Assembly (NCBI GenBank): GCA_964585305.1 | Contig: CAZPDM010000005.1 | Location: 36-64,035, forward strand | Source: an uncultured Planctomycetota bacterium | GTDB taxonomy: Bacteria > Planctomycetota > Uabimicrobiia > Uabimicrobiales > JABWCH01 | Direction of reading: 5' to 3' | DNA: 64,000 nt | Translations under genes and position numbers: made by a program | In this document: piece after piece, positions 1 through 64,000 of the stretch | Layout: each line of letters opens with the position of its first letter | Numbering within the stretch: the stretch's first letter is position 1 | The notes under the pieces: model-generated | What the model was told of the DNA's origin: nothing | Seen by the model: only the letters and a program-made list of their open reading frames with translations | The model's database searches: none

Positions 1-53
1 ATTCTAGTAAAAATAAAAATTTGGCAAGTTTGCTAAATTTTTGGCGAAAATAT

Positions 54-81
54 AAAAAGCCGTACAATGACGGCTTTTTTT
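54..81. terminator. Rho-independent terminator-like hairpin downstream of the 111..2477 (-) gene
   Basis: AAAAAGCCGT-acaatg-ACGGCTTTTTTT. Core stem 58-63/70-75, flanked by an A-run and a T-run, so it is usable on either strand. Confidence 0.6.
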
Positions 82-110
82 AAATATGCTATAAATCTAA
101 TTTAATTTCG

Positions 111-2477
111 TTAGGTAGTTGATAAAACCTTGGCACAACGGAATCCTAAATAAGCAGCTTGGGTTGTTTGCAGCCAGCAACCGCGACTTGTAGCTTTAAT
201 ATGATTCGCAGAACTATTCCAAGCTCCTCCTCGTGCAACATGAGCTTCATTATTAAGAATACATACTGGATTTTCTCGCATACTTTGAATATAAAAATTC
301 CTATCATAATTATCTAAACACCATTCCCAAACATTTCCAGCAAGATTAAAACATCGATATGGAGATATTCCCAAACTATGACTAAAAACAGGAGATGCAG
401 CAACTATGTTATAGTTAAAATTTGCATGTTCAGATGTCGGAGACTGATCCCCCCAAGGGTATTTGCGTCCATCACTTCCTCGTGCAGCTTTTTCCCATTG
501 GGCTTCGCTTGGTAAAACTTTTCCCGCCCAAACTGAGTATGAATATGCATCCCACCAATCTACAAAAATTACAGGGCAATCTATACTGCCACTATATTGC
601 TGATATTGCTCCGTACCCCAATATTTGGGTGTATGATTTTTTTGTGGAGGTTCTTGAGGATGACATCGTGAATGATCATTTGTCGCACGAATATATTCTA
701 AAAATTGATTATATTGAGAATTTGTAACAGGATATTTATCTATCAAATAATGATTAAGAAACACTTCATGTACCGGACCTTCTTCATTATGCTCAGAAGA
801 ACCCATTATAAAATATCCACAAGGAATCAACACCATTTCGCTATCATCATATTGGCAATATACATTACTTTCATGCAAAATAAATTTTTCTGGTAAAATG
901 ATTGTATCACTTGCACTAAGCTTTATTTTTCGATTTGTAGGAATAATTTTAGACTCTAATTTCGTAGAAGCATATAAAATAACTGTATCATTTTTACTTC
1001 GATTTATTACTTCGGAAGATTTGGGAAATGCTTCTAAAAATTCCTTTGCATTAGAATATCTTTGATTAGGCTCTGAATTTGTTGCTTTTGCAAGAATAGG
1101 GATCAATACATCTGAAATTTTTTTATCACTAGCATATCCTACTGTTTTTCCTGTCCAAAGAAAGCAAAACAATATCCCAAGGGAATATACATCGCTTGCC
1201 ATAGTTGGAAGTGCGTCTGGAATTAACAATTCTGGAGCAACAAAGGCAATTTGACGCAATTCGCTCTTCTCTATTGGAATAGGCCATTGATCTTCCCAAG
1301 GACATACACCAAAATCAGTAATTTTAATATTCGGCGGCTGAATATAAATAGTTGAAGGAATCAAATTCCCATGAATAATGCCACGTTCATGAGAATAGGC
1401 CATAGCTTTAAGCAAATTAGACATTACTGAAATTGCTAAATCTGGAGTAAGAGTACCAGCAGAGCTAATAAATTCTTGTAAAGCCAGCCAATTGGTAGTT
1501 TCCTGAATGATAAACGGCCGTTGCGCCATCAATTGGCCAACTTCATAAACTGCTAAAATTCCATCATGTTTAAGAGCTACAGATTTTTCTATAAGATTAC
1601 AAATATTTGGAGATGGGCCTGTAAGAATTTTTATAGTAACTGGACGATTTTGGATTGTATCTTGTCCTTGAAAAATAGTTTGAATGCGGTTTTTATCGAT
1701 AGCTCTTAATATCTGATAACGATCATGCGGGACTAATGATAATTCCGGAGCATTTTGAATGGCTGTCAAATATCCTTGTACTGCAACTTCAAATTCTCTA
1801 GCAGTTAAAGCTAAAATAAAATAATTATAATAAATGAGAGATCCGGTAATTCCTGCTTCAATTGCAGTTACAAGATATTGTGAAGCTGTCTCAAATTTAC
1901 GAATGCTGTATAAGTGATGGCATAAAGCTAGAACTACTTGTTGTCTTTCGCTGCTAGGAAGCTGATTTAAATTCCATCCCGTAAGCAAATCTTCAATTTG
2001 CTGAACTAATGAAATTTCTGCATTTGATATGACAGCAGTTATATTCTCTTCACATAATGGAGTATTTAAATCTATATTTCTTGTTTTCAAAGTCTCATTC
2101 AAATGATAGAGCAATAAATCAAGTTGCCCAATTTTTCCCGGAACTTCGTAACCAAGCTCTAATAAAATTTTAACAATTTTTTGCCGAATAGCACTTAATT
2201 GGTAGGAAAAATCTATATTTTGATGCTCAAGGCTGATAAGACATTCTTCCAATTGAGCAATATCTGAAGAAAGAGTTTGAATTTGTTGTAATAAATATTC
2301 TTCTTGAAGAATTGTTTGAATAATTTGCTCAAGAAGAGATTCTGCATTACGATCGGCCATTTCTAAATTTGCAACAGACCAATCAAAACCAAGATAATGC
2401 CCAAGAACTTTTAATAAAGTAGTAATTGTTTGGACATCATATCCACTATTTTGGATAATGCTAATAATTCTAGACAT
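111..2477 (-). CDS. Helical N-terminal region + degenerate protein-kinase-like domain + C-terminal FGE-sulfatase (SUMF1-like) domain
   Basis: The kinase-like core keeps VTIK, DFG and APE. It has HGNLIPS where HRDLKPS is expected and no GxGxxG loop. The C-terminus carries FGE-family motifs (YFIMGSSE..., YPVTNSQY, GNVWEWCLD, RGGAW, LGFRCA). GGAGG lies 5-9 nt upstream of the ATG. Confidence 0.8.
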   Translation of the reverse strand: MSRIISIIQNSGYDVQTITTLLKVLGHYLGFDWSVANLEMADRNAESLLEQIIQTILQEEYLLQQIQTLSSDIAQLEECLISLEHQNIDFSYQLSAIRQKIVKILLELGYEVPGKIGQLDLLLYHLNETLKTRNIDLNTPLCEENITAVISNAEISLVQQIEDLLTGWNLNQLPSSERQQVVLALCHHLYSIRKFETASQYLVTAIEAGITGSLIYYNYFILALTAREFEVAVQGYLTAIQNAPELSLVPHDRYQILRAIDKNRIQTIFQGQDTIQNRPVTIKILTGPSPNICNLIEKSVALKHDGILAVYEVGQLMAQRPFIIQETTNWLALQEFISSAGTLTPDLAISVMSNLLKAMAYSHERGIIHGNLIPSTIYIQPPNIKITDFGVCPWEDQWPIPIEKSELRQIAFVAPELLIPDALPTMASDVYSLGILFCFLWTGKTVGYASDKKISDVLIPILAKATNSEPNQRYSNAKEFLEAFPKSSEVINRSKNDTVILYASTKLESKIIPTNRKIKLSASDTIILPEKFILHESNVYCQYDDSEMVLIPCGYFIMGSSEHNEEGPVHEVFLNHYLIDKYPVTNSQYNQFLEYIRATNDHSRCHPQEPPQKNHTPKYWGTEQYQQYSGSIDCPVIFVDWWDAYSYSVWAGKVLPSEAQWEKAARGSDGRKYPWGDQSPTSEHANFNYNIVAASPVFSHSLGISPYRCFNLAGNVWEWCLDNYDRNFYIQSMRENPVCILNNEAHVARGGAWNSSANHIKATSRGCWLQTTQAAYLGFRCAKVLSTT

Positions 2478-2485
2478 ACTACCTC

Positions 2486-2632
2486 CTAAGATTTGGGAGG
2501 TTGTGAATTACTTTGGGCTGGAATAGGGATAGATATAATAGCATGACATTCTAAACATTGTAATTTTTTACCAATATATTTATTTGGAACAGAGATATAT
2601 TTCCCACAATTACATTTAAAAATTACTGGCAT
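2486..2632 (-). CDS. 48-aa zinc-ribbon microprotein (absent from the supplied ORF track)
   Basis: Hand translation: MPVIFKCNCGKYISVPNKYIGKKLQCLECHAIISIPIPAQSNSQPPKS. It has CxC...CxxC. The stop lies 8 nt before the start of the downstream gene, and the spacer holds that gene's GGAGG. Clear paralog of the ORF at 51235..51402. Confidence 0.6.
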   Translation of the reverse strand: MPVIFKCNCGKYISVPNKYIGKKLQCLECHAIISIPIPAQSNSQPPKS

Positions 2633-2810
2633 AGACTTCTCCTTCTAAAATTTAGTTAAATAAATGATTATTATTTAGATTTTACGTATAAGCATCAGAA
2701 AAAGCAATAGATAGTTAAAATTTAATAAAATTATCTTGAATATCCAAGCAAATTTTTTTATACTTAACAAAGGAAAGTACTAGACAATTTCAAATTTATA
2801 AGGAGTTTTT

Positions 2811-3371
2811 ATGACAAAAATATTTTTTCTTACACTTATATTATGTCTTCCATTTGTTTATAGTGCGCCAGTATTCTTTAACCAGGGTGTTGGAGCTAAC
2901 TTTCATGGATATGAACTTATTTCAGGAAGCACCTGGACATGGACACAAGCCAGAGATGCTGCCGCTGCAAGAACAATTGTTGTAGATGGAGTAACATATA
3001 CTGGCCATCTAGTTACTATTACTTCTGCAGCAGAAAATGAATTCATTCGTACAAATTTTAGTTGTACAATGAATCCCTGGATTGGTGCATACCAATATGA
3101 TAAGGCAGTAGAACCAGCAGGCCATTGGCGTTGGGTAACAGATGAAGTTTGGAGTTATACAAATTGGAATAGTGGAGAGCCTAATAATTCAGGTGGGGCT
3201 GAAGAATATGCCCAATTTTATAATACTGGATTTTGGAACGATCTGGCGAATAATGGACTTAGTGGATATATAGTAGAATATGATGTTGTTGCTCCCGAGC
3301 CAAATACATTAGGTTTATTATTAGTAGTATTTACAGGAATTTGGCTGCGACTGAAAACAAAAAAAAACTAG
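2811..3371 (+). CDS. Secreted C-type lectin domain protein with a PEP-CTERM sorting tail
   Basis: Signal peptide MTKIFFLTLILCLPFVYSA. CTLD motifs: WIGAYQ, WRWV, and NWNSGEPNN...FWNDL (EPN + WND Ca/sugar-site motifs). The C-terminus is VAPEPNTLGLLLVVFTGIWLRLKTKKN, i.e. PEP + TM + basic tail. Confidence 0.8.
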   Translation: MTKIFFLTLILCLPFVYSAPVFFNQGVGANFHGYELISGSTWTWTQARDAAAARTIVVDGVTYTGHLVTITSAAENEFIRTNFSCTMNPWIGAYQYDKAVEPAGHWRWVTDEVWSYTNWNSGEPNNSGGAEEYAQFYNTGFWNDLANNGLSGYIVEYDVVAPEPNTLGLLLVVFTGIWLRLKTKKN

Positions 3372-3406
3372 AATATATAAATTAACTAGTTTAACATTAA
3401 AATTTT

Positions 3407-3436
3407 CCCGGCCAAGAGAATTTGCCGGGTTTTTTT
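3407..3436 (+). terminator. Intrinsic terminator after the lectin gene
   Basis: CCCGGC-caagagaattt-GCCGGG followed by T7. Confidence 0.7.
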
Positions 3437-3473
3437 GTTAAAAAAAGCATTTTAAAAATTTTAAGGGAAAAAT

Positions 3474-6400
3474 ATGGCCTATCAAATTGTAAAAATATTA
3501 GGCGAAGGCGGGATGGGAAAAGTCTATCAAGCAACAGATCCAGCACTCAATCGTACTGTTGCAATAAAAGCATTTCATGATAATATCATTCCGAATGCTA
3601 AAGCTGTCAAGCGTTTTATGAGAGAAAGCCAAATTTCAGCAAGTTTGGATCATCCCAATATTGTTAAAGTATACCAATTTGTAGTTGAAAATAATCGTCC
3701 ACTTTTAATCATGGAATACGTAGAAGGGATGCCCTTTTTTCAATATATTGAAAATCAAAAACTTAATTTAGAACAAAGCCTTGAAATCTTTGAAAAAATT
3801 GTTGAAGCTGTACATTATGCTCATCGAAAGCAAATTATTCATCGAGATATAAAACCATCAAATATTATGGTACGTACAAATGGAGAACCAATACTGATGG
3901 ATTTTGGAATCGCTAAAGCTGCACAAATTGAAGATTTAACTCGAACAGGTGAAATCATGGGAACGGTGCAGTATATGGCTCCCGAGCAGGCTTCAGGGCT
4001 TCGGCATGAGATGGATCATCGGGTAGATATTTATAGCTTAGGAGCAGTATTATATGAAATACTTACAGAAAAAACTGCTATCTCTTCTACAACTTTAACT
4101 GAAATGCTATTTGAAATAGGGGCAAAAGAAATTATTTTGCCACGGCAACACAATTCTAATATTTCAGAAGATATAGAACAAATTTGTATGAAAGCTCTTT
4201 GTAAAAATAAAGAACATCGTTACGAAACAGCTAAAGCTTTTGCTGAAGACATAAGAAATTATCGACAAGGAAAAAAAATTAAAGCATCTGGATTTATTCA
4301 AAAACAACAATGGAGAAAACGGTTCTCTATCCTAGGAATTATTTTTACAATTTTATTAGTAGGAATCGGAATTTTGTGGAGTTATCAAAATCTTAATAAT
4401 TCTCAAGCTGCACCTCAAACAAGTACTGCAAAAAAAATTGAGGAAGCATTAAATAATTCTCAAAAATTTTATGAACAAAAAGAATTTGCTCAAGGATATT
4501 TTTATTTAGAAGACTTTGCCAATGCAATTAGCAATGATAAAAATCATTACGATACTGAGAGAGAAAAATTAGAACCTCATCTAAAAAAATTTTTAACCGA
4601 GACATACACATTGGTACAAATTTATACATTAGCAAACTCTAACGAACAATTAGAATATCAAGCTAAACTTGAAGACATAGGAAAAAAATTTGGTTTAGAA
4701 GAATATATAAAAAATAATTTTTGGATAGGTTCTGAGGAAAATTTAAAACAAAAATTAACAAACTTTGCAACAAAATTTGCAGAGACGAAACAATGGCCTA
4801 AGATATGCTTTTATGAAGCCAAAAATGATTATGGATTTATGAGATATACTTTAGCTACACAAAAATTTCAAGATCTAGAATCATATTATTCTACATATCA
4901 AGGAGAATATCCTCTTCAAAAAATATTATGGGAATACTCAAAACTTTTGTTAACTTATAATCTTGGTTTATGCTACTTTCAACAAAAAAAATTCTCAGAA
5001 GCCGAAGAAAAATTTTCTAAAATCGAAAAAGAATGGAATAATAATATTTTCTTAGTTTTCATACAAAAACAAAAAGAAATTTTACAAAAAGAAAAGAAAA
5101 TAGAACAAAATCTATCTATGGATAGATTCTATGCAAATACTTTAGTATATTTAGGAACAAGCAAACTAGCTAATAATCTTTATTCTGAAGATTTTACTAA
5201 AAATACAACAACTGGAGAAAGCCAACAAAAATTAGTAGAGTCAATTGAAAGTATTCTAAATACTTTGCAACAAGAAAAATATATAAATGCAATTTCTCAA
5301 TATTCTGAAGAATGGGCATTATTACAAGAAATGAAAGCTAGAATGTCTATATGGAAAGCACCTCAAACAATTGAAAAAATAAATAATGCAATATCTATTA
5401 TTAATGGTTGCTTAGAAAAAAATCCCATGAGATTTTCTTGCTATTTAATTCGTGGTAGTGCTTATTTAGAGCTAAAACAATACGAAAGGGCTTTAGACGA
5501 TTTTGAATATGCACATCAACTAAATCCTGTACAAATAGAATCTACATCAAAATTATTACTTATTCTTCCATATTATCAAGCACCTAAATATGATGATATA
5601 GAAAATATTATTGGAGTTTTAAGCCGTTGGTGGCTAAGAATGAATATGAATGTTGTAGATATTTGGGAAGAAGATATTAGCAAAATACGTTCATATTACA
5701 GAACAAAATGGCAAGAACAAGAAACAATAGCTACATCTGCAAAAGATGCTGAAAAATTTTATCAATACTTATTTGCTTCAGAGTCTTTAGCAAATTTAGC
5801 ACAAAACTCTTTTCTAGCAATGCAACCCTATTCAGATACATTAAATTTTTTAGATAATAAAAAGAAAGAATTAGAAGAATCTCTTAATAACACTAAAGAT
5901 GAACAATCGAATAAAAAAATCCAAAAACAAATCAATACGATTCTTCGCTTAAAAGAAGATATTGAACAAAAGAAATTGGAAAAAACTAATAGCCAAACAC
6001 TATATTTATTGAGCAGTATTACTTATCAAAAAAGACCTTCAAATGAAATTTTAGAGGTATTTAGTCAAGTAGAACGACTACGTGTTCTTCATAATCTTAT
6101 TTTTAGCTTAGAATGTAAAACAAGAGAAGAATGTATCAAATTTTACCTAGCCGCAAGAATCCTAGCTCAATTACAAATACCAATACCTCAAGAAATCAAT
6201 CATAAAAAACCTACCAAAAAATATTATCGAATGCTTTTAGTAGATTTAATCCAAAATGAATTAAAATATCAGGAAACAAAAAAAATCATTATACTTCGTG
6301 TGCTACAAGAGATTGGCTATTTCGATGTAGGAAATCAAGATTTTATCTGTAAATTTGTTCAGAAAAAAAATGATGTATTTATAGAAATATTATCTCTTCC

Positions 6401-8510
6401 TCTTTTAACAGCCTGTCTGAATAGCAATAAAAATATTTTCTTATTTTTTCAACAATCTGATCCTTTAACACAATTATATATTGTTCATTCTCGCCCTTCA
6501 TTTGTTAATGATTATATTTCAGTAGAGAATAGAAAAGAATTTTGGGATATCGCAGCTCAAACTTGGAAAAAAAGTTTCACATCTTCTGACGATCGGCAAA
6601 AAATGCTTGCGATTTTAACAACTAAACATGAAGAAATAAGAAAACGTTATTCTCAAGAAATTTTAGAACACTTAGATTCTTTTTTCTTTAATAAAAATTA
6701 TATCTTACAGAAATCTGTTATTGCTTTATGTACAGAAACTCCAGATGTAAGAAATATAGCATTAGAAAATGTCAAAAATAACTTACATAAACTTTTAGAA
6801 GATACTGGAGAAAATTTAGAAATTAAAATGATGGCAACAATTTGCTTACTGCAAATGGCAGACGAAAAATTGCTCAAAAAACTAGAAACGACCAAAACAA
6901 GCCTTTTTGAAAAGATTGCATTTCTTTATGTTTTACCACGTATGGAAAGCAAAAATTTTGCCAATTTAGTCATGATGAGCAAAAGCCTATGTGAAAATGC
7001 ACTACACGAAGAAAATTCCGAAGGAAAAGGATTGATATTAGGGATATTCAGCCATTTCTTTTATACTATTGTCAGTCGTATTCCTAATGCCATGCAAGCT
7101 AATGCATTCAAAATGTTTATTGAAACTTCAATCATTACCTGTCTTAATAGCAATGATATTGATTTAATTTTCTGGGGTCTTATGTCCACAACAAAAATTG
7201 ATAATCTTTCAAAAAAAGTATGGGGAATAATTCTAGAAAAATTATCACTGAAAAACGATATGTATTATGGATATTTAGGAGCACTAATAAATATTGCGGC
7301 AAGAGATCCTAAAAATACTGAACTTAATGATATAAGAATTAAATACCAAAATATAGTAGATGATTTAATTAAAAATCCACAAAATCATCAACAAGAACTA
7401 TTAAAATTTTCCTGGTTTTATAAACAATTGCTAAGAAATAACAAAATTGAAATGCCTATAAACTATGAGATGTTAAACAAAGATAGCGATATTGCTTTAG
7501 AAAAAAATGTTCGTAATATATTAGAATCTACTATTTTTAACCCAGCTATGCTAAAACAAGCAGAAGAAGCACTACAAACTATCATCAAAATTGGTAATAC
7601 AGTTAAAAGCATAGAAAACAATTCTTATGAACGGTATTATTTTTTAAGATATTTAAAGAATTCTGCATGCATTCAACAATTCAAAGGAAACTATCAAGAA
7701 GCTCTTAATATCTTAGAAAAAACAATTTATAAAGAACAAGAACTTTATATGATTGATGCCGAAATTGCTCACTATTGGTTAAGAATTAAATTATCAAGCC
7801 CAGAATTAGCCAATTATCCAGATATAGAGAACGAGCCTAGCATAAGAAAATTTTGGGGCGAAAATTGGCAAAATAAAGAAATTCAAAATTGCCGACATGA
7901 AAGTTTATACTTATGTATGAAAGCCTTATTGCAACGTAAAAAAAAGAATTTTGAATCTGCTTTGGATACCCTATATGAAGCCTATATTCTTTGTCCAGAA
8001 GATCCCCAAATACCATCTGATATGATGGAAATATTTCTTAAAGAAAGAAAAGATGTTGTAAATCATCGCGATTTAAACAACGCTAATAATTTAATATATA
8101 CGATATTCCAACATATCAGCTATAAAGAAGATTTACGTTGGTATCATGCAAAAATATATTGCCTTCAAAAAAATTATCAAGAAGCTTTTAAAATTTTTGC
8201 AGAACGAATTTTAGATAGAGACAATAGCTATAAAATTACTCCAAATGATATTGAATTTCTACAATTTCCTAAAGAAAGCTTAATTGGTCTATATTTTTTA
8301 ATTGCACATAAAAATTTGGAAAGAAGAAATTATTATAATGCTGGATATTGGCTAGAAAAAGCATTCCAAGAAGGATTGATTATTGAAGAAAATAATCCTT
8401 CATTTTATCAAGAGTCTAAAAATATAGAAAAAAATAAGTCAAAAATTATTGAACAATATCCTAAATTTAAAAAAATTTGGACAGAAATGTATAAATCCAA
8501 AAAGAAATAA
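3474..8510 (+). CDS. Membrane Ser/Thr protein kinase, paralog 1 (Hanks kinase + 1 TM + ~1,370-aa helical/TPR-like region)
   Basis: Kinase motifs: GEGGMGKVY, VAIK, HRDIKPSN, DFG, APE. TM segment FSILGIIFTILLVGIGILW. One TPR-like unit: CYLIRGSAYLELKQYERALDDFEYAHQLNP. Confidence 0.9.
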   Translation: MAYQIVKILGEGGMGKVYQATDPALNRTVAIKAFHDNIIPNAKAVKRFMRESQISASLDHPNIVKVYQFVVENNRPLLIMEYVEGMPFFQYIENQKLNLEQSLEIFEKIVEAVHYAHRKQIIHRDIKPSNIMVRTNGEPILMDFGIAKAAQIEDLTRTGEIMGTVQYMAPEQASGLRHEMDHRVDIYSLGAVLYEILTEKTAISSTTLTEMLFEIGAKEIILPRQHNSNISEDIEQICMKALCKNKEHRYETAKAFAEDIRNYRQGKKIKASGFIQKQQWRKRFSILGIIFTILLVGIGILWSYQNLNNSQAAPQTSTAKKIEEALNNSQKFYEQKEFAQGYFYLEDFANAISNDKNHYDTEREKLEPHLKKFLTETYTLVQIYTLANSNEQLEYQAKLEDIGKKFGLEEYIKNNFWIGSEENLKQKLTNFATKFAETKQWPKICFYEAKNDYGFMRYTLATQKFQDLESYYSTYQGEYPLQKILWEYSKLLLTYNLGLCYFQQKKFSEAEEKFSKIEKEWNNNIFLVFIQKQKEILQKEKKIEQNLSMDRFYANTLVYLGTSKLANNLYSEDFTKNTTTGESQQKLVESIESILNTLQQEKYINAISQYSEEWALLQEMKARMSIWKAPQTIEKINNAISIINGCLEKNPMRFSCYLIRGSAYLELKQYERALDDFEYAHQLNPVQIESTSKLLLILPYYQAPKYDDIENIIGVLSRWWLRMNMNVVDIWEEDISKIRSYYRTKWQEQETIATSAKDAEKFYQYLFASESLANLAQNSFLAMQPYSDTLNFLDNKKKELEESLNNTKDEQSNKKIQKQINTILRLKEDIEQKKLEKTNSQTLYLLSSITYQKRPSNEILEVFSQVERLRVLHNLIFSLECKTREECIKFYLAARILAQLQIPIPQEINHKKPTKKYYRMLLVDLIQNELKYQETKKIIILRVLQEIGYFDVGNQDFICKFVQKKNDVFIEILSLPLLTACLNSNKNIFLFFQQSDPLTQLYIVHSRPSFVNDYISVENRKEFWDIAAQTWKKSFTSSDDRQKMLAILTTKHEEIRKRYSQEILEHLDSFFFNKNYILQKSVIALCTETPDVRNIALENVKNNLHKLLEDTGENLEIKMMATICLLQMADEKLLKKLETTKTSLFEKIAFLYVLPRMESKNFANLVMMSKSLCENALHEENSEGKGLILGIFSHFFYTIVSRIPNAMQANAFKMFIETSIITCLNSNDIDLIFWGLMSTTKIDNLSKKVWGIILEKLSLKNDMYYGYLGALINIAARDPKNTELNDIRIKYQNIVDDLIKNPQNHQQELLKFSWFYKQLLRNNKIEMPINYEMLNKDSDIALEKNVRNILESTIFNPAMLKQAEEALQTIIKIGNTVKSIENNSYERYYFLRYLKNSACIQQFKGNYQEALNILEKTIYKEQELYMIDAEIAHYWLRIKLSSPELANYPDIENEPSIRKFWGENWQNKEIQNCRHESLYLCMKALLQRKKKNFESALDTLYEAYILCPEDPQIPSDMMEIFLKERKDVVNHRDLNNANNLIYTIFQHISYKEDLRWYHAKIYCLQKNYQEAFKIFAERILDRDNSYKITPNDIEFLQFPKESLIGLYFLIAHKNLERRNYYNAGYWLEKAFQEGLIIEENNPSFYQESKNIEKNKSKIIEQYPKFKKIWTEMYKSKKK

Positions 8511-8518
8511 AAAATAAT

Positions 8519-8539
8519 GGGTACGAGGTTTTCGTACCC
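8519..8539 (+). other. Intergenic stem-loop between kinase paralogs 1 and 2
   Basis: GGGTACGA-ggttt-TCGTACCC (8-bp perfect stem). No U-tract follows. It ends 21 nt before ATG 8561. Confidence 0.6.
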
Positions 8540-8560
8540 ATGAAAGGATTAGTATCAATC

Positions 8561-11500
8561 ATGTCTTATAAAATTTTAAAAATACTAGGTGAAGGTGGAA
8601 TGGGAAAGGTTTACCAAGCGCTTGACACAACCTTAAATCGAATTGTTGCCATTAAAGCTTTCCATGAGAACATTGTGCCAAATGAAAAAGCTGCAAAGAG
8701 ATTTTTGCGTGAAAGTCAAATTTGTGCTAGTTTAGACCATCCTAACATCATTAAGGTTTATCAATTTACTTTCGAAAATAATCGTGCTATTTTAGTGATG
8801 GAATACATTGAAGGGGAATGTTTGCTGGAATATATTAAAAATAAAAAACCAAGCCAAGATAAAATATTAGAAATTTTTGCCAAAATAATAGAAGCTGTAC
8901 ACTATGCACATAGAAAACAAATTATTCATAGAGATATTAAACCAACAAATATTATTGTACGAGATAATGGCGAACCCGTACTTATGGATTTTGGAATAGC
9001 AAAAGCAGCGCAAATTGAAGACTTAACTCGGACAGGAGAACTGGTTGGAACTCCTCAATATATGTCTCCTGAACAAGCATCTGGAGAACGACATGCCGTG
9101 GATCACCGTGCAGACATCTATAGTCTAGGCGTCATTTTATACCAAATTTTAACAGAAAAACTTCCTATTACAGCAACTACTTTAAGTGAAATGTTAGAAA
9201 ACATAGCTACTGCAGAAATAATTTTGCCGCGAGAGTACAACCAAGAAATGGCTCCCAATCTTGAACAAATTTGCATGAAATCTCTTTGTCGCGATAAAGA
9301 AAAAAGATATGCTACAGCAAAAGAATTTGCTGAAGATTTATATAATTTTCAACAAGGAAAAAAAATTAAAGCTGAAAAGTTTATTCAAAAACAAAAATGG
9401 CAAAAATACTTTGCCAAGGTAGGAATTATTGCTGGCATATTTATTGCGATTCTAGCTTTCTTTTATGCTACTATAAATTTTTATTCAAAACCTGAAAATA
9501 CTTTTGATGAAAAAAAGCTACAAGAATATTTAAATAATTCACAAATATACTATTCCCAAAATAGCATAGCAAAAGGCTATTCTTACTTAGATGAATTTTC
9601 AACATTAGTAAGTAATAATAAGATATATTTCCAGGAAAATTTGTCACAATGCCAAGCTAATATAGAAAAATTCTTGCACGAAACATATTCTCTATCTCTA
9701 ATATATCTTTTAGGTGGATCTAATGAAGAAATTATTTATTTAGCTAAATGTGAAGAAATAGCAAAAAAAATTGATCTTTCAATGATCTCACAAATTAGAA
9801 ATAAGTATTGGAAACTGCCTATATCAGGACAGATGACACATCAAATAAACTCTATCAATGAATATCTTATTAAAGATTCCAACTGGCCTGTTACTATTTT
9901 TAAACAAGCATTACAAGAATATAAATCATATCAATATGAAGCTGCTGTTCAAAATTTTGAATTACTACGCACATATTATCTTAATTTTCAACCTCAAAAA
10001 CCTATTCAAAAAATTTGTTGGGAATATGCAAAGATTACTGTTGCTTATTATCTAGGGTTATGTTATGTCAACCAAAGAAAATTTGCTTCCGCTTCAAATA
10101 TTTTTTTAGATGCTCAACGATATTGGAAAGGAAATAACTTTGTAAAATTTATAGAAGAACATCAAGACATTTTACAAAAATCACAAAAATTTGAATCACG
10201 ATTACCTATAAGGAAATTATACGCCAATATTCTAATTTATTTAGGAACAAGCTTTATTGGAGATATTCCTTATACTAATGATCTAACATCTGATGATAAA
10301 GTTAACTATTCCAATTTAGTAAGTATTTTAGAAGAATTGACTTCTTATGAAAAAAATATTTCCGAATATTCTGAAGAATGGGCTTTATTACAAGAGTTTA
10401 AAGCTAGAATAGCTTTATGGAAAAAAAATGACGAAACATATATAAACAAAGAAAATAAAGAATACGCAATCAATTTAATTACTACTTGTTTAGAAAACAA
10501 TCCCATGCGTTTTTCCTGCTACTTAATACGCGGAACAGCCTATTTAGAATTAAAGGAATATAAAAAATCCTTTTACGATTTTGATTATGCTTCAAAAATA
10601 AATCCAGAACAAATAGAATCGCTTAGTAAAATTTTTAAAATTATTCCTTACTATCCTACGACAAGATACGAAAGTATTGAAAATATTGTTAGCATCCTTC
10701 ACAATTGGTGGGTACGTGCAGATTTAACAATTTTTGATTTCTTTGGAGATGATATTTCTAAAATACAAAAACATTTCCGAACGAAATGGCAAGAACAAGA
10801 AAATTCAGCGATTTCTATAAATGATGCAGAGAAATTTTATTCTCATCTTTTTGGCTCAGAAGAATTATCTAGTTTAGCAACAAATTCTTTTTTATCTATG
10901 CAAGCATATTCTCAAACATTAGAATTTTTGGAAAACAAAAAAAAAGAAATTAACAATAATTCCAGCATAGATTCATTCGAAAAACAAAAAAAATTAACAA
11001 AAATATCTGAGCTTATTTTTTCTTTGCAAGAAAAAGATAAAGAAAAATTTAAATACCAAGTTTTATACCTTCTGAGTATGATTTCCTATCAAAATAGAAT
11101 TCCAGAAGATATATTAGAAGAATTTACTAAAAATCCTAAGCGTCTGTATATAATCCATCGATTAGTATTCGACCGTGCATTTCAAGATGAATGGCCAAGT
11201 ATAAACAATTTAGAAGAAAAACAAGATTGGTTGAAACTATATTACTTAGGAGCGAGAGTACTTGCACATATACAAAAAGAAATTCCCCAAGAAATACTTC
11301 CAATCGAATATCAAACATTGCCATCATACCAAAAATATTATCGACCGCTTCTACTAGAGTTAGTAAAAAAAGAAAACAATGAAATATTAAAGATTATTTT
11401 ATTAAGAGCATTACAAGATATTACCTATTTTTCTTCAGAGCATCGTGAGTTCATTTGGCAAGTGAGCAGTAAACAAACACTCCATAAAGATCCTTTTATA

Positions 11501-13546
11501 GAAATGATATATTTTCCCCTATTGTTTAAAAGTGAACAAAAAGACACTCAAAAAAAATTTTACTCTTTTTTTCAACAATGCAGTTCTCTAGCAAAACAAA
11601 TTATTGTTTACACTTCGTATGATATAGATAATAAATTTTTTGAAAAACGATTGTATTTCGATATTCCCATGCAAAATCTTTGGGAGGAAGGATTATCAAG
11701 TTCTGACTACCGACTAAAAATGCTAAGCATTATCAATACTAAAAAAATTTTTAAATTCTCATATACTAATGAAAAAATTTGGCCTTTTTTACAACCATTC
11801 TTTTTCGATAAAAATCCTCTTTTACAAAAAGCCGCCTTAGTAGCAGCTTCAGAATTTTCCGAAATTCGAAAACTAAATTTTCCTGAATTTCAAAGAATAT
11901 GTTGGGAAATTTTAAAAAAATCAGATAATTCAGAAACTAAAAGAATGGCTGTTGTAAACTTATTACGCTCATCAGATGATAGAATTTTTGAATATATGGA
12001 AAACCAAAATTTGACATTTTTAGAAAAAGTAAACTTTTTTTTCTGTATAAATAGTAGCCAAATCAATATATCTTATGCTAAAAACTTTTTTAACTTTTTT
12101 GAAAAAAATATACGCAATCAAGAAAATAGTATTATGCTAACAATGTTCTGTTATTTTTTTCATGCTATACAAACATCATCTACAGATAGATTACAACGAA
12201 ATATATTGCAATCCTTTTTTGAAAATCTTATCATATCCTATTTAGATGAAGATGATTATACAATGAGATATTGGAGTATAATATCTTCTAGCAAGATTGA
12301 TGATCTTTCTCCCAGAATATGGCAAAAAATTGCCTCTAAAATAGGATCCAACCAAAATAAAATACTTGACAGTTTACAAATAGGAGCATTATTAAATATA
12401 GCTGTTCGCCAACCTAATTATCAAGAGTTAGTAAAGCTATGCCCACAATGGAAAAGTAGTATAATGGAAAAAGCTAAAACTCCCCAAAATTACCCACAAG
12501 AACTATACTACAGTATGTGGTTTTATTGGCAAATCTTGCAAAATAATAAAAATAATTATTTTGCTGAGACAAAAGATTTTATTACAAACGAAAACCCTAT
12601 TGCAATGGAAGAAAGATTTTTTACTACATTCGAAACAGAAATTTTTGATCCTGATTTTCTATTTCGTGCCAAATATGCTCTAGAAACTATGCTAGAAATT
12701 GGAAAAACAATGGGAGCTATTAAAGATAATGAATATGGCAGAAGTAGAATGATTAAGATGATATTAGCTTTAAGTAAAGTATACAAAAATAACAATGAAA
12801 TAGATAAAGCCCAACAGATATTAGAAACAGAAAATCTTCATAAGGAAAATCCTCAAATTGCACTTGCTTGGTTGCAATTAAAGTTTGACAATTCAGAACA
12901 AAATAACTTTATAAACAATGACGAAATAAAAATTTGGTGGAAAAATTGGCAAAATCAAAAATTAAACAACTGTAGAGATGAATCTATTCGCTTACAAATA
13001 AAAGCATTTTTACTACGCAAAGAAAAAAAATACAATGAAGCTATTCAAACATTAAAACAAGCACATATTCTCTGTCCAGAAGATAATAGCAATCAAATAG
13101 ATTTACTCGAAGTTTATTTTAAAGAACAAGCTGATTTAAAAAATGGAGAAATTGCTCTTTTTATGGCGCTCTATCATGCACAATATAAATCTCCATTTTA
13201 TTGGTATCGACTTAAATATTATGATTCCTATACATATAATTTAGAAACTTTTATAAAGTATCTAGAATATCTTGCTTATAATGCATGTGAATATCCTATT
13301 ACTTTTGAAAATATACAAAGCCTTGGAATTCCCAAAGATCAGTTAGGATATGTCTATTATTCTATTGGCAGACAAAAAACTGAAAAGCGTCAAATCTACC
13401 ATGCTATTTTCTGGTTTGAAAAAGCATATCAAGAAGGATATCGAATAAAAGATAGAATTCCAGAAGGTTTTGAAATCGCTGTAAAAAGAGCTTTATTATT
13501 TCCTAAGTTTTCACAAATTTGGCGTAAAATATATACAGTAAAATAA
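8561..13546 (+). CDS. Membrane Ser/Thr protein kinase, paralog 2
   Basis: Same architecture and catalytic motifs as paralog 1 (HRDIKPTN). The ORF opens at 8540, but the paralogs start at M-x-Y-(Q/K)-I. ATG 8561 gives MSYKILKILGEGGMGKVY, and 8540 abuts the hairpin. Confidence 0.9.
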   Translation: MSYKILKILGEGGMGKVYQALDTTLNRIVAIKAFHENIVPNEKAAKRFLRESQICASLDHPNIIKVYQFTFENNRAILVMEYIEGECLLEYIKNKKPSQDKILEIFAKIIEAVHYAHRKQIIHRDIKPTNIIVRDNGEPVLMDFGIAKAAQIEDLTRTGELVGTPQYMSPEQASGERHAVDHRADIYSLGVILYQILTEKLPITATTLSEMLENIATAEIILPREYNQEMAPNLEQICMKSLCRDKEKRYATAKEFAEDLYNFQQGKKIKAEKFIQKQKWQKYFAKVGIIAGIFIAILAFFYATINFYSKPENTFDEKKLQEYLNNSQIYYSQNSIAKGYSYLDEFSTLVSNNKIYFQENLSQCQANIEKFLHETYSLSLIYLLGGSNEEIIYLAKCEEIAKKIDLSMISQIRNKYWKLPISGQMTHQINSINEYLIKDSNWPVTIFKQALQEYKSYQYEAAVQNFELLRTYYLNFQPQKPIQKICWEYAKITVAYYLGLCYVNQRKFASASNIFLDAQRYWKGNNFVKFIEEHQDILQKSQKFESRLPIRKLYANILIYLGTSFIGDIPYTNDLTSDDKVNYSNLVSILEELTSYEKNISEYSEEWALLQEFKARIALWKKNDETYINKENKEYAINLITTCLENNPMRFSCYLIRGTAYLELKEYKKSFYDFDYASKINPEQIESLSKIFKIIPYYPTTRYESIENIVSILHNWWVRADLTIFDFFGDDISKIQKHFRTKWQEQENSAISINDAEKFYSHLFGSEELSSLATNSFLSMQAYSQTLEFLENKKKEINNNSSIDSFEKQKKLTKISELIFSLQEKDKEKFKYQVLYLLSMISYQNRIPEDILEEFTKNPKRLYIIHRLVFDRAFQDEWPSINNLEEKQDWLKLYYLGARVLAHIQKEIPQEILPIEYQTLPSYQKYYRPLLLELVKKENNEILKIILLRALQDITYFSSEHREFIWQVSSKQTLHKDPFIEMIYFPLLFKSEQKDTQKKFYSFFQQCSSLAKQIIVYTSYDIDNKFFEKRLYFDIPMQNLWEEGLSSSDYRLKMLSIINTKKIFKFSYTNEKIWPFLQPFFFDKNPLLQKAALVAASEFSEIRKLNFPEFQRICWEILKKSDNSETKRMAVVNLLRSSDDRIFEYMENQNLTFLEKVNFFFCINSSQINISYAKNFFNFFEKNIRNQENSIMLTMFCYFFHAIQTSSTDRLQRNILQSFFENLIISYLDEDDYTMRYWSIISSSKIDDLSPRIWQKIASKIGSNQNKILDSLQIGALLNIAVRQPNYQELVKLCPQWKSSIMEKAKTPQNYPQELYYSMWFYWQILQNNKNNYFAETKDFITNENPIAMEERFFTTFETEIFDPDFLFRAKYALETMLEIGKTMGAIKDNEYGRSRMIKMILALSKVYKNNNEIDKAQQILETENLHKENPQIALAWLQLKFDNSEQNNFINNDEIKIWWKNWQNQKLNNCRDESIRLQIKAFLLRKEKKYNEAIQTLKQAHILCPEDNSNQIDLLEVYFKEQADLKNGEIALFMALYHAQYKSPFYWYRLKYYDSYTYNLETFIKYLEYLAYNACEYPITFENIQSLGIPKDQLGYVYYSIGRQKTEKRQIYHAIFWFEKAYQEGYRIKDRIPEGFEIAVKRALLFPKFSQIWRKIYTVK

Positions 13547-13593
13547 AATTTACTGAATGGTCTGTCAACTAAGTTTTTGGATATTTAATTGAG

Positions 13594-13659
13594 AGGAATT
13601 GAACCTGCCACTGCAATTTTTTCTTTAAAGCCTTCATTTATAAGCGGTGGTCAATTCCT
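13594..13659. repeat. Long imperfect inverted repeat in the paralog 2/3 spacer
   Basis: AGGAATTGAACCTGCCACTGC ... GCGGTGGTCAATTCCT. There is a 9-bp outer stem (AGGAATTGA/TCAATTCCT) and an inner stem with 6 of 7 positions paired (CCACTGC/GCGGTGG), around a ~29-nt A/T-rich loop. Confidence 0.5.
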
Positions 13660-13748
13660 ACCATGCCCCTATGTGCATGGACAAGTATAATTAAGATAAC
13701 GAAATTATGTCTAACAATTTTATTGACAGACTACTTAAACTAAGCTTT

Positions 13749-13772
13749 CCCTCGTTCTTCTATAGAACGAGG
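13749..13772 (+). other. Intergenic stem-loop upstream of kinase paralog 3
   Basis: CCTCGTTCT-ttctat-AGAACGAGG (9-bp perfect stem). It ends 21 nt before ATG 13794. Confidence 0.6.
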
Positions 13773-13793
13773 AAAATTAAGGAATTCTCAAAT

Positions 13794-16700
13794 ATGGCCT
13801 ACCAAATAAAAAAAGTTTTAGGCGAAGGCGGCATGGGAATTGTCTATCAAGCAGTAGATACATCATTAAATAGAATTGTTGCTATAAAATCATTTCGAGA
13901 AAAAGTTGTTCCCACTGCTAAAGCTATCAAACGCTTTATGAGAGAGACAGAAATTTCTGCAAGTTTGGATCATCCTAATATTATTAAAGTATATCAATTT
14001 TTATCTGAAAATAATCGATCCTCTCTTATCATGGAATATATTGAAGGAGAGCCTTTACTAGATTACATCGAAAATCAAAAACCAAGTTTGGATAAAATTC
14101 TAGAAATCTTTGAGAAAGTGGTAGAAGCCGTTCATTATGCCCATCGAAAGCAAATTATTCATCGTGATATAAAACCATCTAATATTATGGTTCGCAAAAA
14201 TGGTGAGCCAGTACTTATGGATTTTGGTATTGCAAAAGCCTCTCAAGTAGAAGACTTGACACGATCAGGAGAATTAGTTGGAACACCTCAATATATGTCT
14301 CCTGAACAGGCATCTGGAAGTCGGAGAGAAATTGATTTCCGTACAGACATTTATAGCCTAGGTGCAATACTTTATCAAATCTTAACTAAAGCACGCCCTG
14401 TTGAAGGGGAAAACCTAACTGAAATTTTATACAATATATATGCAAAGCCCGTAATTTTACCCAGGGAGCGAAATCCAGAAATTTCAGTCGATCTTGAGCA
14501 AATTTGTATGAAAGCTCTTTGCAAAGAAAAAGATCAACGTTATGCCACCGCAAAAGCATTTGCGGAAGACTTAAGAAACTATCGAGAAGGAAAAAAAATT
14601 AAAGCGTCTGGATTTATACAGAAACAAAAATGGCAAAAACGCTTTATTATTATAGGAATTGTGTTCTTAGTTATGCTAGCAGGTATAGGAATTTGGAGTA
14701 GCTATAGAAATATCCAAAAATCTGAAAATGAAAAGAAATACCAACTCCAAGCTATTGCATCATTAGAAAAAAAAGTTGAAGATGCTTGGAAAAACGCAGA
14801 AGAATGTTATGCAAAGCAACAATTCGCAAAAGCATATTCCTACTTAGAAGAATTTTCTACCTATATCATCAGCGATAAAAAATTCTTTCTTGAAAGAAAA
14901 AATAATCTTCAACCTAAATTAGAAAAATTTTTGTATGAAACATACGCATTATCTCAAATTTATGCACTTGAAAAATCTAATGAAAGATTGCTTTATTTAG
15001 TTCAATTTCAAGAAACATGCAAACAGATAGAAGAAAGCAGCAGCCAGTATACTAAACACTGGGTAGTAAAAGAAAAAGGAAAAAGCATTTTAACAGAAGA
15101 TTATTTTTATGAAGCAAAGAAAAACTATAACTCTCGACAATTTAGTACAGCTATAGAAAAATTTGAAAATTTAAGAACGCATTATTCTTCATTTGAAAGT
15201 ATCTATCCTATCCAAAAATTATTACAACAATACGCAAATATTGTTAATACCTATCAGCTAGGATTATGTTATTTTCAACAAAAGAAATTTAAAACGGCAT
15301 TTGAACACTTTTCTAATGCCAAAGAAAAGTTAGAACAAAGCAATTTTTTCGCATTTGTGCGAGAGCAACAAGAAATATTGCAACAAGTAAAAAAAATGGA
15401 ACAAAATTTTTCTATAGAAAAATTTTACAGCAACATGCTGATATATCTGGCAAGCAGTCGGATTGGAGAAATTCCCTATTCAGAAAATATCTTTTTCAAA
15501 GATAGCAAATCTAATGAAAAAGAATACGATCCAGACTTGATAAAATATATTACAAATATTTTAGATTTGTTAGAACAAAAAAGATATAGTGAAGTTCTCT
15601 CTCATTACTCAGAGGAATGGGCATTACTCCAAGAATTGAAAGCTAGATTGCTTATTTGGAAAAATTCAGGAGAAAGAGAAAAAAATATAAGAAATTCTAT
15701 TTTTCTTATGGAAGAATGTTTAAAAGAAAATCCAATTCGAGATTCTTGTTACTTGATATTAGGCAGTGCTTATTTGGAACTTAAAGAATATGAACGATCT
15801 TTAAATTCTTTCGAATATGCTTTTCAAATCAATCCCCAACAAGTAGAATCTATTAGTAAATTTGTTGAAATCCTTCCCAATTATCAATCTCTAAAATATA
15901 ATGATATGGAAAATATCATTGGAGTTTTTTTGCGTTGGTGGCTACGAATCAACATGACTATTGTAGATATTCATGAAGAAGACATTATACGAATTCGTTC
16001 TAATTTTAGAAAAAAATGGCAAGAGCAGGAAAATTCTACAGCTCTTGTTAAAGATGCAGAAATAATTTATCCTCATTTATTTAGTGTAGAATCCCTTGCT
16101 CAATTAGCACAGACTTCTTTTCTAGGAATGCGCCCATGCTCTCAAGCATTACAATTTTTAGAAGCGAAAAGAAAATCAATTGAAGAAGAATTAAAAAAAC
16201 CTGAAACAACTAATTTAGAGTCATTAAAAAATAAACACAAAATCGTCTCTAAAATTATTGGAGAAGTTGAACAAGAAAATGCACAAAATTATAGCAGCCA
16301 AACTCTTTACTTATTAAGTAGTATTCCATATCAAAATAGAATTCCAGAAAATATCGTCGCAGAATTTACAAATCTTGAAAAACCAGAATATTTAAGAACA
16401 ATTTACAATCTAGTATTTAAAAAAGATTTTAGAAACAACTGTGAATCTGAAGAAGACTGGCAAAAACTATATTATCTAGGTGCCCGTCTTCTTGCTCATA
16501 CACATATTACTATCCCCCAATTTTTACAAAAAGAAATAGAAGTGGTACCTTCATCGCCTTTTTCTAAAAAATATTTTCGTACTCTTCTTATAGATTTAAG
16601 TAAAAGGGAAATTCAAGAACCATTAAAAATTATTTTACTAAAAGCATTACAAGAAGTTGGATATTTTGATACAGATAACAATTATTTTATTTGGCAAGTT

Positions 16701-18776
16701 GCAAGAGATATAAAAAAATATAACAACAATCCCTTTATTGAAATGATAATTTCTTCTCTTATCCCATTTGATAACAAAGATAATACTAAAAAGCAATGGT
16801 TTGAATTCTTTAGCCAATGCAGTCCTCTCACTAGACTTTGGATTGTTCATACTACAGAAGATTTTGATGATATTGTCTATTATGGAGATAGAGAAAAATT
16901 CTTTAATGTAATTGATTCCACTTGGGACAAAGGATTCTATTGCACAGAAGACTATCGCCAACAAATGCTAAGCATTATTCTAACAGATAAAATCGGACAT
17001 CTGCAAAGAAAAGTTCCCAACCCTAAACCAATCTTTCATAGAATGAAAAAATTTTTCCAACATGAGAATGCTATTTTACAAAAAGCAGCATTAGCCCTTT
17101 TTACAGAATCCGATACTTTACGAAAAGATATACATAAAGACTTTACAAACACTTGCAAAATAATTTTGGATAGCGATGCAAAATGGGAAATAAAACTTAT
17201 GGCCAAGACTGCACTTATTAGAATGGCTGACTCCCAAACTTTAAAAGCTATACAAGAAAAAGAAACGACCAATTTTGAAAAAATTGCTTTTCTTTATGGA
17301 CTCTATGGACAGGAAAAAGAACTTTTAGATTATCTTGATGGAATTTTAGCAATTTGTAAAACTTTTCTTGAAAATCCAAGCGCAGAAGGACAAGGTATAA
17401 TTCAAGGAATGCTTTCTCATTTCTATCCATTTTTACAAAATCTTTTAGTTGAAATTGCACATAGAAGTCTCATTCGTAATTTTTTTGAAAAATCTTTGGA
17501 AAAATGTATCTATAGTCAATATCCAGACTCTCTTTATTGGGCTTTAATCGCAACATCCAAATCTGATCATATATCAAAAATAGTATGGAAAAAAATAGCC
17601 AAAGATTTGTTAGAAAAACCAAATGATGGAAATATTTTAGGTTCATTATTAAATATTGCTGCAAAGAATCCTAATGATCCTGAATTAAAAAAAGAAGCCA
17701 TCCAATGGCATAAAATTTTGGAAGAAAAACTAAAAGAACCTAAAAAAAATAAAAAGCAATTGATGTCTGTCCTTTGGTTTTATCGTGAATTATTACGTAG
17801 TCATCAATTTAGCGATAAACAAAGTTTTAATTTAATCATGCAATCCGAAAATTATATTTCGATTGATGAATATATTATAAGAAGTTTAGAAAATTGCCAT
17901 TTAGATCCAAACATGCAAGAACGTGCGCAAAAATCCCTAGAGACAATTATAAAAATAAGTACTGCTATTGAAAGTATTAAAGGCGATTTCTATGAACGTA
18001 GATATTTCCTACGTTCTATGAAACAACTTTGTAAGATTTATGAACAAAAAAAAGAATTTAAAAATATTTGGGCTATTTTAGAAAAAGAAAATCTACATAA
18101 TATAGAAATAGAAATTGCACATCTCTGGCTAAAGTTAAAAATAGTATATGAACCCAATGATCATCAAATTGAAAACTTCTGGAAAAATTGGAAAGAAAAA
18201 GAAATATCTGATTGTCGAACGGAATCATTACGACTGCAAATGCAGGCAATGTTAGAAAGGCAAAATAAACAATATAAAGAAGCTCTTCAACATTTAAAAT
18301 ACGCTTATATGCTTTGTCCAGAAGATAGCGAAATTCAAACAAATATGATAGAAATTTATTTGTATGATATATCTGATTTAAATATGGCAGAAAAATTATT
18401 ACCTATAGCTATTACAAAATCTGATTATAAAAACTCTTTACGCTGGCTATATGCACAATATTATGCAATGAAAAGAGAGTATGATGTGGTTGAAGACATT
18501 TTAGCTAAACTAGCTTTTCCATTAAGAATAGATGATGTACAACGATTGAATATTCCCAAAGAAAAATTAGGAATTATTTATTCGACTATAGCTAAAAAAT
18601 ATATAGACGACTATAATTACTATAATGTTACATATTGGCTCGATAAAGCATATCAAGAAGGTTACCGCGTCCATAAAAAAACATCAAAAAAATTGGAAAA
18701 AAACGCAAGAGCAATATCTATAAAATATCCTAAATTTAGAGAAGTTTGGAATAAAATCTACATAGATAAAAAATAA
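13794..18776 (+). CDS. Membrane Ser/Thr protein kinase, paralog 3
   Basis: MAYQIKKVLGEGGMGIVY, VAIK, HRDIKPSN, DFG, SPE, one TM, and a conserved C-terminal region. The 29-aa extension from 13707 has no counterpart in the paralogs and would span the hairpin. Confidence 0.9.
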   Translation: MAYQIKKVLGEGGMGIVYQAVDTSLNRIVAIKSFREKVVPTAKAIKRFMRETEISASLDHPNIIKVYQFLSENNRSSLIMEYIEGEPLLDYIENQKPSLDKILEIFEKVVEAVHYAHRKQIIHRDIKPSNIMVRKNGEPVLMDFGIAKASQVEDLTRSGELVGTPQYMSPEQASGSRREIDFRTDIYSLGAILYQILTKARPVEGENLTEILYNIYAKPVILPRERNPEISVDLEQICMKALCKEKDQRYATAKAFAEDLRNYREGKKIKASGFIQKQKWQKRFIIIGIVFLVMLAGIGIWSSYRNIQKSENEKKYQLQAIASLEKKVEDAWKNAEECYAKQQFAKAYSYLEEFSTYIISDKKFFLERKNNLQPKLEKFLYETYALSQIYALEKSNERLLYLVQFQETCKQIEESSSQYTKHWVVKEKGKSILTEDYFYEAKKNYNSRQFSTAIEKFENLRTHYSSFESIYPIQKLLQQYANIVNTYQLGLCYFQQKKFKTAFEHFSNAKEKLEQSNFFAFVREQQEILQQVKKMEQNFSIEKFYSNMLIYLASSRIGEIPYSENIFFKDSKSNEKEYDPDLIKYITNILDLLEQKRYSEVLSHYSEEWALLQELKARLLIWKNSGEREKNIRNSIFLMEECLKENPIRDSCYLILGSAYLELKEYERSLNSFEYAFQINPQQVESISKFVEILPNYQSLKYNDMENIIGVFLRWWLRINMTIVDIHEEDIIRIRSNFRKKWQEQENSTALVKDAEIIYPHLFSVESLAQLAQTSFLGMRPCSQALQFLEAKRKSIEEELKKPETTNLESLKNKHKIVSKIIGEVEQENAQNYSSQTLYLLSSIPYQNRIPENIVAEFTNLEKPEYLRTIYNLVFKKDFRNNCESEEDWQKLYYLGARLLAHTHITIPQFLQKEIEVVPSSPFSKKYFRTLLIDLSKREIQEPLKIILLKALQEVGYFDTDNNYFIWQVARDIKKYNNNPFIEMIISSLIPFDNKDNTKKQWFEFFSQCSPLTRLWIVHTTEDFDDIVYYGDREKFFNVIDSTWDKGFYCTEDYRQQMLSIILTDKIGHLQRKVPNPKPIFHRMKKFFQHENAILQKAALALFTESDTLRKDIHKDFTNTCKIILDSDAKWEIKLMAKTALIRMADSQTLKAIQEKETTNFEKIAFLYGLYGQEKELLDYLDGILAICKTFLENPSAEGQGIIQGMLSHFYPFLQNLLVEIAHRSLIRNFFEKSLEKCIYSQYPDSLYWALIATSKSDHISKIVWKKIAKDLLEKPNDGNILGSLLNIAAKNPNDPELKKEAIQWHKILEEKLKEPKKNKKQLMSVLWFYRELLRSHQFSDKQSFNLIMQSENYISIDEYIIRSLENCHLDPNMQERAQKSLETIIKISTAIESIKGDFYERRYFLRSMKQLCKIYEQKKEFKNIWAILEKENLHNIEIEIAHLWLKLKIVYEPNDHQIENFWKNWKEKEISDCRTESLRLQMQAMLERQNKQYKEALQHLKYAYMLCPEDSEIQTNMIEIYLYDISDLNMAEKLLPIAITKSDYKNSLRWLYAQYYAMKREYDVVEDILAKLAFPLRIDDVQRLNIPKEKLGIIYSTIAKKYIDDYNYYNVTYWLDKAYQEGYRVHKKTSKKLEKNARAISIKYPKFREVWNKIYIDKK

Positions 18777-18780
18777 AAAA

Positions 18781-18809
18781 AGTTTCTTAAGACACTTTCT
18801 TAAGAAACT
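18781..18809 (+). other. Intergenic stem-loop between kinase paralogs 3 and 4
   Basis: AGTTTCTTAAGA-cactt-TCTTAAGAAACT (12-bp perfect stem). No U-tract follows. It ends 26 nt before ATG 18836. Confidence 0.6.
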
Positions 18810-18835
18810 CCCATATATTAAAAAAAGAAAATAAT

Positions 18836-21800
18836 ATGCCATATAAAATTATTAAAATACTTGGTGAAGGCGGAATGGGACAAGTGTATCAAGCGGTTGA
18901 TATAAATTTGAATCGTACTGTCGCGATGAAAGCCTTCCATGAAAAAGTCGTCCCAAATATAAAAGCAGTAAAAAGATTTATGCGTGAAAGTCAAATTTCT
19001 GCAAGCCTAGATCATCCTAATATTATTAAAGTTTATCAATTTACAGTTGAAAATAATCGACCATTTCTAGTGATGGAATATGTTGAAGGTCAGCCTTTAA
19101 TGGACTATATTGCGACTGAAAGTCCCAGCCTAGATAAATTATTAGAAATATTTGAAAAAGTCGTAGATGCCGTTCATTATGCTCATAGAAAACAAATTAT
19201 CCATCGTGATATTAAACCTTCTAATATTATGATCCGAAATAATGGCGAACCTGTCTTGATGGATTTTGGAATTGCTAAAGCAATTCAAATTGATGATTTA
19301 ACACGTACAGGGGAAGTGATTGGAACCGTACAATATATGGCTCCTGAACAAGCATCCGGAGAAAAACGTGCTGTAGATCATCGTGTCGATATATATAGTT
19401 TAGGTGCAGTTCTATATCAAATTCTTACTAAAAAAACTCCTATACAATCTCAAACACTTACAGAAATGCTATTTGAACTTAACAAAACGGAAATTATTTT
19501 ACCTTCTCAACATAATTCTGAAATTTCTCCTGAGCTTGAACAAATTTGCATGAAAGCTCTTTGTAAAGATAAAGAGCAACGATATCCTACGGCTAAAGCA
19601 TTTTCTGAAGATTTAAAAAACTATCGACAAGGAAAAAAAATCAATGCTGCGGGTTTTATTCAAAAACAACAATGGCGCAGAAAAATATTCCATTTATCAA
19701 TTATTTTGGGAATAATTCTATCTGTTGGAATTGTTGCTTTATTAAGCCATCTTATCATCAACAAATTAAATTCGCCAATAGACCCCTTAGAAAATGCTCT
19801 TTTTATAGTCGAACAAAAATTGGGAATGGCAAAAAACTATTACGAAAATAACGAGATTGTACAAGGATACTCGTGTTTAGAAGAATTTGTTAATCTGGTT
19901 GATAATAATCCATCCCTCTATCAAAAAAATAAAGATAAATTTTCATCATCTTTAAATAAGTTCCTCCATGAAACATACTCTCTAGCACAAATATATCATT
20001 TGGCAAATATGAGAGAGGAAGAGATTTATTTAAATAAATTTCATGATACAGCAGAAAAATTTCAACCAGATCTACAAAATAGCATTTCTAATAATTATTG
20101 GAAAGCTATTGAGCCAACCATCAATGGGCAAGAAAAAAATTTAACAAAAGAAAATATTCAACAAATTGAGTTAGTTAAAAACAATATTTTAAAAAATTTT
20201 AATTGGCCTATTGAAGTTTTAAATCAAGCTAAAAAAGACTACAAATCTTTTCAACATGAAGAGGCTATTCAAAAATTTGAGCAACTTCTTACATATTACA
20301 CTTTTTTTTCACCAAAAGAATCTATTCAAAAAATTTTATGGGAATATGCGAAGATTGCAATTTCTTACCAAATCGGCCTTTCTTACGTAAAACAACAAAA
20401 ATATATATTAGCTTTACAATATTTTAAGAGTGCAGAAAAAAATTGGGATAAAAATAATTTTTCTAAATTCATGAATAAACATCTTGAAATGTTGAATAAG
20501 TCTCAAAAAATTGAACAAAATTTTCCTATAAAAAAAATCTATGCAAATATTCTTATTCATATAGGATCTTGCATCATTAACAATATTTTGTATACCGAAG
20601 ACCTTACAAAAAAGGATAACATTGACTTTAATAAATTGATCGCAATGGTAGAAGAAATAAAAAAATATGAACAAGATATTTCTGAATATTCTGAAGAATG
20701 GACGTTATTACAAGAACTCAAAGCAAGAATATATTTATGGATGCCATCCAGCAATAAAGAAACAACTATGAAATATGTAATTAACTTGATGGATATATGT
20801 TTACAAAAAAATCCTATGAGAGATTCTTGCTATTTGATCCGAGGGATAGCATATTTAGAATTAAAAAATTATGAAAAATGCTTAGAAGACTTTGAATTTT
20901 CTTCTCAAATCAATCCTCAGCAAATAGAACCGTTGATAAAATTTTTTGAAATTTTTCCTCATTATCAACATCCCAAATACGATAATGTAGAAAAAATTAT
21001 TGGGATTGTTCATCGTTGGTGGCTGAGAGTAAATATGGCATACATAGATACATGGGAAGATGACGTAACACGGATGAAAATGTATTTTCGTGCAAAATGG
21101 CAAGAACAGGAAGTAAATAGTATTTCGATTGCAATGTCTGAAAAATTTTATTCCCTGCTTTTTGATAGTAATGAAAAATTTTCAAAATTAGCTAAAGAAT
21201 CTTTTTTAGAAATGCAACCATATTCTAGCACATTAGAATTTCTTAAAATAAAAGAAAAAGAACTAGAAACGCAAGATTCAACTCACCAAAACATTGAAAC
21301 TCAACGAAAACTAAAAATTCTTTCAGACATCATCAACTCTGTAAAAGAAAAAAACAATGCACGTCTTATTGATCAAACTTTATATCTTTTATCTTCTGTA
21401 TCTTTTGAAAAAAATATTCCTAAGGAAATTTTAAAAATTTTCCAAGACGAAGAACGTCTTAGTATCCTTCATCGTTTAGTATTCGAAAAAGCCTTTCAAA
21501 AAGAAGTTCGAGAATATTATACAAGCAATTCCAAAGAAAACCATTGGTTCAAATTATATTACCTTGGGGCATCTATTTTAGCTCAAATCCCTATTATTAT
21601 CCCACAAAAAATTATAGCTGAGAACGCCCATATTTTTTCAAAATATCCTAGAACAAATCATTACTATCGGTTTATTTTAGCTAATTGGAGTAAACAAGAA
21701 AATAATCCTCAAATAAAAGTTATTTTACTTCGTGTTTTACAAGGAATTGGATATTTTGATTTAGAAACCCAAAAATTTCTTGAAAAATTTGCTAGCAATA

Positions 21801-23884
21801 AAGATTATCTAGGAGATCCTTTTATAGAAACAGTTGCAACCCCTCTAATAGTTGCAAATTTTGATCATAAAAAAGAAATTTTTCATAATTATTTCTATCT
21901 TTGTACTCCCTTAGCTAAAATTTGGATTATGCATAATATTTCTCTTTTAGAGCAGAAAATTCCAAATGATAGCTGGCAAAATTTTCATATAGAAATGAAA
22001 AAAATATGGGAAGAAAATTTTATACATAGCGACATCCGTAATAAAATGTTAGCTATTATAGCTACTAAAGCTCTATTTAAGTGGAATGTAAATGATGAAT
22101 TGTTCAATAAATATTGGAATGATTTTAAAAAACTCTATGAAGATAAAAATACACGAATTCAAAAAACCGCATTAGTTCTAGCTTGCGAATTTGAGCAATT
22201 TCGTAAGAAAGCACAAGATCCACTACAAAAAATTTGCTGGAATATTTTGGAAAATAAATCGATAACTAATCAAGAAATTTCGATTATAGCAAGCCTATTT
22301 TTATTAAAAATTAAAGATCAGAAAATTATTGCTCAAATGGAAAATACAGAAACGAATATATTAGAAAAAATTATGTTCTTGTACTCTATTCCTAAAGATC
22401 AAGATGCGGCTAAAACGCTTATGAATATAGTAAGTACTACAAAAGATAATGTAGAAAAAGGTATGGTTATTGCGGTTTTATGCCATTTCTATTATGGAAT
22501 CAACAGTTTTATCAAGGATAATATACAAAAAAACGCTTTAAAAGCTTTTATAGAAAATCTCATTATTAATTCTCTTAAAGAAGGCGAATCAGGCCTAATT
22601 TTTTGGAGTTTAATATCAACAACAAAAATCGATGACCTTTCTAAAAGAGTATGGGGTGAAATCTATAATAATTTAGAAAAAGAAGACACAACAATTCCTC
22701 TAATGAGATTAGGGGCGTTGATCAATCTATCTATAAAACAACCCAATAATAAAGAATTGACAAATCTATATACTACCTTACAAAAGAAAGAATCTGAACA
22801 AAAGTTAATTTTTCAAAAAAAACCAGATAGCGAAAAGCATAGAAAATCTTTATTATCTTTAATGTGGTTTTATAGACAAGTTTTACGAAATAATCAATAT
22901 AATCATTTACTCGATTCTAACCTTATGGCTGAGGAAAACTTTATTGTTATTGACGAACGATTTATAAAAACTCTTGAAAAGGATATCAGCGAGCCGATTC
23001 TCCTAACACGCTATATTTCAGCATTAGAAAAGGCAATCGAATTAGGCAAGCTAATTAAATCTCTCGATAGTAATTTTTATGAACGTTATGCTTTTCTACA
23101 ATTGATTCAATATATGGCACTTCTTTATTATAAAAATAAACAATATTCTCAAGCATTAGATATATTAGCTTATGACAACTTATATAAAACAGAACCAATT
23201 ATTGCCGCTCTTTGGTTGAAATATAAACTAAGTATTGAGCCTAATTCTCCTGAAATTGATATATGGTGGCAAGAATGGCAAAAAAAAGACATGCAAGATT
23301 ATCGTAGTGAATCCTTACGTTTATATATGGAATCTTTATTCTATCAACATAAAAAAGAATACCAGTTAGCTATTGATAAACTTGAAAAGGCTTTCATTTT
23401 ATGCCCAGAGGATAGCCAATTTCTTTCTGATTTAATTGGGATTTATTTAAAAGAGCAAAAAAATATGGAGAATCTGGACATATTTCTTGAGCTTGCCATC
23501 AAACACGCCAGTTATAAAGGAAATTTACTTTGGAGAAAAGTACAATATTTTGCAGTTCAAAAAGATATTTCAAATGTTATTGACACACTTAAAGCCTTAG
23601 TTATATTGGAAAGCGAATATCCTATTACTTTAGAAAACATCACTGAATTAAATATCGATAAAAAATACTATGGAGAAATATATTTTTCCATTGCTATAAA
23701 AAAAGCAGATCGTAGAAATACCTCTCAAACAATATTTTGGCTTACTAAAGCTCACGAAGAAGGATATAGCATTACAGAAGAAAAATTAAAAGAGCTGTGG
23801 ATACTCAAAGATTTTATTGGTGTAGTTCTTAATCAACATCCAAGTTTCAGAAAGATTTGGCAAAAACTAGTAATTAAGAAATAG
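18836..23884 (+). CDS. Membrane Ser/Thr protein kinase, paralog 4
   Basis: MPYKIIKILGEGGMGQVY, VAMK, HRDIKPSN, DFG, APE, TM segment LSIILGIILSVGIVALL. It shares the same conserved C-terminal islands as paralogs 1-3. Confidence 0.9.
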   Translation: MPYKIIKILGEGGMGQVYQAVDINLNRTVAMKAFHEKVVPNIKAVKRFMRESQISASLDHPNIIKVYQFTVENNRPFLVMEYVEGQPLMDYIATESPSLDKLLEIFEKVVDAVHYAHRKQIIHRDIKPSNIMIRNNGEPVLMDFGIAKAIQIDDLTRTGEVIGTVQYMAPEQASGEKRAVDHRVDIYSLGAVLYQILTKKTPIQSQTLTEMLFELNKTEIILPSQHNSEISPELEQICMKALCKDKEQRYPTAKAFSEDLKNYRQGKKINAAGFIQKQQWRRKIFHLSIILGIILSVGIVALLSHLIINKLNSPIDPLENALFIVEQKLGMAKNYYENNEIVQGYSCLEEFVNLVDNNPSLYQKNKDKFSSSLNKFLHETYSLAQIYHLANMREEEIYLNKFHDTAEKFQPDLQNSISNNYWKAIEPTINGQEKNLTKENIQQIELVKNNILKNFNWPIEVLNQAKKDYKSFQHEEAIQKFEQLLTYYTFFSPKESIQKILWEYAKIAISYQIGLSYVKQQKYILALQYFKSAEKNWDKNNFSKFMNKHLEMLNKSQKIEQNFPIKKIYANILIHIGSCIINNILYTEDLTKKDNIDFNKLIAMVEEIKKYEQDISEYSEEWTLLQELKARIYLWMPSSNKETTMKYVINLMDICLQKNPMRDSCYLIRGIAYLELKNYEKCLEDFEFSSQINPQQIEPLIKFFEIFPHYQHPKYDNVEKIIGIVHRWWLRVNMAYIDTWEDDVTRMKMYFRAKWQEQEVNSISIAMSEKFYSLLFDSNEKFSKLAKESFLEMQPYSSTLEFLKIKEKELETQDSTHQNIETQRKLKILSDIINSVKEKNNARLIDQTLYLLSSVSFEKNIPKEILKIFQDEERLSILHRLVFEKAFQKEVREYYTSNSKENHWFKLYYLGASILAQIPIIIPQKIIAENAHIFSKYPRTNHYYRFILANWSKQENNPQIKVILLRVLQGIGYFDLETQKFLEKFASNKDYLGDPFIETVATPLIVANFDHKKEIFHNYFYLCTPLAKIWIMHNISLLEQKIPNDSWQNFHIEMKKIWEENFIHSDIRNKMLAIIATKALFKWNVNDELFNKYWNDFKKLYEDKNTRIQKTALVLACEFEQFRKKAQDPLQKICWNILENKSITNQEISIIASLFLLKIKDQKIIAQMENTETNILEKIMFLYSIPKDQDAAKTLMNIVSTTKDNVEKGMVIAVLCHFYYGINSFIKDNIQKNALKAFIENLIINSLKEGESGLIFWSLISTTKIDDLSKRVWGEIYNNLEKEDTTIPLMRLGALINLSIKQPNNKELTNLYTTLQKKESEQKLIFQKKPDSEKHRKSLLSLMWFYRQVLRNNQYNHLLDSNLMAEENFIVIDERFIKTLEKDISEPILLTRYISALEKAIELGKLIKSLDSNFYERYAFLQLIQYMALLYYKNKQYSQALDILAYDNLYKTEPIIAALWLKYKLSIEPNSPEIDIWWQEWQKKDMQDYRSESLRLYMESLFYQHKKEYQLAIDKLEKAFILCPEDSQFLSDLIGIYLKEQKNMENLDIFLELAIKHASYKGNLLWRKVQYFAVQKDISNVIDTLKALVILESEYPITLENITELNIDKKYYGEIYFSIAIKKADRRNTSQTIFWLTKAHEEGYSITEEKLKELWILKDFIGVVLNQHPSFRKIWQKLVIKK

Positions 23885-23885
23885 T

Positions 23886-23929
23886 AAAAAAAAAGTCTGT
23901 TGGTCAAGAAAACCAACAGACTTTTTTTT
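23886..23929. terminator. Bidirectional intrinsic terminator between convergent genes
   Basis: A9-GTCTGTTGGT-caagaaa-ACCAACAGAC-T8. Confidence 0.8.
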
Positions 23930-23937
23930 AGTATTTC

Positions 23938-25119
23938 TTATTTTTCCATAACACGTTGAAAAGGTTTAGATTTTACTTCTGTGTTAGGTTTGGTAGCGAG
24001 TACAGAAATATTAGATATAGTTTTATTAACGACTTCTTCATTCTTAGGAAGTAGTTGAGGTTTAATTTCTACACTAGAAAGATCAAAGTCTCCACTAATC
24101 TTTTTAGCTTCCTGCAAATTAGCTCTTTCCCATTTAGAATTATCTATCCAAGCCCATGCTTTATTTCCATCATGAATAAGTAAAGCATTTTGCTTACGAT
24201 TATTGATTTGCGCAGAACCTAAACGAATAACCTTTTCTTCTGCAATTTTTTGCCAAGCATTTTGGTTCATCCATGCCCAAACACTTCCTTGTGTATAAGC
24301 AATAGCTATATCATTTTGGCCATTATTATCTAAATCTAATATTTCAAGACTATCTGCCATTTCTTCATCAATTTTTTGCCAAGTAGAGTTATTCAGCCAA
24401 GCATAAATTGCTGGAGTATTTTTGTATGCAATAACAAGATCTTCTTGAGCATTATTATCTATATCTGCAACAACGATATCGTTTGCTGCTTCATTATCAA
24501 TATGCTGCCAATATTCATTATTCATCCAAGCATATATGCTGTTGCTATGAGTATAACTCATGACAATATCTTTTTGCCCATTATTATCTAAATCACATAA
24601 AGCAATAACATTTGCCGATTCATCATCTATTTTTTTCCAAGTATTGTTAAGATACATAAATGTACCTTTATCATTATCCAAGGAAATAATGAGTTCTGCC
24701 TGTCCATCATGATCAACATCTCCAGCAACTTGCGTACGTATTATAGCCTCGCCAATTATCTTGGAAAATTGGAAAACATTAACACCTGGACGATACGTAC
24801 CACCATCAGGAGAATATTCTATAAATGAAGCCAGAGAAAGAATATCATCAGTAGAAATTGTTAATAATGTTCCAAGAGGAAGATCATTCTCTGCATAATT
24901 AGCAATATCATTTGCTGTTTTTTTAATAGCACCATTTACTAAACAATAGCAAACATCTGGATTCTGACTTGTAGCAGACAAAATAATATCATATAACTGT
25001 ACAGGATTCGGATCTGGAACTTCATTCGCTTTCTTATTATTATGTTTAAGGCATGACAGACAAGATAAAGAAATTATAAGAATGAGAAAAAAAATAAAAT
25101 AAGTTTTAGTTTTTTGCAT
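23938..25119 (-). CDS. Exported FG-GAP/VCBS-like repeat protein (possible lipoprotein)
   Basis: Signal peptide MQKTKTYFIFFLILIISLSCLSC. ATG 25119 has AGGA upstream; the ORF-track start at 25143 adds 8 aa. The ~43-aa repeats carry DxDx(D/N)GQx(D/E) loops, e.g. DLDNNGQKDIVMSY...IYAWMNNEYWQHID, DIDNNAQEDLVIAY...IYAWLNNSTWQKID and LDLDNNGQNDIAIAY...VWAWMNQNAWQKI. Confidence 0.7.
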   Translation of the reverse strand: MQKTKTYFIFFLILIISLSCLSCLKHNNKKANEVPDPNPVQLYDIILSATSQNPDVCYCLVNGAIKKTANDIANYAENDLPLGTLLTISTDDILSLASFIEYSPDGGTYRPGVNVFQFSKIIGEAIIRTQVAGDVDHDGQAELIISLDNDKGTFMYLNNTWKKIDDESANVIALCDLDNNGQKDIVMSYTHSNSIYAWMNNEYWQHIDNEAANDIVVADIDNNAQEDLVIAYKNTPAIYAWLNNSTWQKIDEEMADSLEILDLDNNGQNDIAIAYTQGSVWAWMNQNAWQKIAEEKVIRLGSAQINNRKQNALLIHDGNKAWAWIDNSKWERANLQEAKKISGDFDLSSVEIKPQLLPKNEEVVNKTISNISVLATKPNTEVKSKPFQRVMEK

Positions 25120-25169
25120 TAAAGTTTCCTTAAAAATTAGCAAACTTATTAAGAAAGAATCCCAAGAAA

Positions 25170-25982
25170 CTACTCCTCTAATTGAAAAGATGCTAACACT
25201 TGTTCAAACATGGGATAATATTTGTTAATAAGTTTTTGATCGTTCCGACATTCAAAAATAGCATAATAAACACAACCACCATATTCTAATTCAAAAACTT
25301 TAAGATGTAAAGCTAATTTATCAAATTTACGGACTATGTCATAACAAATCATATTTCCTGAAATATTTTTATTGATTGCATACAAAGTAAGTGGAGTTTT
25401 TTTAACGATATTTACAGTAGAAAACGGATAGTATCTCTTTGTTTTTTGAATTGTTGGAATATTACTTCCAGCAAACTTTAAAAATATAGTAACTTTATTT
25501 TTTACATCAACTTTATAGCGATAACCTTTTAGATCGCTTTCCTCGGAAAAACTTTCACTCCATTCATTTTTTGTAAAAAAAGTGATGCCAAAATCTTCTG
25601 CACTTGTACGTCTTAATGATAAACCACCTTCAACTACTGTTGCTTCAATAATAACCAAAACTGTTGTTGTATCACCTCGATTAAAATCTGCATATATTTC
25701 TTTTATATCTTTTACAACACCTTTACAAGTAATTAGAATATTATCATATTCCATTTCAAAATCTTTTATTTTAGTTTCTGATTCAACTTCTACACCAACA
25801 AATTCAGCAGCCTTACGGATAGCACGATACCGAGCTTTTTCCAATGCTTCAACTTTGTTATTATTAGCTTCCTCAAGACTTGCCTGAGCTTCATAATGCC
25901 CACGTGTTTCAGCTCCCCATTGTGCTTGTAAAGAAAGTATTCCTAATAATAGGATTAAAACAATAATAAAATATCTTTTCAT
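25170..25982 (-). CDS. Exported protein with an N-terminal LPP20/FlgP-like module
   Basis: Signal peptide MKRYFIIVLILLLGILSLQAQ. Module: KARYRAIRKAAEFVGVEVESETKIKDFEMEYDNILITCKGVVKDIKEI. Confidence 0.6.
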   Translation of the reverse strand: MKRYFIIVLILLLGILSLQAQWGAETRGHYEAQASLEEANNNKVEALEKARYRAIRKAAEFVGVEVESETKIKDFEMEYDNILITCKGVVKDIKEIYADFNRGDTTTVLVIIEATVVEGGLSLRRTSAEDFGITFFTKNEWSESFSEESDLKGYRYKVDVKNKVTIFLKFAGSNIPTIQKTKRYYPFSTVNIVKKTPLTLYAINKNISGNMICYDIVRKFDKLALHLKVFELEYGGCVYYAIFECRNDQKLINKYYPMFEQVLASFQLEE

Positions 25983-26016
25983 AGTTTATTTTCCTTAAAA
26001 TATATTTTTTCTTAGC

Positions 26017-26056
26017 AAAACATGCTTTAGTTGATAACAACTAAAGCATGTTTTTT
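26017..26056. terminator. Hairpin or weak terminator inside the exported-protein cluster
   Basis: AAAACATGCTTTAGTTG-ataa-CAACTAAAGCATGTTTT (17-bp stem including the A/T ends). It lies between the stop of the 26090 gene and the start of the 25982 gene. Confidence 0.5.
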
Positions 26057-26089
26057 ATATTAATAGCTAATTCAACCGTGACTATTGAA

Positions 26090-26956
26090 TTATTTTGCCA
26101 TTAAACCAATACCTTCGGCAATAAAAATTTCATCATCATCTTCAATACCTTCAAATAAAGAATAATCTTCATCTGAAAGTTCTAAGCCTAATTTTTTCAA
26201 ATTTTGGGATAAAGAATAGATGCACATGTGTTTGGGAATACGAAGTTTCATAGTAACTTTTTTGGCTGTGAAATCAATATTAATTTTTAGAATTTCGCAT
26301 CCAACTAAGGTTGTCTTTTGCAAAACATTTAAACGAGTTTGTTCTTCAAGAATAAATTTGTTGACTTTTTCATTGCAAGCAACAATTTCTTCTGTAACTT
26401 GTTTAGCAACATTACTACGGGCTTCAGCATACGCAGCAGTAATAGCATTAGCAATTAACTTTCCGCCTTCGGTATAACCAGAAATACCACAAACAAGCAA
26501 TTTTTCTGGCAATAAGCGAGAAACTTCCATATATTCTGAACCTTTAAGTTTTCCGCCAATGCTTCTTTCAATACTACGGATCATCCAAGCATTAGAAATT
26601 TCCATGTAACTGGCAACTACACCTAGTTTTGTGTCAACAACATCTAAATCGCTTCTTTTCTTAGCACCAGTTAATTTTGTTGGAGGAATATCAACTTTAG
26701 TAATAATCATACTAGTATTATTATTGATAATACTTACTTTACTAATCACAGCACCTAAGATATTTTCAACAATAAAACCCTTGGCTTGGATAGTAGCATC
26801 TTCTTGTCTTACAGAAACTTCTTGTATTTGAGCAACATTCATTTTGCTGGCCCATTTGGGATCATGTTTCAAAGGAATAGAAGAAACGAAATCTTGTGCT
26901 ACAACATAAGAACTGAATAAAATAATACCAATCAATAAATATGCGATGTATTTCAT
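26090..26956 (-). CDS. Exported LPP20/FlgP-like protein, paralog group A
   Basis: Signal peptide MKYIAYLLIGIILFSSYVVAQ. Module: ITAAYAEARSNVAKQVTEEIVACNEKVNKFILEEQ...VGCEILKINID. The C-terminus ends ...AEGIGLMAK, like the 28619 gene. Confidence 0.65.
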   Translation of the reverse strand: MKYIAYLLIGIILFSSYVVAQDFVSSIPLKHDPKWASKMNVAQIQEVSVRQEDATIQAKGFIVENILGAVISKVSIINNNTSMIITKVDIPPTKLTGAKKRSDLDVVDTKLGVVASYMEISNAWMIRSIERSIGGKLKGSEYMEVSRLLPEKLLVCGISGYTEGGKLIANAITAAYAEARSNVAKQVTEEIVACNEKVNKFILEEQTRLNVLQKTTLVGCEILKINIDFTAKKVTMKLRIPKHMCIYSLSQNLKKLGLELSDEDYSLFEGIEDDDEIFIAEGIGLMAK

Positions 26957-27072
26957 AACAATCTCCCGAATTTAATAGAAAAATTCATACTTGCCAATCA
27001 GCAGCAAGTTTAAATAACGAATTTTTCTTAATTTTCTGAAAATATAATTAATTGGCAAACTAAATTACATTT

Positions 27073-27738
27073 TTACTTTACAAGATAGGCTTTTCCTGTT
27101 ACTACAATCTGATCAGGAATAATATTAGGAAAATTTTTAACTGACTCATCGCCAAGTTTTTTCTTGACTAAAAATTCAATAAATTGAGATTCGATTTTTC
27201 CTTCTACTGTAACACAAGTTTTATCAGAATTCCATACAGGAGTACCAATTTTTACACCTCTCAATGTTTCTTGAGAAGTAGTTACTGTATTTGGATCAAT
27301 CTTTTTAAAAATAGCCTGCAATTCTTTAGCAATTGCAAGTTTTGCATCTATGCTAGCTTCTTCTATGGCTATTGTTTCCATTTGAGTAATTCTTACAATT
27401 GGATCCTGTAAAGGAGATAACGCATAGACAAAAACAGTCTGTGTTATTTCATATTTAGGAGAGTACAAGACAACTTCTAATGCTTGGCTTGTTTCCTGAG
27501 ATATCCAAAGAGCATTATTCTTCCACTCACATCCTGGAGTTTTGACCTCTATTTTAGAAATCTCTACTTTGCGCATGTTATTACCATCACGATAATAGAA
27601 TTCAAAGTAGATTGGAGTATTCACAAAGGTAATAACTCGATGAGGAATAATAACAATATTTTTTACAATTTCCTCTTTATCACATCCCATTGAAAAAAAT
27701 AACAACAGGCTTAGTAAAATATAGCAGAATACCTTCAT
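27073..27738 (-). CDS. Exported (possible lipo)protein: Ig-like N-terminal part + LPP20-like C-terminal module
   Basis: N-terminus MKVFCYILLSLLLFFSMGC. Module: METIAIEEASIDAKLAIAKELQAIFKKI...LRGVKIGTPVWNSDKTCVTVEGKI. Confidence 0.55.
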   Translation of the reverse strand: MKVFCYILLSLLLFFSMGCDKEEIVKNIVIIPHRVITFVNTPIYFEFYYRDGNNMRKVEISKIEVKTPGCEWKNNALWISQETSQALEVVLYSPKYEITQTVFVYALSPLQDPIVRITQMETIAIEEASIDAKLAIAKELQAIFKKIDPNTVTTSQETLRGVKIGTPVWNSDKTCVTVEGKIESQFIEFLVKKKLGDESVKNFPNIIPDQIVVTGKAYLVK

Positions 27739-27773
27739 GTTTTATCCCTGCTATTAAAGTTTAATACTTAATA

Positions 27774-28556
27774 CTATTGAAGAACAGCTTCTCCACGTTC
27801 TTTTTCATAAGAGTTAAAAAGAGCCTGTAAAGTTTGGCATTCTTCAAGAGTTAAAGAAACACCTAATTCTTTTAATGTTTGGCTAAGAGAAAGAATATAC
27901 AAGGGAATTTTAATCTCAGCATCAATATATACTTTTTTATCGCTCCAATTGACGATTGGTTTAGAGAAACCGCAACCAATGAGCTTCAAATTTTCTAAAG
28001 TAGCTTGATGTTCTTCATGTTCCAAGATAAATTTATCAACGGTTTCACTATTTGAAATAACTTCCCCAAACAACCGTGCGCCAAGTTTTGCAGCTGCATC
28101 TAATTTTGCCATTTTAATATTATTAACAACTCGTTCTCCTGATGGAGTAAAAGCTGCATAACCATATTCAACAGTTTCTTTTGGAAAAAGATATTTGATG
28201 TCTTGAATCTGTTTTAAAGTTAATCTGCCTGGTTTCATTGAATCTTCCAAAGACACCATAATATCATACTGAGCAATACTAGCTTTTGCAATGACAAAAC
28301 CATTAGCACTATCAATATTTTCAACAGTTGTTTTACATAGTTTAAGTAAATAACCTTGAGACTTTTTGATAATTTCAATACTAATATTATTTAAACCAGC
28401 TCTACTTTCTTTAGCAATCCAAAAGCCTTGCGCACGTTCAGAAAGATTTTTTTTTGCATCTTCTTGAGCTGCAATCTTCGCCTGTTCTAAATTAAGGCTA
28501 TATGCTGTAACTGAAAAAATACAACATACAAATAGACAAACTATAATTAACTTCAT
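27774..28556 (-). CDS. Exported LPP20/FlgP-like protein, paralog group A (two modules)
   Basis: Signal peptide present. Modules: AKIAAQEDAKKNLSERAQGFWIAKES... and MAKLDAAAKLGARLFGEVISNSETVDKFILEHEEHQ...IGCGFSKPIVNW. Confidence 0.65.
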   Translation of the reverse strand: MKLIIVCLFVCCIFSVTAYSLNLEQAKIAAQEDAKKNLSERAQGFWIAKESRAGLNNISIEIIKKSQGYLLKLCKTTVENIDSANGFVIAKASIAQYDIMVSLEDSMKPGRLTLKQIQDIKYLFPKETVEYGYAAFTPSGERVVNNIKMAKLDAAAKLGARLFGEVISNSETVDKFILEHEEHQATLENLKLIGCGFSKPIVNWSDKKVYIDAEIKIPLYILSLSQTLKELGVSLTLEECQTLQALFNSYEKERGEAVLQ

Positions 28557-28618
28557 AAAATTTTAAGCCTCCAAAATAAATCAAAAAAACGAAAATAATC
28601 ATATAAAATTATATCTCA

Positions 28619-29389
28619 CTAATTCGGGATAATACCTATTCCTTCAGCAGTTATATCTTCTTCTGGGATTTCTTGTACATCTTTAAGTAATTCTTCCCAA
28701 TTCTCAGGTTTTTGTTCTGAAATAATAGTTAATAACAAGGCTTTATAGATACGAAGGTTAATAGAAGTTGTAACGACAAAACGTTTGTCTTTAATTTCTT
28801 CTTTAAGAACTTCCAGGCCATTGATATATTGAAAGCCTTCTAGTTTGCTTTTAACTTCTTGATTTGTTAAAATAAATTTTTCAACTTGGACATTTTTTTC
28901 AACAATTTCTCCACAACACGTTTGGGCTATATTTCTCATTGCATCAACTAAAGCAATTCTTCGGGCTTTAATTAACTTTATTCCTTGTACATTTAATGGC
29001 CCACAGCCCATAGCTTTTATAGTATCAGGAAGAAAACTCGCTGCAAGTTTTAAGGAATCTTTAGGATACTCTGAATTCGAAGCTATATTTTCAAGATTTT
29101 TTAAATATTTTTCTCTCGTAATAGTTGCTTCTACCACTAAATAATTCGAATTTTGAGAGGCTAATTTTGTAGAAAAACCTTCAATAAACGACTTATTATT
29201 TTTCGTAATATATTCTATTTTTTTGCTATCAGAAGAACCTGCAACAAATGTTCCTACTACACATTCCCCTAAATTTCGCATAGCATCAACTTCTGCAACG
29301 CGAATAGCAGTTTGAAGGATTTTGGGATTTGTTTGTGCAATACTTAAAGTTGAAATAATGAAAAATAAAACAAGCATGATTTTATTCAT
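28619..29389 (-). CDS. Exported LPP20/FlgP-like protein, paralog group A (two modules)
   Basis: ATG 29389 (MNKIMLVLFFIISTLSIAQ) has GAGAGGTG upstream; the ORF-track start at 29401 is a GTG. Modules: AIRVAEVDAMRNLGECVVGTFV... and ARRIALVDAMRNIAQTCCGEIVEKNVQVEKFILTNQ. The protein ends ...AEGIGIIPN. Confidence 0.65.
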   Translation of the reverse strand: MNKIMLVLFFIISTLSIAQTNPKILQTAIRVAEVDAMRNLGECVVGTFVAGSSDSKKIEYITKNNKSFIEGFSTKLASQNSNYLVVEATITREKYLKNLENIASNSEYPKDSLKLAASFLPDTIKAMGCGPLNVQGIKLIKARRIALVDAMRNIAQTCCGEIVEKNVQVEKFILTNQEVKSKLEGFQYINGLEVLKEEIKDKRFVVTTSINLRIYKALLLTIISEQKPENWEELLKDVQEIPEEDITAEGIGIIPN

Positions 29390-29463
29390 AAAAATATGCA
29401 CCTCTCTAATAATTTGAACATTTTCAGAGAAATGATTCCGTATCGCTTCAAAAGAAAGCTATA

Positions 29464-29486
29464 CCTCGTAGCGAAAAACTACGAGG
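29464..29486 (-). other. Intercistronic stem-loop
   Basis: CCTCGTAG-cgaaaaa-CTACGAGG (8-bp stem). It shares the CCTCGT...ACGAGG arms with the hairpin at 13749. Confidence 0.5.
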
Positions 29487-29514
29487 AATCTATGATATAG
29501 CTACTAAACTAAAT

Positions 29515-31215
29515 TTAGTAAGAAATATATGCCTCACCGACAGCCTCAACAGATTCCGGTAAATTTTTTAGAATATGTTGAACTAACGCATTATTATTAG
29601 GGAAAATATCTCTTAATAATCTTTGAACAAATCGTTTTGACATTGTTGCTGTAACTTGAACATGATCTTCTGCGTTCCAAGTCGTATTACTTTTTCGGAC
29701 TCCAGTAAGTCTTCCAAAAATAGAAAGAGTAATGGTATCTTTTTCTGTAATACCATCTTTTACTTCTGTAGCACTTTCAATGCTAGCACCATAAATTTTT
29801 TCTGCAAGCTGTATTTTAGCATCCAAAAAGGCTTCTTCTTCTGCAATTGCCTGCATTTGTGTTTTAGCAAGTACTCTATCTTCGTGAACATTAACAACTT
29901 TAATTTTTATTTCTTTTACAAAAGTATTAGGATACAAATAGAATTGAATCTTGGCTTCACATTCTTGATAGGGTGCAGTATAACTTAAATTACTTGCTGT
30001 TCCTAAATTAGCGCGAATAAAGAAATCTTTATCACTATAAGAACTTGACTCTATTTTAAAAACGATTGTTTTCCCAGTTTTTATTACAAGAGGATATGGT
30101 ATAATTGTCAATTTTGGTATAGAAAGAGAAATTGGTGCAGAAGCTTGATTTCCTTTTAAATTCAATGTATAGATTTTTTGGCTATTGGCATAAAATTCAA
30201 AAATATTATCACCAGCTTTTAAAGGAACCACAACTTCAAAATTTCCTCTATCTATTTTTGTAATTGCAAGGCTTTCTGATCCAAATTTGATAAAAAAGTT
30301 TTGTGGTAATTGAGAAGCTGGTGCAAGCGAACCTCTGATTGTAACTTGATTAGATTCCCAACTAGAATTATTTTGAGGTGTAATATTAGATATACTATAA
30401 GAAACTTCTTGTGGTTGTTCAAAGAAAATAGGAATACTTCTTATTTTACTACCATTTATTTCAAATTCTAATATATTTTGGCCAGGAGACATTAGACCAA
30501 TAAAAAGAGAAAAAACAATCTGGCCACTTTCATATCTCAAATAGCTTTTTAAATTATATTGGTTAGAAGTATTCGCTTGAATAAGCCAGAATGAATTAGG
30601 TATAGCTGAAATACTGCCTTTTATTTCAACTTTATTTTCAGAAAATTTTTGTTCATAAGAAGGAGATTGAAGGCTAAGTATGGGTAAAAAGGTTGTTGAT
30701 GTAGGCAAACTTATCTTTGAAAGATCTGCAATCGAAAAATTTTGGGAAGTAATAGAATAAGAAGTTTTTGGCCGCTGCCCTCTTAAAAAATCATAAAGTT
30801 CATTTCTGGTAATTTGTTGATCTTTATCTAAATCAGCCTGACCTAATAAACCATCCCAAAGATGCTGCCAATTTATAACACCAACCATAGAATTTCCACG
30901 AAATGCAAGTTCTTTATCTTTCTTTAAATAAATAGAAAGAATATTGATATTATTTTGAAATTTTGTAGTAGCTTCCAGAGCTGGCAATTCAGTAAATAAC
31001 AAAATAGTATCAGTTAAATTAGGATATTCATTAGGATTTGAAGGATAGGGAAGATTAGAGTAATATCTTGGCACGAAATTAAAAACTGACAATTTTTGAA
31101 ATTCCTGCAACTTTTGATTTATCTCAGGATTTGATCCAATTACCCAAATTTCCAATCCCATTGTTGAAGCAACTATTAAATATCCAATAAACAGCAAAAA
31201 GCTCATTTTTTTCAT
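29515..31215 (-). CDS. Exported multidomain protein: EF-hand-like loop, two Ig-like repeats, C-terminal LPP20-like module
   Basis: Signal peptide present. DLDKDQQITRNE fits the 12-residue EF-hand loop DxDxDxxIxxxE. Two internal paralogous ~75-aa segments: KVEIKGSISA...GQNILEFEINGSKI and NQVTIRGSLA...GDNIFEFYANSQKI. C-terminal module: AKTQMQAIAEEEAFLDAKIQLAEKIYGASIESATEVKDG. Confidence 0.6.
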   Translation of the reverse strand: MKKMSFLLFIGYLIVASTMGLEIWVIGSNPEINQKLQEFQKLSVFNFVPRYYSNLPYPSNPNEYPNLTDTILLFTELPALEATTKFQNNINILSIYLKKDKELAFRGNSMVGVINWQHLWDGLLGQADLDKDQQITRNELYDFLRGQRPKTSYSITSQNFSIADLSKISLPTSTTFLPILSLQSPSYEQKFSENKVEIKGSISAIPNSFWLIQANTSNQYNLKSYLRYESGQIVFSLFIGLMSPGQNILEFEINGSKIRSIPIFFEQPQEVSYSISNITPQNNSSWESNQVTIRGSLAPASQLPQNFFIKFGSESLAITKIDRGNFEVVVPLKAGDNIFEFYANSQKIYTLNLKGNQASAPISLSIPKLTIIPYPLVIKTGKTIVFKIESSSYSDKDFFIRANLGTASNLSYTAPYQECEAKIQFYLYPNTFVKEIKIKVVNVHEDRVLAKTQMQAIAEEEAFLDAKIQLAEKIYGASIESATEVKDGITEKDTITLSIFGRLTGVRKSNTTWNAEDHVQVTATMSKRFVQRLLRDIFPNNNALVQHILKNLPESVEAVGEAYISY

Positions 31216-31442
31216 AGAAAATTAACGACAAAATTTCTTAAAATAAGAAAATGTCGTTCCTCCTTAAAAAAGCCTTGTCTTGTATATTATGAAATATTTA
31301 TTAAAAAAATCAAGTTAAAGCATTTTTTAAATATAAAATTTTTGATGTCTTATAATAAGAGATATTATAACAATTGTCAACATTTTTATTTATGACAAAA
31401 TATCTTTGCTAAGATTTTTATCTTTTTCAGGAGAAAGAAAAT

Positions 31443-32006
31443 ATGCTTCAAACTCTACTTGACTATTTCGATGAATGGGCAAAAGATAAAACATGGTATT
31501 TAAGAAGTATTATTCTTGTTATTATGCTATTTCTTACTTTTCAAATGTGCGGAAGAGAAGGCTACCACAGTTGGTTTTCCGGAATAAACTTAGGAATTCA
31601 TGAAATTGGACATCTCGTATTTCGTTTTGGCGGTGAAGTCATTTGTGCTTTTGGTGGCACACTACTGCAATGTCTAGCCCCTCTCATTGCAATAGTAGTT
31701 TTTCTCAAAACTCCCGATCTAACTGCGATTCCATTCGCAATGACTTGGCTTGCTTCAAATTTGCTCAACGTTTCCTATTATATAGCAGATGCATCTAAAA
31801 TGGCCCTTCATTTAGTAACTCCCGGCGGGGGCGAAGCCTCTCATGACTGGAACTTCTTGCTGGGCAAATTTGGTCTATTAGGAAAAGAACGATTTATTTC
31901 CGGTTGCGTTTCATTTTTAGGTTTTATTGTTATGATAGCAGCAATCCTTTTACAAGCATGGATGATCTTTCGCATTTATCAGATAAATAAAGAAAAAAAT
32001 AAGTAG
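31443..32006 (+). CDS. Small polytopic membrane protein with an HExxH motif (M50B-like metalloprotease candidate)
   Basis: HEIGH lies in or next to a hydrophobic segment (GINLGIHEIGHLVFRFGG). There are about 5 hydrophobic helices. Confidence 0.5.
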   Translation: MLQTLLDYFDEWAKDKTWYLRSIILVIMLFLTFQMCGREGYHSWFSGINLGIHEIGHLVFRFGGEVICAFGGTLLQCLAPLIAIVVFLKTPDLTAIPFAMTWLASNLLNVSYYIADASKMALHLVTPGGGEASHDWNFLLGKFGLLGKERFISGCVSFLGFIVMIAAILLQAWMIFRIYQINKEKNK

Positions 32007-32024
32007 ATTCGGCAATCTTTTTTT

Positions 32025-32061
32025 AAAAAAAACAAGCACGGAACTAGTGCTTGTTTTTTTT
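32025..32061. terminator. Bidirectional intrinsic terminator
   Basis: A-run, then ACAAGCAC-ggaacta-GTGCTTGT, then T8, between convergent genes. Confidence 0.75.
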
Positions 32062-32067
32062 GTTATC

Positions 32068-32889
32068 TTATTTTGCTTTTTCTGTTTCTACATTAAGTTT
32101 TGCTTGGGTCTCTGTATTCTTTTTTTCGATTGCTTTTGATTTTTCTGTTTGGTACTCATTCCAAACAAATAAAGTTACACCAACGACAACAAGGCAATCT
32201 GCAATATTGAAGGTTGGCCAATGATAACGAGTTACATAAAAATCTAAGAAATCTCTAACTCCACCAAATATTATTCGATCCCAAAGATTTCCTGCTGCTC
32301 CTGCCATGATCATGCCAAGAAAAACTTGATAGTATTTGGGATATTCGTGAGAAATAGCAAGGTACAAAATAAATAACATGGCAATAATAGAAAAAAGTTG
32401 CAACATTATAGTTTGACCTTCAAAACTGCTCCAAATCGCTCCAAGATTAAATGCCAAACGCAAACTGAAAAAATCTGGAATAACAGAATAAATGTGATAG
32501 TCTGGTTTAGCAAGTAAACGTGGGCCTAATGGGTGATTATTTGCAGGAAGAGGATATTTAGGCTGGGAAATGTGGATTTCTTTTCCGCGAACTAATAAAA
32601 GAAAATATTTACCACTTTCATATACCCAATATTCATTATGGAAATTCATTCTTAAAATTGCTTGAGAAGATATAGGAATATGAGAAACAAGCTGTTTTTG
32701 TAAGTCTTCTGTTATTGGACCCGAAACTAAATATTTACTATAAGAATCAGGAATTTTTGCTATAACTTCAGGAACAAAAATTGTTCCTTCTAAGGAAGAA
32801 AATGTCCACGATTTACTTCCAATATCTAAGAAAAATCCTAAAATAATTACTAGTAAAAAAATCCAATTTTTACGAAAAAAATTTAGCAT
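32068..32889 (-). CDS. lspA: Lipoprotein signal peptidase (signal peptidase II) with a large periplasmic insertion
   Basis: LspA motifs: LDIGSK, FNLGAIWSSF, GAAGNLWDR, VRDFLDF, FNIADCLVVVGV (both catalytic Asp contexts are present). About 105 extra residues sit between TM1 and the NLGA motif. Confidence 0.8.
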   Translation of the reverse strand: MLNFFRKNWIFLLVIILGFFLDIGSKSWTFSSLEGTIFVPEVIAKIPDSYSKYLVSGPITEDLQKQLVSHIPISSQAILRMNFHNEYWVYESGKYFLLLVRGKEIHISQPKYPLPANNHPLGPRLLAKPDYHIYSVIPDFFSLRLAFNLGAIWSSFEGQTIMLQLFSIIAMLFILYLAISHEYPKYYQVFLGMIMAGAAGNLWDRIIFGGVRDFLDFYVTRYHWPTFNIADCLVVVGVTLFVWNEYQTEKSKAIEKKNTETQAKLNVETEKAK

Positions 32890-32975
32890 AAAAAATCTTT
32901 CTATTGATAAAAATATTTGCTATTCGTTATCGATAAAATCGATATTTTATTTAAGCCACAAAATGTGGGATTGTT

Positions 32976-33755
32976 TCATATTTTTAGACAATTTTGTAAA
33001 TATGTTACATCATCTTCAAAGTCAGATAATTTGTTTTGATAGTCTTTTGGGGTTTCAAGGCTAAGTTTGCATGATTTGGGAAAAGATTCGATAATTTTTT
33101 TAAGAGGAAAATTGCCTTTTCCTAAATGAAGGTGTTGATCATAAAGACTAATAAAATCTCCATCGCAAAGATGGAACATTTGAGGATTAAGTGTCATGAA
33201 TTCTGAAATAAAAGCAAATGGCTCTTGTTTGAGAGCATTGGCAGCACAAATCGCATGTCCAATATCTAAACAAAACCCAGTTTTTGCCTTTTGTATAACC
33301 AACTGAATTTGTTCTGGAGTATAGCCATTGCAAAGTATTGTTCCATCTACTCCCCAATAAGGTTTATTTTCAATAACAATTCGCGGATCCCAGATTTCTT
33401 GAATTTGTTGTATGGTTTCGTTTAAATCTCCATCAGTACCAGGATGAAAAATTATATATGATGCAGAAAGAAGATTAGCAAATTCTATAGCTTCACGGGC
33501 ATAAGATAAATTTTGTTTTTTACAATCAGATTTTGCGAAATTAAGACCACTTTGGCTATGAGGGGCATGAATAATAAAAGGAATATGTTTAATTCCTTCC
33601 CAAATATGAAAACATGTTTGAAAGGATTTTGGCACGGAATATAATTCAATATACTGGCACCAACCTTCTTCATAAAGTCTGACAGCATCCGAAACATAAT
33701 AATCATTTGTTGACCAAATTTTTAATCCAAGTTCTATCATAAATTTTCCTACCAT
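32976..33755 (-). CDS. Xylose-isomerase-like TIM-barrel (AP endonuclease 2 superfamily) protein
   Basis: The size and pattern fit sugar-phosphate isomerase/epimerase-type TIM barrels (IIHAPH, IIFHPG, ENK, DIGH, HLCDG...HLHLGKG). An alternative start at M6 is possible. Confidence 0.5.
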   Translation of the reverse strand: MVGKFMIELGLKIWSTNDYYVSDAVRLYEEGWCQYIELYSVPKSFQTCFHIWEGIKHIPFIIHAPHSQSGLNFAKSDCKKQNLSYAREAIEFANLLSASYIIFHPGTDGDLNETIQQIQEIWDPRIVIENKPYWGVDGTILCNGYTPEQIQLVIQKAKTGFCLDIGHAICAANALKQEPFAFISEFMTLNPQMFHLCDGDFISLYDQHLHLGKGNFPLKKIIESFPKSCKLSLETPKDYQNKLSDFEDDVTYLQNCLKI

Positions 33756-33792
33756 TTTTTTAATAGAAAAACCAAAAGAAATTTTTAATTTC

Positions 33793-34944
33793 TTAACTTG
33801 CTAATTCTTTGATAACCTGCACAATATGAGAAATATCTTTATTTGTAAGAACAGGATATAGTGGTAAAGAAAATTCTGATTGATAATAAGCATTGGCATG
33901 AGGAAATTCTTCTGGTTTATTGCCAAGTTTTTGATAAAAAGGTTGGTTAGGAACAGGAATATAATGAACTTGCAAAGTAATTCCTCTTGCTTTTAATTTT
34001 TCAAAAAGCTCTCGTTTAGTAATTTTAATTTTACTAAAATCAATAAGCAGCGGACAAAGATGGAAAGCTGCTTCAGAGTATTCTTTTTCTGCAAGTAATT
34101 TAAATCGTTCATCACCGGCAAAAAAATTTCGATATAGCATTACAATCTCACGGCGTCGTTTTTTAAACTGTTCAAGCTGCTTCATCTGAGAAATGCCTAG
34201 TGCTGCTTGAATATCAGTTAACCGATAGTTGAAGCCAAGCCAGTGCATTTCATAATACCAAGGTCCATCATTATGAGTAAGATATTTTGAGTCTTTAGTC
34301 ATTCCATGAGAGCGTAAAATCATAAGTTTTTCGTATAAATCTGGATTGTTTGTAGTAATCGCGCCACCTTCTGCGGTTGTAATTGTTTTAACTGGATGAA
34401 AAGAAAAGATCGTCATATCAGAATAACAACAATTGCCAACATATTCTTTATGATATTTGGAACCGATTGCATGAGCAGCATCTTCTATAATAAAAATATT
34501 TTTTCCTTGCTTTAATTTGGCAATTTTTTCCATATCACAAGATTGTCCAGCAAAATGAACTGGAATAATTGCACGTGTTTTATCTGTAATTTTACGCGCT
34601 AGATCATTAAGATCAAGCAAACCTGTTTCGGGATCAATATCACAAAATACAGCCTTTGCTCCTACATATAATACACAATTTGCCGAAGCAAGAAAAGTAT
34701 TAGCAGAAGTAATAATTTCATCTTGGGGTTGAAGGTTTAAAACAAGTGTTGTGAGATGAAGCGCAGCAGTACCATTTGCGACAGCAACTGCATACTTCGC
34801 GCCTGTATATCGGCAAATCTCTTTTTCAAATTCTACTACTGTTGGCCCTTGGGTCAGCCAAGCCGAACGCAATGCTTTTGCGACTTCCCAAACATCGCGC
34901 CAGGAAATAGTTTGGCGTCCATAGCTATAAGTTTTTGACTTCAC
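33793..34944 (-). CDS. pseC: DegT/DnrJ/EryC1-type PLP aminotransferase, PseC-like (UDP-4-amino-4,6-dideoxy-sugar transaminase)
   Basis: YGRQTIS...LTQGP...GAKYAVAVANGTAALHL, SFHPVKTITTAEGGAITTN (PLP-Lys context), FNYRLTDIQAALG, LQVHYIPV. Confidence 0.8.
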   Translation of the reverse strand: MKSKTYSYGRQTISWRDVWEVAKALRSAWLTQGPTVVEFEKEICRYTGAKYAVAVANGTAALHLTTLVLNLQPQDEIITSANTFLASANCVLYVGAKAVFCDIDPETGLLDLNDLARKITDKTRAIIPVHFAGQSCDMEKIAKLKQGKNIFIIEDAAHAIGSKYHKEYVGNCCYSDMTIFSFHPVKTITTAEGGAITTNNPDLYEKLMILRSHGMTKDSKYLTHNDGPWYYEMHWLGFNYRLTDIQAALGISQMKQLEQFKKRRREIVMLYRNFFAGDERFKLLAEKEYSEAAFHLCPLLIDFSKIKITKRELFEKLKARGITLQVHYIPVPNQPFYQKLGNKPEEFPHANAYYQSEFSLPLYPVLTNKDISHIVQVIKELAS

Positions 34945-34967
34945 AAAATTTCTCCTGCATAATAACT

Positions 34968-35954
34968 TTAGATATTTTTAAGCTCTTCTTTTAGTTGTTC
35001 GACATTAAGCCACCAAGTATTATTACCGCTGGAATATTCAAAATCTTCGGCAACTGATTTACTATTAGGGAAATTTGCGTTTGCTTTCCAAAAAGCAAAT
35101 TCCGGAGCAATAATATAATACTTTTCTAATTCTAAAGTATGTCTTGCATCTTCTTTTGTAATCATCATTTCGTGGATTTTTTCACCCGGACGAATACCAA
35201 TATCTTTCAATGGCATTTCTGGAGCAAGTGCTTGAGCTAAATCAACCACACGCATAGAAGGAATTTTGCGAACAAAAATTTCTCCGCCTTGCATTTCATT
35301 CAATGCAGTCATAACTAGATCTACAGCTTCTTCAAGACGTAACCAAAATCGCGTCATGCGGCTATCTGTAATTGGTAGTTCTTTTGCGCCAGAATTAATT
35401 AAATTACGAAAGAATGGAATAACAGACCCACGACTGCCAGCGACATTTCCATAACGTACTACAGCAAACTTTGTTTCATGCTTTCCTACATAAGAATTTC
35501 CTGCAATAAAAAGCTTATCTGAACACAACTTCGTTGCTCCATAAAGATTTACCGGAGCGCAAGCCTTATCCGTACTCAAAGCAACAACTCGTTTTACATT
35601 CCGATCAATTGCAGCACTGATCACATTTTCTGCGCCAAAAACATTTGTACGAACTGCTTCAAAAGGATTGTATTCACATGCAGGAATTTGTTTCAATGCA
35701 GCAGCATGAATTACAATATCAATCCCATCAAATGCTCGGTATAATCTCTGCTGATCCCGAACATCTCCAATAAAATATCGAACGCGTTTATCGTTATATG
35801 GCTCTTGATGAGCCATTTCAAACTGTTTTAGTTCATCCCGGCTGAATACAACAATTCTTTCAAAATTAGGATATTTTTCAATGACTGTTTTAATAAACAT
35901 TTTTCCAAATGATCCTGTTCCACCTGTAACAAGAATTGATTTTTGCGATAACAT
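34968..35954 (-). CDS. pseB: UDP-N-acetylglucosamine 4,6-dehydratase (inverting), PseB/FlaA1-like SDR
   Basis: ILVTGGTGSFGK, SRDELKQFEM, FIGDVRD, HAAALKQIPACEYNP, LSTDKACAPVNLYGATKLCSDKLF, RYGNVAGSRGSVIPFF, MTRFW, GIRPGEK. Confidence 0.85.
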   Translation of the reverse strand: MLSQKSILVTGGTGSFGKMFIKTVIEKYPNFERIVVFSRDELKQFEMAHQEPYNDKRVRYFIGDVRDQQRLYRAFDGIDIVIHAAALKQIPACEYNPFEAVRTNVFGAENVISAAIDRNVKRVVALSTDKACAPVNLYGATKLCSDKLFIAGNSYVGKHETKFAVVRYGNVAGSRGSVIPFFRNLINSGAKELPITDSRMTRFWLRLEEAVDLVMTALNEMQGGEIFVRKIPSMRVVDLAQALAPEMPLKDIGIRPGEKIHEMMITKEDARHTLELEKYYIIAPEFAFWKANANFPNSKSVAEDFEYSSGNNTWWLNVEQLKEELKNI

Positions 35955-35969
35955 GAAATGCCTTTCTTC

Positions 35970-36785
35970 TTATTTATTTAACGACTTTTGCTGCCACAAT
36001 TTTTCCATGGCTTCTTGTATTATTGTAGAATAATCTTTCGCTTCTACTGCCATATTCCTCGTGCTATCAAAAAGGCTGTAAAAACCATCTGCAAAATTTT
36101 CTGGATGACGACGGTATTCTTCCATAGCACAATTCCATGGCATTTTCATGAATTCTTCTATTTCAAAAAAAGCAATATTTTCAATGCCAACCAAATTGAT
36201 AAGACATTCGCGAATATTAATACGAATAGATTCTTCATTCTTCTGAACAACTTTATATAATAATAGTTCTGGTGTAATGCCCAATTTTTCACTTACTATA
36301 GAATAAACTTTAGTCCAAAGTTCTTTTAATTCTGAATTTTTCTTATCAATTTCCTGCATATTTTTCCAACTAAGAAAAACAAGAAAAATTACTTTGTTTT
36401 CATAATTTACATTTGGAATTCGAACTTTAAAATAATCTAAAGGATGGGCAACAACCCAATGAAAATGGTAGAGTGGGATATCTAGCCCAACTTCTTCTAA
36501 AAATTCAACAGACATTGAAACTTCATAAAGATGCTTCCGTTCCAACACTGTCTCTGTAATAATTTTAGGAACATGGATATATTGAACATTTCCCCCATGT
36601 ATATCTATTGCACCCGGATAAACATTTTTCCAATATGCTCGGCGTTGAAAAAGAATTTGATAATCCGGAGTAAGAGTAATAATACTCGTAGCTCGATGTA
36701 TAGGATAGGGAGGAATATGTACCGATGTTCTTTCTAAATAGCCTAAAACATGGTCATTTTCATCCACATGATAAAGATATTCCAT
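35970..36785 (-). CDS. Hypothetical protein with a divergent Nudix/IDI-like N-terminal half
   Basis: VDENDHVLGY...HRATSIITLTPDYQILFQRRAYWKNVYPGAIDIHGGNV and VEFLEEVGL resemble a Nudix fold, but with an interrupted, non-canonical Nudix box. The C-terminal half is unassigned. Confidence 0.4.
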   Translation of the reverse strand: MEYLYHVDENDHVLGYLERTSVHIPPYPIHRATSIITLTPDYQILFQRRAYWKNVYPGAIDIHGGNVQYIHVPKIITETVLERKHLYEVSMSVEFLEEVGLDIPLYHFHWVVAHPLDYFKVRIPNVNYENKVIFLVFLSWKNMQEIDKKNSELKELWTKVYSIVSEKLGITPELLLYKVVQKNEESIRINIRECLINLVGIENIAFFEIEEFMKMPWNCAMEEYRRHPENFADGFYSLFDSTRNMAVEAKDYSTIIQEAMEKLWQQKSLNK

Positions 36786-36933
36786 TAAATTTTTTAATCC
36801 TTAGTTTGTTAAAAAAAACTTTATCAATAAATTTAAAATTTGCTTGCTTTTTGGGAAAATTTTATCAAAATTTGAAGCAAGTCTCAAAGAAAAAAAGTAA
36901 TGTTTATATAAGTTTTTTTTTGAAAGAAAAATT

Positions 36934-38259
36934 ATGTCTATTATTCTGTTTCCTCAGTCTGAATCCCAAACACCTAAAGAAGAGATTCAATTCCCTCATC
37001 TCAAGCATGGTATCGAAGTTATGCAAATTGAATATCAAAACCAACCTATGGTTTTACTTCAAGATACTGAAGGGTTCGCAGAAAAACCAGCAATTATTTC
37101 TATTGCTGCATTTTTATTAGTCGCTTTAGCAGATGGAAAGCGTACTATAAAAGAATTACAAAGTCTTTTTATGGAAAAGACAGGGACGATGTTGCAAATT
37201 TTAGAAATTTATGGAATGTTGCAGCAACTTTCTGACTCTCATTTTTTAGAAACTTCTGAAGTCCAAGAATGGAGAAAACAAAAATTTGAGGAATTTCGTA
37301 CATCTAAAGTGCGGAAATCAGTCTTTATAGGTCGTGCATATCCAGAAGATAGACTACAATTAGCTGCTATGCTAGGCAGTTTTTTCCAAGATAAAAGAGG
37401 GCCAGAGAAACCGCTTTCAGAAACATCTAGCATTCAAAAACCTCCCTTAGCTGTTGTTACTCCTCACATTGATTTTGAACGTGGTGGACCTTTATATGCG
37501 TGGAGTTATCAATCTTTATCAGAATGTCAACAACCTGATGTGATTATAGCTTTAGGAGTAGCACATGCTTCGCCGAATTCTCCCTGGGTAATGACAGATA
37601 AAACATTTGAAACAATATACGGAAATATTGAAACAGATGCAGAGTTGTATCAAGAAATTGCAAGTGCATTATGGTACGATCCTAAAGCTGAAGAAATAAT
37701 TCATCATAATGAACATTCCTTAGAATTTCAAGCTCTTTGGCTTAAATACCTTTGGAGAGAAAAAAGCCCTAAATGGGTTCCTATCCTATGTTCATCTTTA
37801 GAAAAATATTGTGAGAATTGCACCCCCGCCTCTCTTCCTCATATTGAAGAAGCTATTCAAAAAATTGGATTGATCCTAAAAAAATATATAGAGCAAGGAA
37901 AAAAGATCATGATTTTAACAGGGATTGATCTTTCTCATGTAGGCCCTAAATTTGGAAATGACATAGAATTTAAGGATGAAAATGAAGCTATAGAATTTTG
38001 GAAAAAATTAGAAGAACTCGATCGCAATACTTTGCGTTTAGCAATGTCATTGGAAGCAGAAAAACTTTATCTCACTGGAATTGGGGAAAATTCTTGGCGA
38101 AATATATGTGGACTTACAAGTCTATATACTTTAGTACGTTGGCTTTCCATTATTACCAACAACACACCTGTTGAAAGCACCTTATTAGCTTACGATCAAT
38201 CTGAAGATATTCAAGGCGGAATGGTTTCTTTTGCCAGCATGATCTTTAGGAATCTTTAA
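36934..38259 (+). CDS. MEMO1/AmmeMemoRadiSam-B family protein with a PqqD/RRE-like N-terminal extension
   Basis: MEMO-type motifs: VVTPHIDFERGGPLYAWSY, GVAH, GIDLSHVGPKFG. N-terminal ~120 aa: MVLLQDTEGFAEKPAIISIAAFLLVALADGKRTIKELQSLF...LQQLSDSHFLE, which fits the PqqD-family pattern. Confidence 0.6.
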   Translation: MSIILFPQSESQTPKEEIQFPHLKHGIEVMQIEYQNQPMVLLQDTEGFAEKPAIISIAAFLLVALADGKRTIKELQSLFMEKTGTMLQILEIYGMLQQLSDSHFLETSEVQEWRKQKFEEFRTSKVRKSVFIGRAYPEDRLQLAAMLGSFFQDKRGPEKPLSETSSIQKPPLAVVTPHIDFERGGPLYAWSYQSLSECQQPDVIIALGVAHASPNSPWVMTDKTFETIYGNIETDAELYQEIASALWYDPKAEEIIHHNEHSLEFQALWLKYLWREKSPKWVPILCSSLEKYCENCTPASLPHIEEAIQKIGLILKKYIEQGKKIMILTGIDLSHVGPKFGNDIEFKDENEAIEFWKKLEELDRNTLRLAMSLEAEKLYLTGIGENSWRNICGLTSLYTLVRWLSIITNNTPVESTLLAYDQSEDIQGGMVSFASMIFRNL

Positions 38260-38444
38260 GAAAAAAGATAGAATATGATTGCATATATTTAAATATATTG
38301 CTACAATTATTGTTAATGGAAAATGCTCTGTCGCTTAAATTTTGACTGAGTACAATCAAAGATTAAGCAACAAATGTTTTCCTGCCTCAACAGAAATTTT
38401 TTAATTCTTTATCACTTCATATTTTTTATGTAGGAGTAATTATT

Positions 38445-38936
38445 ATGCCAGAAAAAGTTCTTATGAAAACCAACAAAGGCAATATAGAATTAGAGCTTGA
38501 CAGCGAAAAAGCCCCAATTTCTGTCAAAAATTTTATGCAATATGTTAGCGAAAAATTCTTTGATGGTCTTATTTTTCATCGTGTTATTCCTGATTTTATG
38601 ATTCAAGGCGGCGGATTTGATCCTAAGATGAACCAAAAAGAAGGCCATGCTCCTATTAAAAATGAAGCCAAAAATGGTCTTAAAAATTTACGTGGTACTA
38701 TTGCAATGGCTAGAACTGGTGTAATTGACAGTGCAACCAGCCAATTCTTTATCAATCTTAAAGATAATTCCTTTTTGGATCATGGAACACGCGATTTCGG
38801 ATATGCTGTATTTGGCAAAGTAACCAAAGGTATGGAAGTTGTTGATGCTATTGCTAAAATTCCTACCAAACGCACAGGACCAATGTCAGACATTCCTTCA
38901 GAAACCATACAAATTATTTCTGTAACAAAAATGTAG
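38445..38936 (+). CDS. ppiB: Cyclophilin-type peptidyl-prolyl cis-trans isomerase (no signal peptide)
   Basis: [24 protein letters not shown]...[27 protein letters not shown]. Confidence 0.9.
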
Positions 38937-38944
38937 AATTGAAA

Positions 38945-38983
38945 AGCAAGAACTTTTCTAAAATAAAGTTCTTGCTTTTTTTT
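38945..38983 (+). terminator. Intrinsic terminator after ppiB
   Basis: AGCAAGAACTTT-tctaaaat-AAAGTTCTTGCT followed by T8. Confidence 0.8.
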
Positions 38984-39050
38984 CAGCTTTAAGCTACTTT
39001 GTGTGTGAAAAATTAATTTTGTACACAAATTTTTACAAAAAGGGAAACAA

Positions 39051-39578
39051 ATGTATAAAATATTTATTTTCCTACTTATTCCAGTTATATTAACTGGATG
39101 TTTCAATATGAGTACCCAAGAAATGGAAGATGCCGGAGATATTTTACAATATATACCACCTGCAGCAGCTTATGCAACGACATTATATTTAGGTGATTCC
39201 GAAGGGCGTGTACAATTTTATCCATCTGCTTTAACAAGTTTAGCAGTTACTGCGGTACTAAAAGAAGCTGTTCCCAAAAAACGTCCCAATGGAGGAAAAC
39301 ATTCTTTTCCTTCCGGACATACTTCTATTGCCTTTCAAGGAGCAGGGTTTATTCATAAAAGATATGGATTGGGGTATGCTATTCCCGCTTATGCCATTGC
39401 CTCTTTTGTTGGGTATAGTAGAATTAAAGGAAAAAAACATTATGTGGAAGACGTTGTTGCAGGAGCAGCAATTGGTGTTGTCAGCAGCTTCATTTTTACT
39501 ACACCGTATCATGGTGTTTCAGTAACTCCATACGTAAAAGAAGGTGCTTATGGCATATCTATAAACAAAGATTGGTAA
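39051..39578 (+). CDS. PAP2-family (acid phosphatase/lipid phosphatase) lipoprotein
   Basis: Lipobox LTGC. PAP2 tripartite motif: KKRPNGG, SFPSGHTS, SRIKGKKHYVEDV. Confidence 0.8.
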   Translation: MYKIFIFLLIPVILTGCFNMSTQEMEDAGDILQYIPPAAAYATTLYLGDSEGRVQFYPSALTSLAVTAVLKEAVPKKRPNGGKHSFPSGHTSIAFQGAGFIHKRYGLGYAIPAYAIASFVGYSRIKGKKHYVEDVVAGAAIGVVSSFIFTTPYHGVSVTPYVKEGAYGISINKDW

Positions 39579-39601
39579 TATAATGGAAACTCAAATTTAA
39601 A

Positions 39602-39641
39602 ACCCTGGCTAATAATAGTTGATATTTAGCTAGGGTTTTTT
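39602..39641. terminator. Terminator hairpin between convergent genes
   Basis: ACCCTGGCTA-...-TAGCTAGGGT (10 bp including one G-U pair), then T6. Confidence 0.6.
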
Positions 39642-39652
39642 GTTAAATCATC

Positions 39653-40555
39653 TTATTTTTTTCTTATTTCAATACGCCATTCCGAGCCTGCGCCAATTTT
39701 ATAAGTTTGAGCAAAGCTATCTTGATTTAAAGCAACTGCTATTTGTAGAAGACTATTTAGATATAGAAGCGGCTGTCCTTTGGGAACATCTCCAAAACTT
39801 GGCATATAAGGAATTGATCCTTGATAGACTACTTTATCTAACTGAAAAATTTTTACATCACAAAGATTACCATATTGTACAGAAATATCCTCAAAAATTT
39901 CACCCGAAATATTTGTCCAAATATTACCAAAAGCAGGATCCAGCACAACAATTGTTCCAAATATAGTGTTGTCTTTACATTCTGCTTTAGTGTATGGCAG
40001 CATAGCTAATGTTTGATTAAAAACTGGGCCGACTTCTTCCCAAGTAATTTTGCCAGAAGCTAAACGCGCTCCAGCATAAACAAAAACATCTCGTCCATGA
40101 AATGTATAAGAAGCATTTGATCCTGGTAAGCGATTTCGTGTTTCATCAATTTGTCTGGCTTCACTAATTCCCAATTTTTCGGCAACTAAAGTTATTGTTC
40201 CATTATCTGGGGTAACAAAATAATGATTACTTTTAGTTTTCAAAATTATTGGTTTTCGAATTGTTCCTACACCCGGATCGATAACACTTACAAATACTGT
40301 TCCTGCCGGCCAATATGGAGCAACCTGCCATAAACGATAGGCACCTTCCCATATATCAAATGGAGTAATATTATGTGTAAGATCAAAAACAGGAAGGTTT
40401 CGATCAACACCAAAAGCAACACCTTTCATAGCAGCAACAGCACCATCTTGAGTCCCAAAATCAGTTTGTAAAACTAGCGCGTTTTGTGAAAAAGAACAAA
40501 TATTAAAAAGTACGACAAAAATAATCATCCAGAAAAAAAATATTTTGTTATTCAT
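39653..40555 (-). CDS. SAM hydroxide adenosyltransferase (DUF62, chlorinase/fluorinase-like) family protein with a signal-peptide-like N-terminus
   Basis: LQTDFGTQDGAVAAMKGV, FDLTHNITPFDIWEGAY, GTVFVSVIDPGVGT. The hydrophobic N-terminus is MNNKIFFFWMIIFVVLFNICSFSQ. Confidence 0.7.
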   Translation of the reverse strand: MNNKIFFFWMIIFVVLFNICSFSQNALVLQTDFGTQDGAVAAMKGVAFGVDRNLPVFDLTHNITPFDIWEGAYRLWQVAPYWPAGTVFVSVIDPGVGTIRKPIILKTKSNHYFVTPDNGTITLVAEKLGISEARQIDETRNRLPGSNASYTFHGRDVFVYAGARLASGKITWEEVGPVFNQTLAMLPYTKAECKDNTIFGTIVVLDPAFGNIWTNISGEIFEDISVQYGNLCDVKIFQLDKVVYQGSIPYMPSFGDVPKGQPLLYLNSLLQIAVALNQDSFAQTYKIGAGSEWRIEIRKK

Positions 40556-40578
40556 AAAATATCCTAACCAAGAAAATT

Positions 40579-42906
40579 TTAAAATCTCATGCTTACACCC
40601 ATTAAGGCAGATATAGTAAATAATTCAAGCTCACTATTAGCAAATTTCTCATGGACATAATTTGTATTGCCAGATTTAAGGCTATTTGGCAACCCAGCTT
40701 CAATTGCTGTGCTGACGGTAAGATTTCGATTGATAACATAACTTGCGCCTAGTGTAACATGATGTTCTGTAATTGCAGCAAGCTGTGGGTTAAGATATTC
40801 ATCAGGAACAATACCACTGCTATAATTATAACCCATACGCCAAATCCAATTTGGCGAGGATTGCCAAACTAAACCAATAGCAGCAATGTATTGATCTTTC
40901 CAGCCAACTGGGATAGAAGCAGTTGTTCCGTTTGCTCCAATTAAGGCATTCAAATCTGCATTAGTTCCATTTTTTACTTTTGCTTTAATAACGTATTGAG
41001 TATCAGAATAATTTATCCAACGAAAATCAGCAGATAATAAAAGATTGTCGCCCAAAAGCCAGCTAAAACCTACGCCAGCTTGTTGTGGCATTTCAAAATC
41101 AATTTTCATATCATATTTACCAGAAAAGCCTTCTCGTCCATTATTTGGAAGGACAATTTTAACAATATGGGCAACATCAATATCATTAAAATGGCGATTG
41201 AAATCTAAAGTAACTTTTCCTGTAGCATCCATCATCCAAGTTTTAGGACTATACATAGCTCCTAATTGCATATTTTTGTTAATTTTCCAGAGAAATCCTA
41301 ATCTTCCACCAACACCAAAACCATAAAGAGCATTGGTATCAAGTTCCCCTTTGATATTGTTTATATCGCGTGTAGCAACTAAATATTGCCCAAACGTTGT
41401 CTGTGTATTTTCAAACGGAGTACCTTTTAAAATAAGAGAACTTTGAGAAATAAGCCCATCAAGCTCTAAACTTTCCCAATTTAAATTTAAAGATACACCA
41501 ATACTAAAACGATCGCCAAAACGATACGCAACAGAAGGTGCAACGGAAACAACCATTATATCTGTACGATTTTCAACGCCTTCTTGAAAGAAATCATCTG
41601 TCTTGACTTTAACGGTATAACGCGCTCCTGCTTGAGGAAATACACCAAAACCAAATTTCCAACCAGAAGCTCTGACATTCATTGGAGTTTCATGATCAGC
41701 ATTACGTTGGCAAATTGGAACAGGTTTATCTGCTTCACGTTGAATACCACCATGCAAATTTCTTGCTAAAATTCGATTTGGAATACTAGCAAGTAATTCT
41801 AATCTTGCAGAAGGTTGCATTTTATATGAATAAAATAATTTTATTTTTTGAGAAGAAATATTTTTAAAAAATGAAGCTAGCATCAAACGCAAAGGCTTTG
41901 TATTCTGTATAGAATATTCTTGAACATCCAAAGCCGCTATCATTCCTACATCTTTATTAGAATGATAGTTTAATGGAATCTTTTCCCAATATATTTCTCC
42001 CGCCAACCGATAGCCTAATAATATTTCTGTAAGTTGTATCTCTAAACTATCTGATTGATCTGAACTAATTCGAATTAAACAAGGCGAATATGGTTTCGAC
42101 CAGGCTAAAGCAATATAGCCTAGATTAGTATTAGGATCAATTGGGTTTTGATTATTTTTATTAAGAATAACTTTTTCAGAAATTTCATCAACTTCAATCT
42201 TGATCTGCGAATTTCCAGTACCACGCCATGTAAAATGCGCAGCAACTGTTGTAATTTGAGCTTGAGGGGGAAGTGCAGGCAACATATTGGTAGCAAAAAA
42301 TATTTTACTTAAAGATTTCTGAGGAATTACAACACGCACCCCTTGCAATACAATATCGTTTCCCGTAACATTTAATTCTAAATTCTCGATATTTTCTGGT
42401 AAGGAAAATTCCATTTTTCCAATTCCAGTATTTTGAGAATTTTCTGTCGCTAAAGGCTGATTATTAGAAAAATAGATGTACTCACTATTTCTAGGAGTTC
42501 CACAAAAAATATATCTCCAAGGATCTAAAAAAATTTCTCCAGTTTGGTTAAGATGATCCCAGGCAAATGCAGCAGAACCAATGGCAATAGGCTCAAAATA
42601 GGATTCAGATTTATTTGTCGCATTTTCGAATGAAATACTAGGAAAATATGCACCTGCTGAAAATTCCATTGTTTTACCATATAAAAATCCTAAACCACCA
42701 GGATTTGTATTGATACAAGTAGCGTCTGATGCTATTCCAATATCTACACCAGCCCGCCCCGCACCTGGGATTCCCATAAAAATAGGAAACATTCCATTCG
42801 TCGCTGCAATTGGCAACGATAAAATTATCGCCCCAAAAAGCAGAAAAATATTTTTTTTGTTTGTCATAAAGAAGGAATAATTTGTCAAAAGTAAATTTTT
42901 TTTCAT
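40579..42906 (-). CDS. Large outer-membrane beta-barrel, FadL/OmpP1/TodX-like ends with a long internal insertion
   Basis: The N-terminal GIPGAGRAGVDIGIASDATCINTNPGGLGF resembles the FadL-family hatch. The protein shows alternating-residue beta strands and a C-terminal ...MGVSMRF (terminal-Phe beta-signal). Alternative start at M14 (42867). Confidence 0.5.
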   Translation of the reverse strand: MKKNLLLTNYSFFMTNKKNIFLLFGAIILSLPIAATNGMFPIFMGIPGAGRAGVDIGIASDATCINTNPGGLGFLYGKTMEFSAGAYFPSISFENATNKSESYFEPIAIGSAAFAWDHLNQTGEIFLDPWRYIFCGTPRNSEYIYFSNNQPLATENSQNTGIGKMEFSLPENIENLELNVTGNDIVLQGVRVVIPQKSLSKIFFATNMLPALPPQAQITTVAAHFTWRGTGNSQIKIEVDEISEKVILNKNNQNPIDPNTNLGYIALAWSKPYSPCLIRISSDQSDSLEIQLTEILLGYRLAGEIYWEKIPLNYHSNKDVGMIAALDVQEYSIQNTKPLRLMLASFFKNISSQKIKLFYSYKMQPSARLELLASIPNRILARNLHGGIQREADKPVPICQRNADHETPMNVRASGWKFGFGVFPQAGARYTVKVKTDDFFQEGVENRTDIMVVSVAPSVAYRFGDRFSIGVSLNLNWESLELDGLISQSSLILKGTPFENTQTTFGQYLVATRDINNIKGELDTNALYGFGVGGRLGFLWKINKNMQLGAMYSPKTWMMDATGKVTLDFNRHFNDIDVAHIVKIVLPNNGREGFSGKYDMKIDFEMPQQAGVGFSWLLGDNLLLSADFRWINYSDTQYVIKAKVKNGTNADLNALIGANGTTASIPVGWKDQYIAAIGLVWQSSPNWIWRMGYNYSSGIVPDEYLNPQLAAITEHHVTLGASYVINRNLTVSTAIEAGLPNSLKSGNTNYVHEKFANSELELFTISALMGVSMRF

Positions 42907-43225
42907 TCAAAACCTCGAAAAATAATCAAATTAAGAGAGGAAAATATAAGAAAAAAACTTTTATTCTAAATTTTTTTTAATGTTTTTAGCTGCAATCATT
43001 CTAACAAAAAATTTTTATCAATCAACTTGATTACTAAATAATTTTTCCCTTAGTTAAATTTTTCCTTGCTTTTTATCGTTTTTTTTGACAGAATATTTTT
43101 AACGCATTTAGACAAATCTAATGCAGTTGGCACTTGGCTAAAGATCATAAGATTGAAATAATTTTCAGTTTTTTTTGATTATATATAGCGTCATGTTTTT
43201 TTAACTTTTAAAGAAAGGTTCCATA

Positions 43226-44917
43226 ATGCAAATCAAACAAATTTTTGCATGGACTATTCTTATTCTATGTTTGGGATTCAACTGTATGAATAATGCCCAA
43301 GAAATTACCAAAGTATCCACTCATGTTCCCACTCCAATTATTGCTAATTTAAATACCCTCGATGCTAAAGAACTTGAAGCCTTGTATTATTTAGTTAAAG
43401 CAGGAACCATAATGGATCAGATTTATTTTCGCCAAGTTTATAGCAAAAATCCTGAAGTATGGCAGGCTTTGCAAAAATATACTGGTGAAGATAAAAAATC
43501 TTTAGAAGCTAAATTCCAAATCCATTTTGGAGCATTCGACCGTTTACAAAATGATCGGCCTTTTTTTGGAGAAAATACAAAGCCACTAGGAGCAGCATTT
43601 TATCCAGAAAATATGACTAAAGAAGAATTTCTTGATTTTGTAAAAAAACACCCTGAACTAAAAGAAAACTTTGAATCTCCCTATACAGTTATCATTCGTA
43701 ATGAATCTGGAGAACTTCAAGCCACTCCCTACCCAGAATTTTATGCTAAATTTGTAAAAGAAGCAGCCAAATATTTAGAATCTGCTGCAAATGTAACAGA
43801 AAATCCTGGATTAAAAAAATATTTTTTAAGTCGTGCGCAAGATTTACTTAGCAATGACTATTTTCAAAGCGACTGTGATTGGTTAGACTTAAAAGACAAT
43901 CACTTGGAATTTGTAATCGGACCCTATGAAGTTTATGAAGATAGCTTATTTAATTATAAAGCTGCGTATGAAGCTTTTATTTATATGATTGATTCTGTAG
44001 AAACAGAAAAAGTACAGGCTTTTATCCATTACCTTAAAGATATGCAAAATAATCTTCCTGTAGATAAAAAATATCTAAGCGAAACTTTAGCAACACTGTC
44101 TCCTTTAAAAGTTGTAGATTTAGTTTTTTCTGCGGGAGATGCCAAAGCAGGAGTACACACGATTGCCTTTGCACTTCCTAATGATGAAAAAGTAAGAGAA
44201 CTAAAAGGTTCTAAAAAAATCATCATGCAAAATGTTATGGAAGCCAAATATAAAAGTATTCTTTTTCCCATTGCCCAAATTATGATTGACCCTAGCCAAT
44301 TAGAACATATAAATTTTAAAGCATTCTTATATCATGTTATTTTGCATGAATTATCTCACCCATTAGGAACAGATTATATAGATCCTCAATCAGAAAAAAT
44401 CCCAGTAAGAAAATCTTTGAAAGAACTATATAGTATTATTGAAGAAGCAAAAGCAGATACAGTAGGGTTATACAATTCATTACTGATGATGGAAAAGAAA
44501 GTTATTCCTAGTGAATTACAAAAAGCAATGTTTGTAACACAATTAGCTTCTATGTTCCGATCCATGAGGTTTGGTGTAGAAGAAGCTCACGGAGGCGCAA
44601 ACCTTATTCAAATTAACTTTCTCAAAGAATATGGTGCTATTGTAGAAAAAGATGGCTATTATTCTATTAACTTTGAAAAAATTGTACCTGGCTTAAAAAT
44701 TTTAGTCAAAGAAATCTTGGAAATTGAAGGTACTGGCGATTACGATCGTGCAAAAGCCTTAATTGAAAAATATGGTAAATTAAACGATAATTTACAACAA
44801 AAACTCCTGAAATTAAAAACAATTCCTATTGATATACAACCAATTTTTCAATCCATACGAGATATTGGCACAAAATTCCAAGATAAAAATTTAAATAAAG
44901 ACAGATACTTAGATTAA
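43226..44917 (+). CDS. Exported zinc metallopeptidase, DPP III (M49)-like with a pentapeptide HExxH
   Basis: Signal peptide present. HELSHPLG plus downstream EEAKAD parallel the M49 HExxGH/EExR(K)AE motif pair. Confidence 0.5.
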   Translation: MQIKQIFAWTILILCLGFNCMNNAQEITKVSTHVPTPIIANLNTLDAKELEALYYLVKAGTIMDQIYFRQVYSKNPEVWQALQKYTGEDKKSLEAKFQIHFGAFDRLQNDRPFFGENTKPLGAAFYPENMTKEEFLDFVKKHPELKENFESPYTVIIRNESGELQATPYPEFYAKFVKEAAKYLESAANVTENPGLKKYFLSRAQDLLSNDYFQSDCDWLDLKDNHLEFVIGPYEVYEDSLFNYKAAYEAFIYMIDSVETEKVQAFIHYLKDMQNNLPVDKKYLSETLATLSPLKVVDLVFSAGDAKAGVHTIAFALPNDEKVRELKGSKKIIMQNVMEAKYKSILFPIAQIMIDPSQLEHINFKAFLYHVILHELSHPLGTDYIDPQSEKIPVRKSLKELYSIIEEAKADTVGLYNSLLMMEKKVIPSELQKAMFVTQLASMFRSMRFGVEEAHGGANLIQINFLKEYGAIVEKDGYYSINFEKIVPGLKILVKEILEIEGTGDYDRAKALIEKYGKLNDNLQQKLLKLKTIPIDIQPIFQSIRDIGTKFQDKNLNKDRYLD

Positions 44918-44983
44918 GTTAAAAAATTTTTTTAATAAAATGGTGAAAGAATAGGCAAAAACACCTATTCTTTCATAAAAAAC

Positions 44984-47110
44984 ATGCATGTATCTAATTG
45001 GCTACTATGTTTTTGTATTATACTATTTCACTATATATTATATGCCCAGGACAATACTTCCCCACAAACTAGCTTATCAAATCAGGCAATAAACAAGCAA
45101 AATAAAATTATTTTTCAAGGCAATCACCATCATACCTCACAACAATTAGAAAAAGTTATTGCCGAACCTTGGAAAAAATATCTTGAACAAACACAACTTG
45201 CTTATATAGATGATGCAGCTTATTCTATCTTACGATATTATCGGCAAAACGGATTTTCTTTTGCGGAAGTAGATTATGAAATCAATTCTGATTCAATTCT
45301 ATTTAACATCCATGAAGGAAAAGCTATTTATGTTAACAAGATTGAATTTATAGGAAAACTTCCTCAAGAAAATCAAGAAATCAATCTTTCTTTTTCTGAT
45401 GAACAACTTCGCAAATTTTTAACAAAGCCAGCTTTTTTAGATAAGCACTTGTTTAATCGCCAACAAATAGAAAGCGATATTTCAGCTCTACGCGATTTTT
45501 ATTTAAGCAAAGGATATTTAGAATATTCTCACAAAATTGAATATATTTGGGATGTTCCACCTCCTGAAAGTCAATCTGTTATTATAAATGTTTATATTCA
45601 AGAAGGTCCACAATGTTATATTGCAGAAATAAAATTTGTAGGAAATGAGAATATTTCTGAAGAAATTTTAAAAAAAGAGCTGGGATTTGATAAACCCATT
45701 ATTTATACGCCCGGAATGCCTAATCAAATTGCAAACCAAATAAAAGACTATTATCACCAACAAGGATATGCTCAAGTTGTTATACAAACAGAAATAGAAC
45801 AAAGTACTTCATTACCAAAATCTCGTCAACAAAATCATTGCATTATTTTCTCTATACAAGAAGGAAGTATTTATAAAATAAGGCAAATAAGTATCCAAGG
45901 ACAATTACGCGCAGAACCAGATATCATCCGACGACAATTAGATTTTTATGAAGGAGATGTTTATACTATTTCCAACATCCGCAGTAGTTTGCAAAATCTA
46001 CATGAAACAGGGTTATTTACTTGGGCAGAAGTAAAAGAAACAATTCTTCCTCCGGAAGAAATGGATTTGGCCGTTGTCGTTGAAGAACGCAACGCCCGAC
46101 TTTTAACACTTCATGTAGGATATGCCACAAGCTATGGACCAACTGCAGGTGCAGAATTTGAACATATTAACGCTTTTGGAAGAGGCTGGAAATTTTCTTC
46201 GGCTATTGAAACCACTCTTTTTGCAGGAGAATTAGATAAATCTAGCATTACTATTCAATTAACAGAGCCTTATTTCTTAGGAAGTCGAACTTGGTCTTTT
46301 TCAGTAAAAGCATTCGTTCTATATGAAGTTACTCCAAGTTATACATCATTTGATCAGGGATTAAGCTTTATTTTTGAAAAAAAATTTAGTAAAGTATTAA
46401 CTGGACAATTTAGCTATAATTTATTATGGAGTAGGATATTAGATGTTCAAGAAGAAATTTCAGATACAAAAGTAGGAACAACTTTTTTTGCAACTACTGC
46501 TGAAAAAATAACTCTCAATCTCAGGGATAATAATAGCTATCCGACTTCTGGAAGTTATCATTTTATTGAAATGGAACAAAGTTTAACAGCTTTAGCCGCA
46601 GAAATAGATTATTTTAAAATTTATGGACATAGTGCCTGGTATTTTCGAATTACTGGGCAATGTGTATTTAGTATAGCAGCACGGGGAGGCGTCATTGTTC
46701 CCTTTGGAAACAGCAATAGCATTCCCATTCAACGTCGCTATTTTAGCGGTGGAATCCAAACAATACGTAGTTTTAAAGAACGCCAATTACCCCCTTGGGA
46801 TTATAAAAATAATCCTTTAGGAGGAGAAGGAATTTTTTTATTTTCTTCTGAATTGCGCATTCCAATTTATGGAAATTTAGGAATATCTCTGTTTGGAGAT
46901 ATGGGGCAATTGATCTCAGAAATTCGTAGTATTAAAGACTACAGGATCAATCATCTTAAATATGCAATAGGTTTGGGAATTTGGTATAATACTCCAGTTG
47001 GCCCTATTCGAGGGGATATTGGGTTTAATCCAGATCGCGAAATCAATCCTTATTCCGGAACAAAAGAAGATTTATTTGCTTGGTTTATTTCAATAGGATT
47101 TAGCTTTTAA
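44984..47110 (+). CDS. bamA: Omp85/BamA-family outer-membrane protein (POTRA repeats + surface-antigen barrel)
   Basis: POTRA-like repeats (INKIEFIGK..., IAEIKFVGNENISEE, IRQISIQGQLR). Barrel motifs: RRYFSGGIQTIRSF, GGEG, LFGDMG. The protein ends ISIGFSF. Confidence 0.75.
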   Translation: MHVSNWLLCFCIILFHYILYAQDNTSPQTSLSNQAINKQNKIIFQGNHHHTSQQLEKVIAEPWKKYLEQTQLAYIDDAAYSILRYYRQNGFSFAEVDYEINSDSILFNIHEGKAIYVNKIEFIGKLPQENQEINLSFSDEQLRKFLTKPAFLDKHLFNRQQIESDISALRDFYLSKGYLEYSHKIEYIWDVPPPESQSVIINVYIQEGPQCYIAEIKFVGNENISEEILKKELGFDKPIIYTPGMPNQIANQIKDYYHQQGYAQVVIQTEIEQSTSLPKSRQQNHCIIFSIQEGSIYKIRQISIQGQLRAEPDIIRRQLDFYEGDVYTISNIRSSLQNLHETGLFTWAEVKETILPPEEMDLAVVVEERNARLLTLHVGYATSYGPTAGAEFEHINAFGRGWKFSSAIETTLFAGELDKSSITIQLTEPYFLGSRTWSFSVKAFVLYEVTPSYTSFDQGLSFIFEKKFSKVLTGQFSYNLLWSRILDVQEEISDTKVGTTFFATTAEKITLNLRDNNSYPTSGSYHFIEMEQSLTALAAEIDYFKIYGHSAWYFRITGQCVFSIAARGGVIVPFGNSNSIPIQRRYFSGGIQTIRSFKERQLPPWDYKNNPLGGEGIFLFSSELRIPIYGNLGISLFGDMGQLISEIRSIKDYRINHLKYAIGLGIWYNTPVGPIRGDIGFNPDREINPYSGTKEDLFAWFISIGFSF

Positions 47111-47378
47111 TCTTCATTCAATAGACTACAATTATTTGGTAATACATAAGTTATCAATATATAAAACAAAACTTCTCTTTTTTTTACTTGCCAAAATAAA
47201 TAAATTATTTATAATTAACAAAATACGTTCTTTGTGCTAAAAAAAATATTAAGAAAATAAGCTACTCGTGCTAAAGAACACAACTGTCGCGGTTTGGAAC
47301 TGCTTTTAAATAATTAAATCTCTAAATCGCAAAAACTATTTTCGTTTCCTAAAATTCCATCTATTCTAGGAAAATTTT

Positions 47379-47990
47379 ATGGATAAACAAAAATTAGGCC
47401 AAGAATTATTAAAAACTAAAAAATTGACCAAAGAACAATGGCAGATGGTTCTTACTTTGCATGACAAAATTGGTGGTGATTTTGCACCTCTTTTAGTAAA
47501 GCTGGGATATGTTTCAGATATTGATATTACTGAAATCATAGGCAGATTAGAAGGGGTGGAAACAATAGATATTAGCACTATTGTTATACCTAAAAAATTG
47601 ATGAACCAAATCCCACGTGATGTTATTGAAAAACACGGTGTTATTCCTATTTCTAGACGTGAAAATCAAATTACACTAGCAATGTCAAATATTAACGAAT
47701 ATGACGCGATCGAAGAAATTCAATTTTTAACAGGTTGCAAAGTAGAACCCGTATTAGCATCACGTGAAGGAATACGGAAAGCTATTTTTCAATTTTTCTC
47801 TGAAGAGCAAAAGGAAGAAGAACCTACAACTCCATCTAAAGATGCGACATCTTTAGAAAAACTCATAGAACAAGATAATCTTGCATTTCAAAAAGCATTA
47901 GTTCAACTACTTATTCAAAAAAATATTTTTTCTCAAGACGAGCTGCTTGCAAAATTAGGAAAATCAACTACTAAAGAGGAAAAAAAATAA
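47379..47990 (+). CDS. Stand-alone T2SS-E N-terminal (GSPII_E_N/MshEN-like) domain protein
   Basis: KLGQELLKTKKLTKEQWQMVL...LGYVSD and IPRDVIEKHGVIPISRRENQITLAMSNINEYDAIEEIQFLTGCKVEPVLASREGIRKAI. Confidence 0.6.
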   Translation: MDKQKLGQELLKTKKLTKEQWQMVLTLHDKIGGDFAPLLVKLGYVSDIDITEIIGRLEGVETIDISTIVIPKKLMNQIPRDVIEKHGVIPISRRENQITLAMSNINEYDAIEEIQFLTGCKVEPVLASREGIRKAIFQFFSEEQKEEEPTTPSKDATSLEKLIEQDNLAFQKALVQLLIQKNIFSQDELLAKLGKSTTKEEKK

Positions 47991-48072
47991 GGTCTTTATC
48001 AGTTTTAACTGAGCAACTCATCCATCCCCGAAGTGAATAACTTTGGGGTTTTATCAATGCGAGGTGCTTTTT

Positions 48073-49425
48073 ATGGAAATTATTGTTAAAAAGGACATCT
48101 TTGATGAACTCCAAGCTAAGGGAGTTTGTCGTTCTAAAGAAGAATCTGAAAAATTTTTAAATATAGTAATTACAGAAATCGCAAAAAATATTGAAACAAA
48201 CAAAATCAAATTAGCAGGATTTGGTACATTCTTTTGCACACAGAAAAAAGATGCTGAATTACTAGACAATTCTATTATCTTTGATAAAATAACACAAAAT
48301 TTAGCAGATATGAATCGTGAGCGAAGTACTCAGGCCTGGGAAGTTCTTATAAATTATATAAAAAATATGATAGTTAAGGGATATGAAGTTCAAATTATGG
48401 ACTTTACCTCTTTCAGGATTGAAGAACGAAAAGCTCGGCTTGGAAGATCTCCCAAAACAGGCCATCGAGTTATTACTTCTAACAAAAAATTATTAAAATT
48501 TGATCCTGATAAAAAATTTTTAGAACTATGCAAAATACCAATTGAATTCGAACCTGAAGCAGAGGTACAAAAGCAGATAGAAAAATCTCGTTCCGGAAAT
48601 ATTGTTTTACTTGTACCAACTCGAGACTTTTTTATTAAAACTGTAGAATATCATTTTGAAAAAGCTGGCTGGAAAATCAATACTTGCCACAATGTTGAAG
48701 ATGCTCAAAAGTTTTTACGTACTGCAAAACCACAATTGCTTATTATCGATGTTCTAGTCGATAAACATCAAGAGATATGTGAGTTTATAAAATGCAATCG
48801 TGAAACAAACTTAATTCCTTTGGTTTTATTATATCCCAAAGATATGGATATTAAAAAAACAGACAATTTTCGTGTATGTGGGGATGAACATATTATCCAA
48901 CCTTTTGAAATCAAACAGTTAGTACATATTATTGAAAGTTTACTGTGGCGAATTTCAGAAGAAAGTACTATTTTAAAACACGAAGTTGTTTTTCAATTTC
49001 CTACAACAGATGAAAACATTGAACGAGCTAGTGAATTATGTGGAAAATTATTTGCCCTGTCCGGCCTTTCAGAAGAAGAACAAATTACCTTTAATGCAGC
49101 ATTTCGTGAAGCCTTAGCTAATGCTGCCCAACATGGAAACAAACATCGTCGTGATAGAATGTTGGAAGTACTCTATTTATTAGACAGAGAAAAAATAACT
49201 GCATCTATAGCTGATAGCGGAACTGGTTTTGATTGGCAAAATTATATCAAAACTAACCAAGCTAATGACGCTGTAGGTCGAGCTAGACAAAGTCAAAAAG
49301 AAGGTCGTATGGGTGGTTTGGGAATTATGTTAATGAGTCGTTGTGTAGATAAAATCGAATATAACGAAATTGGAAATATCGTTACTCTTAGCAAAATAGT
49401 CAAACCTGCTGTAAAAGCTCAATAA
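48073..49425 (+). CDS. Fusion protein: HU/IHF-like DNA-binding module(s) + atypical receiver-like domain + RsbW/SpoIIAB-type HATPase (anti-sigma Ser kinase) domain
   Basis: ATG 48073 has GAGGTG upstream; the ORF-track start at 48043 is a TTG. HU-like: KIKLAGFGTFF and ...RKARLGRSPKTGHRVITSNKKLLKFDP. REC-like: VLLVPTRD...LLIIDVLVD...QPF. HATPase: EALANAAQHGNK...IADSGTGFDW...GGLGIMLM. Confidence 0.65.
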   Translation: MEIIVKKDIFDELQAKGVCRSKEESEKFLNIVITEIAKNIETNKIKLAGFGTFFCTQKKDAELLDNSIIFDKITQNLADMNRERSTQAWEVLINYIKNMIVKGYEVQIMDFTSFRIEERKARLGRSPKTGHRVITSNKKLLKFDPDKKFLELCKIPIEFEPEAEVQKQIEKSRSGNIVLLVPTRDFFIKTVEYHFEKAGWKINTCHNVEDAQKFLRTAKPQLLIIDVLVDKHQEICEFIKCNRETNLIPLVLLYPKDMDIKKTDNFRVCGDEHIIQPFEIKQLVHIIESLLWRISEESTILKHEVVFQFPTTDENIERASELCGKLFALSGLSEEEQITFNAAFREALANAAQHGNKHRRDRMLEVLYLLDREKITASIADSGTGFDWQNYIKTNQANDAVGRARQSQKEGRMGGLGIMLMSRCVDKIEYNEIGNIVTLSKIVKPAVKAQ

Positions 49426-49458
49426 TTTCAATAAGAAAGTGACCAAGAAAGGTGAGTT

Positions 49459-49860
49459 ATGGCTCTTGATTATCAAAAGTATGTTGATGGATTAAGCAGT
49501 TCTGATCCACAAACTTTGCTTGATAGCGCACTTTGGTTTGTTAATACTTCTGACCGCCAATATTATGTTCGCGCTTCAGAAATACTTTGTAAAGCTGCTT
49601 CCTGTGATCCTGAATGTATAAAATACATAGCGCAAAAAACAGAACAAGATCCTATATTTCTCACTCAACTCTGTGTTCAAGTACTACAAGAAAGCAAAGA
49701 TGAAGAAGTAAAACAAACTACTATTGCTTTAATAGAATGGATAATTGATACACTAAAGAATATAAAAAATGAAAGCACTGAAATTATTGCCCAAGTATAT
49801 AGTAGCCTTCAAGAAACAGGAAATCCTAGCATTTTAGCTAAATCAAAAGAGTTGTTATAA
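49459..49860 (+). CDS. Hypothetical helical protein
   Basis: Clean 133-aa ORF, 33 nt after the upstream gene, with GAAAGGTGAG upstream. No motif recognised. Confidence 0.5.
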   Translation: MALDYQKYVDGLSSSDPQTLLDSALWFVNTSDRQYYVRASEILCKAASCDPECIKYIAQKTEQDPIFLTQLCVQVLQESKDEEVKQTTIALIEWIIDTLKNIKNESTEIIAQVYSSLQETGNPSILAKSKELL

Positions 49861-49934
49861 TTTTTGCTTCCACTAGGCGATAACTTATTTAATGCTTATC
49901 GCCTAATCTAAAATATTTCACAAAGGAGTTGTTC

Positions 49935-51233
49935 ATGGGAAAAAAACTTTGTTTATGTTTAATTTTAGTTTTTGCGATTGTATTAGTCCAGGCTCAACAA
50001 TATGAATTTGTCTTTCAAAAAATTATAGTTGCCACCAAAAAATCCAATGGCAAGCCTTGGGATGCTATGAATGGAAAGCCAGATATTAAAATTAAGATAT
50101 TTGAAAACAATAGCAGCAAAGTTATCTTTGAAAGCAAAAAATGGGAAAATTGTATTGAGAAGAAAGAGACTATTGCAACTAAAATCATAGTCGATAAATT
50201 TAGCCAACTAAAAATTGAAGTAGTAGATGTTGATGTTAGCAGTGACGATCCAATTGGTAAATATGTTATATCTTTCAATAAAGAAGGCGATTTACAGGAT
50301 TCTGTAGTTAAAACATTGCAATTCGGGCAAGTAACATATTTTGAATACATGCTGAAAATGAAAGAAGAAGATAAAATCAAAAAAATACAAGAAGAATCTG
50401 AACAGCATGAAAAAGAAATACAACAACATGAAGAACAAGTAAAACAACATGAAGAAGAATTAAAATATACCGAAACAAAACTTGCAATCCAACAAGCAGA
50501 ACTTCAGGAAAAAGAAATAGAGCTTAATCAAAAAGCTGCTGAATTAGAAGCTATGGCAGAAAAATATGCAGAACAACAAATTTATTTTTCTCAAAAAGAA
50601 CAAGAATTAAAAGAGCTTTCTGAAAAACTTTTAGAACGCGAACAACAACTCATTGTTAGAGAAGAATCTTTAGAATTAAAAGAAAAAGAATTCCAAGAAA
50701 AATTCGATGCCTTACAAACCGAACAAAATAAAAATATTACCCCACCTGAAAATAATAACGAAAATACTCCCACCGAAAAGACATCTGAGGACAATACTGT
50801 AGAAGAAACCACCACCGAAAATACACCGGAGGAAAATACTACTGTAGAAGAAACCACCACCGAAAATACACCGGAGGAAAATACTACTGTAGAAGAAGAT
50901 CCTTTTGAAAATAATGTTGAAGAAAATCCTACTGAAAATACAACCGAAGAAAATACTGTAGAAGATTCTTTTGAAAATACCAATCCAACTGAAGAAACCA
51001 ATGATTGGAATGATGAATATTCACCAGCCAATCCTTCTGATGAGAAGGAAGGCTGGGAAGATAATAACGAATCTTCTACTCATCAAGGCGAACTTAAAAC
51101 TATGGTAAAACAAGCCATAGAAAAAGAAGTTGCCAATTTTCGTAGAGAATTATATTCTGAATTAGAAAGAGATCCAGATATTAGAAATTTCTTATCTAAA
51201 TATCGAGAACTTATTGGTTGTGAAAACGAATAA
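49935..51233 (+). CDS. Secreted protein: C2-like N-terminal domain + E/Q/K coiled coil + acidic T/E/N-rich repeats
   Basis: ATG 49935 has AAGGAG upstream. Signal peptide MGKKLCLCLILVFAIVLVQAQ. C2-like pattern: KPWDAMNGKPDIKIKIF...LKIEVVDVDVSSDDPIGKYVISF. About 110 aa are heptad-like and E/K/Q-rich. Confidence 0.6.
   Translation: MGKKLCLCLILVFAIVLVQAQQYEFVFQKIIVATKKSNGKPWDAMNGKPDIKIKIFENNSSKVIFESKKWENCIEKKETIATKIIVDKFSQLKIEVVDVDVSSDDPIGKYVISFNKEGDLQDSVVKTLQFGQVTYFEYMLKMKEEDKIKKIQEESEQHEKEIQQHEEQVKQHEEELKYTETKLAIQQAELQEKEIELNQKAAELEAMAEKYAEQQIYFSQKEQELKELSEKLLEREQQLIVREESLELKEKEFQEKFDALQTEQNKNITPPENNNENTPTEKTSEDNTVEETTTENTPEENTTVEETTTENTPEENTTVEEDPFENNVEENPTENTTEENTVEDSFENTNPTEETNDWNDEYSPANPSDEKEGWEDNNESSTHQGELKTMVKQAIEKEVANFRRELYSELERDPDIRNFLSKYRELIGCENE
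50805..50894 (+). repeat. Perfect 45-bp in-frame tandem duplication (2 copies)
   Basis: gaaaccaccaccgaaaatacaccggaggaaaatactactgtagaa occurs twice in tandem, encoding ETTTENTPEENTTVE x2 within the acidic region. Confidence 0.85.
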
Positions 51234-51234
51234 T

Positions 51235-51402
51235 CTATGGAATTGTTTGATCTTCTGCTGGCATGGCTAAGACAACTTGTTCGCTTGGTTGGGGAACAAT
51301 AATTAAAACTTTGCAATTTGGGCAACGAACTTTTTGTCCTGACATCTTATCTGGCAAAGAATATGTCCTTCCACCACAAGAACACATAAAATGTACTGTC
51401 AT
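51235..51402 (-). CDS. Zinc-ribbon microprotein (paralog of 2486..2632)
   Basis: MTVHFMCSCGGRTYSLPDKMSGQKVRCPNCKVLIIVPQP... has CxC...CxxC. GGGAGA lies 7 nt upstream of ATG 51402; the ORF track extends the ORF to 51417. Confidence 0.6.
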   Translation of the reverse strand: MTVHFMCSCGGRTYSLPDKMSGQKVRCPNCKVLIIVPQPSEQVVLAMPAEDQTIP

Positions 51403-51454
51403 ATTCAAATCTCCCATATATTTTTGATTATAAAATCAAACAAATAACACTTCT

Positions 51455-51487
51455 TAAGCTGGTTAAAAAAAACCAGCTTATTTTTTT
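51455..51487 (+). terminator. Plus-strand intrinsic terminator
   Basis: TAAGCTGGTT-aaaaaa-AACCAGCTTA followed by T7. It has no T-run in the minus orientation. Confidence 0.65.
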
Positions 51488-51721
51488 AGTACAGCCAAAT
51501 AGAATTTTTTCTATATAGTTAATTTTAACAAATTTTTATATAAAATGGAATTTTTTACTTGCTTTTTTTTGAATTATTAGTAAAATAATTTTTAGCGAAA
51601 TTTTTGATGGAAAAATTCACGCATAAAAAATTTAATTTTTGGTCTTAGTTCTTACCTAACTGAAAAAAAATCAGCGCGGAAGAAATTATGGCCCACTTTA
51701 AAAAAAACAAAGGATAACGTC

Positions 51722-52372
51722 ATGATTTCTGGTATATTAGGAAAAAAACTTGGCATGTTACAAGTTTTCCAAGAAAGCAAATGCTTACCTGTAACAATTA
51801 TTAGTGTTCCTCCTTGCCTAATTATGCAAGTAAAAACTGAAAAAACTGATGGATATAACGCACTCCAATTAGGAACAGAAAATAAGGTTATCAGGAAAGA
51901 TAACACAATTAAAGGTACAACAAAAGCTGAAATTGGTCACGCCAAAAAACATGCCAATACTACACCTAAGAAATTTGTCCGCGAAGTCGAATGGGATGGC
52001 AAAGATGAAGTTGCCCCCGGCAAAGAAATTACTCTATCAATCTTTGAAAAAGCCAAATTTGTAGATATTATTGGAACAAGTAAAGGTAGAGGCTTTTCTG
52101 GCGTTATGAAACGACATGGATTCAGCGGCGGTAAAGTAACTCATGGTCAATCTGACCGTACACGCGCCCCTGGTTCTATCGGTGCTTCTGCAGGTCCTGC
52201 CCGCGTTATGAAAGGCAAACGTATGGCTGGTCAATTCGGTAATCATCGAAGCACTGTTCGCAATCTAAAAATTATCAGTATTGATTTAGTAGATAATACA
52301 ATCGCTGTTAATGGCCCAGTACCCGGCCCCAATAATGGATATGTCATTATTACCCGCAGCGTCCGAGGCTAA
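51722..52372 (+). CDS. rplC: 50S ribosomal protein L3
   Basis: GILGKKLGMLQVF...PVTII, GTSKGRGFSGVMKRHGF, THGQSDRTRAPGSIGA, MAGQFGN. Confidence 0.9.
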   Translation: MISGILGKKLGMLQVFQESKCLPVTIISVPPCLIMQVKTEKTDGYNALQLGTENKVIRKDNTIKGTTKAEIGHAKKHANTTPKKFVREVEWDGKDEVAPGKEITLSIFEKAKFVDIIGTSKGRGFSGVMKRHGFSGGKVTHGQSDRTRAPGSIGASAGPARVMKGKRMAGQFGNHRSTVRNLKIISIDLVDNTIAVNGPVPGPNNGYVIITRSVRG

Positions 52373-52390
52373 TCAATAATCAGTCAAATC

Positions 52391-52439
52391 AAAAAATGCG
52401 AATATTCTTATGGAATTGAGAATATTCGCATTTTTTTTG
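52391..52439. terminator. Bidirectional intrinsic terminator after rplC
   Basis: A6-TGCGAATATTCT-tatggaattg-AGAATATTCGCA-T8. Confidence 0.8.
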
Positions 52440-52445
52440 TAGCAT

Positions 52446-52736
52446 TTAATATTGAATTACATCCTCTAATAAACTGATAGAAATAATATCTTTTCGTGTT
52501 ATTTTTGTTTGCTTTCTATTAGGCTTAACACCATATTTTGCAGATTCAATGATATATACATCTTTGGGAATTGTTGTAGTACGATGATCGTGAACATCAA
52601 CATCTTGAAGAGTATAAAATTCTTCATCTTCTGCAATAAAATTGCCCAAAAAAATATACTCTCCTTTACTATCCATGATTACAGATTTCCCCAAATATTC
52701 TTGGAGGCTCATAAAATTTCCTTTAATTTTAGACAT
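52446..52736 (-). CDS. Small Sm-like (LSm-fold) protein candidate
   Basis: LQEYLGKSVIMDSKGEYIFLGNFIAEDEEFYTLQDV fits an Sm1-like pattern. ITRKDIISISL fits Sm2-like. Confidence 0.4.
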   Translation of the reverse strand: MSKIKGNFMSLQEYLGKSVIMDSKGEYIFLGNFIAEDEEFYTLQDVDVHDHRTTTIPKDVYIIESAKYGVKPNRKQTKITRKDIISISLLEDVIQY

Positions 52737-52834
52737 CTTCTTGCGAAATTGAAAAAAATAAGTATAATAATTTTTTTTAGTATATATTTTAGCAATCTTG
52801 GATTAAAAATCCAAACTTTTTTTGGGATGTAAGT

Positions 52835-55800
52835 ATGCAATTTTATCCCGAAAATCCTCACCTTGTTGTTCACCCCTTAAAGGGGGTCGGTGAATTACGA
52901 TATGTCCTTTCATGTCCTCAACCAGACATTTCTAAAAAAGATCTAACTGTAAAATTTGCATTTGCTGGTAAATGGAAAATTTCTTCTCAAGCATTAAAAT
53001 CAAGAATACGAGAAATTTTAGTTCACATTTTAGATATTGGATATTTTGAAATTAAAAGGTTAGCATCAAAATGGCTAATTATCGTTCCTCTTAAACCGTT
53101 AGCAAATCCAGGATTACTTCCCAACCAAGGCGAGGTAGAAGTTCCTTTGGTAATTAAATTGTCTAAAAAAGACACTGCTCAAAGCCAAGGGTTTCAATTA
53201 AAGTGCTACCAAACTATGGTTATGCAAACTAATATAGATGAAAAACAAATAGAAGAACTTGGAGAAGCATATCTGGAATTGCCTAATGGTAGTAGCACAG
53301 AAGAACAAAACTATCCATTAGAGGATATGGAAAATTTGCCTACTATTAAATTAGATATGGCACAAAAAGTATTAGATGCTGTCCTATCAGACAAACCTTT
53401 GCCCAATTCCATAAGTTCTGCAACAGATTATGGAATGGAATCAATTGGTGCTATGGAAGCTGCGACATTGCCAAATATTCCAGAAACCAGTGTTTTGCCA
53501 GAAAACTTTACTCCTACCAATCCTCCCACTGCAGAACCTGAAGTTACTCCAATTAGTGAACCAACTTCAACATCTGTTAAATCTTCCAAGTTACCAGAAG
53601 TGTATAGTGGGATCATGGCTATTGATTTTGGAACAACAAATTCAGTTGTTGTAGTAAGAGATCCTTTATTTGCAGCTGAAGAAATAAAAGAAGACCTTAG
53701 CAGAGAACAATGGACAACCTTAATGCAATGGGTTGATTCTTGGGTAATTCATCATTTATCTGTATTGGCCCCTAGTGAACAGGATTTATTTGTAGAAGAA
53801 ATTACTCGATATGTACCGGAAATGGATGTATCTCCTTGCGGAAGTCTTTCTGTAGATATTTGGGAAGATTTACAAAGAATTCCTAAAGAAGCAAAAGCAA
53901 AATTTTTAGAAGAAGTTATTGCTAATTTTTCTAATTTTGATATAGACAGCAATAATCACAAAATTTTGCAAGATTTAGCAGGAGAAGTAATGAATGGTTT
54001 TGAAAAATGTGTATATTCTAAAACCCTTGAATCTCAAAGATACTTCATTTTAGAGCTAGATGAAAATGCTGGCACTGGACCTATTTCTAGTGCATTACAA
54101 ATTATTTCAGCTCCTCCTGTAACAGATCAAGAGCAATTATACCAAGAAACTAAAGTAGAAATGGGCATGAGAGTTCATCTACTCATGCGTAGTGCTGCTT
54201 TACGTGAAGCAGATATTCGGCAATTTGTTTTGACTATCAAACGTTATTTTGGCCAAGAACAAAAAATCGAGCTAGTACCTTCTGAAACAGAAGAAGCATT
54301 GATCCAGTTTAGTCCCGAAATTCTTTGTCGTTTAGCATATCAAAAACTTATTCAACGAGCCTTATCTGATATACAAAATCGCAGTCGTAAAGGTGAAATG
54401 AAATATGCAGATGGAGTTCGAACAATTGTAGCCACATTTCCAACAACATATCCAGCATCTTTACGTCGCAAATTACGTGATATGATGAACGAATTAAAAG
54501 TACAAGACATAGATACTCGCTTTGACGAAGGAACTGCTTCTGCACTTTATTATATTTGGCGTGAAGTTTGCGCAGATCCTGTATGCGGAATGCATGGACT
54601 TATGGCAAGATGCCGCAGAGATCGACATGGCCGAGCTTACCAAAATCTTCTTCTATATGATTTAGGAGGAGGAACAACAGATATTGCGCTGCTTCAACTC
54701 ATTTATGAAGAGCTTCCTATTTTTGAGCCAATGGATAAAACTAAATCACTTGGTGGACAATATTTTCGAATTACACCTAAATTATTAGGCGCGACAGGAC
54801 ATCGATATATTGGCGGGGATTTACTCACTCTATGGCTTTTCCGGATTGTAAAAACAAAAATTGTAGATAGATTGCTTACACTTATCTATACTCACGAAAT
54901 AGAAATTCCTTTTGATTGTAAGTTAGCAGCATTTTTAAGTAACAATCTTCCAGAAGATTTTGCAGATGAAAAAGGACGGTATCGTTCCAAATCAATATTA
55001 CATATCGCATATCAAGCAAATAGCCAACTACGACGCTATGAACAATTAAACCAAAATTTTTTAGATGTAATATTGCCAACCAGATTTTTTGAAGATACCA
55101 GTAATACTGCTAATTTTTTTATTTTATGGGATTTAACAGAAGCAGCTAAAAAACAATTAGGAACGCCTATATCAACTTATTCTGGAAGTGGCCTTGGCAG
55201 TGAATGGCCAGAAATAGTTACACTTGATGCTATCCAAATTGAAAAAATGTTGTTTGGGATCTATCCATGGTTAGAAAAACAACGTGAAATTAACACTGAA
55301 GACTGGAAAATTACTATTTCTCAACATGAACTGACACAATGTACTGAGCAGCCTGTTATTGACTCTCTAAGTTTAGCTATTAACCTAGCACAAGCAAGGC
55401 TAACAATAGGAAATATTACAGACAGAATAGACCGGCTTATTTTTTCTGGATTATCTTGTAATTTAAAAATCGTTCAAGAGCAAGCAAAAAAACTCTTCCA
55501 AAAGACTGAAAGATTATTTGACTTTAGTCTTGCGAATGTTTTTTTTGAACCAGATTTAGCTAAAACATCTGTAGCTATGGGAGCATGTATTGGGCGTTAT
55601 TTGGAATCCGTAAGACTTGATCCCGGACATGAGAAAACACGCCAACTATTACGTGAAGGATACGACCAAGTAGATCTAGTAGTAGAAAACCTATTTACCA
55701 ATCTTGCATGTCGTCTTGTTTATGATTCCCTTATTGCAATGGTTAGCATTTTTGAACATGGACAAGAACTAAGCCAACGATCTTTTATAGATGGGAAACC

Positions 55801-56491
55801 TGTAGCACGTACTCCAATGAACGAATTAAGACCCGTTCAGGAAAAATTCTGGATATATCGCATAGACTTTGAAGGAGCACAACCACAATATCTTGGTCTA
55901 ATCAACGCCGAAGCAATTGCCTATAACAATGATTTCGATGATTTCCGTAAATTTAGAGAACAATATCTTGTAGGCTTTGAAGCCGACGCAGAGCTATTTG
56001 TCCGTGCATTTTTTCTTCCACGCGGCCCTAAAAATATCTTAGCCTTATCTTACCTCGAAGACTCGTCATTTCATACGCCAATACGAACTTCTATGGTAGA
56101 AGACAAATATGGCTACTGCATTTTACAAAAAGCAATCAGTAGCCAAGAACTATTTAATCGTAGAATTATTATCCCTGCCCGGACTAAAATGGTAGATACT
56201 ATCCAATATCCTGATGGATCGAGATACCGTTGCGCGCTAAGTCAATCATTACCTATACGAGAAATGTATGATGTATACTTGGAAGATGAAAATCCTATAA
56301 GTGAACCGCAATTGATTTCTCATTTTCATTTAGATGAAGTAGATGCAGAAGAAATAACACTTGCTTGTGATGAAACTGGAAGAGTCGTTTTGCTTCTAGC
56401 CAAAATGTATGATATAAAAATATGGGCAGATATAGATTATGTCCCACAAAAAGTAGATTCTCAATACGATCCTTTTTGTGGAGAACATTAA
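52835..56491 (+). CDS. Giant (1,218-aa) atypical Hsp70/actin-fold ATPase with N- and C-terminal extensions
   Basis: Hsp70 NBD signatures in order: AIDFGTTNSVVVV (phosphate 1), IVATFPTTYP...RFDEGTASALYY, LYDLGGGTTDIALLQL (phosphate 2), GGDLLT, IDRLIFSGLSCNLKIVQ, PDLAKTSVAMGACI. There is no signal peptide. A Pro/Glu/Thr-rich linker precedes the NBD. Confidence 0.75.
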   Translation: MQFYPENPHLVVHPLKGVGELRYVLSCPQPDISKKDLTVKFAFAGKWKISSQALKSRIREILVHILDIGYFEIKRLASKWLIIVPLKPLANPGLLPNQGEVEVPLVIKLSKKDTAQSQGFQLKCYQTMVMQTNIDEKQIEELGEAYLELPNGSSTEEQNYPLEDMENLPTIKLDMAQKVLDAVLSDKPLPNSISSATDYGMESIGAMEAATLPNIPETSVLPENFTPTNPPTAEPEVTPISEPTSTSVKSSKLPEVYSGIMAIDFGTTNSVVVVRDPLFAAEEIKEDLSREQWTTLMQWVDSWVIHHLSVLAPSEQDLFVEEITRYVPEMDVSPCGSLSVDIWEDLQRIPKEAKAKFLEEVIANFSNFDIDSNNHKILQDLAGEVMNGFEKCVYSKTLESQRYFILELDENAGTGPISSALQIISAPPVTDQEQLYQETKVEMGMRVHLLMRSAALREADIRQFVLTIKRYFGQEQKIELVPSETEEALIQFSPEILCRLAYQKLIQRALSDIQNRSRKGEMKYADGVRTIVATFPTTYPASLRRKLRDMMNELKVQDIDTRFDEGTASALYYIWREVCADPVCGMHGLMARCRRDRHGRAYQNLLLYDLGGGTTDIALLQLIYEELPIFEPMDKTKSLGGQYFRITPKLLGATGHRYIGGDLLTLWLFRIVKTKIVDRLLTLIYTHEIEIPFDCKLAAFLSNNLPEDFADEKGRYRSKSILHIAYQANSQLRRYEQLNQNFLDVILPTRFFEDTSNTANFFILWDLTEAAKKQLGTPISTYSGSGLGSEWPEIVTLDAIQIEKMLFGIYPWLEKQREINTEDWKITISQHELTQCTEQPVIDSLSLAINLAQARLTIGNITDRIDRLIFSGLSCNLKIVQEQAKKLFQKTERLFDFSLANVFFEPDLAKTSVAMGACIGRYLESVRLDPGHEKTRQLLREGYDQVDLVVENLFTNLACRLVYDSLIAMVSIFEHGQELSQRSFIDGKPVARTPMNELRPVQEKFWIYRIDFEGAQPQYLGLINAEAIAYNNDFDDFRKFREQYLVGFEADAELFVRAFFLPRGPKNILALSYLEDSSFHTPIRTSMVEDKYGYCILQKAISSQELFNRRIIIPARTKMVDTIQYPDGSRYRCALSQSLPIREMYDVYLEDENPISEPQLISHFHLDEVDAEEITLACDETGRVVLLLAKMYDIKIWADIDYVPQKVDSQYDPFCGEH

Positions 56492-56562
56492 CAAAATTCT
56501 TAAAATATCTTGACAATTTTAATGTTGAGATTTAGAATAGTTTTAAACTTAGAAAGTATTCT

Positions 56563-57132
56563 ATGATACCTTGTAAATTACTAATATTACTTTTTTTTTC
56601 AATATCTTTAATTTCCTGTAGTGTATGTGAATGGGTATCTTCTCCTCCCTACCCTCATGATCCAAAAGATATTTGGCAAACAGTCTATCAAGTCATCAAT
56701 AAAAGATATAATATTAAAGAAGCCTCCGAAACAACTTATAAATTGGAAACTGATTGGCGAAATCAAATGTCTTTACAATATTTGGAAGGTTTTCGCGATA
56801 AAGTTTATATCAAAATAGAACCCTCACTTGATGTATACGATCCTTCAGATACCAGCAAACCATTGGATATTAAGAATGAAAAAATAGATACTCGCCCGAA
56901 ACATATCATTAAAATCTGTGTTATGCGCGAACAAAATCGTAATATGGACAACCCCAATGTAATATCTGAAGCAGAATGGTATACTGCAGGAAATAATTTT
57001 GATGAAGCCAATTTGTTACTTAGCTTTTTTGCTATGCGCCTAGCAGTAAAAATGCCTCCTCCAAAGGAAATAGAAACACAAGAAACACCCAAAACAAAAA
57101 CAATAGAAGAATTTATGATTCCTGAGAAATAA
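56563..57132 (+). CDS. Lipoprotein, paralog pair member 1
   Basis: Lipobox LISC. Shares ordered motifs with the next gene: (D/E)IW...VI, W..Q, I.(I/L)EP, I(K/R).(C/K)V..(Q/K)N, NPN. Confidence 0.6.
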   Translation: MIPCKLLILLFFSISLISCSVCEWVSSPPYPHDPKDIWQTVYQVINKRYNIKEASETTYKLETDWRNQMSLQYLEGFRDKVYIKIEPSLDVYDPSDTSKPLDIKNEKIDTRPKHIIKICVMREQNRNMDNPNVISEAEWYTAGNNFDEANLLLSFFAMRLAVKMPPPKEIETQETPKTKTIEEFMIPEK

Positions 57133-57133
57133 G

Positions 57134-57634
57134 ATGCTAAAAAATTCTAATATTTTTATATTCCTTCCCATCATTTCTCTCTTCATATTTGGTTGCGGGG
57201 AACATTGGCAAATAATACAACCTATTACTCAACCACAGGAAGAAATTTGGGAAATATGTCAGTCTGTGATACAAATATGTGGATATAAAGAAAATTCTCA
57301 ACAAAGCATAGATTCAAAAACAGAACAATCCTTAAATTTACAAAAAACTCTCTATCATTGGAAAAGCCAATGGTTATACCATTTGCAACCATTGCGTTCA
57401 ACAGGCAGCCGAAGTTGTTTACATATTACTTTAGAACCATATTTACAAGAAAAAAATACTTGGCAAATCAGATTAAAAGTTGTCAAACAAAAAAATCATG
57501 CTACAGATGATTATATGAATCCAAATCTTGCAATATGGCTTGCCGATGGTTACGATCTCCAACAAGAAATATTCTTAAGTAATTTGATACAAACTAAATT
57601 ATATCTGCAAAAAAATGATAATAAGGAAAGGTAA
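57134..57634 (+). CDS. Lipoprotein, paralog pair member 2
   Basis: Lipobox IFGC. It starts 1 nt after the upstream stop. Motifs are shared with 56563..57132. Confidence 0.6.
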   Translation: MLKNSNIFIFLPIISLFIFGCGEHWQIIQPITQPQEEIWEICQSVIQICGYKENSQQSIDSKTEQSLNLQKTLYHWKSQWLYHLQPLRSTGSRSCLHITLEPYLQEKNTWQIRLKVVKQKNHATDDYMNPNLAIWLADGYDLQQEIFLSNLIQTKLYLQKNDNKER

Positions 57635-57637
57635 TTT

Positions 57638-58780
57638 ATGAAAACATTTCTAGGAATTTGTCTCTCTTTTTTACTTATGATTTCTGTTATTGCACAAGAA
57701 ACACCTGCTTCTAATGATATTGTTATTCTAAAAAATGGTGATAGACTTTCTGGACAAATTAGTAATTGGGACAATGGAAATGTTATTTTAGTAGGAAGTA
57801 TGATCGGCGAAGTAAAAGTTCCTTGGGAAAATATTCAAGGAATAGAAAGCAACCGTACATTATATTTCAGAACTGAAAGTGATGTTATGGCTGCTCGTCC
57901 TGCAGGAGTCCAAAACGGACAACAAGTTCTTAATTCCGGATTAGTAGGACAATTTTCAGTTCCTCGCGAAAAAATTTTAATGGTAGGCCCAACAAACGAT
58001 AGCGTTTCTCCTGAATATATTAAAACTCAAAATGATCTCAAAAAAGCTCAGGAAGATCTAGCTAATGCTACACAAATAAATAAAGTATGGTCAGGTTTTT
58101 TAAATCTTAACTTTAGTGGAACAAGCGGAAATAAAGATTCAGCAACATTTAATGCTATTGCTCATGTTGAAAGAACAGCACCTTCTGATAAATTTATCGC
58201 CCATTTAGAAGCCCGCTATGGCGAAACAGATGATGTGCTTAGCGCGAAAGAAGTCTCAGGATATTTACGTGAAAACGTAGATATTACAGCACGCCTATAT
58301 ATATATGGGCGACTTGAAGGAAAATGGGACGAAGTTAAAGAAATCAATTTTGGCTTTATGGCAGAACTTGGTGGTGGTATCCATATATTAAAAGAAACCG
58401 ATGTTCATTTGTTTACCGATGACAAAATTACATTAGACTTTGATCTTGGTGCGTCTTATAGTGCAACCGATTTTAAAGAAGGCGAAGATACCCATAGTGC
58501 AGGTTTGGTTGCTCGTATTCAATATAAACACATTTTCCCCAATAAATGGGTATTCTCTCTTACAGGGACATATATACAAGATTTCCAAGAGCCGCAGAAT
58601 AAAAGAAATGCAGGAAACCTTGACGGATACCGTTGCATTTTAGAAGCTATGCTAGAAATGCCCGTAACAGATGTATTATCTTTTACAGCCAGCATTAAAG
58701 ATGAATATAACAACGCTCCTGCGCCAGGACTTGAACGAAATGATTTCTATTGGATGCTTGGTCTTAAGCTGACATTATAG
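57638..58780 (+). CDS. DUF481/YdiY-like outer-membrane beta-barrel with an N-terminal soluble domain
   Basis: Signal peptide present. IVILKNGDRLSGQISNWDNGNVIL...VPWENIQGIES, followed by a GTSGNKDSATFNA...-type alternating-strand barrel. Confidence 0.6.
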   Translation: MKTFLGICLSFLLMISVIAQETPASNDIVILKNGDRLSGQISNWDNGNVILVGSMIGEVKVPWENIQGIESNRTLYFRTESDVMAARPAGVQNGQQVLNSGLVGQFSVPREKILMVGPTNDSVSPEYIKTQNDLKKAQEDLANATQINKVWSGFLNLNFSGTSGNKDSATFNAIAHVERTAPSDKFIAHLEARYGETDDVLSAKEVSGYLRENVDITARLYIYGRLEGKWDEVKEINFGFMAELGGGIHILKETDVHLFTDDKITLDFDLGASYSATDFKEGEDTHSAGLVARIQYKHIFPNKWVFSLTGTYIQDFQEPQNKRNAGNLDGYRCILEAMLEMPVTDVLSFTASIKDEYNNAPAPGLERNDFYWMLGLKLTL

Positions 58781-58797
58781 CAAAATAATTCTGCAGA

Positions 58798-58831
58798 AAA
58801 ATCCATGCTGATTCATACCAGCACGGATTTT
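58798..58831 (+). terminator. Weak terminator-like hairpin after the DUF481 gene
   Basis: AAAATCCATGCTG-attcatac-CAGCACGGATTTT (one A-C mismatch). The T-run lies mostly inside the stem. Confidence 0.4.
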
Positions 58832-58875
58832 TCCTAATTTAGGAAAGAAGTAATGATACTTTCCTTTAATCATAG

Positions 58876-58911
58876 CTATTTGAAACTATTTGAAAAATCG
58901 TCTATTTGCAA
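58876..58911 (+). promoter_or_regulatory. Three direct CTATTTG(A/C)AA repeats upstream of the REC-TPR gene
   Basis: CTATTTGAAA at 58876 and 58886 (10-bp phasing), and CTATTTGCAA at 58902. The last copy ends 65 nt upstream of ATG 58977. Confidence 0.35.
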
Positions 58912-58976
58912 AGTCGGCTCATTGAGTTAGCAAAAATTTTGGTAATTTTTCACAAAATAAGAATAGGAGATAAAGT

Positions 58977-59681
58977 ATGCCAAAAGACATTTTGTTGATT
59001 GGCTCAGAAGAACGTGTAGCTTTATATCAGGAAGCATATAATAAAAGTGATTTAGAATTTCGTGTAGCAAAAGATTTAAATAGTACAATGGAAGCAATCA
59101 AAGAACGCTTGCCCATGCTTATTTTAGTAGATTATGATATCTTAGGGCGTAAAAGCGTTGAGATTTGTCAAACATTAAAAAAATACCCAGGTACATTACA
59201 TTTGCCACTTATTTTTCTTACACCACGTCATATCAGTAATGAGCAGAATACAGACCTCTTAGAAGTGCTATACATTCCTGTTAATGATTATATTTTTCTA
59301 CCGCTTGATCCAGAAGATTTTCGAATGAGAATGGACGCCCATTTTCAACTTATTGAATATCAAGAAAAGAAAAAACTAATTTCAGTAGAAGAAAAAATCA
59401 GTGAGTTAAAAATTTTAGTAGAAAGATTTCCTAATTATACGGCAGCACGTCAAGAATTATCAGCAATCTATGAAAAAACCGGGCAAATTCAACAAGCCCT
59501 TGCTTCTAATTTAGAGTTAGCTAAACAATATTATCATCAAAAAAACTTTGGATTGGCTATGGAAGTAATTTCTAAGATGAAAAATATGATTGCAAAACAA
59601 AGTATCCAATTTAGTGGGCATAGTTTATTTTTAGAAGGTTTACAACGTTGCATAGATATATTGGGCATAAAAAAGAATTAA
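58977..59681 (+). CDS. Atypical receiver (REC)-like domain + TPR-like C-terminal region
   Basis: ILLIGSEE...LILVDYD...LIFLT...FLPLD aligns with the CheY-type beta strands. The conserved Lys and the DD pair are not conserved. The C-terminus is TPR-like: AARQELSAIYEKTGQIQQALASNLELAKQYY. Confidence 0.6.
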   Translation: MPKDILLIGSEERVALYQEAYNKSDLEFRVAKDLNSTMEAIKERLPMLILVDYDILGRKSVEICQTLKKYPGTLHLPLIFLTPRHISNEQNTDLLEVLYIPVNDYIFLPLDPEDFRMRMDAHFQLIEYQEKKKLISVEEKISELKILVERFPNYTAARQELSAIYEKTGQIQQALASNLELAKQYYHQKNFGLAMEVISKMKNMIAKQSIQFSGHSLFLEGLQRCIDILGIKKN

Positions 59682-59686
59682 AAAAA

Positions 59687-59723
59687 ATGCGTTAGTTACT
59701 TGACTAACTAACGCATTTTTTTT
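59687..59723. terminator. Bidirectional intrinsic terminator
   Basis: A7-TGCGTTAGTTA-cttgac-TAACTAACGCA-T8, followed by an A-run, between convergent genes. Confidence 0.8.
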
Positions 59724-59731
59724 AAAAAAAA

Positions 59732-61738
59732 CTACAGTTTATCCCGAAATAAGGAAATTGATTCGCGAATTTTATCCGATGTTCCCATAATAAAAACTAT
59801 ATCATCCGGAAGAATAACAGTTTCCCCATCTGGATTTAAAATGTATCCTTCTTTACGTTGTATTGCTAAAACAGTAATTGAATATTTTTTGCGTAATCCA
59901 ATTGTAGATAAACTTTTATAAGTAATAAAAGCTGCTTTATCAACACTAATATTTGTAATATCAAGATTCGGAAGTTTGATATTATTTTCAGGAAAAACAT
60001 CAGAAAGACTACGTAACATTTCATAACCACTTGAGCGAATTTCTTGCACAAGTTGTTCAATTTTATCTTTGGGAATAAGGTATTGCCGTAAAACACGAAT
60101 AAATATCTCAATCGAAGTTTCAAACTCTTCTGGAATTACTTCACTTGCTCCTAATTTAAGTAATCGTGGAATTTCACTGCTATAGCGTGTTCGAGTTATA
60201 ATATGTAAGGACGGATTCATTCTTCTTGCCAGTTCTGTAGTACGACGTGCAGCCTCACTATCCGAAATTGCAATAACCATTGTTCTAGCTTTTTTAATAT
60301 TTGCATGATCCAGAACAATATCTTCTGTAGAGTCTCCAAAAAAAATGGGCATATTTTTAGCGCGTTCTTGATGCACTGTCTTAGGATTCATTTCAATAAT
60401 AACAAAAGGTACTTTTGCAGCAGTAGCAGTTTGAGCTAAATTACGTCCATTGAGTCCAAAACCTACAATAATAAGATGATCCGCAAGATCTTCTGGTAAG
60501 GATTGAGTATCTGGAATTTTTTGTCCAATTTTTTTTGTTATTTTTGCAACTAAGTCAGTAATTTTAGGGCCTAATGTAACTAGAAAAGGATTGGCCATCA
60601 TACTTAAAATAGATACACCTAAAAACATCTGATACAAATTATTATCTAATAATTTATAATTAGGTTGTGCAGCTTCTTTACAAAGTACAAATGAAAATTC
60701 GCCAATCTGATTTAAAATAATTCCTGATAAAATAGCCGTTCTTAAAGGATAACCTACAATTAAAACAGCTATTTTAGCAGCAATAGTTTTAAGCAATAAA
60801 GCAATAAATGTAATCAATAGTATTAGCCAAATATTTTCTTTAAAATATGTAATATCTAAAAGCATACCAATAGAAACAAAGAAAAAGCTCATAAACAAAT
60901 CTTGAAAAGGAAGTATACTAGATAGTGCGCGATTGCCATATTCCGATTCAGAAATAATCAAGCCAGCTAAAAAGGCACCTAATGCCAAAGACAGCCCTAC
61001 GGATGAAGTAATCCAGGCAATTGCAAGACAAATAAATAAAATGGACATCATAAATAATGCGCGGTCTTTTGTTCGTGCAACATAATATAAAACTTTGGGA
61101 ACAAGCCACAGCGCAGAAAACATTACAGAAGAAATTACAATAATAGACTTTCCAAGAAATAAAAACAAAAAACCCCAGAAATCTGTATCTGCATTTCCTA
61201 AAATTGGTATAGCTAAAACCATAGGGATTGACATAACATCTTGAAAAATAGAAATACCTAGACAAGCTCTAGCTTGTGGAGTGTCCATCTCTAAACGTTC
61301 TTGCAAGACTTTAACAAGAATAGCTGTACTTGTCATCGAAACCATAAATCCCACAACAATGCTAGTTGCCAAGCTAAATTTAAATAAATATAAAATTAAG
61401 ACAACAATAACCGTTGTCAAAACAACTTGCATTGCACCACCTAAAAAAACTACCTTTTTAATCCGCATCAATTCTTTTATTGAAAATTGAATGCCACTGT
61501 TAAATAATAAAAATACAACACCTATATCTGCAACAACATTAACGGCTGATTTATCTGAAATATATGGGCCTGCTATTACTCCAGTAAGTAAAATTCCAAT
61601 AATTGTAGGAATTTTCATCAGATAACATATACAAATAGCAAAAATAGCAATCCCAACAATCAATAACGTATCGTGAAGAGTAGAAATCGTCATATTAGGA
61701 ACGGCTTGCAATAAAGTATAGGGAAAAAAACTAGGCAT
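59732..61738 (-). CDS. CPA2-family cation:proton antiporter with C-terminal RCK (TrkA-N/TrkA-C) domains (KefB/YbaL-like)
   Basis: About 12 TM helices with Na+/H+ exchanger-type motifs. Rossmann HLIIVGFGLNGRNLA. TrkA-C-like tail: GLRKKYSITVLAIQRKEG...PDDIVFIMG. Confidence 0.8.
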   Translation of the reverse strand: MPSFFPYTLLQAVPNMTISTLHDTLLIVGIAIFAICICYLMKIPTIIGILLTGVIAGPYISDKSAVNVVADIGVVFLLFNSGIQFSIKELMRIKKVVFLGGAMQVVLTTVIVVLILYLFKFSLATSIVVGFMVSMTSTAILVKVLQERLEMDTPQARACLGISIFQDVMSIPMVLAIPILGNADTDFWGFLFLFLGKSIIVISSVMFSALWLVPKVLYYVARTKDRALFMMSILFICLAIAWITSSVGLSLALGAFLAGLIISESEYGNRALSSILPFQDLFMSFFFVSIGMLLDITYFKENIWLILLITFIALLLKTIAAKIAVLIVGYPLRTAILSGIILNQIGEFSFVLCKEAAQPNYKLLDNNLYQMFLGVSILSMMANPFLVTLGPKITDLVAKITKKIGQKIPDTQSLPEDLADHLIIVGFGLNGRNLAQTATAAKVPFVIIEMNPKTVHQERAKNMPIFFGDSTEDIVLDHANIKKARTMVIAISDSEAARRTTELARRMNPSLHIITRTRYSSEIPRLLKLGASEVIPEEFETSIEIFIRVLRQYLIPKDKIEQLVQEIRSSGYEMLRSLSDVFPENNIKLPNLDITNISVDKAAFITYKSLSTIGLRKKYSITVLAIQRKEGYILNPDGETVILPDDIVFIMGTSDKIRESISLFRDKL

Positions 61739-61893
61739 CCTAAAAATCCTTAAAATTTATAAAAAAATTTAAAGAAACTACGATTTATCAATAATTTGGG
61801 AAATATTGAAAATATAATTAGGTTCTATTTAACAAAAAATTTTTATAAAATAAAGCAAAAAAATATTTTTTCTAATTTTTAGGAGGACTTATC

Positions 61894-62841
61894 ATGCAAA
61901 ATTATCTTGATCAATGCAAAGGTTGTATGTGGGGACTTGCAATTGGTGATGCACTAGGTTTTCCTATTGAATTTAGCCCAATTGATTTAATTCATTCCAG
62001 ATATGGATCATCCGGGATTACAACATTTGTCCAAGCCTTTCCTAATGCTCCATTAGGAATATATTCTGATGATACTGATATGAGTTTAGCAGTCGCACGA
62101 GCATTATTACAAAGCAAAAATCCAAAAGATATAGATAATGTTATGTCAGAAATCGTTCGTGAATTTATAGATTGGGCCAATAATTGTGAAGAAATGCGAG
62201 CTCCAGGGACTACTTGTTTAAATGGATGCGATAATTTAGCAAAAGGAATATCTTGGCAAGAAAGTGGAATCAGGAATTCTAAAGGTTGTGGTGCAGCTAT
62301 GCGTAGTGCACCAATTGGAATATTTTATGAAAATATAGAAGATGTTGTAAAAGTATCGTACGCTACAAGTATTTGTACTCACGCCCATCCTACTGGTATT
62401 GCGTCCGGAATCGCGACTGCAATATGTACATACCTTGGTTTACATCAAGTTCCTTGCGAACAAATGATTCCGCAAACAATACAACTTATTGCTCCGTATG
62501 ATACATTAAAAGAAGTCTCCAGCAAATTGGAACTCGCCTTGAAAATCTTAAATGAACCGCCAAATATAGCTATTCCTAAAATTGGTCAAGGATGGATAGG
62601 AGAAGAAGCAATTGCAATAGCTCTCTATGCTTTTCTTAAAACCCCCCAAGATTATCGTCAAACTGTACTTAATGCTGCAAATATTACTGGAGATTCTGAT
62701 TCAACAGCCTGCATTGCAGGAGCAATTTCCGGAGCATATAATGGTTCAAAAAATATACCCCAAGAATGGATCAATGTTGTAGAAAATACAAACTTAATAT
62801 TAGAGATAGCTACTGCATTACACTCTAAAAGAGTTATATAA
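61894..62841 (+). CDS. ADP-ribosylglycohydrolase family protein
   Basis: GCMWGLAIGDALGFPIEF, YSDDTDMSLAVA, GDSDSTACIAGAISGAYNG...IPQEW. Confidence 0.8.
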   Translation: MQNYLDQCKGCMWGLAIGDALGFPIEFSPIDLIHSRYGSSGITTFVQAFPNAPLGIYSDDTDMSLAVARALLQSKNPKDIDNVMSEIVREFIDWANNCEEMRAPGTTCLNGCDNLAKGISWQESGIRNSKGCGAAMRSAPIGIFYENIEDVVKVSYATSICTHAHPTGIASGIATAICTYLGLHQVPCEQMIPQTIQLIAPYDTLKEVSSKLELALKILNEPPNIAIPKIGQGWIGEEAIAIALYAFLKTPQDYRQTVLNAANITGDSDSTACIAGAISGAYNGSKNIPQEWINVVENTNLILEIATALHSKRVI

Positions 62842-62909
62842 AATATTTTTTATACCCAAAAGAATTTAAAAGTTTGTATACAAAAAAGAAGAAAGAAGGA
62901 AAATCTGAA

Positions 62910-64000
62910 ATGAAAGAAAAAGTGTTTATATTTTTGTATTTTTTTATACTTATTTTTCCTTTGATAGCTTCATCTGATGATATTTATCTTTGGAATCCAT
63001 CTATTCGTTATCGTTTTCCTACCCTGACATACCAAGGAAAAACCTGGGTAAATGGAGAGGTTAAGGCAGATGTAGCAATTAAATCGGTGAATGTTATTCT
63101 CAGTAACTCACGCGGAAGTAAAGAAAGTACGGAATGTACACTTTATTTTTTAGATAGTACCAAACAACAGGCAGTTTTTAAAAATGAAATTACTGTTAAT
63201 CCGCAACTACCATTGATGACAATTGAAGTCATCCATGAAAATAAAACTACCTGCCAAAGAAGTTATATATTGCCCATTTCCTGCACTTCCGCAAATTATG
63301 ATAATTTTGGAGAAATTGTTGCAGTACAACTTTCCAAAGAAACTGTTCGATGTTTAAAATTTAGCAAAGATAATTTATATTTAATTGCTGGATTAGATGA
63401 TGGAACAATAAAAGTTCTGGATCCCTGGACTTTGAAAATTTTAAAAAATTTACGTGGACATGCTAGCAGTGTTCGAGATGTTTTAATTACACGAGATAAC
63501 AAAACTATTGTTTCTTGTAGTACAGATAAAACGATTAAAATATGGGATATTGCTACAGAAAAATGTACGACGACATTAACGGATAAGGAATTCCCGGTTG
63601 AATCTATTGCCTTAAGTCCAGATGAAAAATATTTAGCTAGTGGCTCTCGTTACATTTTGCTATGGGATTTTCCTACACGACAGTTTATAAAAAAAATGAC
63701 GCTTTCATATTTTATGGATATTCGTCCATTAGTATTTAGCCCAGATGGAAAACGATTATTTAGTGGAGATGATCGCAACTCAATCCGCGTTTGGAAAATT
63801 CCAGATGGCTATTATGATAGCTATCGTTATCATGGAAGTAGTATTACTGCAATGACTATTTGCCCTAGTATGCAATATTTATACACTGGAGATAAATCTT
63901 GTTACATGAGACGTTGGCAACTTTTGCTCGATACAAACAATACTTCCTGGGATGGCGAAGAAAAATTATGGGAATTACGAGTCAATATTGATAAATGGAG
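62910..64000 (+). CDS. Secreted WD40-repeat protein (3' end beyond the window)
   Basis: Hand translation from ATG 62910: MKEKVFIFLYFFILIFPLIASSDD..., then WD40 units (GHASSVRDVLITRDNKTIVSCSTDKTIKIWD, LASGSRYILLWD, LFSGDDRNSIRVW). The frame is open to the window end. Confidence 0.7.
   Translation, partial: MKEKVFIFLYFFILIFPLIASSDDIYLWNPSIRYRFPTLTYQGKTWVNGEVKADVAIKSVNVILSNSRGSKESTECTLYFLDSTKQQAVFKNEITVNPQLPLMTIEVIHENKTTCQRSYILPISCTSANYDNFGEIVAVQLSKETVRCLKFSKDNLYLIAGLDDGTIKVLDPWTLKILKNLRGHASSVRDVLITRDNKTIVSCSTDKTIKIWDIATEKCTTTLTDKEFPVESIALSPDEKYLASGSRYILLWDFPTRQFIKKMTLSYFMDIRPLVFSPDGKRLFSGDDRNSIRVWKIPDGYYDSYRYHGSSITAMTICPSMQYLYTGDKSCYMRRWQLLLDTNNTSWDGEEKLWELRVNIDKW

Follow-up and report, generated by a model that had tools for sequence, protein, structure and literature searches.

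A tandem array of four receptor-type Hanks kinase genes and its probable origin by lineage-specific expansion of a rare subfamily

What are four large receptor-kinase genes doing side by side in one bacterial genome: are they a set of related receptors that has been kept over a long time, or redundant copies of recent date? The question is raised by a stretch of DNA of 64 kb (the window, by which we mean the whole of the sequence analysed), in which ORF finding delimits four collinear plus-strand genes, K1 to K4, arranged head-to-tail between positions 3474 and 23884. In our view, the array has probably arisen by tandem expansion, within one lineage, of a rare receptor-type Hanks kinase subfamily, and has long been kept under constraint. 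The evidence for this reading, and for the alternatives that compete with it, is drawn from gene structure, fold, divergence and the loci of outside relatives.

Gene models and catalytic domains

K1 (3474-8510; 1678 aa) consists of a Hanks kinase (aa 1-275), a transmembrane (TM) helix (approximately aa 284-302, nt 4323-4379) and a helical C-terminal region (nt 4401-8507), as delimited by its ORF, Pfam matches, motifs, hydropathy and structure models. It is followed on the same strand by K2 (8561-13546; 1661 aa; conserved start MSYKIL) and K3 (13794-18776; 1660 aa; conserved start MAYQIK), both placed by ORF, Pfam, motifs and the register of a direct-repeat family (D2), and by K4 (18836-23884; 1682 aa), placed by ORF, Pfam and motifs, in which the ATP-lysine motif takes the variant form VAMK. 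The ORF finder had set the starts of K2 and K3 upstream, at 8540 and 13707. We assigned them to 8561 and 13794 because D2 repeats in the register 3474/8561/13794/18836 and because the N-termini of all four proteins are conserved as M-x-Y-(Q/K)-I. In addition, the start at 8540 falls within the hairpin between K1 and K2, and a start at 13707 would cross another hairpin at 13746-13776. The start context 'ATATGGCCTATCAAAT' is common to K1 and K3.

The translations of all four ORFs are free of internal stops. The array region has approximately 29% G+C, a composition that predicts about one stop per 12 codons and gives a log probability (ln P) of about -150 for 1,660 codons without one; a stop-free length so improbable marks the four ORFs as real genes. 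The original prediction of four intact same-strand paralogs with a shared architecture (Hanks kinase, one TM helix and a helical region of ~1,350 aa) thus holds, with the starts of K2 and K3 corrected. Further copies or fragments of these genes were not found within the 64-kb window.

The Pfam Pkinase model (PF00069) matches each of the four proteins at E-values of 1e-53 to 1e-57, with 181-193 bits against a cut-off of 31.7. The GEGGMG, VAIK/VAMK, HRDIKP(S/T)N, DFG and A/SPE motifs occur at aa 10, 29, 123, 143 and 169 in all four copies, so that the earlier claim of complete catalytic motifs without frameshifts is matched by identical motif positions and uninterrupted frames. A block of kinase-domain DNA said to be shared by copies 1 and 3 is likewise present, at 3822 and 14142. 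By these motifs, the proteins are Hanks-type kinases of the RD type that appear catalytically competent.

The best NCBIfam match to the kinase domain is NF033483 (PknB/Stk1 PASTA), at 292-307 bits against a cut-off of 450 and with no match to PASTA itself. The chlamydial-type PknD model (NF009651) scores 163-182 bits against 839 and covers profile positions 3-305 only, and MAD6 (NF047741) and PglW (NF033442) reach 154-170 against 460 and 86-95 against 990, respectively. NCBIfam gave no match outside the kinase domain of any of the four proteins. Membership in the PknB/PASTA, chlamydial PknD, MAD6, PglW and PD-T4-6 families was rejected, given scores below cut-off and the absence of the corresponding domains or partners.

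These partial matches to MAD6 and PglW, together with PADLOC models for PD-T4-6 and mad6 that match the kinase strongly (E-values down to 3e-88), could be taken to suggest a set of defence or predation kinases comparable to PD-T4-6, Stk2 and MADS, in which the outward domains diversify in an arms race; the fact that the paralogs have diversified mostly outside the kinase would fit such a role. However, all these matches are limited to residues ~3-273, which form the generic Hanks fold, the MAD6 and PglW scores lie far under the NCBIfam cut-offs, and methyltransferase, BREX or other defence partner genes were not found in the window. Selection also speaks against an arms race, no segment having a dN/dS of 1 or more. 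To our knowledge, no known defence kinase carries an ectodomain of 1,350 aa. We therefore regard a defence function as very improbable, and return to the tandem expansion of a receptor-type kinase as the preferred reading.

Membrane topology and the C-terminal solenoid

Each of the four proteins has one strongly hydrophobic helix, at approximately aa 282-316, with a Kyte-Doolittle (KD) hydropathy of 2.5-2.7 over 19 residues, and a hydrophobic TM segment is present in all 13 of the family members compared. The net charge of the N-terminal flank of this segment is +4 to +5 for K1-K4 and +2 to +6 when all 13 family members are considered, and the C-terminal flank is mostly near-neutral. Counting lysine and arginine residues, K1-K4 have four to five on the side of the kinase and zero to four, largely offset by acidic residues, on the other; in these proteins and in most of their relatives, positive charge is thus biased toward the kinase. 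Hydropathy and the positive-inside rule together predict a cytoplasmic kinase and a periplasmic C-terminal region. Under the preferred reading, each product would be a single-pass inner-membrane protein, with its kinase in the cytoplasm and an alpha-solenoid of ~1,350 aa in the periplasm.

The C-terminal region itself is only sparsely covered by family models. Pfam tetratricopeptide repeats (TPRs) score above cut-off in K1 (TPR_1, 38.0 vs 27.8; TPR_2, 27.6 vs 27), K3 (TPR_2, 29.2 vs 27) and K4 (TPR_2, 33.2; TPR_1, 27.9), and the Pfam search of K2 returned no TPR match above cut-off. Such recognisable repeats are isolated, one or two per protein, and the bulk of the 1,350 aa is divergent solenoid without a Pfam or NCBIfam family model. 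One canonical TPR, at ectodomain residues ~326-380, draws ~1,500 TPR proteins in profile searches, and the sole match in a sequence profile search of the PDB was a 77-residue TPR segment, 2kc7.

An AlphaFold2 model of K1 ectodomain residues 1-1195, built from four sequences, is all helical with a pLDDT of 65, rising to 70-90 over most of residues 440-1195; the first ~240 residues past the TM helix are poorly modelled (pLDDT <40). A model of the conserved core (ectodomain residues 275-640), built from 12 family sequences, is also all helical, with a pLDDT of 84.9 and a pTM of 0.78. Foldseek searches with the long model returned solenoids only, namely UNC-45, CAND1, karyopherins, IFT-A and SF3B1 (E-values 7e-7 to 1e-4; TM scores 0.1-0.3), and the core model gave weak matches to TPR arrays only (best E-value 4.6e-3; TM score ≤0.3). 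As modelled, the C-terminal region is an alpha-solenoid in which a TPR-like conserved core is followed by HEAT/ARM-like repeats.

The known HEAT/ARM-like solenoids are for the most part cytoplasmic. In keeping with this, every Foldseek match of the long model is a eukaryotic protein of the cytosol or nucleus, and perhaps the solenoid is itself cytoplasmic, the hydrophobic segment being a mere anchor or a misprediction in scaffold kinases of the PknG/PknK type. We give this possibility a slim chance. A single pass places the two flanks of the segment on opposite sides of the membrane, and the side with the kinase must be the cytoplasmic one because a kinase requires ATP. The hydropathy of the segment in all four copies, its occurrence in all 13 family members and the excess of positive charge on the kinase side also argue against a cytoplasmic solenoid, as does DeepTMHMM-based work that puts the TPR arrays of analogous Planctomycetota Ser/Thr kinases (STKs) in the periplasm (PMC11032199). 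A periplasmic solenoid is, therefore, what we assume in the following.

Divergence, constraint and duplication history

Pairwise amino-acid identity among K1-K4 is 42-47% overall and 35-41% in the C-terminal regions; by windows of 100 alignment columns, it is 61-83% in the kinase and 22-66% in the remainder. At the nucleotide level, the kinase is 71-75% and the C-terminal region 54-59% identical. As had been claimed, the C-terminal regions have diverged apart from ordered islands, the best of which lie at alignment columns ~500-1000, with peak conservation at ~700-800. The solenoid core (ectodomain residues ~275-640) retains 47-51% identity among paralogs, and approximately 170 positions of the solenoid, mostly aromatic or structural, are invariant among the copies.

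Synonymous differences are saturated throughout, with pS of 0.57-0.68 in the kinase and 0.52-0.68 in C-terminal segments. With dS saturated, dN/dS values of 0.11-0.18 for the kinase, 0.25-0.65 for the individual C-terminal segments and 0.35-0.55 when this region is taken as a whole are upper bounds rather than estimates. Because synonymous sites are saturated in the kinase too, the likeness of kinase DNA between copies reflects protein constraint and not homogenisation. We also rejected recent gene conversion: identical runs between copies are at most 14-23 nt, with exact matches of 21-23 nt as the longest, kinase pS is as saturated as that elsewhere, and the runs do not exceed what codon-column shuffles predict beyond the level to be expected from 12 comparisons (lowest count 34 of 500, unremarkable).

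Taken at face value, a C-terminal identity of just 35-41% might indicate that the copies are redundant and drifting toward loss, a reading that the data contradict and that we find scarcely credible. Four uninterrupted ORFs of ~5 kb have persisted in DNA whose composition (29% GC) predicts roughly one stop per 12 codons, dN/dS lies well below 1, the ~170 solenoid positions are invariant, branch lengths of the four copies are equal in a neighbour-joining (NJ) tree, and fragments or partial extra copies are absent from the window. The C-terminal regions do not behave neutrally either, with dN/dS at or below 0.65 in every segment and no decay. The data thus support the view that the copies are old, intact and constrained, and not recent redundant duplicates; as far as sequence can tell, the maintained set that was originally proposed stands.

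In an NJ tree with outside relatives, the window genes form their own clade, resolved as (K1,K3),(K2,K4). Informative nucleotide sites favour this arrangement (241 vs 156 and 177), with a weak signal and a tree close to a star. The topology indicates that a two-gene A-B unit was duplicated as a whole, and implies that the 247-nt spacer between K2 and K3, the one long gap in the array, may be the junction between the duplicated units. Under the favoured scenario, one ancestral gene would have given rise to an A-B pair, and duplication of this unit long ago to A-B-A'-B' (K1-K2-K3-K4). Purifying selection would have acted on all four genes since then, preserving the kinase, the juxtamembrane segment and the solenoid core as other solenoid surfaces diverged.

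Family loci, neighbouring genes and known systems

An exhaustive HMMER search of 1.84 billion representatives with a profile of the C-terminal region gave 1,589 matches at E ≤0.001, nearly all of them to profile positions ~326-380, where the one canonical TPR lies. Collinearity with the profile narrowed these to just nine outside relatives (P0004-P0008, P0035, P0056, P0069 and P0087), and all nine share the N-terminal Hanks kinase, the single TM helix and the collinear C-terminus. Their identity to the window proteins is 15-25% in the C-terminal region and 38-59% in the kinase. The ectodomain subfamily is thus very rare, with about nine outside clusters in 1.84 billion representatives. Alignment searches of genome and metagenome contigs with the C-terminal region found no related locus, and full-length searches of contigs found generic kinase-domain matches only, plus one further locus (L089). 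Three word-index protein searches returned only the window paralogs or generic kinases of ≤550 aa and missed the HMMER relatives; swamped by K/E/N/I-rich words or short kinases, they are uninformative on rarity.

The loci of the relatives are varied. P0007 and P0069 are single-copy at their own loci, and P0008 is split into two ORFs and adjoins a transposase. P0035, P0056 and P0087 lie on three separate contigs of one ENA assembly and are thus dispersed paralogs. At 19 nt past P0004, a second kinase of the family begins, with 84% identity over 160 aa, and a paralogous N-terminus lies 76 nt past P0006; head-to-tail pairs at these two loci show that tandem pairs recur in the family. Both contigs end there, which would be the outcome if repeated kinase DNA interrupts assembly. 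The window array is the sole fully assembled array in the family, and intact arrays are rarely seen because short-read assemblies of related organisms break at such repeats.

The window also allows the limits of the transcript to be predicted. A hairpin with a U-tract resembling an intrinsic terminator (3407-3437, plus strand) marks the upstream limit of the array, and a bidirectional terminator composed of an A-tract, a 10-bp stem and a U-tract (23895-23929), between K4 and a convergent FG-GAP gene, marks the downstream limit. Intergenic gaps within the array are 50-59 nt except for the K2-K3 spacer (13547-13793). Plus-strand hairpins between K1 and K2 (8517-8541; -15.9 kcal/mol, z -4.7) and between K3 and K4 (18778-18812; -12.9 kcal/mol, z -6.0) have no U-tract on that strand, and the K2-K3 spacer contains an imperfect inverted repeat (~13594-13659) and the hairpin at 13746-13776 (z -3.4), also without a U-tract. 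With U-tract terminators flanking the array and internal hairpins devoid of U-tracts, K1-K4 are probably a single transcription unit, in which the internal hairpins, as their form suggests, may be processing sites or stabilising structures. Rfam found no family in the window; a tRNA-like appearance of the inverted repeat in the K2-K3 spacer was dropped after ARAGORN found no tRNA.

Tight packing and the lack of internal U-tract terminators are also what might be expected if K1-K4 all had to assemble into a single hetero-oligomeric complex, a periplasmic scaffold or receptor, with divergence reflecting subunit specialisation. The conserved solenoid core could then be an oligomerisation interface, and TPR domains have been proposed as dimerisation modules in bacterial Ser/Thr kinases (bSTKs; bioRxiv 10.1101/2025.01.12.632604). 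We regard this main rival as unlikely. At several loci of relatives (L001 and L006) the gene is single-copy, and the three paralogs of one ENA assembly are on separate contigs; with relatives single or dispersed, four co-encoded subunits are not a requirement of the family. Moreover, full catalytic motifs in all four copies would be unusual for pure scaffold subunits.

Returning to a retained set of individual receptors, each solenoid might bind a different partner in the periplasm or envelope, either protein or glycan. Binding would alter oligomerisation of the receptor, and this change would in turn promote autophosphorylation of the activation loop (the TRTG...APE segment) and phosphorylation of cytoplasmic targets.

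A conserved neighbour gene, including any candidate ligand or substrate, was not found in common among the family loci, and neighbourhoods differ at every locus. The one exception links the window with L089, as each has a small gene for a PEP-CTERM lectin-like protein adjacent to its kinase. In the window, this gene encodes a secreted C-type lectin (2811-3371, plus strand) with a PEP-CTERM-like tail, seen by eye and not detected by the PEP-CTERM HMM at E 0.01, and its link to the array is putative. In L089, a TSP_C/ConA-like PEP-CTERM gene lies immediately upstream of a kinase fragment that is 52% identical to K1; because its C-terminus is off the contig, membership of this fragment in the family is only likely. 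The placement of a lectin-like gene immediately upstream of the kinase in two loci, together with tandem copies in at least three assemblies, makes it tempting to speculate that the solenoids dock small exosortase-sorted PEP-CTERM lectin-like proteins, and that tandem paralogs act as combinatorial receptors for surface glycans or prey. This would be a long shot. Further upstream in the window is a pseudokinase fused to an FGE-sulfatase domain (111-2477, minus strand), with HGNLIPS in place of HRDIKPS and no G-loop. Both neighbours are as first described, and the pseudokinase is a true one.

The original prediction also held that no described system has this layout, which proved not to be the case. 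According to Odelgard et al. 2024 (PMC11032199), Planctomycetota STKs mostly cross the membrane once, with the Pkinase domain in the cytoplasm and arrays of TPR or WD40 repeats in the periplasm. In this phylum, FGE-sulfatase is the third commonest accessory domain of STKs, kinase-FGE-sulfatase fusions have been described, and lineage-specific duplication drives STK expansion (PMC11032199). In addition, pairs of the same family occur in two other assemblies, as described above. The Planctomycetota TPR kinases of 'Ca. Uabimicrobium amorphum', Gemmataceae and Saltatorellus, likened here by description, resemble K1-K4 in their N-terminal cytoplasmic Pkinase, single TM helix and long, predicted periplasmic region of helical repeats. 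Lineage-specific duplication, Pkinase-FGE-sulfatase proteins in the same genome and, by one marker, a Planctomycetota-like host are also shared with Planctomycetota STKs. Unlike these TPR kinases, K1-K4 have only one or two Pfam-recognisable TPRs and belong to a very rare subfamily. Myxobacteria, a different phylum, offer a further likeness in STK expansions with C-terminal TPRs and adjacent tandem duplicates, according to the description of Perez et al. (2008) in the paper that cites them (PMC11032199). As the published Planctomycetota architecture and the myxobacterial tandem duplicates both match, the layout is of a described kind.

Other Hanks kinases share parts of the design. C-terminal TPRs occur in five of the 42 bSTK families of a bacterial kinome atlas (bioRxiv 10.1101/2025.01.12.632604). 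PknB/Stk1 PASTA kinases have a cytoplasmic RD Hanks kinase, a juxtamembrane linker, one TM helix and an extracytoplasmic sensor domain, whereas K1-K4 have no PASTA domain and a helical ectodomain that is approximately five times larger. In Mycobacterium PknG, too, a TPR module follows the Hanks kinase and has been implicated in dimerisation or the binding of partners, but PknG is soluble and cytoplasmic, with a rubredoxin-like domain and a short TPR; homology of K1-K4 to PknG was not detected beyond the kinase and generic TPR.

Two things are new here: the ectodomain subfamily, which is very rare, and a four-gene array that is intact. The array reveals no new signalling principle. Its value is as a fully assembled example of how a receptor-kinase repertoire may grow, through duplication of a two-gene unit and long retention of the copies under constraint, and it defines a very rare ectodomain family whose confidently modelled TPR-like core is available for structural or ligand work.

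The window encodes BamA, FadL and LspA, and the host is thus diderm. A deep Planctomycetota-like lineage is tentatively suggested by one marker, rplC, which is 69% identical to rplC of a Planctomycetota-labelled metagenome-assembled genome (MAG) and ≤52% identical to all others found; the gene stands alone in both the window genome and this MAG.

Tandem and split relatives of the kinase array

Head-to-tail organization is found in outside relatives of K1-K4, the four tandem kinase paralogs of the window. P0004 and P0006, two such relatives from the Logan assemblies SRR26159224-26, each have a second paralog beginning directly behind them in the same orientation (outside contigs L170:5824-6303, L003:10388-10486 and L004:7569-7661), and their contigs break off within the kinase DNA that is repeated. 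Short-read metagenomes therefore probably under-assemble the tandem arrays of this kinase family. A further family member, in JGI 3300010429, is broken into two adjoining ORFs of 748 and 777 aa, which are separated by a gap of 5 nt and lie next to a DDE transposase (L169:2-4587); the split reflects either a frameshift introduced by sequencing or a true pseudogene.

Flanks and spacer of the kinase array

Convergent with K4 is an FG-GAP repeat lipoprotein-like gene (23938-25143, minus strand) with three internal DNA repeats of 129 nt (24290-24649). Beyond it, a row of six secreted or lipoprotein-like ORFs on the minus strand (25170-31215) has no significant Pfam family, the weak FlgT_N match (E 0.0036) being under the cut-off. 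Weak paralogy links the ORFs at 26090 and 27774 (28% identity), 27774 and 28619, and, via a common C-terminal module, 27073 and 29515. This row is a second, older tandem family adjoining the kinase array.

At two loci, a small secreted lectin-like gene with a PEP-CTERM(-like) tail lies directly upstream of a kinase, which belongs to the K1-K4 family in the window and likely does at the outside locus L089. The window gene (2811-3371) encodes a C-type lectin, whereas the L089 protein is TSP_C/ConA-like (950-1639, minus strand, adjoining the kinase at 1878-2606, plus strand); the two lectins share no homology except in the tail.

Within the array, an imperfect inverted repeat in the 247-nt K2-K3 spacer (13547-13793), GGAATTGAACCTGCCACTGC ... 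GCGGTGGTCAATTCC, vaguely resembles a tRNA arm. Neither ARAGORN nor Rfam gives a match, and the fold z-score is only -1.8.

Plus-strand proteins and an isolated L3 gene

Three other proteins are encoded on the plus strand further downstream. The first, an unusual 460-aa fusion (48043-49425), combines HU-type DNA-binding, VpsR-like and HATPase_c_2 domains, the last being anti-sigma-factor-kinase-like. The second (49929-51233) is secreted, with a coiled-coil segment and tandem acidic 'ENT(P/T)EE...' repeats (DNA repeats at 50392-50965). The third, of 1218 aa (52835-56491), contains an Hsp70/actin-like 'DFGTTNS' motif and has a weak SrfB match under the cut-off.

The ribosomal protein L3 gene (51722-52372) is isolated, without S10/L4/L23 neighbours, as is its 69%-identical counterpart (outside contig L009:2544-3197) in Planctomycetota bacterium RA.bin53, the closest MAG. 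Such isolation looks like a lineage trait.

Follow-up and report, generated by a model that had tools for sequence, protein, structure and literature searches.

FlgP, the lipoprotein of the flagellar basal disk or H-ring of Campylobacter jejuni and Vibrio, carries a ring-forming β-hairpin insert, and ring formation across the family correlates with the presence of this insert (PMC12222027). FlgQ is predicted to be a repeat of two FlgP units, and FlgT is placed in the same fold group (PMC12222027). The FlgQ gene is located beside flgP in a flagellar operon. Lpp20 of Helicobacter pylori belongs to the same superfamily and is not known as a ring-former (PMC12222027, PMC11756786). In the H. pylori lpp20 operon (HP1454, HP1456/Lpp20 and HP1457), HP1456 adopts the LPP20 fold and is structurally resembled by the first domain of HP1454, and the proteins interact with FlgP and FapH (PMC11756786). 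Here, we compare these systems with a cluster of seven genes, G1 to G7, found in a 64-kb stretch of DNA, all of which was analyzed and is hereafter called the window.

Results

A compact cluster of exported proteins

The seven co-directional open reading frames (ORFs) occupy positions 23938-31215 of the minus strand, and are spaced by 26-116 nt. A promoter-like site precedes them, a stem-loop lies between G5 and G6, and a terminator common to G7 and a convergent kinase gene closes the cluster (Table 1). The region shows no excess of σ70-like consensus matches over shuffled sequence. Because just four U residues follow its stem, the G5/G6 stem-loop does not qualify as a canonical terminator; it could act as a partial one or stabilize the mRNA, splitting the cluster into G1-G5 and G6-G7. 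Consistent with the purely structural character that an initial sequence-only reading had ascribed to the cluster, neither the ORF list nor Pfam scans revealed an enzyme, transporter or regulator between G1 and G7.

All seven products possess a signal-peptide-like hydrophobic N-terminal segment (mean Kyte-Doolittle hydropathy of 2.5-3.6 over 12 residues), bearing out by hydropathy the signal peptides assigned to them in that reading, and the same hydropathy scan detected no transmembrane-like segment downstream of it in any of the seven. The lipobox cysteine is missing from five of the six proteins carrying the module described below, and the lipoboxes of G4 and G7 are non-canonical; judging from the end of its signal peptide (...SLSC), G7 is possibly a lipoprotein.

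Table 1. Features of the cluster (positions in the window; aa, residues of the product)
Feature	Position	Strand	Description
Promoter-like site	31352..31380	-	TTGACA-17-TATTAT, 11/12 σ70-like, best match, upstream of G1; consensus match only
G1	29515-31215	-	566 aa; signal peptide, N-terminal domain with EF-hand-like loop, β-rich repeats, FlgP-like unit
G1 EF-hand-like loop	aa 128-139, nt 30799-30834	-	DLDKDQQITRNE
G1 tandem β-rich repeats	aa 181-272 and 273-362, nt 30130-30675	-	z = 6.0 versus shuffles; followed by a third β-rich stretch
G1 FlgP-like unit and terminal G-x-A strand	aa ~448-566, nt 29518-29874	-	Protein C-terminus
G2	28619-29401	-	260 aa, two-module FlgQ-like paralog; C-terminus AEGIGIIPN
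G2 modules	module 1, aa ~28-95; module 2, aa ~144-209, nt 28775-28972	-	Module profile E 3.4e-5, 5.2e-13
G3	27774-28556	-	260 aa, two-module paralog; terminal strand aa 250-258
G3 modules	module 1, aa 25-93, nt 28278-28484; module 2, aa 149-215, nt 27912-28112	-	Module profile E 1.5e-5, 5.6e-10
G4	27073-27738	-	221 aa; possible lipoprotein (signal peptide end ...FSMGC), β-rich N-terminal part
G4 C-terminal unit	aa ~117-219, nt 27082-27390	-	Resembles G1 C-terminus; last strand GKAYL
G5	26090-26956	-	288 aa, two-module paralog; C-terminus AEGIGLMAK
G5 modules	module 1, aa ~43-149; module 2, aa 170-238, nt 26243-26449	-	E 6.6e-4 (second HMM), 7e-4 (module profile)
G5/G6 stem-loop	26017..26054	-	Perfect 17-bp stem; -22.7 kcal/mol, z = -6.9
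G6	25170-25982	-	270 aa; N-terminal module, then β-rich C-terminal domain
G6 module	aa 43-108, nt 25659-25856	-	Canonical order; E 2.3e-6 (module profile), 3.2e-6 (second HMM)
G7	23938-25119	-	393 aa from ATG at 25119; 401-aa ORF spans 23938-25143
G7 DxDxN-type loops	aa 142, 184, 227, 270 (401-aa ORF numbering)	-	Four loops
Bidirectional intrinsic terminator	23887..23929		-24.4 kcal/mol, z = -8.4, then nine-U run

Six proteins built around one module

An independently trained module profile matched G1 (residues 458-524, E = 1.5e-14), G2, G3, G5 and G6, as well as G4, and no other ORF in the window, thereby recovering the six of seven proteins in which the module had been recognized in the initial reading. 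A second hidden Markov model gave 4e-3 for the second module of G5 and just 0.012 for G4, the C-terminal unit of which aligns with the C-terminus of G1 (pairwise E = 1e-7). G2, G3 and G5 are ancient full-length paralogs with two modules each (E = 1e-18 for G3-G5, 3e-10 for G2-G3 and 1e-4 for G2-G5), and their alignment displays the LPxx motifs and AEGIG C-termini noted in that reading. G1 and G4 have one unit behind β-rich domains, and G6 has one in the canonical order. In G1-G5, an 'LPxx...GxG/A' strand follows every unit; the first module has no leading strand of its own, and each chain terminates in an orphan copy of this strand. G2 may truly start at an internal ATG (M5 or M9); the source gene call for it, P0003, is 252 aa. 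For G7, the ATG at 25119 is the more likely start, given a source gene call of 393 aa.

The accessory regions are diverse. The EF-hand-type loop of G1, DLDKDQQITRNE, was noted at the outset and is conserved in the G1 ortholog as DINKDKRITKYE, though Pfam EF-hand_1 matches G1 with an E-value of only 0.22; a weak Glucodextran_B match is present in G1 and its ortholog alike. Residues 1-116 of G6 resemble the N-terminus of a widespread single-module family of ~380 aa (E = 2.3e-12 among the seven). G7, initially read as FG-GAP-like, proved to be a genuine FG-GAP protein (FG-GAP_3, E = 1.9e-12, above the Pfam threshold; FG-GAP, 5e-7; four DxDxN-type loops), with 43-aa repeats that appear in the DNA as a 129-nt tandem repeat.

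Relationship to FlgP

The LPP20/FlgP kinship proposed from the sequence is real but visible only to deep profile searches. A direct Pfam scan of the seven proteins yielded no PF02169 (LPP20) match, its sole pointer to this kinship being a sub-threshold FlgT_N hit on G2, whereas an exhaustive profile search retrieved 85 relatives, 63 of which are PF02169 proteins; the six proteins form a subfamily of their own, invisible to PF02169 directly. When the PDB was searched with family profiles A3, A4 and A7, FlgP chains alone were matched (E = 8.6e-10, 1.2e-15 and 9.8e-13; 9hmf_C, 8z5n_2, 9yec, 9yfg and 9yds), and G1 by itself matched C. jejuni FlgP (9hmf_C) with a phmmer E-value of 0.0024. The alignments span β1, the helix, the hairpin stretch involved in ring formation, β2 and β3 of the C. 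jejuni and Vibrio proteins, with gaps of one residue from the helix to the last strand. Because no profile matched the Lpp20 or HP1454 chains in the PDB at E-values up to 10, the family is closer to FlgP. The N-terminal domain of the Vibrio H-ring protein FlgT (PF16548) was matched weakly by G2 (E = 0.0036), by the G2 ortholog P0005 (E = 0.035) and by 6 of the 85 relatives; on window proteins, such matches all fell below the Pfam threshold, and no FlgT chain was matched in the PDB.

Like FlgP, the module proteins are exported to the envelope, but they comprise six paralogs rather than one, and their modules occur in tandem or fused to β-rich, EF-hand-like and other domains, in a permuted unit with the leading strand last. 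The two-module chains of G2, G3 and G5 resemble the predicted architecture of FlgQ; unlike the FlgQ locus, the cluster encodes three distinct proteins of this tandem type and lacks a single-module ortholog of FlgP. The H. pylori lpp20 operon is likewise a small operon for exported proteins but differs in domain architectures and gene number.

Given that the sole solved relatives are flagellar FlgP chains, that two-module proteins are predicted for FlgQ, and that some bacteria scatter their flagellar genes, the proteins could be flagellar motor accessories, that is, the FlgP/FlgQ basal disk or H-ring of this lineage encoded apart from other flagellar genes. Equivalogs of PseB and PseC, which make the pseudaminic acid of flagellin glycosylation in Campylobacter and Helicobacter, are encoded on the same strand, ~3 kb upstream; however, PseBC also serve lipopolysaccharide and capsule synthesis, and here they belong to a separate transcription unit. 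We consider this explanation quite improbable, since no flagellar gene was found in the window, beside the orthologous locus described below or near any relative examined, none recurs among the neighbors in 72 metagenomic loci, five of the six proteins with the module are not lipoproteins, and the subfamily escapes PF02169.

Structural modeling of G3

The AlphaFold2 model of G3 (pLDDT 94.2, pTM 0.87) shows a helix, two hairpin strands, two more strands and C-terminal helices, the whole order occurring twice; four strands follow each helix, and there is an additional C-terminal strand (pLDDT 96). This predicted order of secondary structure elements agrees with the account of the modified SHS2 fold in PMC12222027. 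Foldseek searches of the PDB with the full model and with the isolated module gave nothing significant, H. pylori Tip-α scoring best (TM-score 0.44-0.49, E > 1). Because the C-terminal strand is placed confidently in the monomer, closure within one chain may suffice, without strand exchange between chains.

Such a self-sufficient, high-confidence monomer also fits a reading in which the products are periplasmic or surface proteins acting independently, with a small domain in common but no co-assembly, and are clustered solely through tandem duplication. They might then have individual envelope-stabilizing, ligand-binding or antigen-like roles, as in the case of H. pylori Lpp20; most of the broad LPP20-like family is uncharacterized, Lpp20 itself is not known to form rings, and the accessory domains vary from protein to protein. 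Against this, the alignment with FlgP includes the ring-forming hairpin, and when a single G3 module was predicted in isolation, the hairpin was lost (pLDDT <50 there), consistent with a requirement for a partner module.

Conservation and genomic context

In the Planctomycetota metagenome-assembled genome RA.bin53, one-to-one orthologs of G1, G2, G3 and G5 (30-44% identity) are encoded in the same order among other neighbors, namely, ribosomal protein genes; the G5 ortholog is 36% identical (locus L003). Synteny was thus seen for four of the seven genes: G4 has no ortholog at the RA.bin53 locus, and the relatives search found neither a conserved partner for G6 and G7 nor a full-length G6 homolog. 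The real unit may accordingly consist of a core of four or five genes, with the others being mere neighbors. The paralogs are old (36-44% identity in ortholog pairs versus 21-29% between paralogs), yet their order was kept between lineages, which favors constraint on the set. Among farther relatives, exported module proteins form small clusters, a pattern that recurs across unrelated lineages, and EF-hands are fused to a two-module protein. This recurrence and the retained order argue against mere independent proteins clustered by duplication, which we regard as rather unlikely.

A widespread three-module family occurs in a conserved operon, on which we found no literature, in the order CsgG-like/TPR lipoprotein, three-module LPP20 protein and single-module ~380-aa protein(s); in 38 metagenomic loci, the CsgG-domain and TPR lipoprotein is encoded immediately upstream of the three-module protein. 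That operon resembles our cluster in being self-contained, exported, built on the same module (G6 residues 1-116 corresponding to its single-module member) and free of flagellar neighbors, but the window has no CsgG-like gene, two- rather than three-module proteins and an extra FG-GAP protein. By analogy with CsgG-type lipoprotein channels, the module proteins could assist an export channel of the outer membrane, forming a funnel or collar in the periplasm through which a polymer such as a surface glycan or fiber is secreted. Nucleotide-sugar genes are indeed found near the cluster (PseBC) and upstream of the relative P0011, in which a double module is joined to three β-sandwich-like repeats. 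Nevertheless, none of the seven proteins matches CsgG-like, β-barrel or transporter families, the sugar genes are not conserved neighbors, as the setting of the RA.bin53 locus illustrates, and there is no candidate substrate gene, making such a role very improbable.

Discussion

No characterized apparatus matches the cluster, in line with the novelty suggested at the outset. On balance, and with modest confidence, we favor the view that it encodes a calcium-associated, non-flagellar periplasmic scaffold of Sec-exported FlgP-type (LPP20-like, modified SHS2) proteins assembled by β-sheet augmentation. A ring or scaffold is plausible by analogy, given the homology over the hairpin stretch and the FlgQ-like tandem modules. 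The subunits, once exported, would pack side by side through their β-hairpins to give one continuous sheet, in the manner of FlgP protomers in the basal disk, with the orphan C-terminal strand either closing its own chain's first module or completing that of a neighboring chain. The EF-hand-like loop of G1 and the DxDxN loops of G7 would serve as Ca2+ sites stabilizing the assembly, and G4 and G7, if lipoproteins, may tether it to the outer membrane; owing to the G5/G6 stem-loop, G6-G7 might be expressed at a lower level than G1-G5. The presence of a FlgP-type module in a locus with no flagellar gene nearby thus points to a probable, undescribed cell-envelope scaffold, which would take the form of a hetero-oligomeric arc, ring or sheet beneath the outer membrane in a Planctomycetota-like diderm.

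Organization of the cluster and its shared module

The seven ORFs of the minus-strand cluster at 23938-31215 (G1-G7) are separated by gaps of only 26-116 nt and have a G+C content of ~0.31, the same as the flanking DNA. The start of G7 is more likely the ATG at 25119, because the source gene call gives a product of 393 aa. A promoter-like match, a terminator and an internal stem-loop are listed in the table, together with other features of the window and of related loci; a scan with Rfam over the cluster produced only sub-threshold chance matches, which fell on the two hairpins. All seven products begin with a hydrophobic stretch of the signal-peptide type, with no later membrane-spanning segments detected by hydropathy, and are thus predicted to be exported, as the sequence-only reading had proposed. 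The numbers of basic (K+R) and acidic (D+E) residues are exactly equal in five of the six module proteins (54/54, 32/32, 26/26, 35/35 and 37/37), with G3 at 31/32; this balance is missing from 13 other window proteins checked and may be a coincidence.

Features of the cluster, of its surroundings and of related loci
Feature	Coordinates	Strand	Length	Remarks
G1	29515-31215	minus	566 aa	module HMM E 1.5e-14 (residues 458-524)
G2	28619-29401	minus	260 aa	module HMM E 3.4e-5 and 5.2e-13 (both modules)
G3	27774-28556	minus	260 aa	module HMM E 1.5e-5 and 5.6e-10 (both modules)
G4	27073-27738	minus	221 aa	
G5	26090-26956	minus	288 aa	module HMM E 7e-4 (module 2)
G6	25170-25982	minus	270 aa	module HMM E 2.3e-6
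G7	23938-25143	minus	401 aa (ORF)	
Best promoter-like match	31380-31352	minus		upstream of G1
Strong bidirectional terminator	23887-23929			after G7; -24.4 kcal/mol, z = -8.4
Perfect 17-bp stem-loop				between G5 and G6; -22.7 kcal/mol, z = -6.9; lacks a proper U-tract
LspA (signal peptidase II), xylose-isomerase-like TIM-barrel protein, PseC and PseB equivalogs	32068-35954	minus		upstream of the cluster
Membrane-protein gene	31443-32006			divergently transcribed; between the cluster and the LspA/PseBC genes
Four tandem Ser/Thr kinase-TPR paralogs	3474-23884	plus	1668-1689 aa	N-terminal kinase domain, then TPR-rich
Kinase domain with C-terminal FGE-sulfatase (SUMF1-like) domain, and adjoining small C-type lectin-domain protein	111-3371		788 aa	length is that of the kinase/FGE-sulfatase protein
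Stand-alone MshEN-domain protein, then unusual HU-like DNA-binding/VpsR-like/HATPase_c_2 fusion	47379-49425	plus		
Second cluster type, low-GC relative L007	4169-7889			
Second cluster type, low-GC relative L008	5915-9485			
Second cluster type, low-GC relative L012	1596-2927			
P0011, distant relative in L011	10001-12253		750 aa	

G2, G3 and G5 are full-length paralogs, as initially recognized by eye, with pairwise E values of 1e-18 (G3-G5), 3e-10 (G2-G3) and 1e-4 (G2-G5). The C-termini of G1 and G4 also match each other (E 1e-7), and this match reaches a common terminal motif, G(E/K)AY(I/L). An HMM of the module trained on non-window hits alone recovered G1, G2, G3, G5 and G6, and a second HMM, derived from a family with a single C-terminal unit, detected module 1 of G5 (E 6.6e-4) and scored G4 at just 0.012; no other ORF of the 64-kb window scored with either HMM. 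Because the two profiles score on the cluster proteins and nowhere else in the window, the initial description of the module is correct, with G4 being the weakest case, tied in only through its likeness to G1 and the weak profile score. Two modules per chain are found in G2 and G3 with the first HMM and in G5 with the second, and the unit appears twice in the structural model of G3. This tandem arrangement is similar to that of FlgQ, a predicted repeat of two FlgP units (PMC12222027), the likeness being one of architecture rather than of sequence comparison with FlgQ. An artifactual or chance origin of the cluster is ruled out by the existence of orthologs, a confident structural model and the profile statistics, indicating that the genes are real.

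Relationship to FlgP and LPP20

The proposed LPP20/FlgP affinity was not detectable by direct comparison but emerged from profile and transitive searches. Neither hmmscan of the seven proteins against Pfam, with E values as high as 1 admitted, nor a scan against NCBIfam yielded a match to LPP20 (PF02169, IPR024952), and the sole related Pfam match was FlgT_N on G2, which at E 0.0036 fell short of the cut-off. In word-indexed homolog searches, G3 and G6 each retrieved only themselves, and the exact sequence of G5 was not on record. By contrast, an exhaustive HMMER search with the G2/G3/G5 profile retrieved 85 proteins, of which 63 match PF02169 (best E 3.6e-22), nine contain EF-hands and six match FlgT_N; close relatives number only ~20 among 1.84 billion representative proteins.

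The same three-paralog profile matched nothing in the PDB, so deeper alignments were needed. The chains matched by the deeper family profiles were exclusively those of FlgP, namely, C. jejuni 9hmf_C, Vibrio 8z5n_2, and 9yec, 9yfg and 9yds, with best E values of 8.6e-10 for a 13-sequence profile (A3), 1.2e-15 for a 32-sequence profile (A4) and 9.8e-13 for a profile of module 2 only (A7); G1 as a single sequence matched 9hmf_C with E 0.0024. The profile alignments span FlgP from the first to the last strand; past the helix, and up to that last strand, the gaps are single residues, and the aligned spans (residues 84-161 of C. jejuni FlgP and 22-120 of Vibrio FlgP) include the hairpin stretch. Since the family profiles, with E values as high as 10 allowed, left the Lpp20, HP1454 and FlgT chains in the PDB unmatched, the window family is closer to FlgP than to Lpp20 itself.

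FlgP adopts a modified SHS2 fold (Drobnic et al. 2025, PMC12222027), in which a long β-hairpin, inserted after the helix, gives each ring of the basal disk its continuous sheet, and across the family this insert correlates with ring formation (PMC12222027). Judging from the alignments and from the model of G3, the hairpin insert of the ring-forming FlgP subset is present in the window family. That subset consists of outer-membrane lipoproteins, whereas the signal peptides of G1, G2, G3, G5 and G6 do not end in a lipobox cysteine; candidate lipidation sites, both non-canonical, are found in G4 (FSMGC) and G7 (SLSC). It is possible that the cluster encodes paralogs that do not assemble.

Predicted structure and the orphan strand

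The structure of G3, predicted from a 32-sequence alignment, was modeled with high confidence (pLDDT 94.2, pTM 0.87). Each long helix is followed by four strands, a two-strand hairpin plus two more, and then by helices and another strand. In module 2, the elements are a strand at residues 127-135, a helix at 138-163, strands at 166-174, 177-192, 201-203 and 208-216, helices at 217-230 and 237-246, and a strand at 250-258. The model matches the element order expected of an SHS2-like fold, in which a helix crosses one face of a sheet of three strands, and each helix is followed by an extra strand pair (45-53/58-66 and 166-174/177-192). Foldseek searches of the PDB returned nothing significant for the full G3 model or for module 2 in isolation, which was itself poorly modeled (pLDDT 77, with the hairpin stretch below 50 and not built as strands). 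The best non-significant match of the isolated module was H. pylori Tip-alpha (TM-score 0.44-0.49, E above 1), described as a structural homologue of Lpp20 in the title of Vallese et al. 2017 (cited in PMC12222027 and PMC11756786). Since the hairpin is lost in the model of the isolated module, it would appear to require an adjoining module.

In the alignments, a motif of the form LPxx......GxG/A lies behind every unit of G1-G5. The mid-protein LPxx motifs, already noted in the sequence-only reading, serve as the linker to the first strand of module 2. The motif and its strand occur again at the extreme C-terminus, as AEGIG in G2 and G5 (the shared ending pointed out earlier), RGEAV in G3, GEAYI in G1 and GKAYL in G4. 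The first module opens with its helix, directly after the signal peptide; hence, each chain has a module 1 that lacks its leading strand and carries a surplus copy of this strand at its end. In G6, the order is canonical, and the leading strand comes first. The terminal strand is placed confidently in the G3 monomer model, so that the orphan strand possibly closes its own chain; alternatively, it might be exchanged between chains.

Accessory domains

G1 contains tandem β-rich repeats at aa 181-272 and 273-362 (z = 6.0, with none of 500 shuffles as good). Ig-like repeats combined with the module had been described in the sequence-only reading; G1 and its ortholog both give weak matches to Glucodextran_B, an Ig-like family. 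The loop of G1, DLDKDQQITRNE, follows the EF-hand pattern D-x-[DN]-x-D-x-x-I-x-x-x-E, with Q replacing G at position 6, and is kept in the ortholog as DINKDKRITKYE, where K replaces G at this position; the Pfam EF-hand_1 match on G1 is weak (E 0.22). G7 had been taken for a protein with FG-GAP-like calcium-loop repeats, and both FG-GAP_3 (E 1.9e-12, 48 bits versus a cut-off of 26.9) and FG-GAP (29.9 bits versus 22.1) score above the Pfam cut-offs. It has four DxDxN-type loops (D.[DN].[DN][GA]..[DE]) at a spacing of 43 aa, corresponding to a 129-nt repeat in the DNA.

Conservation in relatives

The nearest relative of G3, its ortholog P0004, is encoded on contigs including JAKLHB010000131.1 ("MAG: Planctomycetota bacterium RA.bin53", assembly GCA_022710345.1), and a scan of genomes with G3 and P0004 returned the RA.bin53 contig alone; literature searches for the MAG or sample were empty. 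The relative loci encode one-to-one orthologs of G1 (667 aa, 30% identity), G2 (40%), G3 (44%) and G5 (36%) in matching order, within housekeeping flanks (ribosomal proteins, DnaB, BamA) that differ from those of the window. Synteny therefore holds for G1-G2-G3-G5 but not for the complete set: G4 is missing from the orthologous loci, and no relatives lying together turned up for G6 and G7, the orthologous contigs ending after the G3 or G5 ortholog. G7 retrieved just partial FG-GAP relatives (26-33% identity) in unrelated contexts, and G5, when scanned against metagenomes along with its ortholog, matched nothing. Three of the relative contigs, L003 (4636 nt), L004 and L005, start inside the G1 ortholog or shortly ahead of it and stop ~20-45 nt past the G5 ortholog, an endpoint that mirrors the stem-loop behind G5 in the window. 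In JGI samples 3300019216 and 3300019247, contigs of roughly 4-4.6 kb cover precisely the stretch from the G1 to the G5 ortholog; if the samples are metatranscriptomes, such contigs would represent polycistronic transcripts running from G1 to G5.

In two-module proteins of more distant relationship (E 1e-20 to 1e-33), the double module is fused to N-terminal genuine EF-hands and coiled coils, and their genes sit between one for an exported protein of 384-440 aa and one for a single-module protein of 267-273 aa. This second cluster type in low-GC relatives (L007, L008 and L012) is ordered as exported protein, EF-hand/coiled-coil/double-module protein and single-module ~270-aa protein; the EF-hand portion has a 160-aa ORF of its own in L007, and L012 shares its sample and G+C (0.41) with the orthologous locus L003. 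In P0011, three ~170-aa β-sandwich-like repeats precede the double module, and nucleotide-sugar genes (UDP-sugar dehydrogenase, 2-epimerase, DegT aminotransferase and hexapeptide transferase) lie directly upstream.

A related operon with a CsgG-like lipoprotein

A metagenome scan yielded 80 loci, which were analyzed by our own ORF calling and clustering. A gene with several modules, mostly three, was found in 72 of them, with the same ~324-aa gene immediately upstream in 38, essentially all those with enough upstream sequence, and followed by a single-module ~380-aa gene in ~59; there were no further recurring neighbors among these loci. The upstream product matches Pfam CsgG (31.5 bits versus a cut-off of 20.8) and contains TPRs. 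In L013-L091, the order is a CsgG-domain/TPR lipoprotein, a ~450-aa three-module LPP20-like protein and one or two ~380-aa single-module proteins. Literature searches found nothing on LPP20 with CsgG or on LPP20 in Planctomycetes, and the operon is apparently widespread and undescribed.

Residues 1-116 of G6 match the N-terminus of the ~380-aa single-module family. A CsgG-like member of the window cluster was considered and rejected, the HMM of the upstream family giving a best E of 0.23 in a search of the seven sequences and Pfam CsgG being absent. It is possible that the cluster forms the collar of an export channel; the metagenome operon includes a CsgG-domain lipoprotein, whereas the window cluster has none.

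Genomic context

Although the flagellar FlgP/FlgQ system co-occurs with flagellar genes, the window cluster is devoid of them in every context examined: no flagellar families were found in the 64-kb window, and no flagellar genes beside the orthologous locus or more distant relatives or among the recurrent neighbors in the 72 loci. A dispersed flagellar accessory, with the FlgP matches on its side and this context against it, is possible. The BamA, FadL-like and DUF481 genes in the window indicate that the bacterium is diderm. Upstream of the cluster, the PseC and PseB equivalogs of the pseudaminic acid pathway score above the NCBIfam cut-offs; on the other side, the four kinase-TPR paralogs, 40-45% identical pairwise over their full length, are convergent with the cluster and share its terminator. 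Overall, the cluster belongs to the FlgP/LPP20 superfamily but represents a distinct, rare subfamily with a new architecture and a non-flagellar context.

Implications

These results show a conserved core operon of exported proteins with FlgP-type modules; three of the proteins carry their modules in tandem, the layout predicted for FlgQ. The initial observation is confirmed, and its interpretation as an envelope scaffold or ring is partly supported. In the assembly we envisage, the proteins would join as a periplasmic, outer-membrane-proximal hetero-oligomer through sheet augmentation by the hairpins, the putative calcium sites of G1 and G7 would contribute, and G4 and G7 may serve as lipid anchors. 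A more specific model, an unprecedented non-flagellar periplasmic ring or disk of Planctomycetota-like bacteria in which FlgP-type subunits are linked side by side by their hairpins and also head to tail, the orphan strand of each chain completing module 1 of the next, and Ca2+ stabilizes the whole, strikes us as unlikely. To our knowledge, all solved structures of the FlgP family are rings attached to flagellar motors. If the ring model were true, the family of the basal-disk protein would also serve, independently of the flagellum and possibly from an earlier time, as a general envelope scaffold.

The cluster presents the FlgP module as a conserved, paralog-rich operon outside the flagellar setting. 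Together with the self-contained related operons in more than 70 metagenomic loci, it points to the module as a general building block of undescribed periplasmic assemblies in diderm bacteria. The finding also has a bearing on the way in which the flagellum acquired its basal disk. The envelope architecture of PVC bacteria is under debate, and the cluster, a well-defined lead rather than a surprise, provides concrete targets for its study.
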